Shown one piece after another: positions 1-64,000 of a stretch of 64,000 nt of DNA (position 1 is the first letter of the stretch; every line of letters starts with the position of its first letter). The stretch is from assembly GCF_004010195.1 (NCBI RefSeq), contig NC_057734.1, forward strand, positions 25,174,382-25,238,381, in the 5' to 3' direction. Made by a program: the position numbers and the translations under genes. The notes under the pieces were generated by a model. That model ran no database searches. It had not been told where the DNA came from and worked only from the letters and a program-made list of their open reading frames with translations. This stretch comes from Chiloscyllium plagiosum (Eukaryota).

Positions 1-459
1 GATGCCCTCCGGATCCGAGACGAGGGACCCGTCGTCGGCCAGCAGCACAAGGAGCTGCTGACGGGTGCCACGCCTTTTTTCCAGCGAGTAGAAGAAGGGG
101 GAGCCGCGGTCCAGGTCCTGGAGGAGCTGGATCCGCGGCCTCACGTACGCGCCCCGAGCCCCGACGAGCTGCAGGTCCCGGTGCGCGGCCTTCTTCTCTT
201 CGTACACCCCGCGCAGGGCCGGGTCCGCGTCGGGCTGACCGAGGCGTGACTCCAGGTCGAGCAACTCCCTCTCCAACTCCCCGATCCTGGATTTCCGCCT
301 CTTCGTCGGCCCCCTCGCGTACTCCTGACAGAAGACGCGGACGTGAGCCTTGCCCACGTCCCACCATAGCCTCAGGGAGGGGAAGCTTCCCCGCTTCCTT
401 CTCCAGCCGGCCCAGAAGCGACGAAACGAGTCCCGGAACCGCTCGTCCTCCAGCAGCAG
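1..459 (-). mobile_element. Tx1-clade (L1 group) non-LTR retrotransposon ORF2 fragment, 5'-truncated, continues beyond window start
   Basis: Minus frame is open throughout: LLEDERFRDSFRRFWAGWRRKRGSFPSLRLWWDVGKAHVRVFCQEY...GAYVRPRIQLLQDLDRGSPFFYSLEKRRG...DDGSLVSDPEGI. This resembles the Xenopus Tx1 ORF2 linker between endonuclease and RT (WWDVGK, DMDRGSRFFY). Very GC/CpG-rich relative to the flanks. Confidence 0.85.
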
Positions 460-845
460 GTGAGGTGACCTTTATAGAGGTGTACAAAATTATGAGGGTC
501 ATGGATAGGATAAATAGACAAAGTCTCTTCCCTAGGGTCGGAGAGTCCAGAACTAGAGGGCATAGGTTTAGGGTGAGAGGGGAATGATATAAAAGAGATC
601 TAAGGGGCAACGTTTTCACGCACAGGGTGGTACGTGTATGGAATGAGCTGCCAGAGGATGTGGTGTAGGCTGGTACAGTTGCAGCATTTAAGAGGCATTT
701 GGAGGGGTATATGAATAGGAAGGGTTTGGTGGGATATAGGCCGGGCGCTGGCAGGTGGGACTAGATTGGGTTGGGATATCTGGTCGGCATAGACGGGTTG
801 GACCGAAGGGTCTGTTTCCATGCTGTACATCTCTATGACTCTACT
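460..845 (+). mobile_element. CR1-clade (HER1-like) LINE 3' end
   Basis: IEVYKIMRVMDR...RTRGHRFRVRG C-terminal motif, followed by a 3'UTR ending in a ctctatgactct tail. Confidence 0.85.
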
Positions 846-1200
846 CCGCTACAGTATTGTTACTAATTTGATTTGCCCAATTTATATGCAGATTAGAGTC
901 ACTCATATTACTTGTGTTCCTTTTATTGCATGCGTCTCTTAATTTCTTGTTTTATGTCATTCCCAATATCACCCCAAAGTTTGAAGTCTGTATACACCCC
1001 TCAATAATGTTGTTTTGTCCCTTGGTGTTTCTCAGCTCCATCCATGCAAATTCCACATCAGAACTAATAACCATCATTATTGCATTCGTTTCCTCTTTGA
1101 CCAGCAATGCATCACCACCACCTTTTACCTTTTTGTCTGTACTTCCTAAATACATGATACCAAATTTCTAATAGTAGTTGGTTGGTAATTCCCTTAGTTA
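846..1200 (-). mobile_element. Old CR1 LINE fragment, AP-endonuclease region
   Basis: ORF 952-1155: KGGGDALLVKE...VEFAWMELRNTKG, a CR1 APE-type motif; decayed. Confidence 0.6.
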
Positions 1201-2096
1201 AGGTCCCACACAGCAGTCCCTACACAAACTGTGCTCCTTGTGAACTGCGTGGATAGTGTCTTCTTTTGCTTTTAAAGATCTGCTCAGAGAATCTGTTTAA
1301 CCATTTTTATCAGCAAGACATTTCGACCAAGAAATTCGGGTGCTTGAATCCTACAGCCATAATCAGGCAGCTACTTCCTTTAATTAGGCCATTTTACTGA
1401 CTTAAATGATCTAATCTAATTTTACCTCTACAAGTTGAACTTAGAAAGGACATACCAATAATAGATCACTTGGAGTTCATTTCACACAGCTGAGGCTTGA
1501 CACTGCTGCAGTCTCAACACTAATCATGTTCCTTCCAAATAAATTGATAGTTCTAAAATGACTTTCTTTTTAAAAAGAAGCAAAGTACTGAGCATGTTGA
1601 AAATCTGAGGATGCAAGCTGTTTGGTTGTATGCTAATTGGCAAAGCAGGGATGCTGTGGGCAAACAGGTGGGCACCAAGTTAAGCACGTAGAAAACAAGC
1701 AAACAACATTGAGATGTACCCTAGTCCAGTCTGAAAGTTGGGTGCCCCTGTGCACAAAGTGTCACTACTGCAGCCTTTCAGTGCAAATTGTTGGTATACC
1801 CTGCACTGCAAATCTATGCTTTCAGAGCACATTGAAAGTGCAGAGTAAAAGTGCCAGAATGGACTTGGATTGGTAAGATGCAACCATCAATGGAAAAGGA
1901 GTGCCTGTGGCTGTTGCCAGAGAATTGTGTTCTGAGATTTTGCCAGCAATGTGTCCAACATGGACATCATTTGAAGCAAGAGATCATTTGCCAAAAATGC
2001 TCTCTGGTTTCCTTGTTGAGTATTCCTGATGTTGAGCTTAGTTGCTAAGTTTTGTAAAATGAATATTAATAAGGCTAGTTGTGATGTTAACAAGGT

Positions 2097-2395
2097 ATCA
2101 TAGAATCTCTACAGTATGGAAGCAGGCCATTTGGCCCATCAGGTCCATCCTGACCCAGACCCTATCGCTGTAACCCTGCATTTCCTATGGCTAATCCACC
2201 TAGTCTGCACATTTGTGGACAATTTAGCATGGCCAATCTACCTAACCTGCATATGTTTGGACTGTGGGAGGAAACCCATGCAGACATGGGCACAATGTGC
2301 AAATTCCAAGCAGACTGTCGCCTGAGGGTGGAATCGAACCCGGGATCCTGTCACTGTGAGGCAGCGATGCTTACTACTGAGCCATTGTGCCACGC
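2097..2395 (-). mobile_element. HE1-like tRNA-derived SINE
   Basis: The reverse complement has an A-box head (gtggcacaatggctcagtagtaagcatcgctgcctcacag), a B-box (ggttcgattcc) and a CR1-like tail. Same family as 41304-41617. Confidence 0.8.
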
Positions 2396-4796
2396 ACCCA
2401 GGTGATTAATGATTAATAATGACCAACAATTGGTGTCTCAGTAATGCCGAGCAAGAATCTCACTGTGATGTTTGTGAATAGCAATAAAGATGATGTATGA
2501 TCGTCTTGATACTGAGTTGGGCACAGCTATACTTGTAGCCCTGTTCTGCCACACTTGTCATAATACTGAATCCTATACGATTCCACCCATTGCCTACTAC
2601 AATTCATCACTGGATGTGGCCAGACTGTAGAGCTTATAATCTAGTCTTTTGATTGTTGTATTACTTAGTTCTGTCTGTTGCATGCTATTTGGCATGCACG
2701 TAATCCTGTGGCACAGCCCTGCCAGTTTGACAACATTTTTAGGGATGTCTTGTGCTGTTTGTGACATGTCTTCCTGCACTTTTTGTTCTTCTGCTGACTG
2801 TGTATCACTGTACTATTACTTTAGGATGGGTCTGCCCTGGCAGTTTGATATACCCAGTGATGGTAGTGTCTGGGAAATTGCCTGTCTGTTTACTAGACTA
2901 AGGCTAATGCAAGTTATGTTCACTAATCTTACTCGTAATCGTAGTGTTATGAAATTTTTATCTGAATATTAATTAAAATATCATTAGATATATATCTACA
3001 TCTTGGAGTTTTTGGAATGACTGGCTGACCGCAATGGGGAAAATACTGCATTTACGAAGAACACAAAGTCTTTGACTGGAGTGGCTCGGTCTGCAATACT
3101 TTCTGAGACAGGCAAATGACACTATTTGAGTATAGTGTCATTTGCTGATGGATTTTAACACAACAATCAGACAACTTGCCCAAAAAATCAACAGCTGTCT
3201 CCCCCCCTCCCTTTCTCCTGAAATTCCTCTCAACGAAGTGAGGGTTGAAAAGTCACTGGAAGGCCTTATCACTGCAAGTGGAGTTCTTAAGGGAGAATTC
3301 CAAACCAACAGTAACTGCCCAGCATTTAGACTGGAAAGCAACTTCAGCCGTGCACCAACATTTGGACAATTCACTGATAACTGGAGCAAAAATGTGAAGT
3401 TTTTTTGGTTGCAGTAAACTAACTTTTTAGTCTTTACTTAAGGAACCTGGCTTACTTGTTTCTAATACTGAGTAACATATAATCTGATACATGTATAATT
3501 AGCAATATAACTTCCCTTTTTAAATTCACTTTGTCAGACTAGCAGAACAAAGAACAGAATCCGTTCACCCCTTCTAACTCCGTAATAACAGAAAAATTCA
3601 ATGAACTGGACAATTTGTTTACACAAAAATCCCTACTGTAAGTTAGTTGAATTCATATTGCACCCTGCTTGGTTTACAATAGAAAATGTACTCTACTGAC
3701 GACTTACCCCAACAAAAAGTTTTTTGTGTATTTGAGACTCGAAACTTTATATGCATTCAGATAAATGCAGCTGAGTATTTTGATTTATTTGTAGAAGTGT
3801 TCCTTAGAGAAAGTAGTGCATAAAAATTCTGTAGAATTTGTAGACCTATGCATCTGTGATATAATGGGTTTCTACATTATTAGACATAGAAGATCTGTGC
3901 AAAGTGCTCAGTAACTAAGTCACAAGCCATTTCGGTCAGCAAACGTCTAGTTTTTTTTGTGATGCTCAAATAACTTTAGTTGAGAAGGTAACTTTTTGAG
4001 ACTTAATGCAAATGAAATGTCACTTTGTATGAATGTTAAAATTGAGTACTAATATGAAATTAATTTTGAATTTTCTTTTCCAATGAGGATCTTTCTAGCA
4101 ATGTCCTTTTAAAGTATCACAACAAATACAATGACAGCTGGTTGAAACAATTAATTCAGTATTGAAGGAAGTGGCAAATCCTACAAATAACTTTAGTTAT
4201 TACATCATGATGTTAAAACTGGTCTGGCTATTTTAATTTCATTGATTTTTAAAAAGTTAATTCTGGAATTAAAGCATAATACATAGTGGATTCTTGAATT
4301 AGTAACAAATACAAAAGATACGGGAGAAACTCAGCAAGTCTGGCAGTTTCTATGAAGAGAGTCAATTTTGAAGCCCAAACACGACCTTAACTTTGTCACT
4401 GTAAATCAAACTCATGCTTCCCTTTATGTGGGGAATTTTCTTTTGAGATTACAATTTCAAACTCATTATTTACTGAAATGCTTTGTCTGAGTGTAACTTT
4501 CATGTCGATGAGCCAAATTATATTTTTAGATGGAGAGATTTTAATTTTTTCTGTTAAGGATACCCTACCATACTGAAGGTTCCACCCGTATATTTATTGT
4601 TAAGTGCAAATCCATGGAGGCAAACAAATACTCACTTGTGCCTCAAGCTTGCTCCAAATAGAAAATTTCTGGAAAGTTAACTGTTTCTCTCTCCACGGAC
4701 TGCCAGATTTACGAAGGAGTTTCCAGCATTTCCTATGATTCTTCTAATTCCTTGCAGAGTATTTGCAGGTGTAGATTCTTTGTTACTTGATTGGGG

Positions 4797-5163
4797 GGGT
4801 TAGCTCAGTTGGCTGGTTTGCAAATCAGAGTGATGCTAATAGCATGGGATCATTTCCTGTATCGGCTGAGTTTACTATTGTTATGTATTGTAGTTAGATG
4901 TATGCTATCCCTTTTCAGAGTGGAAGCTAAGGGAGGCACTCTAAAACTGACTGTGAAGTTGAGAGGATGCACAATGAATTATTCCCTGTTCTAGTTTACT
5001 CTCCATCTATCTCTTCTGTTTATGGTTCTACTGAACTACAAACACCATAACGAGTAAGGTCAACCTTACCTGAAGCAATGCGAATCTTGGGTTAAAGCAG
5101 CATCAGTGTGTCTCTAATGGAAAACCAGTCCTGTGGCCATCTTGGACTATGGTAACTTTACTT
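4797..5163 (+). mobile_element. Degenerate tRNA-derived SINE (interrupted)
   Basis: Head ggttagctcagttggctgg...gagtgatgctaatagcatggg and tail ggactatggtaactttac; similar to 6345-6537. Confidence 0.5.
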
Positions 5164-5194
5164 GATGAAGGATTCTAGTGAAATTGTACTTTAT

Positions 5195-5490
5195 TTTTCA
5201 TTCATGGGATGCGAGCATTGCTGGCTGGGCCAGCATTAATGTCCATCTCTAGCTCTTGAACAGTTGCAGTTCCATTTGGTGTAGGTAGGCCCACAATGCT
5301 GCTAGAAAGGGAGTTCCAGGGTTTTGATCCAGCAAAACTGAAGGAATGGTAATCTGTTTCCAAATCAGAATGGTAAGAGACTTGGAGGTGAATTTGCTAG
5401 TCATGGTGCTCCTATGTATCTGTTGCCCTGAATAAATCCTCCTCAATGGAAATACTGATACATTTAGAAGGTACTGCCTAAGGATACACA
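5195..5490 (-). mobile_element. Old LINE 3' fragment (CR1/L2 group)
   Basis: The motif cattcatgggatg...ccagcatt...gggagttccagg..ttttga recurs at ~27850, ~37600, ~52200 and inverted at ~55310. Confidence 0.5.
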
Positions 5491-6181
5491 CGCTAATCCC
5501 CAAAAGAAGTAATATAAACAAAAGAATTAATATTTGCTGAATGGTGATAATAGACATTTGTGAATAACTCATATGCCTGCCTCTTGTGCTACTGCTAGAT
5601 CAGTATATGTATATTCTATTGTATGGTAATTCTTCTGCATCCACAAGGGTTCCGTTCTTGAAAACCCCTGTGACTGATTAAATTTGTGTGTGGAGTACGT
5701 TTAAAAATGGTCTATGCCACTAGATGTTGATTGTTATTACTACTTACTTGCAGATAGAGAATTTACTGTATTTACATTGTATTAGAATCATAATTCGTAA
5801 TGTGAACTGACTATACATTTTCATATGCCATAACTGCATTCCTCTCTGATCACGTATAATAAACTTTCGCTCACTATTTTCAAGCTATCAGCTGGTAACA
5901 TTTGTGCAGTCATCACATGGCTAATCCTTTGGAGTTTAAAAATCAAACTTTTAAAACCATCTGGTTCTTCACAGCAGTTGAAACTGTTATCAGACTGTCT
6001 CCTCCAACTGGTCTCTCATTACTTGCCAAATTTACATATGGTGACTTATCGATTGTATAATAATTTTTGTTTAATTCATGAGAAAACTGCAGAAATACTG
6101 GTTAAATTGTTCTAGGAATTAAATTGTTAGGAATTACTTAAACATATGGCAATTTAATTTCTTATCCACATTTTTAAACAG

Positions 6182-6241
6182 GGAAGGGAAGAGGCAGCAT
6201 CTCCAATGAATAGTGGATCTGTATCACAACATCAGGAATAT
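6182..6241 (+). CDS. RNF34: Probable RNF34 internal exon (60 nt, GREEAASPMNSGSVSQHQEY)
   Basis: Acceptor tttttaaacag, donor gtaagt, stop-free and phase 0/0, compatible with the exon at 11718. It lies in a low-conservation linker, so homology support is weak. Confidence 0.55.
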
Positions 6242-6344
6242 GTAAGTGTAAGATTTTTGCAATCATTGGGGATCAGCATCCATGGGCACTTTTGTAAGTC
6301 ACCTCAGGCTGGATCAAAAGAAATGCAATGACTTTAGTTGCCCA

Positions 6345-6537
6345 GCTAAGCACCTTGGTTGGCTGGCCCACTGGTTTGCCATGCAGAGTGATGCCAATGG
6401 CATGGGTTCAATTCTTGCACTGGCTGAGGATACAATGAAAGACTCTCTTCTTCCTAACCTCTCCCCTTGCTGGGAGCATGGTGACCCTCCTGTTAAATCA
6501 TCACCAATCATGTCTCTCTGATGTGACTTTACCTTTA
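6345..6537 (+). mobile_element. Degenerate tRNA-derived SINE
   Basis: B-box-like gggttcaattc, body shared with the 4797 copy, and a gactttaccttta tail. Confidence 0.5.
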
Positions 6538-6576
6538 TATATGAATGAGGCTTAGACTATATGCCATCATAATAGT

Positions 6577-8863
6577 AATTGAATTGAATTGAATTTATTG
6601 TCACATGTGCCAAGGCACAGTGAAAAGCTTTGTCTTGCGAGCAATACAGACAGATCATAGTTACGTAGCATAGATAAGTAAATAATAATAGGTAAACAGC
6701 GGAAAAAACAAAAACACAGGTTCAGGCGAATGTTAAGAGTTTGTGAGTCCATTCAGTAGGGTAAAAACTGCTATGAAACCGGCTGGTACATGTGTTCAGG
6801 CTTCTGTACCTTTTCCCTGATGGTAGAGGTTGTAGAAAAACATTGCCACGGTGGGATGGATCTTTGAGAATGCTGGTGGCCTTTCCTTGACAGCGGGTCT
6901 GATAGATGGATTCTATAGACGGGAGATTGGCCTTTGTGATTGTCCAGGCCGAGTTCACCACTCTCTGTAACTGTCTCTGATCTTGAATGGTACAGTTGCT
7001 ATACCAGATAGTGATCCATTCAGGTAGAATGCTCTCTTGCGCAACTATAAACATTGGCAAAGGTATTCGCCGTCATGCCAAATTTCTTCAGCTGCCTGAG
7101 GAAGAAAAGTTGTTGGGCCTTTGTAACCAGTGCATCCACATGAAGAGTCCAAGAAAGCATGTGTGGATGACCACTCCCACTTGTTCCACCTCTCTGCTGT
7201 TAATGTGTGGGTGGGCATTAGTCAATAAAGAATTTGTTGGTTTTGCCAGCATTGAGAGCTAGGTTGTTCTCAGTGCACCATTTTCCCCAGGTCTTCCACC
7301 TCCCATCTGTACTCTTTCATTGCCATCTGAGATTCGATCAACTATGGTGGTGTCATTAGCAAACTTGTAAATGGCATTAGTCTGGTATTTGGCAATGCAG
7401 TCATGGGTATACAGTGAGTACAGTAGGGGCTGAGTTCGCATCCCTGGGGGGTTTGAGTGTTAGTGAGGATGAAATATTGGTCCCAGTCTTCACTAATCGT
7501 GGTCTGTGGGTCAGGAAACTGAGGATCCAGTTGCAGAGAGTGGGGCTTAGTCTGAGATCACTGTTAAGTAATTAGTCTCGAGGGAATAATAGTGTTGAAG
7601 GCTGAGTAGGATTCTTATGTAGCTGTTCTTGATGTCAATATGTTCTATGGTGGAGTGAAGGGCAAGTGATGTGACATCTGACGTGGATCTGTTGGTCCGA
7701 TAGGCAAATTGGAGGAGTCAAGAGTAGTGGGGAGGCTGGAGTTGATTAATGCCATGACCAGCCTTTCAAAGCACTTCATGACCACCAAAGTTAGGGCCAC
7801 TGGGTGGTGGTCATGCTGCATGAGCCTCTTAGGCACAGGGATGATGTTGGCCCTTTTGAAACCGGCACAGGGAGAGGTTGAAGATGTCTCAGAAGACCTC
7901 TGCCAGTTGATCTGCACGTGCTCTGAGTGCACAGCTTCTGTCTGGTCCCATTGTTTTCCTTGGATTCACATGAAGGAAAACTAATCTGCCCTCTGATAGT
8001 GACTGTTGGGATAGATTCAGCAGGACTTGTCAGAATAGGTGTTACCTCTCCACCGAAATTCTGCTCAAAGTGAACATAGCAGGTGTTGATTTGGAAGGGA
8101 TATGTCATAGTCTGCTATCTTGCACTGTCTCTTTTTAGAACCTGTGATATCATTCAGTCCTTGCCATAGTCGCTGGGTGTCCATCTGGGTCTCTAGTTTG
8201 GATCAGTATTGGTCCTTGGCTGTCTTAATGGCTCTGCGAAGGTCATACTTAGATTCCTTATATTTGAGTGGGTCTCCTGATCTGAAGGCTTCATGCTTGG
8301 TTTTTAGCAGGTTCTGTATGGCCTGTTTCATCCAGGGTTTCCTGTTGGGGAACACCCAGATTGACTTCCTCTCTATGCAGTCTTCTACACACTTGCTGAT
8401 AAAGTCTGTGACGGTGGTGGCATACTTGAGCAAGGTACCTGCAGACTGTTTGAACATGGCCCAGTCAGTCGATTCCAGTCAGCACCAGAGTTGATCCTCC
8501 GACCAGCACTGGACATGTATCAGCAAGGGGGTCTCCTGCTTGAGTTTTTGCCTGTAAGCTGGGAGAAGAAACGCGGCATTGTGGTTGGAATTCCCGAAAT
8601 GAGGGTGGGGGATGGAGCGCCAGGCACTATTCACAGTGGTGTAGCAGTGGTCTAAAATGTTCGGACCCCTGGTGGGGCAGGTAATGTTCTGCTGGAACTT
8701 GGGCTACACCTTCCTTAGATTGGCTTGATTGAAGTCGCCAGTTACATTAAACAGGGTCTCGGTGTGTTCGGTCTCCAAGGTGTTAGTGGTGGAGTACAGC
8801 ACATCCAGAGCTTCTTCAACCTTTACTTGTGGCAGTATGTATACAGCAGTTAGTATAGCAGCT
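6577..8863 (-). mobile_element. Rex1/Babar-clade LINE, 5'-truncated, frameshifted
   Basis: Minus frames give APE (TAVYILPQ, GDFNQANL, TCPTRGPNILDHCY), linker (VTDFISKCVEDC...FPNRKPWM) and RT (PVALTLVVMKCFERLV; PLLYSLYTHDC; KFANDTTIV) motifs. The 3' end is aataaa followed by (ttcaa)n. Confidence 0.8.
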
Positions 8864-9409
8864 GATTTAATGTAGGACAAGTATTAAAAAATTAATTTCA
8901 GTAGAAAACATTTTATTTACTTGAACAATTCTGCTCTCATTCCATCATATATCAAATAAATAAAAAGGTTTCTCTCTTGTTAACTTGTGCCATGCATTGC
9001 AATAGAAGTTCACTTACTTTGCTTTGAGTTGAACTGTTGCAGTTTATCTGGTGGCTGAAAACTTAGATTATAAGTAGCTCAAATGAAGCCTCTAGCTGCA
9101 AAGTTGTCTGCCAAAATGACTATAAATAAATACTGGATTCAACCCTATTTGCAAACGTGCCCATTTCTTCATCCAAGCCAGAGCCATCAAAGATAGAACA
9201 TCATTCCTGGATGATATGATTCTTCAGTCTGTTCCAAGTCACTATTGGTTTGAGAACCTGTGAAGATCTGAACTGAAATACTTGAACTAAGCATTTTAAA
9301 TTACAATCTCATTTTTTTCTCAGTTTTACTGTATGTTCATTCACCTACTTGACCTGTTTGTGAAGCATATAACCTAACACTTTATCCAGCCATCACACAC
9401 CTTCCAACT

Positions 9410-10510
9410 TAGGAGTGGAAGTAGGCCATTTTGAGGTTCAAGCCTGCTTCAATAAGATCCTGGCTGATATGTTTGTATTCAGAATTCCACATTCTCATCT
9501 ATCCCCAATAAATTTTGATTCCCTTACCTACCTCTGTCTTAAAAATATCCAATGACCCCACATCCACTGCTGTCGCCAGAGTTCAAAAGTCATGCAACCC
9601 TCTGTCCATCTCTTGGACCATTTCTGTCCAAGAATGATGACCCCTAATTTTAAAAAGTGTCCCCTAGTCTGGATTTGACTGCAAGAATAAGCATTCTTCC
9701 ATGCCCACTTTAAGACTATCTTAGAAATTCCAATCAAATCACGCATTGTTCTTCTGAATTTCGGAAAGCCCAGCATTTCCAGTTTTTTTTTCTCAATAGC
9801 CAACCCACTCCAAGTATCAATCTAGTAAACCTTGTCTGAATGACCTTCATTGTATTTACATCTTGAATAAGGACACAAATACTCATCACAGTATTTGAGA
9901 TGTGGTCTGTTATGCCACTGCTCCATGAACCAGAACCCACTTACCCACACATCTGTAATCTTATTTGTCCTTTGTCAATTTGCACGAGACTCTGGCAGTA
10001 ATCTGGAGATTAGTACTTTTGAGGTTCTGTTTTTTAATTCAACACCTGATGTCCTATAAGACCGTAGGAGCAGAAATTAGGCCATTCAGCCCACTGAGTC
10101 AGCTCCGCCAATCAGGGCTGATAAGTTTCTTAATCCCATTTTCTCACTTCCTCCCTCTAACTTTTGATCCCCTTTACAAACAACAACCTATCTATTTCTG
10201 TCTTAAATATACTCAATGATCTGGCCTCCAGAGCCCTCTATGGCAGTGAATGCCATATATTCAACACTCTGGCTGAAGAAGTTTCTCCTCATCTCCATTC
10301 TGAAAGGTCTTCCCTTTACTCTAAAGTGAGCCACTCGGGTCCTAATTTCTCCTACCAATGGAAGCATCTGCTGAACATGCACTCTATCCAGGCCATTCAG
10401 TATTCTAAGTTTCAATTAGATCCCCCCCCCCTTCCTTCTAAACTCCATCAAGTATAGATCCAGAGTTCTCAAACGGTTAAGATGTTCATTCCTGGGACCA
10501 TTCTTGTGAA
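9410..10510 (-). mobile_element. Two decayed CR1 LINE 3' fragments (~9410-9940, ~10050-10510)
   Basis: ORFs with RDLIGISKI / ILNGLDRVHVQQMLPLVGEIRTR...FRMEMRRNFFSQ motifs and taggagcagaaattaggccattcagccc-type tails. Confidence 0.7.
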
Positions 10511-11717
10511 TATGGTCTCATGGCAGAAACTCTTTCCTGGCTCTACTAATGTGTAGATAATGACACGGGTCATGACCGTAGCTGGTCTGATAACTCCTAT
10601 TTTCCATTTTATTTCTTAGATTAAACTTTGAGAATGTCTGTTCACTTGATTAGCTCTTTTCCTTAATCATCTGCAGAAAATGTTTCCATCTAATTTTTTC
10701 TAGCTAAATTTGATTTTTTCACTCATTAGTCAGATTGTGTTTTGAAGTTTGATACCATCTTGAACTTTTCTGTGATTAACCACAGATGATGGGTCATCCC
10801 CTTGAATTGTTCTTGTTGGAATGCATGGATGTATTGTATATTCTGAAATATTTCTTCAAATGTCTGGTACTGCGTCTCTATTGATATATCCTTAAACCTT
10901 ATCTGGCAGTTCACTTGATTTTCATGCTTTTGTATTGCCCATTCTAGTCTTGGATCCACCTTTCTCACTTCAGAAGGTTCACAAAATTAAATCTCAATTT
11001 CTCATGGTCTCCTCTTAGGCAGCAAAGGTGTATACTGTGTGTCTGACGTCAGCTGTACCAGTTGAGAACCGGGTGCTTCATGGAGGGAGTGTTTCCTGCT
11101 TATGGACAAGCAAGCTGAACAAAAACTGATATAGTGGGCCATTGGTGCCTTTCCTGCACTTTATGGTGAACTGTCTAGTAATCAGTTTGCTCCCAGCCAA
11201 AAATCTTCCTGCAGAAGATGAAATCACAAACTGGTGCTTTTACTTTTAAGAAAAGACCTTGGCAATGCAATTGAAATATTGTAAATCCATTTTCTGTTTT
11301 TGCAGGCATTGTTATCATTTGAATGAATTCCCCCACAGTCACGCCTACCTCACTCAATGTTTCTGCTGTCAAGCTGTGTTGCATACAGATAATGCTAATG
11401 CAGAATAAAAATGACCCACTCTCACTTGTATTAGAAACAATATTTCCATTTGTTTATCCCTGGTAGGGAACTTTACTTCAATCACACTTTTAAGAAAGTT
11501 GTGGGAATAACCAGGGGGTAGAGAGCTGTGTGATAACACACCACTTTGAAACTGCAGTTTAAGTCCAGTGCCAAATGAAAATTACTGTGTTAATGAGATT
11601 GGACAATTGTGATCTAAATCCCAATTAAAGGACAATAATATTGAAAACAGATGTCATTTTTACATTGTATTAATCATAAAACCAATATATTAGCATTATT
11701 GTGCAACTTTTTTGCAG

Positions 11718-11922
11718 GCAAATGAAATCATTCCACCCAAAAAAACAAGAGCCTCGTTGTCAGACCTATCCAGTACTGAAGATATTGAAGCATTGACCGT
11801 TCGTCAGCTGAAGGAAATACTGGCACGCAACTTTGTCAGCTTTTCAGGGTGTTGTGAAAAGTGGGAATTAGTGGAAAGAGTGAAGAGATTATTCAAAGAA
11901 ACAGAAGAAAATCGCAAGTTCT
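11718..11922 (+). CDS. RNF34: RNF34 exon (second SAP-like domain)
   Basis: [57 protein letters not shown] matches RNF34/RFFL. Acceptor tttgcag, donor gtaagt; phase 0/1. Confidence 0.93.
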
Positions 11923-12003
11923 GTAAGTTTATCTCAAATGTTTTATTAGAAATTTATTCATTTAATTCAACAAGTAGTGACTTTTAAAATGTTTCTGTTG
12001 CAG

Positions 12004-12036
12004 TGGAAAATGGAAATAACCCAGCTGTAGCTGCTG
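12004..12036 (+). CDS. RNF34: Probable RNF34 33-nt micro-exon (LENGNNPAVAA)
   Basis: Acceptor ttctgttgcag, donor gtaagt, phase 1/1 and frame-preserving, after an 81-nt intron. Confidence 0.65.
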
Positions 12037-12313
12037 GTAAGTTGTCAACTTTTCTTGGGCTTTTTCTAAGTTGAAAATAAAGTATTTTGCAGTTAAGAGG
12101 TGTAGGGTTGAGTCTGCAGAAGAGATTCTGATGAAATTATTTCCATTTAACAGTTTGCCGAATCAACATGTTTTTTAGTAAAAAGTCCATGTTCTTACTG
12201 TTTTGAGATACTGCCGTTAAGTTTCTCTCTGCTGGGCTGCTATAATAAAAAAGAACATCTACATGTGATATTGTTGGACCTACTCTGGTGCCCTGAGATG
12301 TAGGGAAACTTGA

Positions 12314-12470
12314 CCACCCTTCAGGCTCTCTGCCTGTATTCCTGATGAAGGGCTTTCGCCTGAAACGTCGATTTTATTGCTCCTCGGATGCTGCCTGACC
12401 TGCTGTGTTTTTCCAGCATCACTCTAGTCTAGACTCTGGTTTCCAGCATCTGCAGTCATTGTTTTTACCT
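12314..12470 (+). mobile_element. Solo Penelope-like pLTR with intact minimal hammerhead motif
   Basis: attc-CTGATGA(12342-48)-agggctttcgcct-GAAAC-GTC(12367-69)-gatt. Same sequence as the terminus of the PLE at 19757-20727. Confidence 0.75.
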
Positions 12471-13960
12471 AGGAGATAAATCTTTCCATGGAGCCATAAG
12501 CTTAAGTATTCACATTTAGGCCTGTTGGAAACCATTGCCTTATTTTCTTCTACACTTGCATAACAGAATATTCTGCATATTATACTTAAAGTCTCTATGA
12601 GCAACTTTTTTCATACTACCAATGTTCTGCAGAAGGTTTCTTTTAATAAGATTGGGCAGGACTTTCAAATACTTTCCTTCTAATCATCATGTACAATTGA
12701 GATCTCATTCAAAGTTATCAAAAACATCTTTCAAAATATATGGCATGTTTTATACAAAAAACAATACTTGCCAAACGTTTTTCTCCATACTTTTCAAATG
12801 TTTCAAGGGTTAAGCTATTATAATGCCTGAGGACCGAAAATAAGGAATAGTGGGTGAGCAGGGGCAGATGAGCTTGGTGGGTGTGGTGAAATTGCAATGA
12901 CTTAGTTGTTGGCATACTTACTTAGGGACCAATTCCCATGTTGGGAAGTCCTGATCAAGCAATAAGAAACGGAAAGTTTTACTCTGTAAATTCAATTAAC
13001 TTGCCCATTAGTAATCATTTTAGTAGAATTGAAAGTTTCTAACTTTAATATTAATTAGAATAAGTTTTCAGTTCTTGGGTGGTCACCTGTTATAACTTAA
13101 CACTGATGACCCATTTAAGATGGTGTGTGTATATAGAGGATACATTTTATAAGTAAAATTATTACTCTATGCTCCTGTAATCCCCTAGTTGGGCACAACT
13201 CTAATAGCAAACTTGCCTCTAAAAACAATGAGACTGCAGCTCAGCAGGAAGTGACCCATACATTCTGCCTCATTCAAAATGAAAATTCTCAAAGTAATAA
13301 GACTGCAATTGGTTGTGTTTGGATAACACATGTCATGTCAAGCACTCAGGATTAGTAATGTTAGAGTTTTCAAAGTAATACTATTGAATAGTTACATGAA
13401 CCCTTCTTGTTTTCTCTGAACTATTGAATCTAAACCTTTACGATATGAAGAGGAAACACTTTTGAGGTATTTCAGTTAGTGTTTGGCAAAATATTAATCT
13501 TCAAAAAGTACAATTTGAATTGAGAAAAGCAAGAATATTTGTAAGCTGTCAGTCAATGCAAAAAGCAAACAAGTTGATCTTTTGAGGGTGGCTCCTTCAA
13601 TGCTAACAAAATGTTCTACACTGGCTGATAACTTGACACTGATCATCACAAATTAAGTTGATACTTGTTCTGCTTAATTCAATAACAGTACAATAGCATG
13701 TTTCATTTTTAAAGTTCTACCATTCCATTCTTTTAGCTGGTTCTTCATAACAATGCATGGTATGGATTAGGGAGTAGCAATAATCTGGTCATGGCAAGCA
13801 CAGCTATTATGCAATTTTGCATTCTATAGGTGCCTCAATATTAATATTGAAGTTTAGTTTACTACCAAAACTATGCTTGATAGGTTTTTTTTCATTAGTT
13901 AACCAGTTTTTCTTCTCCTCTCTCCCCCCCCTCCCCAACCGTGATTCTACATTTTTCCAG

Positions 13961-14145
13961 TTGAAGAACAGCTGCAGTTCAGCAGTGACGAGAATCTCTG
14001 CAGGATCTGTATGGATGCAGTGATCGATTGTGTTCTCCTCGAATGTGGTCACATGGTCACTTGCACGAAATGTGGAAAGCGCATGAATGAATGCCCTATT
14101 TGTCGACAATATGTTGTACGGGCAGTACATGTCTTTAAGTCTTAA
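13961..14145 (+). CDS. RNF34: RNF34 terminal coding exon (C3HC4 RING)
   Basis: [60 protein letters not shown]. Acceptor tttttccag, phase 1. Adjacency to KDM2B supports RNF34 over the paralog RFFL. Confidence 0.95.
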
Positions 14146-14695
14146 ATTTGGGAGGTGTTTGAATGAAGAGAATATGGCTTTTCCTGTTGTTAGATGAAAC
14201 TTGATGGAGAAACATTTTATGCCCATATCAATGACTGTAATTTGTTGTAGCCATTTTGGATAGTTTGGAGGAATGGAATTTCTTTTAATTTACTAAGTTA
14301 TCATTACTTATTACTGGGAGCCTTAAGGAGATCAGAGTTAAACTATGTTAAGGTGCAAAAAAAAATTACTGAATTATAACATTTATCAGCACTAAGTCTG
14401 AGACTCTATGAAGGATATGCTGTGGGGGGGGGGGGGAAAAAGCAAAGATTCTATTTTAAACTTTTCATATCAATTTTATAAGTCTCCTAAAACATTTGCC
14501 ATTTAGTGGATTCATGTGGGATAGAGTAGTCATTAACTAGCCTGCAGACTTGCTCTCAATATGAATTGAGCATCTAGCAGTGTCCAATGAGAACAGAAAG
14601 GAAACCTCACGAGCAATCTTACATTTACTACTAACTATCTTGGTTTCTCATTTTTGATTTCTGTACTTTTTGTATGTTTTTAAAGTTCATTGCCT

Positions 14696-14701
14696 AATAA
14701 A
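14696..14701 (+). promoter_or_regulatory. Candidate RNF34 polyadenylation signal AATAAA
   Basis: Canonical AATAAA ~550 nt after the stop codon, in T-rich context. Confidence 0.45.
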
Positions 14702-17308
14702 GAATTTATTGGAATAGCAATTCAGTCAATTTGACAAATTAGTAAAATCAATATAACTTTGCAAAAATGTTTCTGATCCTGACATGTGCTTTGAGTTTTT
14801 TTGTAGAAATAATGAATATTTTTTCATTCCACTTTATTCTGTTCCTCCTTTCTTTTGTCCTCCTACGTTGTACAGAGTTGCCTGAGTCTAAATGAAGCCT
14901 AAATACTTAAAAGGAGTTGAAACAGCTATTATGCAATTTTACATTAAAAACATTGTCAAATCTGTGGTATTTATTATTTCTAACTGGATTGATTACACTG
15001 GCCTATGGACTCATTAACAACTTAACAGAATTTTCATAAGAACACTGTGCCTTTTAAAAATACAAGTGACTTCTTCAGTGTCCAGTTTGGTAAGTAGTCT
15101 TATGGGCACTTGCTACCAGCGTACAAGTGAGTCTTCAGTGAAAGGGATGAGCAACTATAAGAAAGAGAGCAGAGGAACACTGGCTAGGAGGCAAAGTAAT
15201 AATAACAAACTATATGATGCAAATTGGAAGATGATTACCTTATTTGTATTCCACCTAGGGAAAACAGTAAACCATACATAGACAGGAGAGATATCCTAGC
15301 TGTTGATATCAGGAAAAAACAAACAAGGGGCCTGGTAATACAAACTACACTCATCACTGAACTATCACTGCCTTGTACTCCCCTAGCATATTACCCCTTC
15401 TACTGCAGAACTAGAAATAGATTTATGAATAACTTTTCATTTTACTTCCCCCACTTTAAGATAAATACTTAAGTTTTTGTGGGTTTTAATATCTCTTGCA
15501 GGTTATAAACTGCAACAAAAGCACTTTCTTGGCATAAACAGCAGAGTATTTAGTTCTATGTTCTGACTGCTGACTCCTTATGGACAAAGTCCAAGGTGGG
15601 TCTGTGCTTCCTCTCCATATGTGCAACTTCTCTGCAAAAATCAGATAGGCAGGCACACCAAATGTTTCTCACTTTCAGGCAGAACTGCCTCTTGAACATT
15701 TAGCAAACAAAGGAAGCTTAGTACATTACAAGGTGGTAAACATGGTAAAACCTGTTGCCATTTATGTTAGGTTTTCACTGGCACAACAGCTGATGAAACT
15801 TAGTAAAGTTTGCACCATAGCAATTAATGTATTTAATTGCCAATGCATTACCCTTAATGATAAAAGATCAACTTTTGAGTCCTGGTTCTACTTTTCTTGA
15901 CAGCCAACCCCACCTCCTTTTACAATTTCATTTCTATTATTTTTGAAAATCACTGGTGTATACTTTGAGAAACTGACTGCATCTCCTGCTCTACTAATGT
16001 AATACACTATTTATTTTTCAGAAACCTTCCCATCAATGTTCTGTTTTCTTTGTTGGATAGTTTTTGGGAAGCAGAGAGAAGGGAAGAGAACTTCTTAAAG
16101 TATTAATTTATCCACGTGCTCACCGCATACAGATATCATTCTCCTTTGGTCTTTGCTATTCCACTCTATCAGTAATGCATTTTCTCCGACTTGTACAGTA
16201 TTCTTTACTGAACGGAAGTCTAAGAAATCTCTTGTGAGTTTAAAGTTAATCTCAATAACCGAAGCTATACAAAGGACAACCTGATCAAGGGCTAAGATTT
16301 AAGGCAATTTGAATTGTAGCACTGGGCATAAATTGTAACGAACACAAAATTAATTCTTGTCTTCCCCTATCCTTAATTTGCATCTTATTTACATGCATAA
16401 CAAACTCAAAAGACAAAATGGGGTGGAAACCATTGTTTTCTCTGTGAAAACGATCATTTTCATTTAGAGAAGTATTTAAAAAAAGTTGTGTTGTACAGCA
16501 CCTTGAGTATTGTTCCCCTGTGAATCTAACAATAGTTCCGTACACAGCTTTCAAGACAGGTTTTATACAAATTCAGCAATGACAAACAGCAAATGGGAAA
16601 ACCAATATCTCGTTACTTTACGGTATCATTACTGCTGCTAAGCTGCTTGCCTTAAAGGCAGGCGATGATGGCACATACAAACATCACAAAGATCATTCCA
16701 CATAGAACATGTGAAACTTTACAGAGATTAAATCACAAGTAACAAACAGGGAAATTGAAATAAATTGGAATTCAATTGTATATAAGTAATAATGTTACAT
16801 TGGAATTATTGAAATTTCCCCACTACTCTCAATAAAGTAATTTCTGTACAAAAATATTTCTGCATAATGTATGATATGTAGAGTTTAACAAAACAACAAT
16901 ATTTATAACATGGTCAAAATGTGTGGTCAAAGATGCTTGTTTTAAGACTCTTTTTAAAAGAACTGAACAAATTAAAATTTACACTGCACATGCTTTAGTT
17001 GTAAAACGTGCACAAAAAAGTTAGTTTTTTTCATTTTTTTTCTTGCCATTTAGGTTTATACAAATACAAACACTTGTGCGTCAGTGTCCTTTTATAACAT
17101 TATTAAAACTTAGGAAATAAATTTGAATTTTGGACTGATTTTTCAGATGTGGAAAAGTTTTTGTTAGGATGAGCAGCTTTTGTCCTCTCCACAGTTCATC
17201 CTTATCCTTTTGTCTGATGCCAGTAACATGAGCAGAATCTGGGTGTAATTAAATCTCAGAAGAAATTAAACATCCTGTTGTATGGTTCCAGTTCTTCCTC
17301 TTGCTTAG

Positions 17309-17490
17309 TTAACTGAGTTTTTGTAAGAGTTTTTCCTCTGACAAATTGAACTGAACAATAACAGACATTTCTGCTATGAATTGTTCACAACCTTCTTTTG
17401 TTACCTGTTTGCAGTAACGGAGGTCTATTCGGCAGATATTACCACAACGTTTGAAATAGGTTAGGCACTGGTCAGTGACTTTATTGCAAA
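17309..17490 (-). CDS. KDM2B: KDM2B terminal coding exon (LRR)
   Basis: [59 protein letters not shown]; acceptor ttcttcag, phase 1. Confidence 0.95.
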
Positions 17491-18262
17491 CTGAAGAAGA
17501 AGAACATTATGCAAGTTAAGTATGGCAATGATATACTAGTATTCCTCAACTTAAAGTGTTGTGTTCACTTTCACATGTTATGAGACACATGAGTAGAACT
17601 AAATCCAAAAAGTGATGGGGTGAGTTATAAGAATAGACCAAAAAATAGTTCAAGGAGTAATCATATGGAATTTTGGAAAATTACTTTAAAATATAGATAG
17701 AAAGTAAAATCAAATGACATGAATGTAATTAGTTTAATGTTATGTGAACAATATATTGGAGAAAACTTAATACTGATGGATTATTCTAAATATGTATCAA
17801 GGTAACAGCAAAGTATTGTAGGTAGAATGCACTAATTCATTAAATAGAAGAAATCTAATTAACATCTGATTTCTAATGCTTTTAACAGCAATTTATTCCT
17901 GTTGAAATCCCTCACCTTGGTTGCACAGGTAAAGACAAAGGGGAGAACTCAGCCAGTATTCCACTCTAAATTGATACTTAGACCATACACTGGATAGTGC
18001 TGCTAAAGACAGAACTGGCCCATCTGCCATGCTTTAGCAGATTGTCAAATGTCATTAAGATTGTTCACAAAAATATTCTGGGTCTGAGCAATAAAGTAAT
18101 CAATTATTGTTTATTCCACCATGTCCTAAAAAGTCCACAGAGGGCTTTGCATTACAGACTGAAGCAATGCATAATGATACGCCTATAAAGGGTAAAAAAA
18201 TTTCAGGATACTAATCCATGACAATTAAAGAACTGCAAAACAGGGTGGTGAGAGAGATTTAG

Positions 18263-18358
18263 TGGTCATGGTGTTGTCAGAACAGAGCTTGTCATGGCAT
18301 TGTCAGGACAGAGCTGGTCATGGCATTGTCAGGACAGAACTGGTCATGTCCTTATCAG
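18263..18358. repeat. 26-bp minisatellite, ~3.7 copies
   Basis: Unit tggtcatggcattgtcaggacagagc starting at 18263, 18289, 18315 and 18341. Confidence 0.85.
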
Positions 18359-18412
18359 TACTAGAGATTGCAAAGGAAGAACTTATGGGTTAAATAGTTG
18401 AGTTATTACAGT

Positions 18413-19150
18413 ACACGTTGGACTCAACTGGGCCCCTACTGTGGTTGAGTGGTAGTGTCCCTACCGCTGGTCCGAGAGACCCAGATTAGAGTCTCACCTC
18501 CTGTAGAGGTGTGTAATTACAACTCTGAACATGCTGATTTACAAAATAGGTTAACAAGGGAAACTTGTGTCTCTACCTCTGGATCCGGAGGCCTGGATTC
18601 AAGTCTCACCTGCCCCAGAGGTGTGAAATTAAATTTAAAAAATACACATCGGACTCTGGGTCCCCTTGTGGTGCTATGATAGTATCCTTATCCCTTGACT
18701 GGGAGGCCTGATGAGCAAGTTCCACTTGCTTTAGAGGTGAGTCATAACATCTCTAAAGAAGTTGTTTAGAAATCTATGTTAAATTTTTTAAAAAATTAAA
18801 ACCTCACATAAGTTTGCAGCTGGAAAGATATCAGAAACATTGGAGTTGAGTAAATAGCTGGGCAAATACATAAACAAAGCAGACCCAGAAGGTGGCTCTT
18901 GTGGTGCAGTGTTAAGTGTTAGTGTCCAAAAAAACTAAAGCAGGCCCATACATCTCTGAACAGATTGATTAGAAAAATAGTTAATAAAATTACATTGGAC
19001 TCAGGCACTCTTATTGTGCAGTTATACTGTCCCTAACTCTGGACGAAGAGGCCCAGATTCAAGTGCCACCTGCTCTAAAGGTATGTAATTATACCTCTAA
19101 ACAAGTTGATTAGAAATTGGGTTAAATACAAAAATTACGCATTGGACTCA
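18413..19150 (+). repeat. Head-to-tail cluster of ~5 degenerate short tRNA-like SINE units
   Basis: Repeated cttgtggtgcagtg..tagtgtccct...gaggcc..gattcaagt..cacctgct..agaggtgtg..ata..ctctgaaca..tgattagaaa; several units are preceded by ttggactca. Confidence 0.65.
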
Positions 19151-19756
19151 AAATGTGCAGGAGTCAAAACATTGTGTAAAGTACCACAAGAGCCAATTAA
19201 GTGACCTGTTTAATTTTGATTTGGAGATGCCGGTGTTGTACTGGGGTGTACAAAGTTGTGTGATTTTAAACTTTGTTTCATTTTGAATGGTGTTGACCTT
19301 TATGGTGTTGGCTGACACTCAACATAAATGTTGCCAATGATTAAGCAGCTTCTGGAAGTGAGCCTTTCAGCTCAAAGGACCCAATCTCTGCCTGCCTCTG
19401 GTTGGCTTATTATGTTGTTTGTGTGGCTGGTCCAGTGAAGGTTTTAATCAGTTATTACATCCAAGATGATGATGGTACAGGGTCGGTTGCGGTTATGCCA
19501 CTGAAGGTTATAACTAACTTGTATATTTAATGGAGTAGATCATGACCTGGCACTTGTGTGCTACAAATGTTTTTGCTATTTATCACCTGTTTATTATCCA
19601 GATCCTAATACTAGCACAGTCTAATTATCAGAAGAGTTATGAACACTGTCTTACTTCTAAATAAAATGATGATAGGAATGTCGTTGATCTAGTAGCTGAA
19701 GATTTTTCTTTGGCAGTGTGGTACATCAAAGCTACCACAAGTTCCAAAATTATACT

Positions 19757-20727
19757 CTGGATCAGTGGTGCTGGAAGAGCACAACAGTTCAGGCAGCATC
19801 CGAGGAGCAGTAAAATCGACGTTTCGGGCAAAAGCCCTTCATCAGGAATAAAGGCAGAGAGCCTGAAGGGTGGAGAGATAAGCTAGAGGAGGGTGGGGGT
19901 GGGGAGAAAGTAGCATNNNNNNNNNNNNNNNNNNNNNNNNNNNNNNNNNNNNNNNNNNNNNNNNNNNNNNNNNNNNNNNNNNNNNNNNNNNNNNNNNNNN
20001 NNNNNNNNNNNNNNNNNNNNNNNNNNNNNNNNNNNNNNNNNNNNNNNNNNNNNNNNNNNNNNTCCCCATTGTAGAGGAGACCGCATCGGGAGCAACGGAT
20101 ACAATAGATGATATTAGTGGATGTGCAGGTAGAACTTTGATGGATGTGGAAGGCTCCTTTAGGGCCTTGGATGGAGGTGAGGGAGGAGGTGTGGGCACAG
20201 GTTTGCAGTTCCTGCGGTGGCAGGGGAAGGTGCCAGAATGGGGTGGGTTGTAGGGGGGGCGTGGACCTGACCAGGTAGTCACGGAGGGAACGGTCTTTGC
20301 GGAAGGCGGAAAGGGGTGGGGAGGGAAATATATCCCTGGTGGTGGAAATGTCGGCGGATGATTTGGTTTATGCGAAGGTTGGTAGGGCCCATACGTGTGC
20401 CCACGGCTACCCCTTTGGTCTGGAGGAAGTGGGAGGATTCGAAGGAGAAATTGTTAAGGGTGAGGACCAGTTCGGCCAAACGAATGAGAGTGTCGGTGGA
20501 AGGGTACTGTTGGGGACATTGGGAGAGGAAAAAACTGAGGTCTTGGAGGCCCTGGTCATGGCTGATGGAGGTGTAGAGGGATTGGATATCCATGGTGAAG
20601 ATGAGGCATTGGGTGCCAGGGAAACGTCGATTTTACTGCTCGTCGGATGCTGCCTGAACTGCTGTGCTCTTCCAGCACCACTAATCCAGAATCTGGTTTC
20701 CAGCATCTGCAGTCATTGTTTTTACCC
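19757..20727 (-). mobile_element. Penelope-like element with inverted pLTRs and 14-bp TSD
   Basis: RT motifs MDIQSLYTSI...LAELVLTLNNFSF...KGVAVGTRMGP and GIY-YIG-region Cys motifs on -. pLTR on - at 19757-19900 and on + at 20621-20727. TSD tccaaaattatact at 19743-19756 and 20728-20741. Confidence 0.85.
19815..19849 (-). ncRNA. Minimal type I hammerhead ribozyme motif (PLE-associated), intact core
   Basis: Minus strand: attc CTGATGA a gggc tttt gccc GAAAC GTC gat. Self-complementary ACGT stem III, typical of dimer-forming PLE hammerheads. Confidence 0.7.
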
Positions 20728-21010
20728 TCCAAAATTATACTGTTAGTTGTCAGAACTTGGAAAAATCTGATCCTTATAATACACACTGCTCAAGTAGCAA
20801 GTTGTAAAATTTAACTAAATTTTTATTTTCAACTTTATAGCATTTAATTAGATTGATTTGAACTAGGAAAACAATATTTTCACTGTAGCATAGGAATTTA
20901 TTTTATGTTCTAAACTGTATACACAATCAAACAAATTACTTGCAAAGCAATTAAAAGTTAAATTTCACCAATTTTAGCTTAAATAATAACTCAAAATGCA
21001 CATTTCTCAC

Positions 21011-21229
21011 CTGATAGATTGACATCTGTTAAGGAATCTCTAGTTGTAGTGCCAACTGCCGTTAATAGGTTAATTGATTGATCTGTCAGATGATTGCAGT
21101 AACTAAGGTCCAGTCTGGATAATGTTGGCATGTGTCTAATAAGAAGCCGGAGTGTTGCATCTGTAATGTCCAGTCCAGCCAGACGAAGGTCTACCACATT
21201 TCGTAGCTTGCTGCGATTGTCAATTTGAC
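21011..21229 (-). CDS. KDM2B: KDM2B exon (LRR)
   Basis: [73 protein letters not shown]; AG/GTGAG; 219 nt, phase 1/1. Confidence 0.95.
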
Positions 21230-21878
21230 CTTTCAATTATGACAAGAAACTTATTAATAAAATCATAAGAAATAGAGAAGTAGGCAACTTAGCTCTTCTC
21301 TCATTCCACCATTCAACAAGATAATGACTGATCTGTACCAGGCCTCAGTTACTTATCATAGTTCTCAACTCCCCAATGTTCCAAAGATTTATATACCTCC
21401 TGTTTAAATAGTTAAGTAGAGAATTTCAAACTCTCACCTGCCCTCTGGAAAAAGAAATTCTTTTGCACCTTGGTTTTAAATGAGATTCCCTAGTTCCACC
21501 CTGTCAAGCCTGCTCAGAATCTTGTATGTTTCAAATCAGTCACCCCTCATTTTCCCTCATCACTGATAAATAAAGGCCTAACCTGTTTACCCACTCTGTA
21601 TCAATCTATCCAATTAACCACCATCTAATGAGAGAGTAGCTAAATGGTCTGATTGGACTATTGCGACTTTACTCTTAATTGTTGTAAAACTATTTTTCCA
21701 AATCCAACCCCCAAACACTCGAGGCAGAAATTCAATTTGCCTTAATCACTTGTTGCACTTGCATGCTAACCTTTTGTATTTCATGTACAGGAAGACCCAG
21801 ATCCTTCTGTACTGCACATTTCTGGAGACCCCCACTGTTTAAATGATAGCCTGCCTCTTGGTTCTTCCTAATGAAATG

Positions 21879-23362
21879 TAGTTGTCGTGGGTACGTTTGC
21901 CGAGCTGAAAAGTTGGTTTGCAGCCATTTCGTCCCCTGTCTGGGCAACATCCTCAGTGCTGTGGAGCCTCCTGTATTGTGTCGGTTGGAATTTATTTGCT
22001 TTTGTTCCTTCTGCTTCCGGTTGTTCGTTGCAGTGGTTGGTATATTGGGTCTAGGTCAATGTGTTTATTGAAGAAGTCCATGGCTGAGTGTCACGCTCCT
22101 AGAAATTCTCTGGCTGTCCTCCGTTTGGCTTGTCCTATTATTATTGTGTCATCTCAGCCAGACTTAGGATGCTTGTCTGTCTGCCAGGCATCTGTGGATG
22201 AAGTTGTGGGGATATCTGTTTTTGGCAAAGACTTTATAGAGGTGTGCTTCTTACTCTCTTCGCAAATCGAGTGCTGCAGTGTGTTGTATTCTTTTTGAAC
22301 AGAGTCCTAATGCAGCTAATCATGTGTTTGGGTGGGTGCTGTTATAATTCAGGATCTTGTCAGTGTGTGTGACTTTTCTGTACACTTTTGCTGTGCGTTC
22401 CCCATTGTGTTCTTTCTACTATCAAATGTAGGAATAGAAGTTGGTTGTTAACTTCCTCGTCTCTTCTAAATTTGATCCCTGTGAGCTTGGTGTTGATAAT
22501 CTAGTGTGTGCTCTCAATCACTGTCCTTTAATTATTACAAATGTGTCATCCACGTATCTGATCCAAAGTTTGGGTTGGATTTGTGGAAAGGCTGTTCTAG
22601 TCTTTGTATCACTACTTCTGCTGTAAGCCCGGAGATGGATGAGCCTATGGGCCATTGGTTTGAACATATATCTGCTGCTGAATATGAACTGCATTGTTAA
22701 GCACAGGTCCAGCAGTTTGAGCATGCAGTCCTTGTTGATTGGTTCTTCATTGTGTAGTCTGTTCTGTTTGTCCACAAGGTTGGCTATTGTACATGAACTG
22801 ACATCCACGCTCCGACAACAGTTCACCAGAACAAAAGATTCAATAACCATCAGGTGCAGGACAAACATGGTGCACGAGATTCCATGCAGAGACTGCACAA
22901 AACACTATATAGAACAAACAGGCAGACAACTAGCAATCCGCATTCATAAACATCAACTGCCACTAAACACCTTCGTAGCTATACACACAGACAGCAAGCA
23001 CCACATATTCGACGGGGACAACATAACAATAACAGGCCAAGCCAAACTGAGGTCAGTCAGAGAATTTCTAGAAGCATGGCATTCATCCACAGACTCCATC
23101 AATAAACACATTGACCTCGACCAAATGTACGGACCCTATATGCAACGAACAAATGGAACCGGCAACCGGAAGCAGCAGGAATGAAACCAAATAAATTCCA
23201 ACCGACACAGTACAGCAGTACTTCACATGAGGTGCCACAGCATTCAGGATGTCACCGAGAAAGGGGTTGAAACGTCTGCAAACCAACTTCCCAGCTTGGT
23301 GAACATAACCACAACAAGTGCAACTGGCAACCAAGCTACAAATCTTTACACAAACCTTGAAC
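21879..23362. mobile_element. Second-family Penelope-like element with internal inversion and 13-bp TSD
   Basis: RT motif PKLWIRYVDDTFVII on -. GIY-YIG region TNMVHEIPCRDCTKHYIEQTGRQLAIRIHKH on +. Inverted terminal pLTRs. TSD tcctaatgaa(a/g)tg at 21866-21878 and 23363-23375. Confidence 0.8.
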
Positions 23363-23640
23363 TCCTAATGAAGTGCTTGACTTCAAACTTTTCTATATTA
23401 ACTTTCATCTGCCAAGTTTGACCACTCTGTCCATCTACACTACCTTGCAGGTTTTGTATATCCTCATCACAACAAAACTCCCACCTATTTTTGTACCAAA
23501 GTAAATTTGTAAACATTATACTCTGCCCTCTCAAATCATTATAAATAGTAAATAATTGAGGTCCTAGGACTGATCCTTATGGCACTTTATTAATTACATT
23601 TTCTAACCTGGAAAAGTCAATCCCAATTGTGTCTTGTATA

Positions 23641-24270
23641 TAGAGTCACAGAGATGTATAGCATGGAAACAGACCCTTCGGTCCAATCTATCCATGCCGA
23701 CCAGATATCCCAACCCAATCTAGTCCCACTTACCAGCACCCGGCCCATATCCCTCCAAACCCTTCCTATTCATATACCCATCCAAATGCCTCTTAAATGT
23801 TGCAATTGTACCAGCCTCCACCACATCCTCTGGCAGCTCATTCCATAAACGTACCACCCTCTGCGTGGAAAAAGTTGCCCCTTAGATCTCTTTTNNNNNN
23901 NNNNNNNNNNNNNNNNNNNNNNNNNNNNNNNNNNNNNNNNNNNNNNNNNNNNNNNNNNNNNNNNNNNNNNNNNNNNNNNNNNNNNNNNNNNNNNNNNNNN
24001 NNNNNNNNNNNNNNNNNNNNNNNNNNNNNNNNNNNNNNNNNNNNNNNNNNNNNNNNNNNNNNNNNNNNNNNNNNNNNNNNNNNNNNNNNNNNNNNNNTCC
24101 ACTTTCAAGGAGCTATGAACCTGCACTCCAAGGTCTCTTTGTTCAGCAACACTCCCTAGGACCTTACCATTAAGTGTATAAGTCCTGCTAAGATTTGCTT
24201 TCCCAAAATGCAGTACCTCACATTTATCTGAATTAAACTCCATCTGCCACTTCTCAGCCCATTGGCCCAT
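23641..24270 (-). mobile_element. Young CR1 (HER1-like) LINE 3' portion containing an N-gap
   Basis: WAEKWQMEFNSDKCEVLHFG...EQRDLGVQVHSSLKV; 3'UTR nearly identical to 600-845. Confidence 0.85.
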
Positions 24271-24589
24271 CTATGTTAACCAATCCTCAATCCATGTTAA
24301 TACATTATCCCCAAATACCGTGAACTTCTTTCTTGTGAAATAACCTTTTATGTGACATCTTATCACTATATAAATGATTCATAGATTCTTTCTCTGTGGT
24401 CTTCAAAGAAAATTATGAAATCAGAATGCTTAAAAAAAAGTTAAATACAAGTACAGAAGGGACCAATTGTAGCAAAGGAATTTTATTTTGAAGACAGCAT
24501 TCAATTCAGCATTGCTATTGAAGAGATTTCCACATGCTATTCGAGAAGAATCTAGCATATCAATAAATGCGAGAAAACAGAGCTGTAGG

Positions 24590-25330
24590 CATTTTGACTT
24601 AAGAATGGAAGCACGTGGATTATAACCTGAATATCAATTTAATTTTGAACTACACATGTTGTGAGTTTTCTGTGCTTGATGTAAGAAATCAAGCCTCCTC
24701 CAAGCCACGTCAACTTGAAACATGGACATGCCAGCAATCAGGCAATCCACAAAAACTTTTGGAACAACGTTTGAAACTGATGGTCATGTAGTGGAATGCT
24801 GCAGTGGATGATTCATCTCAGACTCTTTCCCAGCTCTTCATTAACTGGCTTCTCCAAAAATTAGATTTACTCCATTGATATAAAGAAACAGTCATATAGA
24901 CTAGATCAGCAGCATGGAACTGACAACTTATCAGCCAAACACTTGATGGGTATGCTCTGGAACTAGCCAAGCTATCCCAACATAGCTACAACAATGATAT
25001 CTACCTGACAAACTGTAACATTACTCACGTATGTCTTATCCATAAAATGTAGGGCATGTGACACTTACTCACCAAAACCTCTCCTCATATTCAGGATGGG
25101 CTCTGCGGAGATTGCTCAACTCCACACCTCATCACAGCTTTGTCCAAATATGGATAAACAAACTGCATTCTAGAGAGAAGGTGAGAGTGACCCTCCTTGA
25201 TATCAAGACAGCATTTGACTGAATGTGACATCAAGGAGCCCTAATAAAATCACTGTCAGAGGGAGATGGAGAGGTAGTGGTGAAGGGGGGGCTTATTCAT
25301 TGACTGGAATCATACATAGCACAAAGGATG
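24590..25330 (+). mobile_element. Decayed LINE RT fragment (CR1/L2 group)
   Basis: Remnants such as cttgatatcaagacagcatttgactgaatgtgacatcaagga (LDIKTAFD.x.HQG). Confidence 0.45.
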
Positions 25331-25422
25331 AGGTACAATTAATGGGTTTTAATTAACACAAAAAAACTAAGTGACGAGATGCAGTATAGCTTAAAACATA
25401 GCAAGTTATAAAGATTTCCTAC

Positions 25423-25584
25423 CTGGTCTGTTGTCTGTTGGAGGAGAAAGCAAATCTCTCATTTGGGCATCTTTTAATCCTTCCACCCATCTAAGATCCA
25501 TAGTTCTCAGCAATGGACAACTAGAGCTGCAAAGTGCAGAGATTGCTGCCCAGGAGCAGCCTGAAACAACCAAGTCTTTAAGAC
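25423..25584 (-). CDS. KDM2B: KDM2B exon (LRR)
   Basis: [54 protein letters not shown]; acceptor ttttcag, donor gtagga; 162 nt. Confidence 0.95.
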
Positions 25585-28500
25585 CTGAAAAGGGGAATAC
25601 AAAGTTGAACGAACCAGCTTGACAGCAGTTTGAATGTAATGTGCTGAAAGGCTGTGTTGAAGAAATTAATATAAATCTTTTAAAAACTATAAATGATTAA
25701 CACAGGAATCACAAAACATGACAAGAACAACTACAAAAGAAACACCAAACTCACTGGCTTATTCCCACAAAGGAGCTGAATGTGCTCATGTACTGGTAGT
25801 AACCTAATGAAATTTTTTAAGAATAAAACAACTATGAATTATGTAACCTCATCAAATCAAGTAGCAGCTGCCCTAATGTTTCAGTCGTGTGAATGGTGGT
25901 CAGCAACCTAGAAGTTCCACTGCCTCATGCTAATATTGTGTTTTCATATTAAAAGATGCTGATGTAGTTTATTCACATTTGCCCCACTTATGTACTTGTC
26001 ACCAGGTGGAGAGACATGCTATCACTGGATATCACATAGCTGTCACCCAACAAGGAATCAAGCAATCTCAATGTTGAAATCGTTGCCTTTAATCTTTTTG
26101 CACTGCCTGTCAGAAGTAGCAACTTGAGCAATATTTCCTTTTCCCTCTGCATTAGATGTCGTTAAGCAAAGTTCTGATACACTTGTCTACACTGTTGTTA
26201 ACAACGTATATTTTCCTCCATTGATCAAAATATGTTAAGAAACAATGACCAAAGTGTTTGATTTTTCTGGAAGATACAAAAGGGCTTTAAATTTCCGTTG
26301 AAGTTAAAAATGCAGGATTTTAAATTAACATAGAAACAAGCATACTCTGACTCTGATCTTTTATGAACCAAAATATGTCTCAGAGTCACCCATCTCATCA
26401 GAAACAAGTGTTTTTTAAAAAGTAAGAGTATATTTAACATGTAAATCTTAACACCTTGGTACACAGGGTGATTTGGGAGTATTTCAGCAATTCATATCGA
26501 ATGAGACAACAGAGTGTTTAGGAAACAAATTCACAATATTCTAGCCAAAGTCAGGATTATGACACATCTTTTCATGAAAATGACTGGAGTAAATCTATCA
26601 CCTGCCTATCATTCATATTGCCGACAGAAACTTGGATAATGCTGATCTTGCCCCTTTTCTCTTTGGCATAATAGAGAAACTCCCGTGTCATTGCTTTGGG
26701 ATCACATTCAAATGTAAAATGTAGCACCTATTCAGATGAACTTTAATTTGCCTTTTCCCTCTCTTTCTCGGAAGCAACCACGGTCTATTGGCATGTTTTG
26801 GGAATTCATTGTCAAAGTCCACAACATGTCAATCAATGGCACAACGCAACATTGCTATACACAAATACAGAAGTCTTTTTAGGATTTGCAGTTTTATTTT
26901 CTGGTAAAGAAACTATCATTGGCATTGTCGAAACAATGCTATTTATTGTCCAAACCCAAACAAGAATAGCAGCATGACAATCTGCAAGTGTTTGCCAATC
27001 AACACTGTAATTTGACTCCTGCTCCACAAATGGTGCCAAGGCAATCAAGCACTGCATACCTTCCTGAGGCAGCACAAGCACTTAAAAAACGGATTACACT
27101 CAAATATCCTAATTAGCTCAGAGACCACCCTGCAACTACACAAAAAATCTTGGACTTGATTCAATCTCAATGTCATGACATTGGCCAGTATGGAACAAAA
27201 GCCATATTATCCACACCAAATTCCACACTGTGCAAGGATGCAAACCATATCTGTTAAATACAAATCTGACATGACAAAATGAAGGCAGCACAAGACATCT
27301 GACGACAAAAATGTACAAGAATGAGTAATAGTGCTGGCTTGATCAGAGCCCTAGTCCTGGCAATACACAAGTTATGCGAGTTTACAGTTATTTGCCATTA
27401 AAGAAGGAGTGATGACAAATTCAGAAAGCAATCTGTACTGCCAATAGAGCCTCCGCATTAACATTATTTCTTGATCTTATACCAAGGTTCCAGCACAATC
27501 AACAAGGTAGAATATAAAGCACTTTCACTCCTACGTTCGTTAGATAGTCTCATTCATTTACTCACATATTCGTCTATAACAAATAAATCTTTTCCCCATC
27601 TTACCTACCGAAAAGGTATTGTCCAAACTCATTCCACTTAATAAAAAACCCTATTCTTTGCCAACTGTAACACTTCCATTTCTGTACAGCTGAAGATCCT
27701 TGCAGCATTTTTCTGGCTGAAAGCACTTTTATTTTCACAGTTAAGAGTATATTTGGATCAGAAAAGGGGAAAAGAAAACTCCTACGCAAAGTACAGGCTT
27801 CAAAAGGAAGTGATTAATAAAAATCAGTAAGGGGAGAAGAGCGTTCATGTATTCGTTCATGGCAAAGTGTTATTGCACATTCCTAATCATCCTCAAGAAG
27901 CTGGTGAGTTGCCTCTTGAACCACCGCAGGTCAGTGTGTGAAGGTTCTCCTACAGTGCAGTTAGAGAATGTGGTGCAGTTATAGGTAGTGAGTTGCCTCT
28001 TGAACCTCCGCAGTGTGTGAAGATTCTCCTTACAGTGCAGTTATACGGAGGGTGTTCCAGGATTTTGACCTGACAGCAAGAGGAAAGTGGTTATAGTCAG
28101 GATGGTCTGCAATTTTAGTGGAATTTTGCAGATACCCTTATCCTTCTGTGACTTGCGTTGTCAGTGTGAACAAAGGACTGCATTTCCACAAAGACTGTAT
28201 GGTAGTGATTCTATCAATGTGGTCATGGACAGGTACATCTATGGCAGTAAATCACTTGGACAGATTTTCCTCTCCTTCACATCAGTTATCTCACTATCTG
28301 CCTCTGCCCCATTGTGTCCTACAGGGCCCAACCAGCTTAGTCAGTGAATGGTAATGTATTGTTTTCAATCAGAGAAGTGTGAATCTTAGGAACTGTTTAT
28401 CTCAGAGGTATAGTGGTGCTGCCATCTAGTCAGTGGACTAGAAAATGGAATTGAGGTAGAAAATCAACTATGATTGTACCGAATGTAGAGCTGACACAAA

Positions 28501-28981
28501 GAGTCAAATGGTCTACTCCTGCTCCCATTTTTTTCATGTTCTTAAACAGATTTAAGCTATTGCTATGCTACGTTCACTGCAACATTGCTTTGAATTAGTT
28601 AGAAAACTGTAAATGTTAATGAATGTAAAGTCAAAAACAATTTTCTTTGGAAGCCAACACTGGCTATGAAAGATATGAAAGCATCAAAGCTCTGCTCCTT
28701 CACCTGAGGCAAGCTTGTGATTTCAATTAAATCTGTTGGACTATAACCTGGTCCAAGGTAAAACATTGTGAGATCTGAACTTCTGGATTAAACCAGGTGC
28801 CAATCAGGTGATCTTCCCAAATTGTGAAGGTGGGAGAATTATACTTACAGGTCAGGCTGACAATAACCAGACTAAATTATTGGCCAGAAAACAAAAGCAA
28901 GAATAGTATTCAGTAGAAAATATATTTATAATAATCAGAAAACATTATTGATTTTTTTTTCCTAATATTAACTACAACAAA

Positions 28982-29302
28982 GCAGCACAGTGGCTAGCAC
29001 TGCTGCCTCACAGTGCCAGGGACGCAGGTTCGATTCCGGCCTTGGGCAACTGTCTGTGTGGAGTTTGCAGGTTCGACTCCCGCCTCCTGGTGTCTGTGTG
29101 GATTTCCTCCAGGTGCTCTGGATTCCAAAAGATGTGCACCGACCATGCTAATTGCCCATAGTGATAGGCGCATTAGTCAGGGGTAAATACAGGAATGGGG
29201 AATGGGTCTGGGTGGATTATTCTTCAGAGGTTCAGTGTGGACCTGTTGGGCCAAACAGCCTGTTTCCATATTGTAGGAAATCTAATCATCTAATCTAATC
29301 TA
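28982..29302 (+). mobile_element. HE1-like SINE
   Basis: gcacagtggctagcactgctgcctcacag A-box head, ggttcgattcc B-box and (taatc)n tail. Confidence 0.8.
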
Positions 29303-29881
29303 ACCAAAAGGCACCTCCCTGCACTAAATGTCAACCATATTTGTTAACTTTTATCGTGGTAAATCCTCTTGTTATACTTGTATTCCTGATTACATCCTGA
29401 TCGCTGGGTGTTCTGAGGTTGTCAGCCAAACCTATCACTATGGAATAACATTCCATTTCACAGTACTATGGCAAGCAAGTTAGATTATTTTTATAATTCC
29501 ATTCCCCACAGACAAGAAAGATCTTTGAGAAAGGATCTGACCCTGAACAATTCCCATTTCTCAGTTTATTTCCTTGGAAACTTCTTTTGTAGGGTGGTGT
29601 GCAAATAGAGCTAAATGATAAATTAATATTGATTACTAATGTTACACCATAATCCCAATTATCATTGAGAAAACACACATTTCCATTCAATAGTTCTGCT
29701 TATTTGGACAGTCTTGAAATAAAATGAAAACCAGCCCAAATAAAAAATGATGCAATAAACTTATTCTTCAGAATTATGGGTGACATATTCAAGATGCAGT
29801 TTTGGGTAGAACCTGTGGAAATGCTTATTTACATATTCAGTGAAGTGTATGTAAACTTAGGTGCATAGTCTGACTGGTTCA

Positions 29882-30145
<264 letters not shown>

Positions 30146-30169
30146 TTATAGAACTTGTGAATTGCTGGA

Positions 30170-33115
30170 GAAAGTGACCACCTTGTTGAAGTCATCAGGG
30201 CAGAATCACAAAAATACCAAATTTTAAAATGAACAATTCATACTGCACAAGGGAGCTAATTGGTGCTTTGTTCATGGCAATGTCTTAACCAAACAATGGT
30301 TTTTTCCACGTTTTTGCTGAAATTTAAACCAGGCAAGTTGATTCTGATTGGTCAAGATGTTCTCACGGGAATTACCCCAAGAAACTGTTGTCCAATCCTT
30401 TGTTTAGTTTTAAAAATAAAAGACACAATGCCTGGAAGTGTTCATTTTACTTCTAGAGGACAGACAGGATTCCACATGTTAAGATATGCAAATTTCCAGC
30501 CAACCTGTTAGCCGCATTGCAAGCCTGACCAATAATCTTGAACTGTTTGTTTGTGTATTTCTTAGTGCAGTCAGGTTGGTTCAGCAAGTCCTGCTCAATC
30601 ATGGAATCAAACCTAGTTAGATGCTATGTTCTGAGCTTTGCAAGCCTGGCTTGATTGAGTAACATTCAGAATCTGCCTGATGCAAACAACCAATGGTATG
30701 ATTCATCAGTCATTGAGAAGTTCAGCCTACATACTTGACATCATAGCAGTACTGAAATTTCTACACTACTGTATTTACTTGTGTGGCAGACAGAACATCC
30801 TCTGACTTGATGACATCCTGTTAATAGCAGTGAAAAATGACTAACTTTCCCCATTTCTCTGAAAGTGACACACTGGATCCATTCTTTTGGGCGATATATA
30901 GTAAGCAATGATGTGATCCATCCACTATCTGACTTGATGCATCGATTTGGTAACAAACCTGTATAATGAGCAAAAGCTTATGGTCCTATTTATGAGGTTG
31001 CTCATAAGGCTAATCTTGTTGCATAGAGCTATATGGATCCCAATAGAAATAATAGTAAAAGTTTCTTTCAGTACATAAGAAACAAACGACAGGCAAAAGT
31101 AGACATTGGGCCACTTCAAACTGATGCAGGAAGCCTAGTGATGGGAGATAAGGAAATAGCAGGAGAACTTAACAAGTACTTTGCGTCAGTTTTCACAGTG
31201 GAAGACATGAGCAATATCCCAAAAATTAAAGGGTGTCACGGGGCTGAGTTGAGGGTTGCCATTACGAAAGAGATAGTGCTAGAAAAGTTAAAAAGTCTTA
31301 AAATTGATAAATCTCCTGGCCCCGACGGGATACACCCTAGAGTTCTGAGAGAGGTGGCTGAGGAAATAGCAGAGGCATTGGTTGAAATCTTTCAAGAGTC
31401 ACTGGAGTCAGGAAAGGTCCCGGATGATTGGAAGATGGCTGTTGTAACCCCCTTGTTCAAGAAAGGATCAAGGCAAAAGATGGAAAATTATAGGCAAATC
31501 AGCTTAACCTCGGTTGTTGGTAAAATTCTAGAATCCATCACTAAGGATGAGGTTTCTAAATTCTTGGAAGAGCAGAGTCTGATTAGAACAAGTCAACATG
31601 AATTTAGTAAAGGGAGGTCATGCCTGACAAACCTGTTGGAATTTTTTGAAGAGGTAACAAGTAGGTTAGACCAGGGAAACCCAGTGGATGTGGTCTATCT
31701 AGACTTTCAAAAGGCCTTTGATAAGCTGCCACACGGGAGGCTGCTGAGCAAGGTGAGGGCCCATGGTGTTCGAGGTGAGCTGCTGGGATGGACTGAGGAT
31801 TGGCTGTCTAACAGAAGGCAGAGAGTTGGGATAAAAGGTTCTTTTTCAGAATGGCAGCCGGTGACGAGCGGTGTCCCGCAGGGTTCGGTGCTGGGGCCAC
31901 AGCTGTTCGCATTATATATGAATGATTTGGATGAGGGAACCGGGGCATTCTAGCGAANNNNNNNNNNNNNNNNNNNNNNNNNNNNNNNNNNNNNNNNNNN
32001 NNNNNNNNNNNNNNNNNNNNNNNNNNNNNNNNNNNNNNNNNNNNNNNNNNNNNNNNNNNNNNNNNNNNNNNNNNNNNNNNNNNNNNNNNNNNNNNNNNNN
32101 NNNNNNNNNNNNNNNNNNNNNNNNNNNNNNNNNNNNNNNNNNNNNNNNNNNNNNNNNNNNNNNNNNNNNNNNNNNNNNNNNNNNNNNNNNNNNNNNNNNN
32201 NNNNNNNNNNNNNNNNNNNNNNNNNNNNNNNNNNNNNNNNNNNNNNNNNNNNNNNNNNNNNNNNNNNACTTAATAGAGGCGTACAAAATAATACATGGCT
32301 TGGAAAAGGTGGATGCTAGGCAATTGTTTCCGTTAGACGAGGAGACTAGGACCTGTGGACACAGCCTTAGAATTAGAGGGGGTCGTTTCAGAACAGAAAT
32401 GCGGAGACATTTTTTCAGCCAGAGAGTGGTGGGCCTGTGGAATTCATTGCCACGGAGTGCAGTGGAAGCCGGGATGCTAAATGTCTTCAAGGCCGAGATT
32501 GATAGATTCTTGTTGTCTAGAGGAATTAAGGGCTACGGGGAGAACGCTGGTAAGTGGAGCTGAAATGCGCATCAGCCATGATTGAACGGCGGAGTGGACT
32601 CGATGGGCCGAATGGCCTTACTTCCACTCCTATGTCTTATGATCTTATGGTCAACAGGTATATTAACACGTAACAATAGGCTTTTGGCAGATAGGAGTAG
32701 AGAACCCATTCGTAGAATTTTCAACTATCATGTCAAGAAAATGCAGTTCATTAGAGTCTGTTATTTCTAAGGCAAATTTGAGCTTGGGATGCAGCCCATG
32801 AAGGTGTACAAGGAAAATAAAATATCGAGGAACTTCACTCTTATCAATGAAGCAAAGATTTGAAGACAACACTCCAGGGCATTTCCTGTGCCAACATTGC
32901 AACCAGAGTTGACTTGCCTGATTAGAACGTAAACTAAAGCTTGGAAATAATTGATTGGTGACACTTTGACCAGAGTCGACTTGCCAAACAAGCAAGATCC
33001 TTTTCTTGTGCAGCATAAATTGTTATTCCTTTGGAGAGTTACCATTCTTGTGAATCTGAACTGATGTGTGAGAAACAAAAAGCCTTGGCAGCATGCCCCT
33101 TTGTACAGTAACAAA
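30170..33115 (-). mobile_element. Decayed third-family Penelope-like element split by a CR1 insertion
   Basis: LHGLHPKLKFALEITDSNELHFLDMIVENSTNGFSTPICQKP (32663-32900) continues after the CR1 as KISLMSNLINRTISFCS (30925-31030). These are PLE RT thumb-type motifs. Confidence 0.6.
31041..32650 (+). mobile_element. Young CR1 LINE ORF2 (RT) with N-gap and 3'UTR
   Basis: 306-aa ORF: [55 protein letters not shown]-terminus LIEAYKII...FFSQRVVGLWNSLP. Tail cttatg repeats. Confidence 0.92.
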
Positions 33116-33339
33116 CTTTTAAACAGAATTTTTTCATGTTAATTACCATAAAATAACATAGGTTGATCTGGTTACATTATTTGGTGACAGCATAAGACTG
33201 TGGAAATTAAAACAAAACTTCTCGTAACTATCGTCAACTTTATTTTCTTTTCCTCACAAATATACTCTGTGCTAAGATATAATATAGATGATAGAGAATA
33301 ACAATATTAAAAAGCAGAGTTAGTAAGGCAACATGAAGA

Positions 33340-33860
33340 GGAAATCATACCTAATGAATTTATTCCAGTTCTTTGAGGAGGTATCAAGCAGGGTAGATAA
33401 AAGGGAACCAGTAGATGGACTATATTTTGATTTCCATAAGGCATTTGATAAGGTACCTCACACAATTCTACTTCAGAAGGGACTTTGGTGTTCGGGGTAG
33501 TACACTAGCAAGGCTAAAGGATTCACTAACTAATAGAAGAGAGTTGAGATAAAGCTATATTTTCAAGATGCAACTTGTAACTAGAAGGACCAAAAGGATC
33601 AGTGCAGAGACCATGATTATTTATAACATATCGTAATGATTTGGATGACAGAAGTGAATGTATTATTACCAAGTTTTCAGATGACACAAAATAGGTAGGA
33701 AGCAAGTAATCAAGCTGACACAAGTGTATACAGAGTGATATAGATAGCTTAAGTGGGTAACTGCTTAGCAGATGAAATAGAATGTTGGGAAAAGGTGAAA
33801 TAGGGTTATATATATCAGCAGGAAGAACAGAAACACTAAATGTTTACATGGAGAAAGGTT
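33340..33860 (+). mobile_element. Decayed CR1 RT fragment
   Basis: gatttccataaggcatttgataaggtacc (DFHKAFDKVP) and aagttttcagatgacacaaaa (KFSDDTK). Confidence 0.65.
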
Positions 33861-33917
33861 TGTACCATAGCTGAATCAGCGGGACAGCGCGGGGTCCTGC
33901 AGCCGCACGGCACGGGA

Positions 33918-35890
33918 TCTCACCGACGACCTCACCTCCCATCACCAAACCATTATCTCCTCGACCATACACAACCTCATCACCTCAGGAGATCTCCCAC
34001 TCAGTTTCCAACCTCATAGTGCGGGAACCTCTCACCGCCTGATTCTACCGCCTTCCCAAGATCCACAAGCCTGACCACCCCGGCCAACCCATTGTCTCAG
34101 CCTGCTCCTGCCCCACCGAACTCATCTCCACCTACCTCGATACTGTGGTCCAGGAACTCCCCACATACGTTCGGGGACACCACGCACACCCTCCACCTCC
34201 TCCAAGACTTCAGTTTCCTTGGACCCCAATGCCTCATCTTCACACTGGACATCCAATCCCTCTACACCTCCATCTGCCATGACAAAGCCTCCAAGTACTC
34301 CGTTTCTTCCTCTCTCAACGTCCCCACCAGTACCCTTCCACTGACACTCTCATTCAGTTGGCTGAACTGGTCCTCACCCTCAATAATTTCTCCTTCCAAT
34401 ACTCCCACTTCCTCCAGATGAAATGGGGAGCCCTGGACACCCACATGGGCCCCAGGTATGCCTGTCTATTTGTCAGCTATGTGGAACAGTCAGTAGTTAC
34501 ACCGGCACCACTCCCCACCTCTTCCTCCACTACATTGATGACTGCATCGGCGCCACCTCGTGCTCACGCGAGGAGGTTGAACAGTTCATCAACTTCACCA
34601 ACACATTCCACCCCGACCTTAAATTCACCTGGACCATCTCAGACACCTCCCTCCCCCTCCTGGACCTCTCCATCTCCAACAATGGTGACCAACTCAACAC
34701 TGACATTTTTTGCAAACCCACCAACTCCCACAGTTATTTGTATTACATCTCCTCCACCCTGCCTCCTGTAAAAATGCTCTCCCGTATTCCCAATTCCTCC
34801 ACCTCTGCCGCACCTGCTCCCAGGAGGACCAGTTTCACCATAGAACACACCAGATGGCCTCCTTTAAAGACCGCAATTGCCCCTCCCACGTGGTTGAAAA
34901 TGCCCTCCAACGTATCTCATCCACTTGCTGCACCTCTGCCCTTGAACCCCATCCCTTCAACCACAACAAGGAGAGAACCCCCATGATCCTCGCCTTCCAC
35001 CCCACCAACCTTCGTAACAACGCATCATCCTCCGCCATTTCTGCCACCTACAAACAGACCCCACCACCCTCCCCATCCCTTTCCGCTTTTCATAAAGACC
35101 ATTCCTTCAGTGACTACCTCATCAGGTCCACACTCTCTCCCCCCACCTCCAACAACCCACCCTCCCCTCCCGACACCTTCCTTTACCACCACAGGAATTG
35201 CAAAACCTGTGCCCACACCTCCCTCTTCACCTCCGTCCAAGGCCCCAAAGGCTTCCACATCCAGCAAAGTTTCACTTGCACTTCCACACGTGTGATTTAT
35301 TGTATCCGTTGCTCCTGAAGTGGTCTCCTCTACATTGAGGAGACAGGACGCCTTCTCGCAGAGCGCTTCAGAGAACATTTCAGAACACCCGCACCAATCA
35401 ACCCCACTGCCCTGTGGCAGAATACTACAACTCCCCCTCCCATTCCACCGAGGACATGCAGGGCCTGGGCCTCCTCCATTGCCACTACCTTACCATCTGA
35501 CACCTGCAGGAAGAATGCCTCATCTTCCACCTCGGGTCCCTCCACCCCATAGCATCAATGTGGATTTCACTAGTTTCCTCATTTCCCCTCCCTCCACCGT
35601 ATCCCAGTTCCAACCTTCCAGCTCAGCACCGCCCTCACGACCTGTCCTACCTGTCCGTTCCACTTTCCCCTCCGACCTATCACCTTTACCCCCACCTCCA
35701 TCCACCTATTGCGCTCTCAATTACCTTCCCGCCAGCCTGACCTCCCCCTCCCATTTATCTCTCCACCCGCAAGGCTCCCTGACTCATTCCTGTCGTTGAT
35801 TCTCCTGCTCCTCGGATGCTGCCTGACTTGCTTGCTTTTCCAGAACCACACTCTCGACTCTAACCACCAGCATCTGTAGTCCTCACCTTC
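33918..35890 (+). mobile_element. Penelope-like element (RT + GIY-YIG + pLTR), frameshifted
   Basis: FYRLPKIHKPDHPGQPIVS, LDIQSLYTSI, YIDDCIG, FHPDLKFTW, FTCTSTRVIYCIRC, YIEETGR. The terminal pLTR at 35750-35890 lacks the hammerhead core. Confidence 0.85.
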
Positions 35891-36199
35891 AACTAATATA
35901 TTAGTTGCCTACTTTCAGTCCAAGTTCAATTAATCCAAAATCTATTAAAGCAGCCAAAGCGCTTTGGAGAAAAATGAAAGTGGTCTACACCAACTATTAC
36001 TGAATTAGCATTGATGGGGTAGACCAGTGAAAGTCATCAGGGTTTTAAATATTGTATAATAGATAATATTTCAATGGGTTTACAATGTGCAACTTTACAG
36101 CTTGAAATAAACTTGCAAGGCAGAGAAATATAACTAAAATTCTGCACAAAGTATTTGTTCCCCTGCATTTCAGATAATAAGGAAATAAATATAAGCAAA

Positions 36200-36318
36200 T
36201 GTTACAGATTCTGGAAATCAAACAAACTCAAACAATGCTGGAAAACCCAGCAGCTCTGGAAGAAGTGGAAAGTGAAAGAGTTAACATTTTGAATCAAATA
36301 TGACTCTTCATCAGAACT
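36200..36318 (-). mobile_element. Old PLE-type terminal repeat with degenerate hammerhead
   Basis: Minus: agtt CTGATGA agagtca tatt tgattc aaaat gtta actc. Related fragments occur at ~4307-4370 and ~4677-4735. Confidence 0.5.
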
Positions 36319-36350
36319 TTATGAACAGCAATAGGAAATAAAATGCTTAC

Positions 36351-37030
36351 CATCTGTTCCAGGTTTTACAGACTCTCATGCAAATGCATAAATCTTTTCT
36401 ACTGAGGTAGCCAAACACAGCCATCCACACTTCTCGTTGCATGACATGGTCTTCACCATCATCAAGGGGCAGAGAGTCTGGGGGTGGGCTGACAGGGGGA
36501 GGCCGCACAACATGTCTCTCCATTTGAATGGACTTAGTTGGTGACACAGAGGGTGGGGGTCTAGTGATAACCCTGGGAGCCCGCCTCAAGCTCGTGGTAA
36601 GGTGATGCCTAAGCCTAGGAGTCCCATTTAATCCTTTGCTTAATCTGTGAAGTCTTTCACTGCTTGCCGGCAGTCGTTTAGGCTTCTCTACTTTTTCACC
36701 CTCTCCTTCAGATTTAATTGGTTGATGATTCTCATTTGCCAGGCTGGTCTCAGTTTTATGAATCTCTTGATTGAGTTCTTTGCTTAGTTCTTTACTAAGT
36801 TCTTTATTGTGCAATCGCTTCTTGCGTTTCTCTTTAAACCTCTCACTTTTCTTTTCTTTGGCCTCTGCACTTTCAGTACTGGGACCAGCTCTTGGAGAGC
36901 TTGACCTAGACTGGTCACTCTCCTTTGTTTTCTGAGGTGTCTCTGGTGGATCATCTTCAGGCTCCTGCTTGATAGTTCGCAATGTTTTGACAATTGTTGG
37001 GTGATCTTCACTTGGCTGCAAGGATTTTTT
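36351..37030 (-). CDS. KDM2B: KDM2B large exon (coiled-coil, proline-rich region, F-box)
   Basis: [10 protein letters not shown]...KQEPED...[13 protein letters not shown]...[16 protein letters not shown]...[54 protein letters not shown]; acceptor caatag, donor gtaagc; 680 nt, phase 0/2. Confidence 0.95.
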
Positions 37031-37194
37031 CTATTGAATAGAAAAATGAAGTGCATGAAACATTCAAATTAATGCGCTTAACATTTCAAGTAACATGCTG
37101 AAACATCTATGCACAATAATATAAAAAGACAGGCTTGCATTGTTACTGTTGCTTTCTTGCTCAGCACACATCCAATTTTATAGCCAATGGAGCA

Positions 37195-37510
37195 CTGGAA
37201 AATGTACGCATTATTATATGTGATAGCCTGTGTGTGTGCAGCAGACTCTCACAAACAAACAGCAATAAAACAGCAATAAACGTGCTTTTGCCACATTGAT
37301 TTTGGGATAAATATTGCCAGACACAAGGGACAACTCCCAAAAGTGCCATAAGATCTTTTATATCCATTTGAAGAGGAAGACTCGGTTTCAATTTAGCAGT
37401 TTATCTGAAAGACAACACCTCCAACAGTACAAGGCTTCCTCAGCACTGGTTTTCTTGCGCTGAAGTCTTACAGTGGAACTTGAGCTGACAACCTTCTAAC
37501 TCAGTGAAGC
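37195..37510 (-). mobile_element. Deu-domain SINE (SacSINE1/AmnSINE1-like), degenerate
   Basis: Minus strand resembles the Deu core: ggatataaaagatcttatggcact...gggagttgtcccttgtgtctggcaatatttatccc, preceded by a tRNA-like head remnant. Confidence 0.55.
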
Positions 37511-37814
37511 TCTAATAACCCCTGGCATGAGTTCCAATATGGTTCTGTTATTGGAACTTCGCAACATTTTAAAAAAGTAAATCAGGGCACGTGCGCTGTG
37601 TTTTGCTGACAGGGAAATCATTTACTGTTCATCCCTGGTTGAGCTTGAGAAGATTGTGGTGAGTTGCCTCGTGGAAGGACTGCATTTGGGGTAGATATAC
37701 CCATTATGCTGTTAGGGGGTGAGTGCCAGGAATTTGACCCAGTGACAGGGAAGGAACTGTTTGCTAACAGATTGTAACAGAGAACTGAAAATACAGTCTA
37801 ACTAGATACATAAA

Positions 37815-37986
37815 CAGAGGAACCTCGATTATCCGAAGGACACGGGTAGGGAGTATTTCATTTGGTTATTCAAATTCCAGATAACTGAATGCCAGATAAC
37901 AATTTAGCCGTGCATTGGGACCTTGCGAACTTGCCGGATAATCAGAAATTTGGAAAATTGAATGCCAGATAATCGAGATTCCTCTG
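37815..37986. mobile_element. Tigger/pogo-type MITE (172 bp)
   Basis: TIRs CAGAGGAACCTCGATTATC ... GATAATCGAGATTCCTCTG, TA on the right flank, internal gataa repeats. Confidence 0.8.
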
Positions 37987-39469
37987 TACTTAATCTTCTC
38001 CTGCCAAGCAATGATCCAAACCAATGATTACTGTGAATTATGAATGGAAGATATTGCACATAAATTAACTATTTCCAAAATAGTATCGTCATATAAGCCA
38101 AAAAGAAAATTCATTGCAAGAAAGCAATAGACTTTTACATTCTTCGGGAGGAAGATACAAATGATGAACAGCAGCTGAATTCTTGTCATTTGCTGCGAGA
38201 TTTATAATCTAGGGGCAATCGATGAGTAATAGTTCCAATGTAGAAAGACATGCTGAGCAGCAGTTGAACGTGATCGGATTTGCAAGCTTATCATTAAAAC
38301 ACCATGGTCAAGTTCAAGTTTAAATTGAATAGGATGTTTACGTCAGTTATTAGCCGTTATTCTTATATTTTTATCACCTTAAAAACACTCCATTGTTGAG
38401 AATAATCTTAATACTCAAGCTCGTAAAATGGAAAGAAAATGACTCCTCAAGCTACACAGTAATGCCTAAAAAAACAGCAGGATGCCTCAGTCACTAGAAA
38501 TTAGAAAAAACATTACATGAGCAACATAACTTAGCGTAATCTTGTAGAAAAGCAAAGAACAGTGAGGGGACTGCCAAAAAAAGGTATTTTAAAATAACAT
38601 TTGTAGATTTTCTAGATTGAAAATTGCAGAACTTTTGATTCTATGTTATATCCTCCCTGGTACTTCACCCTTCACTACACACAATGTTAAAAAAATAGAT
38701 ACACAATGAGTAAAAGTTTGAAGTTGCTCATCTTATCCTAACATATCGAATTTGGGGCCAGAATAGAATATAGAAGAGTGTAGGATATTGTAACTTTGTG
38801 CTTATGGTGGTGTATATACGTCAGGAATTCAAATACACACCACAGGAAAATCATTGAGTAAACTGTGCTCAGGAAGTCTGGTAATAGAGGCTTGTATCTG
38901 AAAGCTCCTAGACTGTTGTCAAAACCTCCTGCTATCATCCTTCAGAGAAGGGAACCAATCACTTTGTATCTGAGTACATGATGACTCTGAGAAAAACTGA
39001 GGGTATGCAATAAATGTCTTACTTGAAGCAAGACAATTTAAATCAAAAGCTGCAGTGACTCTCTACAAGAGTTCTTTTCAACAGAAAAAAAACTAGCATA
39101 AAAATCTGTAGATTAAAGACAAGAAAAATGGAATATGTGCAAATGGTAACGTAGCTTAAAAAGCAGAGGATCCCAAGTTTCATTTCTCATCTATCCAGAA
39201 TTAATTGAACACAGGACTGCAGGGAAAGGTTTGGAATGTATAATTAGGCTAGCCAAAGACTGTGGAGAATGATGATTTTGGTCATGGGCATGCAAGTTAG
39301 GCATCTCTGCTGATATTTGACTGCTATTCATTCAAAGTGCTATTCAATTAGTCTCACTCCCATGATCTTTCCCCATTTCCTGACAATTACTTTAATTTTC
39401 AAATATATAGCCTATCTATTTCTAAAAATTGCCATTTGACCTGCTTGCATCATCTTTTAAAGTAGTGCA

Positions 39470-40190
39470 TTCCAAATCAAAACTTTTTCTATATATTCAT
39501 TCGTGGTCATGCTTACCAATACTGTCATGATCAAATGCATTTGCAGCTGGATGAGGTCAAGTATGAGTTTCCCTCTTGCCAATTCCCTCAGCAATTGCTC
39601 CAGACCCAATCTAGTAACTATATCCTTTAGGACCCAACCAGCTTCATCGGTAGTAGAGGGATCAATGATTAGGGACATAGGTTTAAGGCAGATGGTTTAG
39701 AAGAGATTAGCGGAAAAATCCCTGATCATTGATCCCTCCATTGGAGATGGACACTGAAAATACCCAAGGAGTATATTTTGCACCCTCAGTGCTTCAAGTG
39801 TTGTTCAACATGGAGGATTACACATTCATCAGCCGAGGGAGGACAATACATGGTATCAGCAGGAGGACATTTCCTTGCCCACGTTTAACCTAAAGGCATG
39901 AGATTTCACGAGGCCAAGGGTTAACGTTGAGGATTCCCAGGGCAACCCCCTCCAGACTGTATATCACTGTGCCACCAACTTTGCTGGGTCTGTCCTGCTG
40001 TTGAGACAGGACATATCCAGGGATGGGAATGGTAGCATCTAGGACATTGTCTGTAAGATATGGCTCCGTGAGTATGACACACGCTCCCAATTTTGGCATT
40101 AACCCCAGGTATTGGTTAAGGACGAATTTGCAGGGCTGACAGGGTTGTTTGTCCCAGTGCCTGGGTCAAGCCAGGTGGCCCATCTAATTT
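39470..40190 (-). mobile_element. Old LINE AP-endonuclease fragment
   Basis: VILTEPYLTDNVLDATIPIPGYVLSQQQDRPSKVGGTVIY; TTDEAGWVLKDIVTRLGLEQLLRELARGKLILDLI. Confidence 0.6.
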
Positions 40191-40199
40191 CATTTCTTC

Positions 40200-40540
40200 A
40201 TGGAGATTTTGTAGCAATTAATACAACTGAGTGACTTGCTAGGCAATTTCAGAGGGCAACTGAGAGTTAATCGTATTGCTGTGGGTCTGGAGTCACATGT
40301 AGGCCAAGCCAGGTGAGGATAGTAGATTTCCTTCCCTGAAGGACATGAGTTAGCGAGAGGGGTTTTCCCGATAATCAACAATGATTTCATAAGTGTTCAG
40401 TAGATCCTTAATTCCAGATTTCTTTTTAAACTGAATTCAAATTCTACCATCTGCTGTGGCAGGATTTGAACCCAGGTCCCCAGAACATTAACTGAGCTTC
40501 TGGATTAATAGTCTAGTGATAATACCACTGGGCCATCATC
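40200..40540 (-). mobile_element. tRNA-derived SINE
   Basis: Minus head gatggcccagtggtattatcactagactattaatccag...ctgggttcaaatcctgcc carrying A and B boxes. Confidence 0.65.
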
Positions 40541-40940
40541 TGCCTGTAACTTTGCAGAATAGAATAAAAATTATTTTTGTTAATTATCTGTAATCTGGCT
40601 CATCTAGTGGAAGTAGTCTCTCTTAGCGAGGCTTTTAGAACCCATCAGAATTTTGAACTCTTGAACTAAATCTCCCTTGAAATTTCTTGAAGTAAAATGA
40701 ACCTAGTTTCGTTAGTCTTAGCACATGCACATCACGCAAATACGAAATGCATTAAACCTCCTTGAGAGTTGAGTTTCACAGTGAATTCAATCGATGGCAC
40801 AGGGCTCCCACTCATCACAATCAGTATTAGCTGCTCTATTCCAAGCTCCAAATGAGCACTGAGCTGTTACAGGAGCAAAGTAGCGTATTTTAAAAGGCTT
40901 TGAAATTTGAGAAAATGTTCTAAAAATTTAAATCAAATAC

Positions 40941-40979
40941 CTTCTTCCTCAACAGTTTCTCTTCCTTTCCAATTTTAAA
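40941..40979 (-). CDS. KDM2B: KDM2B 39-nt exon (FKIGKEEKLLRKK)
   Basis: Acceptor ttttgttgcag, donor gtattt, phase 0/0; resembles human LKPGKEDKLFRKK. Confidence 0.85.
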
Positions 40980-41303
40980 CTGCAACAAAAGAAGGCAGAC
41001 AGAGTCAGTGTCATGGCAGAGGTCATTTTGATCTATTATCCAAAGCAGCAAAGTCTTTTTGGTAAGAAATATGTGTTTAAGTTCTTTTTCCAAAATCTGT
41101 TTATTTCAGCTCTCAGCAATTCAGTCATTTGCTTAAATCAGAGTGAATGTCTTTCAGTTACTCAGTTTCCCTGCCAACATGGTAGGGACTTGCTCACTAA
41201 TATTTGACATGGATATTCTGCAAATGACTTCTTAATAACAGGTTTTATAATAGTGATAATTATAGATTTGATTGAATATTTTGTAAAACAGCAACTTAAA
41301 GTT

Positions 41304-41617
41304 GCGGCACGGTGGCACAGTGGTTAGCACTGCTGCCTCACAGCACCTGAGACCCGGGTTCAATTCCCGCCTCAGGCGACTGACTGTGTGGAGTTTGCAC
41401 ATTCTCCCCGTGTCTGCGTGGGTTTCCTCCGGGTGCTCCGGTTTCCTCCCACAGTCCAAAGATGTGCAGGTCAGGTGAATTGGCCATGCTAAATTGCCCG
41501 TAGTGTTAGGTAAGCGGTAAAGGTAGGGGTATGGGTGGGTTGCGCTTCGGCGGGTCGGTGTGGACTTGAAGAGCCGAAGGGCCTGTTTCCACACTGTAAG
41601 TAATCTAATCTAATCTA
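41304..41617 (+). mobile_element. Young HE1-like SINE
   Basis: Clean A-box (tggcacagtggttagc), B-box (ggttcaattcc), CpGs retained, (taatc)3 tail. Confidence 0.88.
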
Positions 41618-42691
41618 AAGATTGTAGTATAATCACTAAACATACATTGCAGATTAGGCATTTTTTTAATAAAGACAGGAAGAATGTTTCGCCATTATGG
41701 CACATATATTCCAATTGTTGGTTTGAAATTAGACTTTAAAATAGAAAAGAATTTAGAAAGTTACGCATATTATTGGAGTGTTCATCACTAAACAATTGCT
41801 CCATATTTCATCTTCCCCAATTGCTTGGCACAGCTATAAATTAATTATGAGTCATACAGAGCAGTAAATTCCAACATTTAATCTTCAACGTGGAGTTGAC
41901 TGGTGCAAAAGTCAGAAAATTATCTTTTTTTTTTCAGCATTGCTAGGTTATGGCATCAAAAATCAGAATATCGACTTCTTAGAAGAGCACAGCATGGGTA
42001 GTGAGTGAGGTCTCAGCTTTGATGCTTCCCCCACGTAGCACATTTACTTTCCTCAAATGTATACCTGGAATATGCATTAAATTGAAGCAGAATATGCAAC
42101 ATAACAAGTGAACCATATCAAAGTTTGAACAGTGGAGTACTCTACTGGAGCCTGCAGTGGAGGTTTACAGAAAAGGATAAATTGGGGTCAGAAACAGGGT
42201 TTGATGTCAGTCGTTGAAGGAAGAATGAATCCCACGGTTTATGCCACAAGATGATATGAGATTTATTTTTAATCTGAAGACGGAAGAATGTATTTACCTT
42301 TTTAGACCAATAATCATGGGCGTAATGTAGACTGTATCTGCATATGCATTGTGATTATTAACTGTTTTCTTTGTTATGCTGATGAGCAGGGATGGTAGAG
42401 AGGGGCAATGAATGGGGGAAGCTAAAATTCATCACTACTGATCATAATGAACCAGAAATTACTCCACTATTCACTGAAAAGCTTCTCACAAATTTTGAAA
42501 GTAATAAATATTATTTGAAATAGTTCTGAATTTTTCTTATAATGTAAACCCTATTTTTTAAAAAACCATATACAATATTAAATCTATGCTCAAGCCTATT
42601 AGGATTATTTAATAATGGCATATTTAATTTTTTTAAAATCCTTTGTAAATGAATCTGCACTAATCAGTTGTATAACTTTTATTTGTTGCAC

Positions 42692-42955
42692 CTTTTTTTT
42701 GGCAATTGGCTCAGAATTTCTATCAGTAATTCTCCGCTTCCGCATCACAAGCCCATCCTCAGATTTCCTTCTTGGAACAGATTCTTCAGGTCGTTTCTTG
42801 GGATGTTCCTCTGACCTCCGTTTGGAATTTTCCTCTCTGTCTCCCTTTTTCTTTGTTGTTTCTGCAGAGTCCTTGTGTTCTCTGTTCTGCCTCTGCTCCT
42901 TCAATAGTGAACCCGGGAGGTTGGAGGCATACTTAAACCCTGGCCCTCTTTTCTG
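42692..42955 (-). CDS. KDM2B: KDM2B exon (post-PHD basic region)
   Basis: [21 protein letters not shown]...EPIAKKK; 264 nt, phase 0/0. The acceptor is the tandem AAG|CAG and the donor gtgcaa is weak. Confidence 0.88.
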
Positions 42956-43705
42956 CTTATAGACCAGAAGAAGAAAAAACACAAATACAACTTTATATCT
43001 CATGTCTTAGGGCTTCATTGTAATGTTTATGCTTAATACCTTGCTCTGCTCATCACACTTCATACAAGTAGAAATTAATAGGAGTTAAAATGATTTTTTT
43101 AAAACTATTATATGTTATATATCTTGAGTATCTGCATATACATATAAGTGCAGATTCTTCATAGAATGTATACATTTCAAAAGTGAGTCTCGATCTGAAG
43201 GAGAAGGTAAACACCAGAAGTTGTAACTTATGTTGGAAAGGAAGGACGGACACAGGAAGGAAAAAATTGGAGGTCCTGAAGCCTGAGAAAAGGTAGAACA
43301 GCAGGACATCTGGATCATACCCAATGTCACATGGTAGATAATAAAGGAGCAGTTAGAGAAGGTAGGTTAATGTATAGCTAGAAAAATGGAATGGGGAGGG
43401 GTATTCAGAGTCCCAAGACTTGGAGACTTGTTTTGAGGAAGGAGGAATCAATACAAGGTTGACAAGTTGTAACGAGACCTGAAGAAGGGGAGATCAGTAC
43501 AAATTGAATATGTTGTAACAACATTAGAGCATGGTCAGGGACAGATTAACTTCCTGTGGCCTAGTGACAGGCACAAGAGTGAAGACTCAGAGGTGAGTTT
43601 GGCAGCAGGAATTTCAGAAATTGGATCCTTGGAAGCTGAAGACACAGAGCCACCAGTGGCAGAATAAATTCATGATGGGAAGAGGTTGCAATTAAATGTG
43701 CACAG

Positions 43706-43780
43706 AGATTAGATTAGATTAGATTAGGTTAGATTAGATTAGAGTGTGGAAACAGGCCCTTCGGCCCAACAAGCCCACAC
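43706..43780 (-). repeat. (AGATT)n microsatellite with a short CR1/HE1-type 3' tail
   Basis: About 7 agatt units, then agagtgtggaaacaggcccttcggcccaac. Confidence 0.7.
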
Positions 43781-43789
43781 GGGTTGTAG

Positions 43790-44800
43790 GCTATAAACGA
43801 TTACTTAACTGCAACAGGATGAGACCATGAAAGGATGTGAAATCAAGGAGGAAACATTTTACAATTGAAGCATTCCTGGACTGGGGTGCTAAATGAGGAC
43901 AGATAGCTTGGGAAACTTGGTTGGTATGGACAAGTTGGACTCCATGAAGGGGAGCCACTAGGCGTAATGTCTTTGGATATCCAAAGGATGTGCCATGAGG
44001 CACCACACATAATGTTCCTTAATAACAGCTCATGGTGCTGGGGTAGCATATTAGCATAGATAAACAATTAGCTAAGTGAAGATAGAGAGTTGGGATATGG
44101 GGTCATTCTCAGAATAGCAACCTGTAACTAGTGGACTGCTGTAAGGATCAGTGCTAGGGCCCGCAATTATCTACAGTATATATTGTATTGAATGAAGAAA
44201 GTGAATACAAGTTTGCAAATGACACAAAATAGATGGGAAGGCAAGTGACCAGGATGACAATCTACAGAGAGATAAAGAAAAGTTAATTGGGCAAAAAACT
44301 TGGCAGATGGAATATTACGTGAAATGTGAGGTTACATACTTTGGCAGGATGAATAGAGGAGCCAAATGTTATTACATGAAGAAACACTATAGAAAACTGC
44401 AGCAGAGAGTTTGGGAGTCCTAGTGCACGAATCACAAAAAGCAAACATCTCAGCTTAGAGGGTAAACAGCAGACAAATGGAACATTGGTTTCTATTTTAA
44501 AGAAAATGGAGTATAAAAATAGTGAAGTATTGCTAGAATTATACAAGATACTAGTTACACCATAGCTAAAATGCTGTGAAGGGCTTTGGCCCACTTATTG
44601 CAGAATGATATACTGCTAATGATGTGGCAGTCTAACGAAGGTTCATTAAATTGACCCTGGGCATAGAAGGATTTTCTTATGAGGAGGGCAATGGGATACA
44701 GTGGAAGGTGGGGCTGACTGGATTACTTTACAGACAGCTGGCATAGACTCGGCACACCAAACGGTCTCCTCCCATGTCGCAATGATGTACATAATTGTAC
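43790..44800 (+). mobile_element. Decayed CR1 LINE
   Basis: aagtttgcaaatgacacaaaa (KFANDTK), tggcagatggaatat and related CR1 RT remnants. Confidence 0.6.
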
Positions 44801-45508
44801 AATCAGACATCTTGTTTGCCTTTTCATAATTCAAATTTGTTCTTTCATTTAGTGGCACAATGAATGTAGGAATACTATCTATTGTGCTTTGTGCAAAAAA
44901 AAATCAGTATTGAATGATAATTCACATATTAATGCATTTCATTGTAAGTTTCTATTTTACAAAACTAAAGAGAGGTGTATATGCAATAATCATTCTGAGA
45001 TCCTAATCAGGAATCAGCTAAAAATGCATGATTAGATCAAATGACAGATCATTCACTCTGTTTGGACTACAGTAATGACAGATTTTGTCGTTACAAAATG
45101 CAAATTTTCCAGTTCTGATAACTGCATAATAAAATGATGCCAATGTGAGCATGTCCAACAAGTTGTAATTGTTCTGGTTTTAACCTTCCACAGCTTCTCT
45201 ATTTTATTTTTAGAGCTGACTAGTTTTGTTGGGAGTGTCCACCATATCTCATTGATTCACTTTAGATTGTGGACTATTTGCTCAATGCTATGGTACACAT
45301 TGATATAATGGATGGAAATGACAGAACAGCTGAAATGCATTTAAATATATTTCTAATTACAGTGATTAAGGCCTTTTACAACATTGTGTGGAAAATGGAC
45401 TGGATTGAAATTGAAAAGCCGAATCAATTTTTGCCAACCTCACTGTGTTTTCTCAATGGCAGAGCCAAGGTTAGCATTACATGGTTCTTCTGGATCTTTT
45501 GGCAGATA

Positions 45509-45709
45509 CAGGTGGCTCATCTATAACAGGATGGTTGCGTTCTTGTGTAACGCCTCATTATAGAAAAATCGCACTTTAGAAACAACGCTTAAAGTGTTGA
45601 CAATGTAATGGAGTTACAACCAACACACATTTTAAATGCTTGTGCTGTAGAAAGTGTCCCCAATCCGTCAATCGTGTTAATGCAACGCACATTATAGCAG
45701 AACAACCTG
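45509..45709. mobile_element. Tigger-like MITE, copy 1
   Basis: TA|CAGGTGGCTCATCTATAAC ... ATTATAGCAGAACAACCTG|TA; homologous to 49198-49382. Confidence 0.75.
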
Positions 45710-47858
45710 TATCACCATGAATGATTTTTTGTTCCACGAAACCCAACTCCATATCATAGCGATCCAAATCAGAAAACTATTGTCAGTCTCCTACTTGAGA
45801 ATTATGATGGTCAGGACTGAAGGAAATGCAATACAAAACATTGTTATTAGGGAACAATGTTTTTAGATCACATCATTAGACAATTAAACAGGCTGTGCTG
45901 ATTTATTATTCACTTTCATATTCTGGGCACATCGTCTTTGAAGTCCAGACTACAACCTCTTCAAACACTTTTTTTCCTCGACTTGCAACAAAGTTCACAA
46001 ATTCAATAACTGGGGCTCTTTTGCTCCATATAAATGGTAACACACTCTTATAGTCTCTGGGCTGGACTTGGGAGTACCAAATGCATGCTGCATTGTATAA
46101 CAACTACTGTATTTGCCAAAATGTAAATACATCTGCCGCTTTCCAAAAAGACTGAACAATTAGGTATGAGAGCAATGATTTGTGGGGAAATTACATTAAT
46201 GAATTCAGCTTCAGTTTTCAGCTTATTAAAACTAATTATAATTATCCTACTTCTTCCAGTTAGTCAGTTTCCAATGTGAACAATCCCCTATTTATGACCC
46301 CACAATGACATTATCACTATGCAAGGAAGAATTTCAAAATGCCCTTCTAAAACTAAAGTCAAGGACACTGATGGTAAATTTTGAAAAAGCAGGCAGAAAT
46401 GCAGAATGCAATCCAAAAGCATCAATGAAAGCCCACACAATAAGAATGGGACTTGATTTATTTGGTTATTGCAAAATGATAGCCCTACTTAAGAAAAATA
46501 GCAATCCCTTTTGCATTTTGTAACTAGAACAACTGTTTGTTCATTTTCACCGAAAAATTGGTAGAACATGATATGCAAACCCCAAAATCCCTGACATTGT
46601 GCAATAAAAACAGATGATTGATCGAATTATTCAAGGGATTATTAATTGGTTCTTCGCTGTTCCCTACTGATACCTCAAAAACTAAGTAACTCAGTAATCT
46701 CCTGAAAACACAGCCAATTAATAAAAATATATTCCTGTTGCAAATCTACCCTTATTAAAAATACTTCTTAAAAAACGTCATTTGGCACAAACTATCCCAG
46801 AAAGAAAGGAAGTCTACGTATTCACACAATCCTCAGGCAATCAACTTGTTGGATTTATTTCATTGTGTATTTTGTGGCCAAAATAATGCATTGCTTTAGC
46901 TTCAATATATGTACAAATTCCATTCTGTTTGCTAAGCTAGTTACTGTCAACTAGTGACTGACACAGCAAGTATTCACAGAATGCATGAGTTAGACACACA
47001 TGATTAAGAACAATAAGGTGCCAAAGAACACACACAATTTAGCTGAAACAGAATCAGAGTCCAGATCTTTAGCTCACTCCAAAACAAACAGCAGTGAATT
47101 TCACACACACAGGCTGTCCTGTAAACAGATTTATTCATCACCTTTGTTTCTGAGGCATTTTACCCTGTGGCCAGACCAAGCTGGGCAACCGACTCCTGAA
47201 CCCAAGGGAACTCGGTCATGCACCACATTCCATAATGCATTATGACACCAGCATACAGTCACCATCATGTACCAAATATTGCAGAAAAATAAGTGTCAAA
47301 TTTAAATATTAACAATCTATGAGCGTACATAAATGAAATAAAGTTATTTGCTAAAGCATTTAAATAAAATTTGAAAACTTGGTTGAATCATATCATGTAA
47401 AATTTGATGTAGGATTCCCTCAGAAAAAGCTATAAAACTTGATGGGGATCAGTTGTTTCATGCTAATGTTGATTGAAATTTCTGTCAGTTATCTGCTAAG
47501 ATATAAAGAACTGTTAATTTGTAAAAAAAATGAAACCGTTCAAAATATATTTCCCTACGTGAAGGGTGCTTCCCTCAAATGCTCTTTTGTAAACATAACC
47601 ACGTGCTATTGCAGCTTATCAAGAAACAATCTAAGCTACAGTTTGAATAATTAGTCTGGTCGAGTTAGGCTTCTTGTTAAGCCACTGATCAGTCTTCCAT
47701 TATTCCATTTAAGGCAGTGGGAAGGAATCAGCCTTAGTTCCAAATCCTCGTCATTATCAAGTGACAGCTGCTGAAAGTAAATGAGGATCTGGCTACAATA
47801 ATCCACTCACTAAATTACAGTCATAACAGGCCGGGCAGAAAACTCTAATTAAACTTAC

Positions 47859-47945
47859 TTTCCCTGTCTTTCCCTCATGGTTACACTTTGGACATTCCCA
47901 GCAGTTTGGAAGCTCTTCGTTGACAACTCCATCACCATCCTGTAC
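47859..47945 (-). CDS. KDM2B: KDM2B exon (PHD finger, C-terminal half)
   Basis: [29 protein letters not shown]; acceptor tactag, donor gtaagt; 87 nt. Confidence 0.95.
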
Positions 47946-48652
47946 CTAGTAACAAGTGCAGGAAGTTCACGTCATTAATAAAAGTCAATTGTGATAATTG
48001 CTAATTCTTCAGCAGCACAGATGAACAAAATAATATTTCTTACTAAAAATACAATTAACAATTGATAAGGAGTTTTGTACATTGATATTATATGAAGATC
48101 ATGTTAATCGGATTGCTTTTTTCCAGAACTTTTCAAGGTTTTGGAATGGGAAGAAACAAAAAAAAAAGATGGAAAACAATTAGCAAAATCTTTATAAACA
48201 AGAGCACTGTAAATAAAATATTTCTGATTATAGCACATATTTCAAATCATGAACTACAGTCATCAGCCATATTGTTTTGCACTATTGGCACATATGGAAT
48301 GTGTCCCTTATTTCAAACAAGGCAGGGTAAACAGTATAAAGGTGTAGATTTCCTCTAACTTTAAATCACGGCAAATTTTCAGCAGTAACAACATGTGCTC
48401 AATCCAGCTCTTTATAGTCAAAAATATTGTGTTGGAAGTCAGGTTTAAGCTACAGCACTGCACTCATTCAGATTGGTAGAGTGCACTAATTTCACAGTCG
48501 CAATATTTCTGAAATGTTTACTGTTCGAGGCATAGAAGACAAGTGTTTCCATCTCACATGGTGCACATAAATCTTGCTGGAGAGCCTCTTACTTCACAGC
48601 TTTTTAATAATCAACTTTGAATTAATTACTTCAGTAGGTGTGGGGGAAGGAG

Positions 48653-48775
48653 AGAAAGTGAGGACTGCAGATGCTGGAGAGTCAGAGTCGAAAGGTGTAG
48701 CGCTGGCAAAGTGCAGCAGGTCAGGTAGCATCTGAGGAGCAGGAGAGTTGATGCTGGGCATAAGCCCTTCATCGG
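48653..48775 (-). mobile_element. Solo PLE pLTR, degenerate hammerhead
   Basis: Minus gatgaagggcttatgcccagcatc...ctgcagtcctcactttct. Probable TSD ggggga(a/c)ggag at 48642-52 and 48776-86. Confidence 0.7.
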
Positions 48776-49197
48776 GGGGGACGGAGTCAGTATCATAAAG
48801 TCCAGATCACTCTTATCGATTCCAGAAAATTACTTATACAGCCAAATGTTGCTGTCACACAGAAAGTTACAGGATTTTGACTGAGTAACAATCAAGTTCA
48901 CTGGGAAATGTGAAACATTTATAGCTGAAATGTACTTTAAAGGTGTGCTCAGAAATACAATGGTGACCAGAACTGAGACGTCAAGCAAATTTTAATTAAT
49001 TGCCTCTATTTTCATGTTAAGTGGCTTAGTGGAGACTGGTTAATCTGCTACCACTCAGCTGCACTACTGAATTGTGGACATAAACTGATAACTCCAAGTT
49101 TTACTGAAAGGTGAAAAATATTTTGTCACTTTTACAAAACAATAAAGCTATAACTTTAAATAATTTCATAATATGAATGTTTAAGTAATTACAAATA

Positions 49198-49382
49198 CAG
49201 GTAGTTCTTCTATAATGCAATTCTTGTTTGTGTGCAACCCCGTATTATAGAAAAACAGCGCTTTAGAAACTGCGCTTAAAGCGCTGGCGATATAATCGAA
49301 TTACAGCCAACTCATACTTTTAAAAGTTTGTGCTTTAGAAAGTGTCCTAAATTTGTCAATTGTGTTATAGCAGAAGCACCTG
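49198..49382. mobile_element. Tigger-like MITE, copy 2
   Basis: TA|CAGGTAGTTCTTCTATAAT ... GTTATAGCAGAAGCACCTG|TA. Confidence 0.75.
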
Positions 49383-49827
49383 TAAGTATAAATCATGATA
49401 GAACAGTGTTTTAGGTTTAATCTTGCAGTTCTCACACTGCTTCACAGTATCCCTGGAGTCTAACAAAATATATTGATAAAGATAAGGTTTAAGAAAAACC
49501 CAAGACAATGGACATTGGGATAAATGTCTACATTAAATGTGCTATATCAAGGTAAGTAGCTGTTATAAGGTTTTATCACAAACTAATTACTAACAAAACA
49601 CCCACTTTAGTGACAATACACTAAGGAGATTTATTTATATTTATACATCTATGGACTTCTATTTCACACTGATGACAATACGCACTTTTTATGACACTTT
49701 CCTCCAATTTTCCTTTAGAACTATTTGATGACCTGCTGGAAATCAGCTTAAATATTAAAAAAAGTATTCCAGCAATGGTCAGTACTTTTAAAAAATGAAG
49801 GGAAAGAATTACCTTTAACTGCTTTAC

Positions 49828-49971
49828 CTTTAAGCAGCCAGGATGCACAATTTCATTACAAATTGAGCATTCCATCAGCATAAAATTGAACTTTTCCTCC
49901 TCTTCTTCCACAGTGTCCTCCTTTCCTGCTTCTCCACAAATGAGACAGACTGCTGTATGTGGCAGGACCGG
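49828..49971 (-). CDS. KDM2B: KDM2B exon (PHD finger, N-terminal half)
   Basis: [48 protein letters not shown]; acceptor ccatag, donor gtaaag; 144 nt. Confidence 0.95.
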
Positions 49972-52941
49972 CTATGGAGAAAACAGACACCATAAAACTG
50001 CCATCTATGATACTTCAACATGCCATCATAACCCACAGCAGTTATTCCTAGTCCATATTAGCATTATCTTTGTAGAACTGTATTTAACTATTCCAGTTAT
50101 TTGTCCGAATACACGACTGTGGTTTGAATCACTTTTGCATACTGCCTTAAATTTTGAATCTGTGGCCATTCCAAAGTCATTCTGAGAAAAAAATCTCCCT
50201 CACCTAATTTCATTTCTTCCAGTGTATTGCTTTTTTTTTTCAATTTACAAAACACTATATGTCTCAGTATTTAATGTATTTGCTCTTGAATAATAAACAT
50301 AGATATTCCAACAAAACCTCATTTACACCACTCAAAGTTCTCCTTCTTCTTAGTGCACTCAGTTCCAAATAGGATTAAGTTGAGTGGTCCATAAAATGCC
50401 AATCCAGTGTCGCAGCTTATAGAGCTATCAATGCTATCCCACTATTCTATCAAGCCTGTATTTGCCAACTTCCATTACTTCCTGCTTGCCAACACATTGT
50501 AAATAAGAGATTTGAATTCAAACATGTCCACAACTCTATGCCATCTTACACCTACAACTTCATTCAGATCTTTGTTATCATATACCTTCTACATTTCTAG
50601 CTCTGCATTAACCATTACTTTCATTTGTTTATCAATTGCAGTCTTCAGTCCTCCACTTCATCAATTATCTGTCTACAAAAAGCAATTCAAAACCTGTTTG
50701 ACTAACACAGCTCACTTCTATTAGTTCTACCCTTACTGCATTTACTTGTCATTTCACTTTTTCTGCAATCAAGATATTTTATCAATAAAGATATTTTATA
50801 AACGTGTAATTCTAAAATAAAAAGAGCAGGAGGTTGCTCTCTGAAACAACAGTAAAGCAAGAGCAATACAAAATCGCCTGTACTCCATAATATTCCTTTA
50901 GCACCAGGTAATATGGAAATCCATGAGCGCTTGGTGATGCAATATCTTACCTTAGCTATCACTTTGGTTTCAATACAAGCAACATTAATTTTCCTAAGAC
51001 TATGTTAACTCAATGCTCTGACACTGGATTACATAGAATGTATAGCACAGAAACAGGACTGTGCAGAATATTTAGAAAAAGGCCATGTATTTCAGTCAAT
51101 CTTCATTGGGGTTTATTTTCCATTTGAGTCTCCCTCAGTTCTTTCTTCATCTATCATCCTAACCCTCTATTCCCTTCCTCTCATGTTTATTTAATTGCAT
51201 CTTAAATGCAGCTACATGACTTGCTTCAATCGCTCTCTATTACAACAAGCAATAAAGTTTTGGCAGGATTATTCTGCAAGTTTCTCAATGTACAGCATAC
51301 CCAAGACCGGTTAAAGCAAATACTTTTTAGTTAGACAATTGAAACTGCTTCAAACATCAAATAACAGAACTAACCCCAACTTTGTACTTTTGTTTAGTTA
51401 TTGAATTAAATGGTGCCAGCAATGTTTAAGGTAATTGTGAATCTGATTTAATATTTTCTTCAAGGGAACATGACAGTATAGTAGGTCAGGAAGAAACATC
51501 AATTCTACTTATCCTACTTAACCACAAATTTCTATTTAGCAAACACTGTAGATTAACCAAGTTAAACAATTAGAAGTTAACAGGATGGACAGATTTTCTG
51601 GCTGTTGTTTCCATGCAGTGTAAATACATGATAGCATAAAAAATACAAATTAGAATAAGCACATAAAAATATAGGCTTTAGTTCAAGGGTGGAATCAAAG
51701 AACAGCTACCTTTGCAGTTGCCAAGACTGCACATGGCCAGCCTCATGCAATTTCCTGAGGCTCATTTAATTGCAGATTCGTACAAGTTCTCAGCCTGCAT
51801 TGAGCCTACTTACTAGAGCTCAGAGGGTCAAGACATTATTATTGGGGAGTAGTTGCTTTTGTGTACATTTACTTCCATTCAATTTAGTTCAAAATGCATA
51901 GTCGGAGACCATCGAGGCATCGAAGAAAGATCAAATCACACATTATAGTTTCAACAAAGAATCATACAGCACACAGATAGTCATTTGCTCCACGGTGCTT
52001 GAGCTGACTCGTTGTAAGAGCTATATGCTTAGTCATATTCTCCTTTTTTCTCCCCAATACCCAGCAAATAGTTCTCACTAATCTGGATTACACAATCATT
52101 ACAATTCAGCAAATCTGTCAATGGATCTGCTACAACGAATGCCCAAAACAGTCCAAAGATGTATTTCAAACATTTGATCAGTTTTTTTTAAAAGAATACA
52201 TTCAAGGGATGTGTGCTTCACTGGTTGACAAGCATTTATTGTCCATCCCTAATTGCCCTTAACAAGGCGCTGGTGAGCTGCCTTCTTGAACTCCTGCAGG
52301 CCATTGGTAAAAGGCAACCTTTACTGCCGATAGAGGGGGAATTCTACAATCATGAATCAGCATTACAAATAAATACGTTTAGTACAGATTGATTCAGTTT
52401 CTGAGGAGTGCTGCACATTGCGTAACCATCAGCGACATCACTACTTTGACCTTATGAGGAAGTTAAGGTCATTGATGAAGATGGTTAGGCCTAGGACACT
52501 GGCTTAAGGAACTCCTGCCAAGATGAGGCTGAACTGACTGATCTGCAGTAACCACAGCCATCTTCCTTTGCGCAAGATACGATTCCAGCTAGCAGAAAAT
52601 TTCCCCCAATTTCCACCGACTCTCAAACTTTCAAAATATACAATCTTATAAACCTTGGAGATGTAAGACTGCTTTTGAAAAGTGTCTGAAATTTATGATA
52701 AATTAAAGGAGCTCATGTGACGTGCTCTGAATTTTGCCAATAATCTGATTTCAGTGCCTTGACTGTCGAGAGATGGTTTTATAGTTTTAGTGGGAAGAAG
52801 GTGCAAGATGAATATAGTTTTAAATTCTTAGGCAAGTGTTGAAAATGCTGTTGTAAAGAGTTGTGTTTTGAATTTTAAAGATAACAGAGCATTACGGTCT
52901 CAATGTTTTACCCTTGATACAAGGTCCATGTAATTCACATT

Positions 52942-53064
52942 CCTCATGAAGGATTTATGCCTGAAACATCAACGCTCCTGCTCCTTGGATGCTTCCTGAT
53001 CTGCTCTGCTTTTCCAGTACCTCACCTTTGACTCTGATCTCCAGCATCTGCAGTCCTCACTTTC
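52942..53064 (+). mobile_element. Solo PLE pLTR with 17-bp TSD, mutated hammerhead
   Basis: TSD tccatg(t/c)aattcacatt at 52925-41 and 53065-81; the core reads CTCATGA...GAAACATC. Confidence 0.75.
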
Positions 53065-56000
53065 TCCATGCAATTCACATTACCTTACATTACATTGTCT
53101 TTAAGAAGGAAACAGCCTAAGATATCCCTGTAAACAGGGATAGATTTATCTATTTGTGGTGTGGTGTTGAGTGAGTTTCACAGCATCTGGTCTGCTATGG
53201 TCCAGGGTGAATTTCCTCATGTGAGCTTTCACTTCGATAATTTTGCAACCAAACTGCGAGTGAACCCATGCCCAGGGAGGCAGACAAGCTTGCCACTATT
53301 GTGACCAATTCCTTCAGTGATGACCAACTGTGGTGGTATCACCCCCAATTGACTGTAAACCCCGCTTAACCTCACTGAGGACTCTTCAGTTTTGACTTTC
53401 ACAAATGATAAAATGATTGAGCAATGCAGTGGGTTTACCATGTTAACAGCCGGCAAATTTGAAATTTGACAGCTCAGATATTGATGTTACATGGTGTGTT
53501 AGAGAAGCGTATTCAACCCCCTGTATGAATGAACCACTTACTCTTCAGTGCACTGCACCATCACAAGCTGCCAACTACCACTGCTTTCAAGACAAACTGG
53601 TGGTAGTAGGTCAGCTCCTGAGTACAGAGCTTGACAGTGTGAAGTGGTGGCTGGGTTCGTCCAAAAGCAAACATGGTGACAATGGTAGTTTATCGATGTG
53701 GATTTATGTGGATAAAAGGTCCATGATGATGGTGACCATGGAACATGCAGAAAGAAGTAGGATAGCAGAATGCTGGCCAAGATGGGCACTTGATGAGCTG
53801 TTGCCACCAGGTATCCACTCTGTTTTACCTGTCAGGAACTTGCACTATCTAGTTTTTGCAGTGCAGGAAGTGAGAACTGAAAATGGTATCTAAACAGGGC
53901 AAGTTGCATCACCAAATGCTACAAGATGTTGCATTTGACCAAAAAGTCAGAAATTTTACAAGTTATGAACCAGTCTATGGAGGGTTAGTTAGGATTCGAT
54001 GGGCTGAACGGCCTGCTTCCATACTGTAGGGATTCTATGATTCTAGTTATTATTTGACTCCTGTAAGCAACTGAAAATCTCTGGAGAAGAAAGTGCAAGG
54101 AACATTAAGTACTGGTAAGCCAAAAAGATCATGTCAGCAATCCCTGGGGTCAGGAACCATTGAACAGTTTCCCAGGTTTTCCCTCCACCCACAATATCAA
54201 TGTGTCTAAGTGTGCGCAGGGGAAGTGTATAATGAGGTCAGTTTTAAGTGGTAGTGTTTTATGTGTCAACAGTCCATAGTTATTCATCTGTAGCTATAAT
54301 CTATTTATCCATAATAAATAATCATTCTTGTAATGAAGCCCTGGTCTCTGCTTTCGGTTAACCTGGATATAAATGCAAGTATATTGAGGAAATTTGCATA
54401 CTTTGATAACATCTTGCATTTTTATGAAGAAGCCAAGAGTAGCGGGGCTCGCTTTCTAGTGAACAACCTCAAGAGACATGACATCTGGAATAGCATTATT
54501 ATGGAATGTAAGTATGAAGAGAAAAATTAAAGTAGAGAAAGGGGAAGTAAATTATATTCAACAAAATATGGGGATATATGTTAAAGATGTAACATGAACA
54601 CTAACTTAACTATAGCATTTCCTATAGGACAGCAGGGGAATGGTGAAATTAACTTGGACTTTCTCATGGTGATTTTTGAGTGACTTATGTTGGAACCGCA
54701 CTTGTGTGAACAATGCATGAAAAAGGTTTACTGCAGCTAAATGCTCCCTAAGAAATGAATAACAGGTTGATCAACAGGTGGGAAAAGTGCAACTTGATTG
54801 AAGTACCTGAAGCCTAAAACTATAAAGCAATATCATGGATTTAACATCAAAAGGCTTTTTTTAAAATCTAGGTGACCTATTATTGAGCTCATAGTGCCAT
54901 TGAGACTGGATGAAATTAAGATCAAGATCAAAGCTAGGCCGCTTTACTTGAAAAATGCCTCGTCCAATGTGACTTTATCAACAAGAAGTTAACTGCTGAC
55001 TATTGTGCTTATTAATCCCGAGCTTTAATGCCTTCCAAGCAGCTCACTCACTGATGAGTGAAAAACTAAGTAGGAAATGGCTGCATAGCAGCAGAGAAAC
55101 ATCCAATCCACCTATTCATTGCTGTGTTTGTCACCAGCAGTCTTTTCTTAACTCTTGACACTAATAGCAATTTGCATACAACACTGACTAAATTAATTCC
55201 AATAATTTTCATAATTTAAAAATGCATTTTTATTTCTGCTGGCAAAAACTGTAAATATGAATCATTCGCTAGTTTTAAATCCAAAACATATAAAACTGAG
55301 CAAAGCTGTGACCTCTACCACCTAGAAGGACAAACACAGAAATCACAAATCACCTCACGCTCTCTTCCAAGTCATATTATCATCCTGAATTGGAACTTTG
55401 CTACCGTTCCTTCATTGTCATTGGGTCAAAATCCTGCAACTCTGGCCGTTACAGCATTCCGGATGTACCTTTACCATTCCACCATGGAATCAGTGACTCA
55501 TTAAGAAATTACAGTGTTTTTGTTTCTTTGGATATGGAGTAAGGTAATATGACGACCCTGCTCTCCAAAGTATACTACGTGAAGAAATATCTGAGGGTAT
55601 GAACATTTTGGGTATGGGACAGGAAAAAGAACAGGCAAGGAGGGCAAGTTACTGCAGGTCCTCCCAAAGAATGCCCCTTGCATTTATGGCACTTGCAGGT
55701 ATGCATTTCTCTCCTCAATCTTGCAGTGCAAATTCACTCTCAACCACATTGCCATCCCACTTCTACACAACCTGGATTACCTTCCAATAAAGTTCCAGAA
55801 CATCAGATATTTTCCAGCACTCAGTCAAGTGACTATAAATTAACATATTAATTTTGACAGAGTCAGCCAGCTACTGAACAGAGGAGCATTATGGCCAAAT
55901 CTATTCAATATTTACACCTGCAGTTTTTTAGTAAAATCAGGAATGTTGCCTGCTTTTCTTGCCTGATGTTAAAAGCAGTTATGTAGATTCTTTCATCATT

Positions 56001-56329
56001 CTAAAAGAAACGAATTAACTCAGCTTAAAATGACCACCAAATGTTGGTTCTCCCTTTTGTTAAAAAACATACTCTGAAGTTGACTGGATACCTGCAAATT
56101 CATTTGAACCATTCGCCGTTTACAATAATGAGCACACATTCTTTTGCTGCCTGGTTTCTTTTAAACTTGAAGAATAGTTAACAATCCATAACCAGCTGAA
56201 TTAGAATATTTATGTGTGCTGCTCCTAAGTTTTGGTCAAGAGGATGGATGATCAGATACTGCACCTATAATTTTACTGTGTCTCAGTTGATACTTTGAAA
56301 CCCACACTTCTGCAGTTCAATCACTGGTG

Positions 56330-56960
56330 GTTAAAAAGGCATTTGGCACGCTAGCCTTCCTTGCTCAGTCCTTTGAGTAAAGGAGTTGGGAAGTCATATT
56401 GAGGTTGTACACAACATTGGTAAGGCCTCTTCTGGAATACTGTGTCCAGTTCTGGTTGCCCCCCCAGTTACAGGAAGGATATTATCAAGCTGGAGAGTTC
56501 AGAAGAGATTTAGCAGGATGTTGCCGGGTATGGAAGGTTTGAGGTACAAAAGAAAGGCTGGGACTTTTTTCTCACTCGAGTGTAAGAAGTTGAGAGACGA
56601 CCTGATAGAAGTTTACAAAATAATGCGAGGCATAGATAGAGTGAAGGGGAAAAGGATGGAGAAGTTCAAGACTTGGGGACATACTTTTAAGGTGAAAGGG
56701 GAGAGATTTTGAAATGACACGAGGGGCAAATTCTTTTCACAGTGGGTGGTTTGCTCGTGGAATGAACTTCCTGAGGAATCGGTGAATATGGATACAATTA
56801 CATTTAAACGGCATTTGGATAGGTACATGAATAGGGAAGGTTCGGAGAGGTATGGGTCAGGAGTAGGCAGGTGGAACTAGTTTAGTTTTGGATTATATTT
56901 GAAATGGACTGGTTGGACCAAAGGATCTGTTTCCGTGCTGTATGACTATTACTCTATAAC
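56330..56960 (+). mobile_element. CR1 LINE 3' portion
   Basis: VQKRFSRMLPGMEGLRY...LRDDLIEVYKIMRGIDRV...GHTFKVKGERF, followed by a 3'UTR with ctat-rich tail. Confidence 0.8.
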
Positions 56961-57154
56961 TGATCTGGAGTGAAATGCTAGCAGTCCACAAGGATGATGT
57001 ATTGCAATGGTCCAAAATCTCTTCATTCAATATTTTATTGTGATTAAAATCTTTCACTTCAACAATTTATGAAGACTCAGTAATCCATTTTTGGTCTGGT
57101 AAGAACTGTAAGAGACTTGCTAGTATGAAAGCAATAGCCAAAAAGATTTGATCA

Positions 57155-57496
<342 letters not shown>

Positions 57497-58759
57497 TCAA
57501 ACATTTCTGTTTCGCAGATTTTAAACAAGTACCAAAATTTAGTATAAGGCAATGAGCATTTCCTTGTTCTTTAAATGGCTGTACAGATGTCCGTATTCAT
57601 AGCATAGTCATGGGAAAGGATATACCATAAGGGCAAAAAGACAAATCAGTATGCTAATTCACAAAAGTTGGCTAAATCTATATCCCAGCACCAAGTAGTC
57701 AGTACTGCATAAGTGCTTCATTATGTGAAAGATGTACCAACAGGCCACTCCCTGGTTACTGTACATCTCTTTCAAGACTAGCAATAATACTCAGTAGTTT
57801 TATAATATGATAAACATATTATCAATATCACAAGTTAGATTAATTGTAAATATGAATGTTTTAAAGGAATTTGGACTCCCTCAGACTTTATTTATATAAA
57901 CAATGCAGCAAATATTAGAGATTTCCAGCACAACCACATCAAGGAACTAGGCAATGGGATTAACTGAATTGGATTAAAAGCAACTTGCTCCTTGTAGTTG
58001 CTTCTTGCTTTCTCCTTAGAAGTTGTTTGAAGTCAAAAAGTCAGAAATTAATCACAAAACTGCCATTGCAAATTTCTACTGTTGACATTTTGGAGAAATA
58101 ATTAACACAGCCTCTGCGAATAACTCACCTCAAGTGGATACACATTATGAGAGTTAGCAAATAAACTGAATCAATACATTCCCTCACACAGATGAGGTCC
58201 CTGGCACAGCCTCATACATAAATGACATTAGTCGTCATTACTTTCCTCCTCAAATGCTCATCTGTCAGCATAATAAAACCCATACTATAACTGGTGCGCA
58301 TTTCCTGACATCATAACAGACTTCCTGTGTCAGTTCTAATCGCATACAATTTCCTGCCTAGTCTTTTGCACCAAAAAGCAACTTGAGAGCATGGAGCTGG
58401 TTCAATGTGGGTGAAAGCATCAACAAGAATCTGGTGCTGCCATATACAATGTGGAAGCTGCACTTGTCCCTACAGGTGGTATAAATCCTTTGGGAATTTT
58501 GGGAAGTGGTTGCATGGGAATGGGAAGAGAGTCCACTCATGGATAAATGTGACTGTACATTCTAGCAATGAACAGTCCCAACAGATTTGTATTCAAGAAT
58601 TAGACATGTCCGGAACCAAGCTGTTCCTGTAAAGCAATAGCAGCATCTACCTGGCAATGTGGAAAACTGTTGTGTCCTGTCCACACAAAGCAGTACAAAT
58701 CCAATCTAGCTAATTGATGGAAGGGGGTGTTAATAGTGCTATTTAGCATGCACTTCCTC

Positions 58760-59785
58760 AGAAATAACTGATCCCTGACACTCCATTTCAGTTTCACCAA
58801 TGATCTGACCTTATTACCACCTTGCTCCAAACGTGAACAAAAGAGCTAAACTCTAGAGGGGAGATAAGGATGTGTGCCCTTGCCCTCAAGGTAATATTTG
58901 ACCCAGTATGGCTCCAAGGAAGTCTATGGAAAGGAGGGGTAAACCCTCTACTGGTTAGAATGGCCTTCTTGACCACTCTATCCACCTGTGCAGCAACCTC
59001 CAGGGTACAATGGACCTACACTCCCATATCTCTCTGCCCATCAACTTTTCCCAAGGCTCTTCTGTTCATTGTATANNNNNNNNNNNNNNNNNNNNNNNNN
59101 NNNNNNNNNNNNNNNNNNNNNNNNNNNNNNNNNNNNNNNNNNNNNNNNNNNNNNNNNNNNNNNNNNNNNNNNNNNNNNNNNNNNNNNNNNNNNNNNNNNN
59201 NNNNNNNNNNNNNNNNNNNNNNNNNNNNNNNNNNNNNNNNNNNNNNNNNNNNNNNNNNNNNNNNNNNNNNNNNNNNNNNNNNNNNNNNNNNNNNNNNNNN
59301 NNNNNNNNNNNNNNNNNNNNNNNNNNNNNNNNNNNNNNNNNNNNNNNNNNNNNNNNNNNNNNNNNNNNNNNNNNNNNNNNNNNNNNNNNNNNNNNNNNNN
59401 NNNNNNNNNNNNNNNNNNNNNNNNNNNNNNNNNNNNNNNNNNNNNNNNNNNNNNNNNNNNNNNNNNNNNNNNNNNNNNNNNNNNNNNNNNNNNNNNNNNN
59501 NNNNNNNNNNNNNNNNNNNNNNNNNNNNNNNNNNNNNNNNNNNNNNNNNNNNNNNNNNNNNNNNNNNNNNNNNNNTAACATCACACTTTTACACACTCTC
59601 TATGCCTATCCAAGTCCTTCTACAGCCTCCCTGCTTCCTCAACACCACTTGTCTATCCACCTATCTTTGTGTCATCTGCAGACTTGGTATCAGTGCCCTC
59701 AGTTCCTTCATCCAGATCATTAATATATCACATGAATAACTTTGGTTCCATCACTGACCCCTGCACAGTTCCACTAGTCACCACT
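58760..59785 (-). mobile_element. CR1 LINE fragment spanning an N-gap
   Basis: DRVVKKAILT motif and the gttccactagtcac / tctgcagacttgg RT remnants. Confidence 0.55.
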
Positions 59786-59959
59786 TCTGCGAACGCCACG
59801 ACAAATGTCATTGCTGCCCCTGCGGTTGCCACCAAACGCATCACTTCTACCCCCATGCCACCGTTCACATCACTTCTCTGGTGATGTCACTCATGATGTC
59901 ACCGGTGAGCACATGACCATCCCCCTAGTCCAGAGACAGTGTCCACTCCAACTCCAGGT

Positions 59960-61540
59960 TTACATCAGGCCCTAGCACTGCCAGGTATTCACTATCCCCC
60001 CAGACCTCTCGCTCAATGAGTATGAATGATCAGTTCTCAGTAAACATCTTAGCTTCATCTCGCTACGCGCCCCGGTCAAGGAATTTCGTACGCACTGCGA
60101 TATTGAACTTTTCTTCTGCTGCCTCCGTGTCTACTTTTTCGATCACAACTCCCATCCACCTTCCAAAGACCCCCTTCTCCCACCTCCAACATATTCCAAC
60201 CTCCTGGACATCCCCTCTTTTATCTCCAACTACAGACATTGATCGTCTCAACCTGAAAACTCCTCTTACCCACTCCAATCTCTCACCCTCGCAACACGCA
60301 GCCCTCCACTTCCTCTAATCCAACCCCAACCTCAAACCAGCTGACAAGGTGGGGGGTGGGGGGGGATGCATGATAGTATGGCACACCGAACTCAACCACA
60401 CCAAAGCCAGGCGCCAACTCAGTGACATCTCCTCCTACCACCCCTTGGGAGGGGAAATTGCAATCCTTGAAATAAGAGGTAATCCGAGATATCCTGGAGT
60501 GGAATGGCTCTTTTTGGGAGCAGATATGGTGGAGGCAGAGGAATTGGGAATAAGGGATTGTGTTTTTACAGGAGGTGGGGAGGGAGGAAGTGTAGTTAAG
60601 GTAGCTCTGGGAGTCGCTGGGTTTGAAATAGATGTCCGTGTTGAGTCGGTCGCTGGAGAACGAGACAGAGAGGTCTAGGACAGGGAAGGAGGTTTTGGAG
60701 ATGGTCCACGTGAACTTGTGGTCAGGCTATAAGGTATTGGTGAAGTTGATGAACTGTTCAACCTCTTTGTGGGAGCATAAGGTGGCGCTGGTACAGTCAT
60801 CAATGTAGTGGAGGAAAATTTGGGGGATGGTGCAGATGTAACTGCGCAAGATGGATTTTTCCACATATCCTGCATAGAGGCTGGCATAGCTGGGGCTCAT
60901 GTAAATGTCCTGAAGAAGGGCTTATGCCCGAAACGTCAATTCTCCTGTTCCCTGGATGCTGCCTGACCTGCTGCGCTTTTCCAGCAACACATTTTCAGCT
61001 CTGATCTCCAACATCTGCAGACCTCACTTTCTCCTCATGTAAATGTCCATGGCTAACCCTTCTTGTTTGTGGGAAGTGGCAGGATTCGAAGGAGAACATG
61101 TTGAAGGTGAGGACCAGTTCTGCCAATTGAATGAGTTTGTCGGTGGAGGGAACTGGTTGGATCGGTGAGAGAGGAAGGAACAGAGAGCTCTAAACCTTCG
61201 TCATAGGGGATGGAGATGTATAGGGACTGGATTCCATGGTGAAGATGAGATGTTGGGGATCGGAAAATCAAAATCACGGAGGAGGTGGAGGGCATGGGTG
61301 GTGCCCTGAATAGATGTGGGGAATTCATGGACCAAGGGTGACAGGACAGAGTCCGAGGTAGGAGGAGATTAATTTGGTGGGGCAGGACCAGGTGGAGACA
61401 ATTGGTCAACCGGGGCAATCAGGTTTGTGGATTTTGGCTAAGAGGCAGAACTGATGGGTGGAGCAGGGTTGGGGAGTTATGAGGTTGGAGGCATTGGATT
61501 GAAGATTCCCTCAGGTGATGGGGTCATTGATGGTTTGGTG
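59960..61540. mobile_element. Older Penelope-like element with inversion (+ to ~60445, - from ~60446)
   Basis: + segment is the PLE N-terminal/RT start (SNLSPSQHAAL...KPADKVG). - segment has RT motifs homologous to 33918-35890. Confidence 0.7.
60911..61033 (+). mobile_element. Solo PLE pLTR with 15-bp TSD and hammerhead core, nested in an older PLE
   Basis: TSD ctcatgtaaatgtcc at 60896-910 and 61034-48; CTGAAGA a gggc ttat gccc GAAAC GTC. Confidence 0.85.
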
Positions 61541-62276
61541 CCATCTTGAAGAAGACTACTCTGCCTTCTGCTAATCAACCTACAATCTGAACACATCTCA
61601 TTTCTAATCTGTCAACTGGTTAGCTTTTCTACCAGTTAATTTAAGCCTGATCCTCTCGTACTTCAAATATCTCTCTATTTTGGTTTACTATCCTTATTGT
61701 TGATTTTAATATTCTTTTCTACTTAAATTTCTAATAAATCTAACAATTCAACAGCCAATTTGTTTGCACTGCACGTTAGCCTGCAACATGGCTGTGGGAA
61801 AGAAAGCAACTTGCACAACACAATAGTAATCAATATTACCTTTGAAAATAAGCATTCTTTGCATTTGAGCACAAATCTATTGTGAATACAGACCTCATAA
61901 TAAAGCGACTTCAACGACTAATTTCCTTAAGTTCTCAATTAACACAAAAGACTTTTGTTAAACATCCTGGTTGAATGGCAGTCCCAATATGCTAATTTAC
62001 TCTGCGCACTGAGAACGAATAAATGCTACAAGACTGTTTTGTCATTTGTGCCAGCAGTTTTTAAACAATTTCAGCCAAGATATATTAATATATATCAGTA
62101 AAATGTCACATATTGGTGGAAACGTAAGTGTAGGTGTGTCAAATCCATGTGGCACAGTTTATGAGCAGTGGGGCCAACATTGGACATTTAAATTGGACAG
62201 TTGTCGAGCACTAAACGACTGCAAAACAAAGAATTGATGGTTTTTCAAGCTTAAGGTAGACTGGATACTCCTAATG

Positions 62277-62433
62277 TAGGTAAAAACAATGACTGCAGAT
62301 GCTGGAAACCAGATTCTGGATCAGTGGTGCTGGAAGAGCACAGCAGTTCAGGCAGCATCCAAGAAGCAGCAAGCTCTCTGCCTTTATTCCTGATGAAGGG
62401 CTTTTGCCCGAAACGTCGATTTTGCTGCTTCTC
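62277..62433. mobile_element. Mini PLE made of two inverted pLTR halves, intact hammerhead on +
   Basis: TSD ggatactcctaatg at 62263-76 and 62434-47; CTGATGA at 62390-96, GAAACGTC at 62410-17. Confidence 0.85.
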
Positions 62434-62451
62434 GGATACTCCTAATGGCCT

Positions 62452-62661
62452 GAGTCAAAAAATGTGGCGCTTGAAAAGCACAGCAGGTCAGGCAGCAACA
62501 AGCAAGGGAGTCGACCTTTTGGACATAAGCCCTTCACAAGGAAGGGCATATGTTCAAAACATCAACTCTCCTGCTCCTCGGATGTTGCCTGATCTGCTGT
62601 GCCTTTCCAGCCCCACGCTTTCCGACTCACTTTCCAGCATCTGCAGACCTCACTTTCTCTC
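62452..62661. mobile_element. Older mini PLE made of two inverted pLTR halves
   Basis: TSD actcctaatggcct at 62438-51 and 62662-75; arms at ~62452-62536 (-) and ~62541-62660 (+). Confidence 0.8.
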
Positions 62662-64000
62662 ACTCCTAATGGCCTAAACAGGATACTCACCCACCCACTC
62701 TGAATAATTATCCTTGGTGGATCAAAGTCATGTTCAATTTTATAATGTAATCAGTCATAGCAAACCAATCAAACAACAAAACAGAAAGATGCGCCTTCCC
62801 TACATAATCAGTACTAAAGTGTGAAACATTAGCCTTTTAGTGATTATCACAATTTTATCTTGCATGGAGAGCTTATTCAATTCAAATTCATCTATTCAGG
62901 GGTACAAGAAAACCATAAACTAATTAAATTTGTTTCCACATGCTTCTGGTTGAAAGTAGCACCTCTATGAAATGAATACATTTTAAAAAACGAACTTATT
63001 ATAGCATTTGAATTTTTTGAATTAGGTTAATTTTCTGGCCTTAAAGACTATTTTGAGCACCTGCACTGAAACTGTTAAAATAAATCCTGATATCTATCTT
63101 AGATGATTAAGAGATCATTTAAGTCAATGTTTTAGTGTGGTTACTAGTTCATTAAATACTATCGATAATGTCCTTTTGAAATATAAATTCTGACACAAAA
63201 GAAAACAAAACTCATCAATGCTTTTCCCATACTCAGTTATCTCTAAGTTTGTTTGAGAGGTGGCTGGGGTAACTGCAAAACAGACACCATTTTTATGTGA
63301 AGTGAGATCACAGAATTATTCGTTAATCCCATATTCATTGCCTATTTACTGTATCTTTCCAAACAGAAATACTGTGCATTTTGTATCCATGTAGTTTTTC
63401 CTGTAAAACCTTTTGATAAACTATTTCCAAAGGCAAGAGAGATGATGATTTAATCGTTAATTTTTTTTCGAAAGATTAAATTAGATTAATAAATAAAAAG
63501 GTGCAGTACATGGAGCAAAACAATTTGCCAAGGGAAGACGTGCACCCATTCAAATTTAGGTTTTCAACTGGCTTCTTCATTTTTGCACGGTTTAAAGTCA
63601 AGCTACCTTCAGATCAAATTTGATTACTCCTAGTCATTTCTGATTATGCATTCACGAAAGACATTATATCATAATATTGGCAGAAAACAATAATGCTGAC
63701 GATTTAGTATCAAATACTAAGTATTATTTCTGGATCACTCTTGCCATCCCTTCACTACCTCTAAATTGTCAACATGCAATACCAGATGATGAGGAAACAT
63801 TTCATCCAACTACAAACTGGAAAAAACGAAACCGTTGGCTTTTGTTGAGCCGCACTTTGGTGTGTGATGGATGTTTTGATTGGGGGGAGACAGACCTTGT
63901 AACACCTTTGGTTTCATATCTTACCATGAAATAAGATATCAATCTCATACCCGTACCCTCACTGGACCATGGAAATAAAGCCACAACCTGCCCAGTCAAC

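What the first reader, a model, noticed from the sequence alone, without database searches (positions are those of the whole stretch)
12314..62661. Dispersed hammerhead-ribozyme-bearing Penelope termini behaving as ~125-200 bp mobile units
Seen: the motif CTGANGA-a-gggc-N4-gccc-GAAAC-GTC is intact at 12342(+), 19818-45(-), 60910(+) and 62390(+). It is mutated or deleted at 35785, 48760, 52943 and 62510-62560. Several copies have no ORF at all yet carry their own 11-17 bp TSDs. Established: PLE pLTRs encode minimal type I hammerheads whose palindromic stem III (here ACGT) favours dimer-dependent cleavage. Inference: this is a very abundant ribozyme-containing repeat system in this shark. The copies are either extreme 5' truncations of PLEs or a non-autonomous, retrozyme-like family.
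Basis: partly seen in the sequence, partly recalled or inferred. Interest (0 to 1): 0.75.

Follow-up and report, generated by a model that had tools for sequence, protein, structure and literature searches.

The report
Fixed-start Penelope hammerhead stubs in shark
These short repeats are pasted copies of the end module of a known jumping gene (a Penelope-like element) in a carpet-shark-type genome; many begin at one spot just in front of its small hammerhead ribozyme motif, not at the predicted cut site, which likely marks where the element's RNA starts.

Summary
Four intact minimal hammerhead cores sit at the stated places (0 in 100 shuffles). They belong to eight insertions of two Neptune-type Penelope subfamilies: six lack an ORF, five have clear 14-17 bp TSDs, three are head-to-head fold-backs with the 32-36 nt tail on one arm only. 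All of that layout is published. Truncation is not smooth: in two independent DNA datasets 2,184 of 7,297 and 2,023 of 5,893 partly laid contigs leave the element within four letters of the core's first base, into unique flanks, with no listed pile at the GUC cut. Nor are they retrozymes: no tandem units, template uncut across GUC, and ORF-less and ORF-bearing copies share a subfamily (95%). Position -4 is the A of a YYANWYY initiator match. Best reading (0.6): RT starts inside the 5' pseudo-LTR and runs off the RNA's 5' end. The start site, cap and cleavage are untested. The scan noted the same pattern before, in this genome and in others.

The parts
12314..12470 (+). Subfamily A ORF-less copy: 28 nt of 3' UTR, hammerhead core 12342-12369, tail to the terminal end; no TSD found
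19743..20741 (.). Subfamily A fold-back insertion with a 14-bp TSD (19743-19756 / 20728-20741)
19757..20620 (-). Long arm: RT piece (20626-20381), internal deletion, Zn-linker and GIY-YIG piece (20386-20065), assembly gap 19917-20062, 3' UTR, intact core 19845-19818; ends at the internal start site, without tail
20621..20727 (+). Short arm: from GAAACGTC (microhomology with the RT arm) to the terminal end, with tail; overlaps the other arm by 68 nt, 65 of 68 identical
33883..35893 (+). Subfamily B long decayed copy: RT, CX4CxxC linker, GIY-YIG, 3' UTR, core mostly deleted at 35790-35794, tail; no TSD found
48652..48776 (-). Subfamily B ORF-less copy, 5' end at about -1; borderline 13-bp TSD (48640-48652 / 48774-48786)
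52925..53081 (+). Subfamily B ORF-less copy 52942-53064, 5' end at -1 to -5 (microhomology), 17-bp TSD with 1 mismatch
60896..61048 (+). Subfamily B ORF-less copy 60911-61033, 5' end at -2 to +1, perfect 15-bp TSD; inserted antisense into the RT of an older Penelope copy
59979..61537 (.). Older Penelope RT remnant that hosts the 60.9 kb copy: + arm 59979-60438 and - arm 61537-60439
62263..62447 (.). Subfamily A ORF-less fold-back: tail arm 62277-62371(-) and hammerhead arm 62370-62437(+, begins at -19, core 62390-62417); 14-bp TSD; both arms share two private changes
62438..62675 (.). Subfamily B ORF-less fold-back: arm 62452-62543(-) from -3 to the internal start site, arm 62541-62661(+) from +6 to the terminal end; 14-bp TSD that overlaps its neighbour's TSD

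Best explanation
These are target-primed insertion products of two Neptune-type Penelope-like retroelement subfamilies, and the short ORF-less ones are likely run-off copies of the first 90-130 letters of the element's uncut RNA. Shown by sequence: every copy is the element's pseudo-LTR module (hammerhead core plus downstream tail); there are two fixed 3' ends 32-36 nt apart; TSDs are 14-17 bp; many 5' ends lie 2-4 nt (up to about 10 nt) before CUGANGA; the GUC site is copied intact. Inferred: transcription starts at the A of an initiator-like motif four letters before the core. The RT-GIY-YIG protein nicks the target, starts copying at one of the two tail sites of this 5' module, and falls off the RNA's 5' end. 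The cDNA end then anneals to the other target overhang by 2-5 nt microhomology. When both nicked strands prime, one at each start site, the two cDNAs join head to head and give the fold-backs with the tail on one arm only. Copying from the 3' module gives the rarer long, randomly truncated copies. In a single RNA the ribozyme is predicted to stay inactive, so its cleavage does not make these ends.
For: (1) Genome-wide 5' junctions. Run X1: 331, 438 and 1,415 contigs leave the element at -2, -3, -4 (2,184 of 7,297 partly laid). Run X5, another study: 179, 264, 398, 1,182 at +1, -2, -3, -4 (2,023 of 5,893). Loose parts are long (median 133-255 nt) with consensus agreement 0.31-0.34, the level of unrelated flanks; a simulation gives 0.31 for pure flanks, and a full template consensus once 15% or more run on for 30 nt. 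(2) Depth step: RNA reads of X21 fall from 1,328 (+7 to +13) to 170 (-9 to -15), then slowly to 123 (-30 to -36); summed X1 contig depth falls from 14.2 to 3.9 million over the same bins. (3) No listed pile at the cut site, and all window copies that reach it span it. (4) Window: 4 of 8 events have their 5'-most end within -5 to +1 (P 0.0002-0.06 under five smooth models). (5) 5 of the 9 listed opposite-strand joints use +1 to -4. (6) -4 is the A of TTATTCC (subfamily A) and TCATTCC (subfamily B), both YYANWYY (consensus recalled; 1.3% of window positions match). (7) PMC11167929: PLE RT initiates internally at two sites that define the tail, extends both strands, uses uncut RNA, and the product shortens when the template's 5' end is shortened. 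PMC2377424: Penelope has an internal TATA-less promoter. (8) Monomer folds lock the core in a non-catalytic hairpin, with stem I probability 0.04 or less in 8 of 8 folds.
Against: No RNA 5' end was seen: one search listed no place where many molecules begin, and the RNA reads lay on both strands alike (1,008 against 798), as read-through would. The majority first loose letter at -4 is the templated subfamily B base, not a cap-derived G. Part of the -4 pile is inflated because subfamily B differs from the subfamily A reference beyond -4; the piles at -2 and -3 are free of this. Only 18 of 561 loose-end rows were shown. Contigs are not copies, and young long copies collapse in assembly. No full-length element with a 5' module running into the ORF lies in the window. 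In Drosophila Penelope the start site is upstream of an intron (PMC2377424) whose end meets helix I (PMC4209133), so a start directly at the hammerhead is not the known arrangement. A depth curve on a subfamily B reference was not obtained.
Confidence: 0.6

Rival explanations
1. Preferred stop: RT copies the 3' module of a long RNA and stalls or is released at a structure just upstream of the hammerhead, so these are non-random 5' truncations.
For: A small hairpin can be drawn just upstream: AGGC-TCTCT-GCCT ending at -7 in subfamily A (print), and AGGCT-CCC-AGCCT ending near -5 in subfamily B (inferred by combining the loose-end consensus with the 34 kb copy). Ends at -19 and -28 also occur in the window.
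Against: RT passes the stronger predicted hairpin (-11.4 kcal/mol) that it meets first, at the cut site, without a listed pile there. The two subfamilies have different upstream hairpins but share the position.
Confidence: 0.15
2. Non-autonomous SINE-like family: ORF-less master copies that start at -4 are transcribed from their own internal promoter and are mobilised in trans by the PLE protein.
For: Fixed ends, TSDs and very high abundance; each stub keeps the putative RT start sites; pLTRs suffice in cis (PMC3846280); non-autonomous PLE derivatives exist (PMC8557442 passage on Chlamys; bioRxiv 10.64898/2026.07.22.740005).
Against: In subfamily A the ORF-less 62.3 kb tail arm is 95% identical to the ORF-bearing 20 kb copy; subfamily B short copies are no closer to each other (73-86%) than to the long copy (74-82%). 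Two subfamilies about 70-77% alike show the same ends. It can coexist with the best explanation.
Confidence: 0.15
3. Ordinary smooth 5' truncation, with the pile an artefact of alignment or of detection by the motif.
For: PLE insertions are highly 5'-truncated (PMC8557442); part of the -4 pile is clipping of subfamily B; within the window alone P reaches 0.06 under a short exponential.
Against: The piles at -2 and -3 lie inside sequence shared by both subfamilies and have flank-level agreement; long subfamily B copies do align through to -36 (186 contigs clipped there); window copies were found by the tail, not by the motif.
Confidence: 0.05
4. Retrozyme: hammerhead-cut, circularised small RNAs are reverse transcribed and inserted.
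For: The core is conserved: among the listed variants, change in the core and stem II-III is at N7, loop II and CpG sites (40 of 74 rows shown); three single-contig head-to-tail joints are listed; the circle model is proposed in PMC4209133.
Against: Neither end lies at GUC; no tandem arrays of the unit among the 5 arrays in the window; the ends match the PLE tail sites, which a circle would not fix.
Confidence: 0.04

Closest known systems
Minimal hammerheads in pLTRs of metazoan PLEs (Cervera and De la Pena 2014, PMC4209133; parts 1-2 of 4 read, 2 supplement files searched)
   Same: Type I core with no stem III loop, palindromic 15.2-16.2 positions, unpaired base before stem II, mostly solo genomic copies, some opposite-strand pairs.
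   Different: Stem I here is only 2 bp plus a U-U mismatch and an A-U pair; that paper ascribes solo copies to truncation and reports no fixed 5' end in the parts read; 'shark' does not occur in its text or in the searched supplements.
EN+ PLE insertions with inverted pLTR, tail and TSD; Neptune clade (Craig 2021, PMC8557442, passages; Arkhipova 2013, PMC3846280, parts 1-3 of 5)
   Same: Inverted 5' copy, 30-40 bp tail on one arm only, TSD, microhomology junctions, Zn-finger-like linker before GIY-YIG.
   Different: Here many insertions are only the pLTR module, with their own TSD; the solo pLTRs noted in Adineta lacked TSDs and were ascribed to recombination or deletion.
Anolis Poseidon element PAc (Frangieh 2024, PMC11167929; parts 1-3 of 4 read)
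   Same: Two internal RT start sites that bound the tail, extension of both strands, uncut RNA as template, no reads ending at the cut site.
   Different: Poseidon, not Neptune; its ORF starts inside the hammerhead, whereas the ATG frame here closes after 17 codons (read from the sequence); genomic 5' ends are not analysed in the text read.
Animal non-LTR retrozymes (Li, Clavereau, Pollet 2026, bioRxiv 10.64898/2026.07.22.740005; parts 1-3 of 5)
   Same: PLE-pLTR-derived, hammerhead-bearing, ORF-less, present in the one chondrichthyan sampled.
   Different: Defined as tandem repeats with at least two consecutive hammerhead units; these copies are dispersed monomers or head-to-head fold-backs.

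Membership tests
EN+ Penelope-like element | RT followed by a C-terminal GIY-YIG endonuclease | tested here: met
   tblastn of P0001/P0007/P0008 on 33883-35705 and 20626-20065; Pfam RVT_1 and GIY-YIG on the homologues; window frames are broken
EN+ Penelope-like element | Inverted pLTR with a 30-40 bp tail on one end | tested here: met
   20 kb and 62.5 kb fold-backs; tail 36 and 32 nt; internal-site loose ends 559 and 355 contigs
Neptune clade | CX2-5CxxC linker upstream of GIY-YIG | tested here: met
   CHRRNCKTC in P0008, CNRRKCYTC in P0007; decayed forms in the window; definition from PMC8557442
Neptune clade | RT phylogeny with reference clades (also separates it from Nematis) | not tested
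   no reference PLE sequences fetched
Minimal type I hammerhead | CUGANGA, stem II, GAAA, palindromic stem III, UH | tested here: met
   4 copies, 0 expected; stem II probability 0.67-1.0
Minimal type I hammerhead | Stem I with covariation | tested here: inconclusive
   only 2 bp and invariant within the shark copies; 3 of 4 unrelated metagenome loci (two of them near identical) show U-A, G-C where the shark has C-G, U-A, at positions outside the query pattern
Minimal type I hammerhead | Self-cleavage after GUC as a dimer | not testable with these tools
   lowest-energy dimers are not the catalytic fold; needs an in vitro assay
Non-LTR retrozyme | Tandem repeats of two or more hammerhead units | tested here: not met
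   none among 5 tandem arrays; only single-contig head-to-tail joints
Non-LTR retrozyme | Circular RNA with ends at the cut site | not testable with these tools
   no suitable library; no DNA ends piled at the cut site among the listed rows
Non-autonomous SINE-like PLE derivative | A lineage of short copies separate from ORF-bearing copies | tested here: inconclusive
   8 tail arms only; no separation seen

The most novel reading that the evidence does not exclude
Neptune elements in sharks start their RNA four letters before the hammerhead, and their dominant product is a 90-130 nt strong-stop cDNA made from the RNA's 5' module, on one or both target strands. Because each stub carries the start site and the RT start sites, stubs can be transcribed and copied again, so a SINE-scale family arises at every transposition without its own master. 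The same step would explain how PLEs rebuild their upstream pseudo-LTR and their inverted repeats.
Probability: 0.3. Interest if true: 0.65.

Novelty: new variant of a known kind. Interest (0 to 1): 0.42.

Why it matters
How Penelope-like elements build their pseudo-LTRs, and what their hammerhead does, are open questions (PMC11167929 calls the later steps unvalidated). Thousands of junctions that start at a fixed base before the ribozyme and never pile at its cut give a genomic map of the template RNA's likely 5' end and show that uncut RNA is the template in vivo. This makes the model testable with CAGE and the existing in vitro assay. The ribozyme motif, the fold-backs and the abundance are themselves already described for PLEs.

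Tried and rejected
No whole genome was held, so no genome-wide consensus, tree or endpoint histogram was built. Rfam did not detect the motif. No RNA holder was listed for the 10-kb stretch; X22 laid 0 reads, which is no test. A strict 33-letter pattern found 0 loci in metagenome contigs; a looser one found 4 loci from unrelated families, useless for shark endpoints. Pfam on 5 short window fragments gave 1 weak RVT_1 match. Loose CTGA.GA..GAAA matches elsewhere in the window (11 of 15) lack stem II and GUC and were dropped as chance. No TSD was found for the 12.3 kb and 34 kb copies, also not up to 1 kb upstream. A splice-acceptor origin of the 5' end (pyrimidine tract plus CAG|G at -19, where the 62.4 kb arm begins) was considered; depth shows no marked step there (170, 145, 133 reads). 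A cap-derived G could not be seen. Literature searches: Penelope+hammerhead (45 papers, 30 listed), Penelope+pLTR+inverted+truncated (6), solo pLTR (1), Penelope+shark+Neptune+retrotransposon (0), promoter terms (1), Chiloscyllium terms (1), Penelope-like+strong-stop (1, a Copia paper by its title), non-autonomous+SINE+pseudo-LTR (4). None of the texts read reports a fixed 5' end at the hammerhead's edge, but subscription papers and Repbase/Dfam entries are not searchable here. Lunse et al. on dimer cleavage was not held and was seen only as a citation in PMC6765202. Figures S1-S2 of PMC11167929 (images), file 1 of the PMC4209133 supplement and the bioRxiv supplements could not be seen and may bear on novelty.
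Full report
Numbering: +1 is the first C of CUGANGA, -4 is the A of the ATTC in front of it, and the predicted cut follows +28.

Observation. The strict motif occurs four times at the coordinates given and never in 100 shuffles. A blastn of the window against its own copies and an alignment give eleven arms in eight insertions. They fall into two subfamilies by their tails: A (12.3, 20, 62.3 kb; 89-95% alike) and B (34, 48.7, 53, 60.9, 62.5 kb; 73-86% alike), 70-77% between them. Six of the eight carry no ORF. A TSD search with a null of 60 random window pairs found clear 14-17 bp duplications for five, a borderline one at 48.7 kb and none at 12.3 and 34 kb. The 60.9 kb copy sits antisense inside the RT of an older element and duplicated 15 bp of it exactly, which is direct evidence that a 123-bp ORF-less unit inserted by itself. 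At 62.3-62.7 kb two independent fold-backs landed with overlapping TSDs.

Parent element. The long copies encode broken RT and GIY-YIG frames upstream of the hammerhead in the same sense. The nearest proteins to the 34 kb RT fragment (54 hits) are named from Chiloscyllium punctatum (87% identical), Rhincodon and Stegostoma, so the host is most likely a carpet shark; the species was not determined. These homologues carry RVT_1 and GIY-YIG and the CX4CxxC linker that marks Neptune and Nematis (PMC8557442). The frameshifted end of the Stegostoma protein P0012 reads LMKGLRPKRQ, which is what a hammerhead core downstream of the endonuclease would give (inference).

3' ends. Copies end either at a terminal site (about +124 to +128) or at an internal site 32-36 nt earlier. 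In the 20 kb and 62.5 kb fold-backs one arm uses each site, and the arms overlap by 68 and about 88 nt. One RNA copied once cannot give this; two primings can. The internal site recurs genome-wide (559 and 355 contigs). This is the published PLE tail (PMC8557442, PMC3846280), explained as two RT start sites with both target strands extended (PMC11167929). The 62.3 kb fold-back differs: its second arm starts at a microhomology with the target, and both arms share two private changes, so they came from one source.

5' ends. In the window, 48.7, 53, 60.9 kb and one arm of 62.5 kb stop within -5 to +1, each with 2-5 nt of microhomology; the others stop at -19, -28 or far up in the ORF. On eight events alone this is suggestive (P 0.0002-0.06). 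I therefore laid four public runs of the same species label on the subfamily A copy 19735-19916; three gave data. X1, which may be the window's own sample, laid 53,337 contigs, and X5, from another study, 50,649. Of the contigs that fit only in part, 2,184 of 7,297 (X1) leave at -2, -3, -4 and 2,023 of 5,893 (X5) at +1, -2, -3, -4, into long sequence with 0.31-0.34 agreement. My simulation with a random stand-in template puts pure flanks at 0.31 and shows the whole template emerging in the consensus once 15% run on for 30 nt; the observed consensus follows subfamily B for only about 6-14 letters. The table showed 18 of 561 rows, best supported first; the cut site is not among them, so I take it to have at most 186 (X1) and 161 (X5). 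RNA reads of X21 drop about eightfold between +7..+13 and -9..-15 and then fall slowly. Caveats: the -4 count includes clipped subfamily B copies whose true ends lie a few letters further up; contigs are not copies; young long copies collapse in assembly; the RNA reads come from both strands and 97% run on into flanks, so they report host read-through, not element transcripts. A matching depth curve on a subfamily B reference was not obtained.

Ribozyme. The core fits the minimal hammerhead of PMC4209133. In single-strand folds of four copies at two lengths, stem II forms, stem I does not (0.04 or less), and where position +5 is U the core pairs into a non-catalytic hairpin; the lowest-energy dimers are not the catalytic fold either. 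Variation among laid copies is concentrated at N7, loop II and CpG sites in the rows shown, which suggests that master elements were selected to keep the core. Stem I covaries between the shark copies and unrelated loci, on very few sequences. Activity is untested. Since no end piles at GUC and the site is copied intact, cleavage does not shape these insertions, in line with the in vitro result for the anole element.

Mechanism. The simplest cause of a fixed 5' end shared by two subfamilies is the end of the template. Position -4 is the A of a YYANWYY match in both (consensus recalled; it matches 1.3% of window positions), and Drosophila Penelope has an internal TATA-less promoter (PMC2377424, passages). 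I put 0.6 on run-off from the 5' module, 0.15 on a structural stop, 0.15 on self-copying short masters, 0.05 on smooth truncation and 0.04 on retrozyme circles. That these are Penelope pLTR modules inserted by the element's own enzyme is near certain. Against the favoured reading: no RNA start was seen, no cap-derived G was visible in the majority consensus, and no full-length element was available.

Relation to what is known. It works like a canonical endonuclease-positive PLE insertion and meets the tested PLE and Neptune features. It fails the tandem criterion of non-LTR retrozymes (definition in bioRxiv 10.64898/2026.07.22.740005). The fixed start was not found in eight literature searches or in the parts of seven papers read, within the limits listed under Tried and rejected. 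After I had stated this reading, the scan's own notes showed the same pattern on other windows of this genome and in other genomes (95 findings match the words). They are unchecked AI notes and are not counted as support. Two of their further claims, cap-marked junctions and U6 fusions at the cut site, I could not test. Verdict: real, abundant, mostly known, with one useful mechanistic clue; interest 0.42.

Noticed in passing
window 62263-62675: Two fold-backs of different subfamilies inserted at nearly the same target, with overlapping 14-bp TSDs offset by 4 bp; suggests a re-used nicking site.
   Followed up: partly
window 59979-61537: Older Penelope RT remnant with two converging arms (P0001 residues 72-234 on +, 251-570 on -), an internal inversion with no hammerhead end nearby; an assembly gap lies at 59076-59575.
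   Followed up: partly
window 20381-20386: About 550 bp of the ORF are missing between RT and the Zn linker in the young 20 kb copy, joined over a short G run: a deletion or a template jump.
   Followed up: partly
window 33873-33925: CpG-rich 53 nt (7 CpG, window average 1.2 per 100) at the 5' edge of the 34 kb copy; partly aligns to the ORF, origin unclear.
   Followed up: no
laid on window 19764-19849: Single-contig head-to-tail joints: -4 end to the internal start site, and tail end to two letters before the cut site (seen in both DNA runs); possible rare tandem units.
   Followed up: no
L001-L004: Four metagenome loci carry minimal hammerheads of another family, with a shared downstream ATWAA..GGGAGC motif and an A at -4 in 4 of 4; probably animal host DNA.
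   Followed up: partly
window 2097-2391, 28985-29287, 41306-41610, 53982-54041: Other dispersed repeats, tRNA-SINE-like and LINE-tail-like by appearance; not classified.
   Followed up: no
window 21877-22175 and 22995-23322: A degraded inverted repeat pair about 1 kb apart (77-82% complementary arms), possibly an old DNA transposon or fold-back.
   Followed up: no
window 18263-18348; 45539-45684 and 49226-49372: A 26-bp minisatellite (3.3 copies) and a two-copy 150-bp repeat 3.7 kb apart.
   Followed up: no
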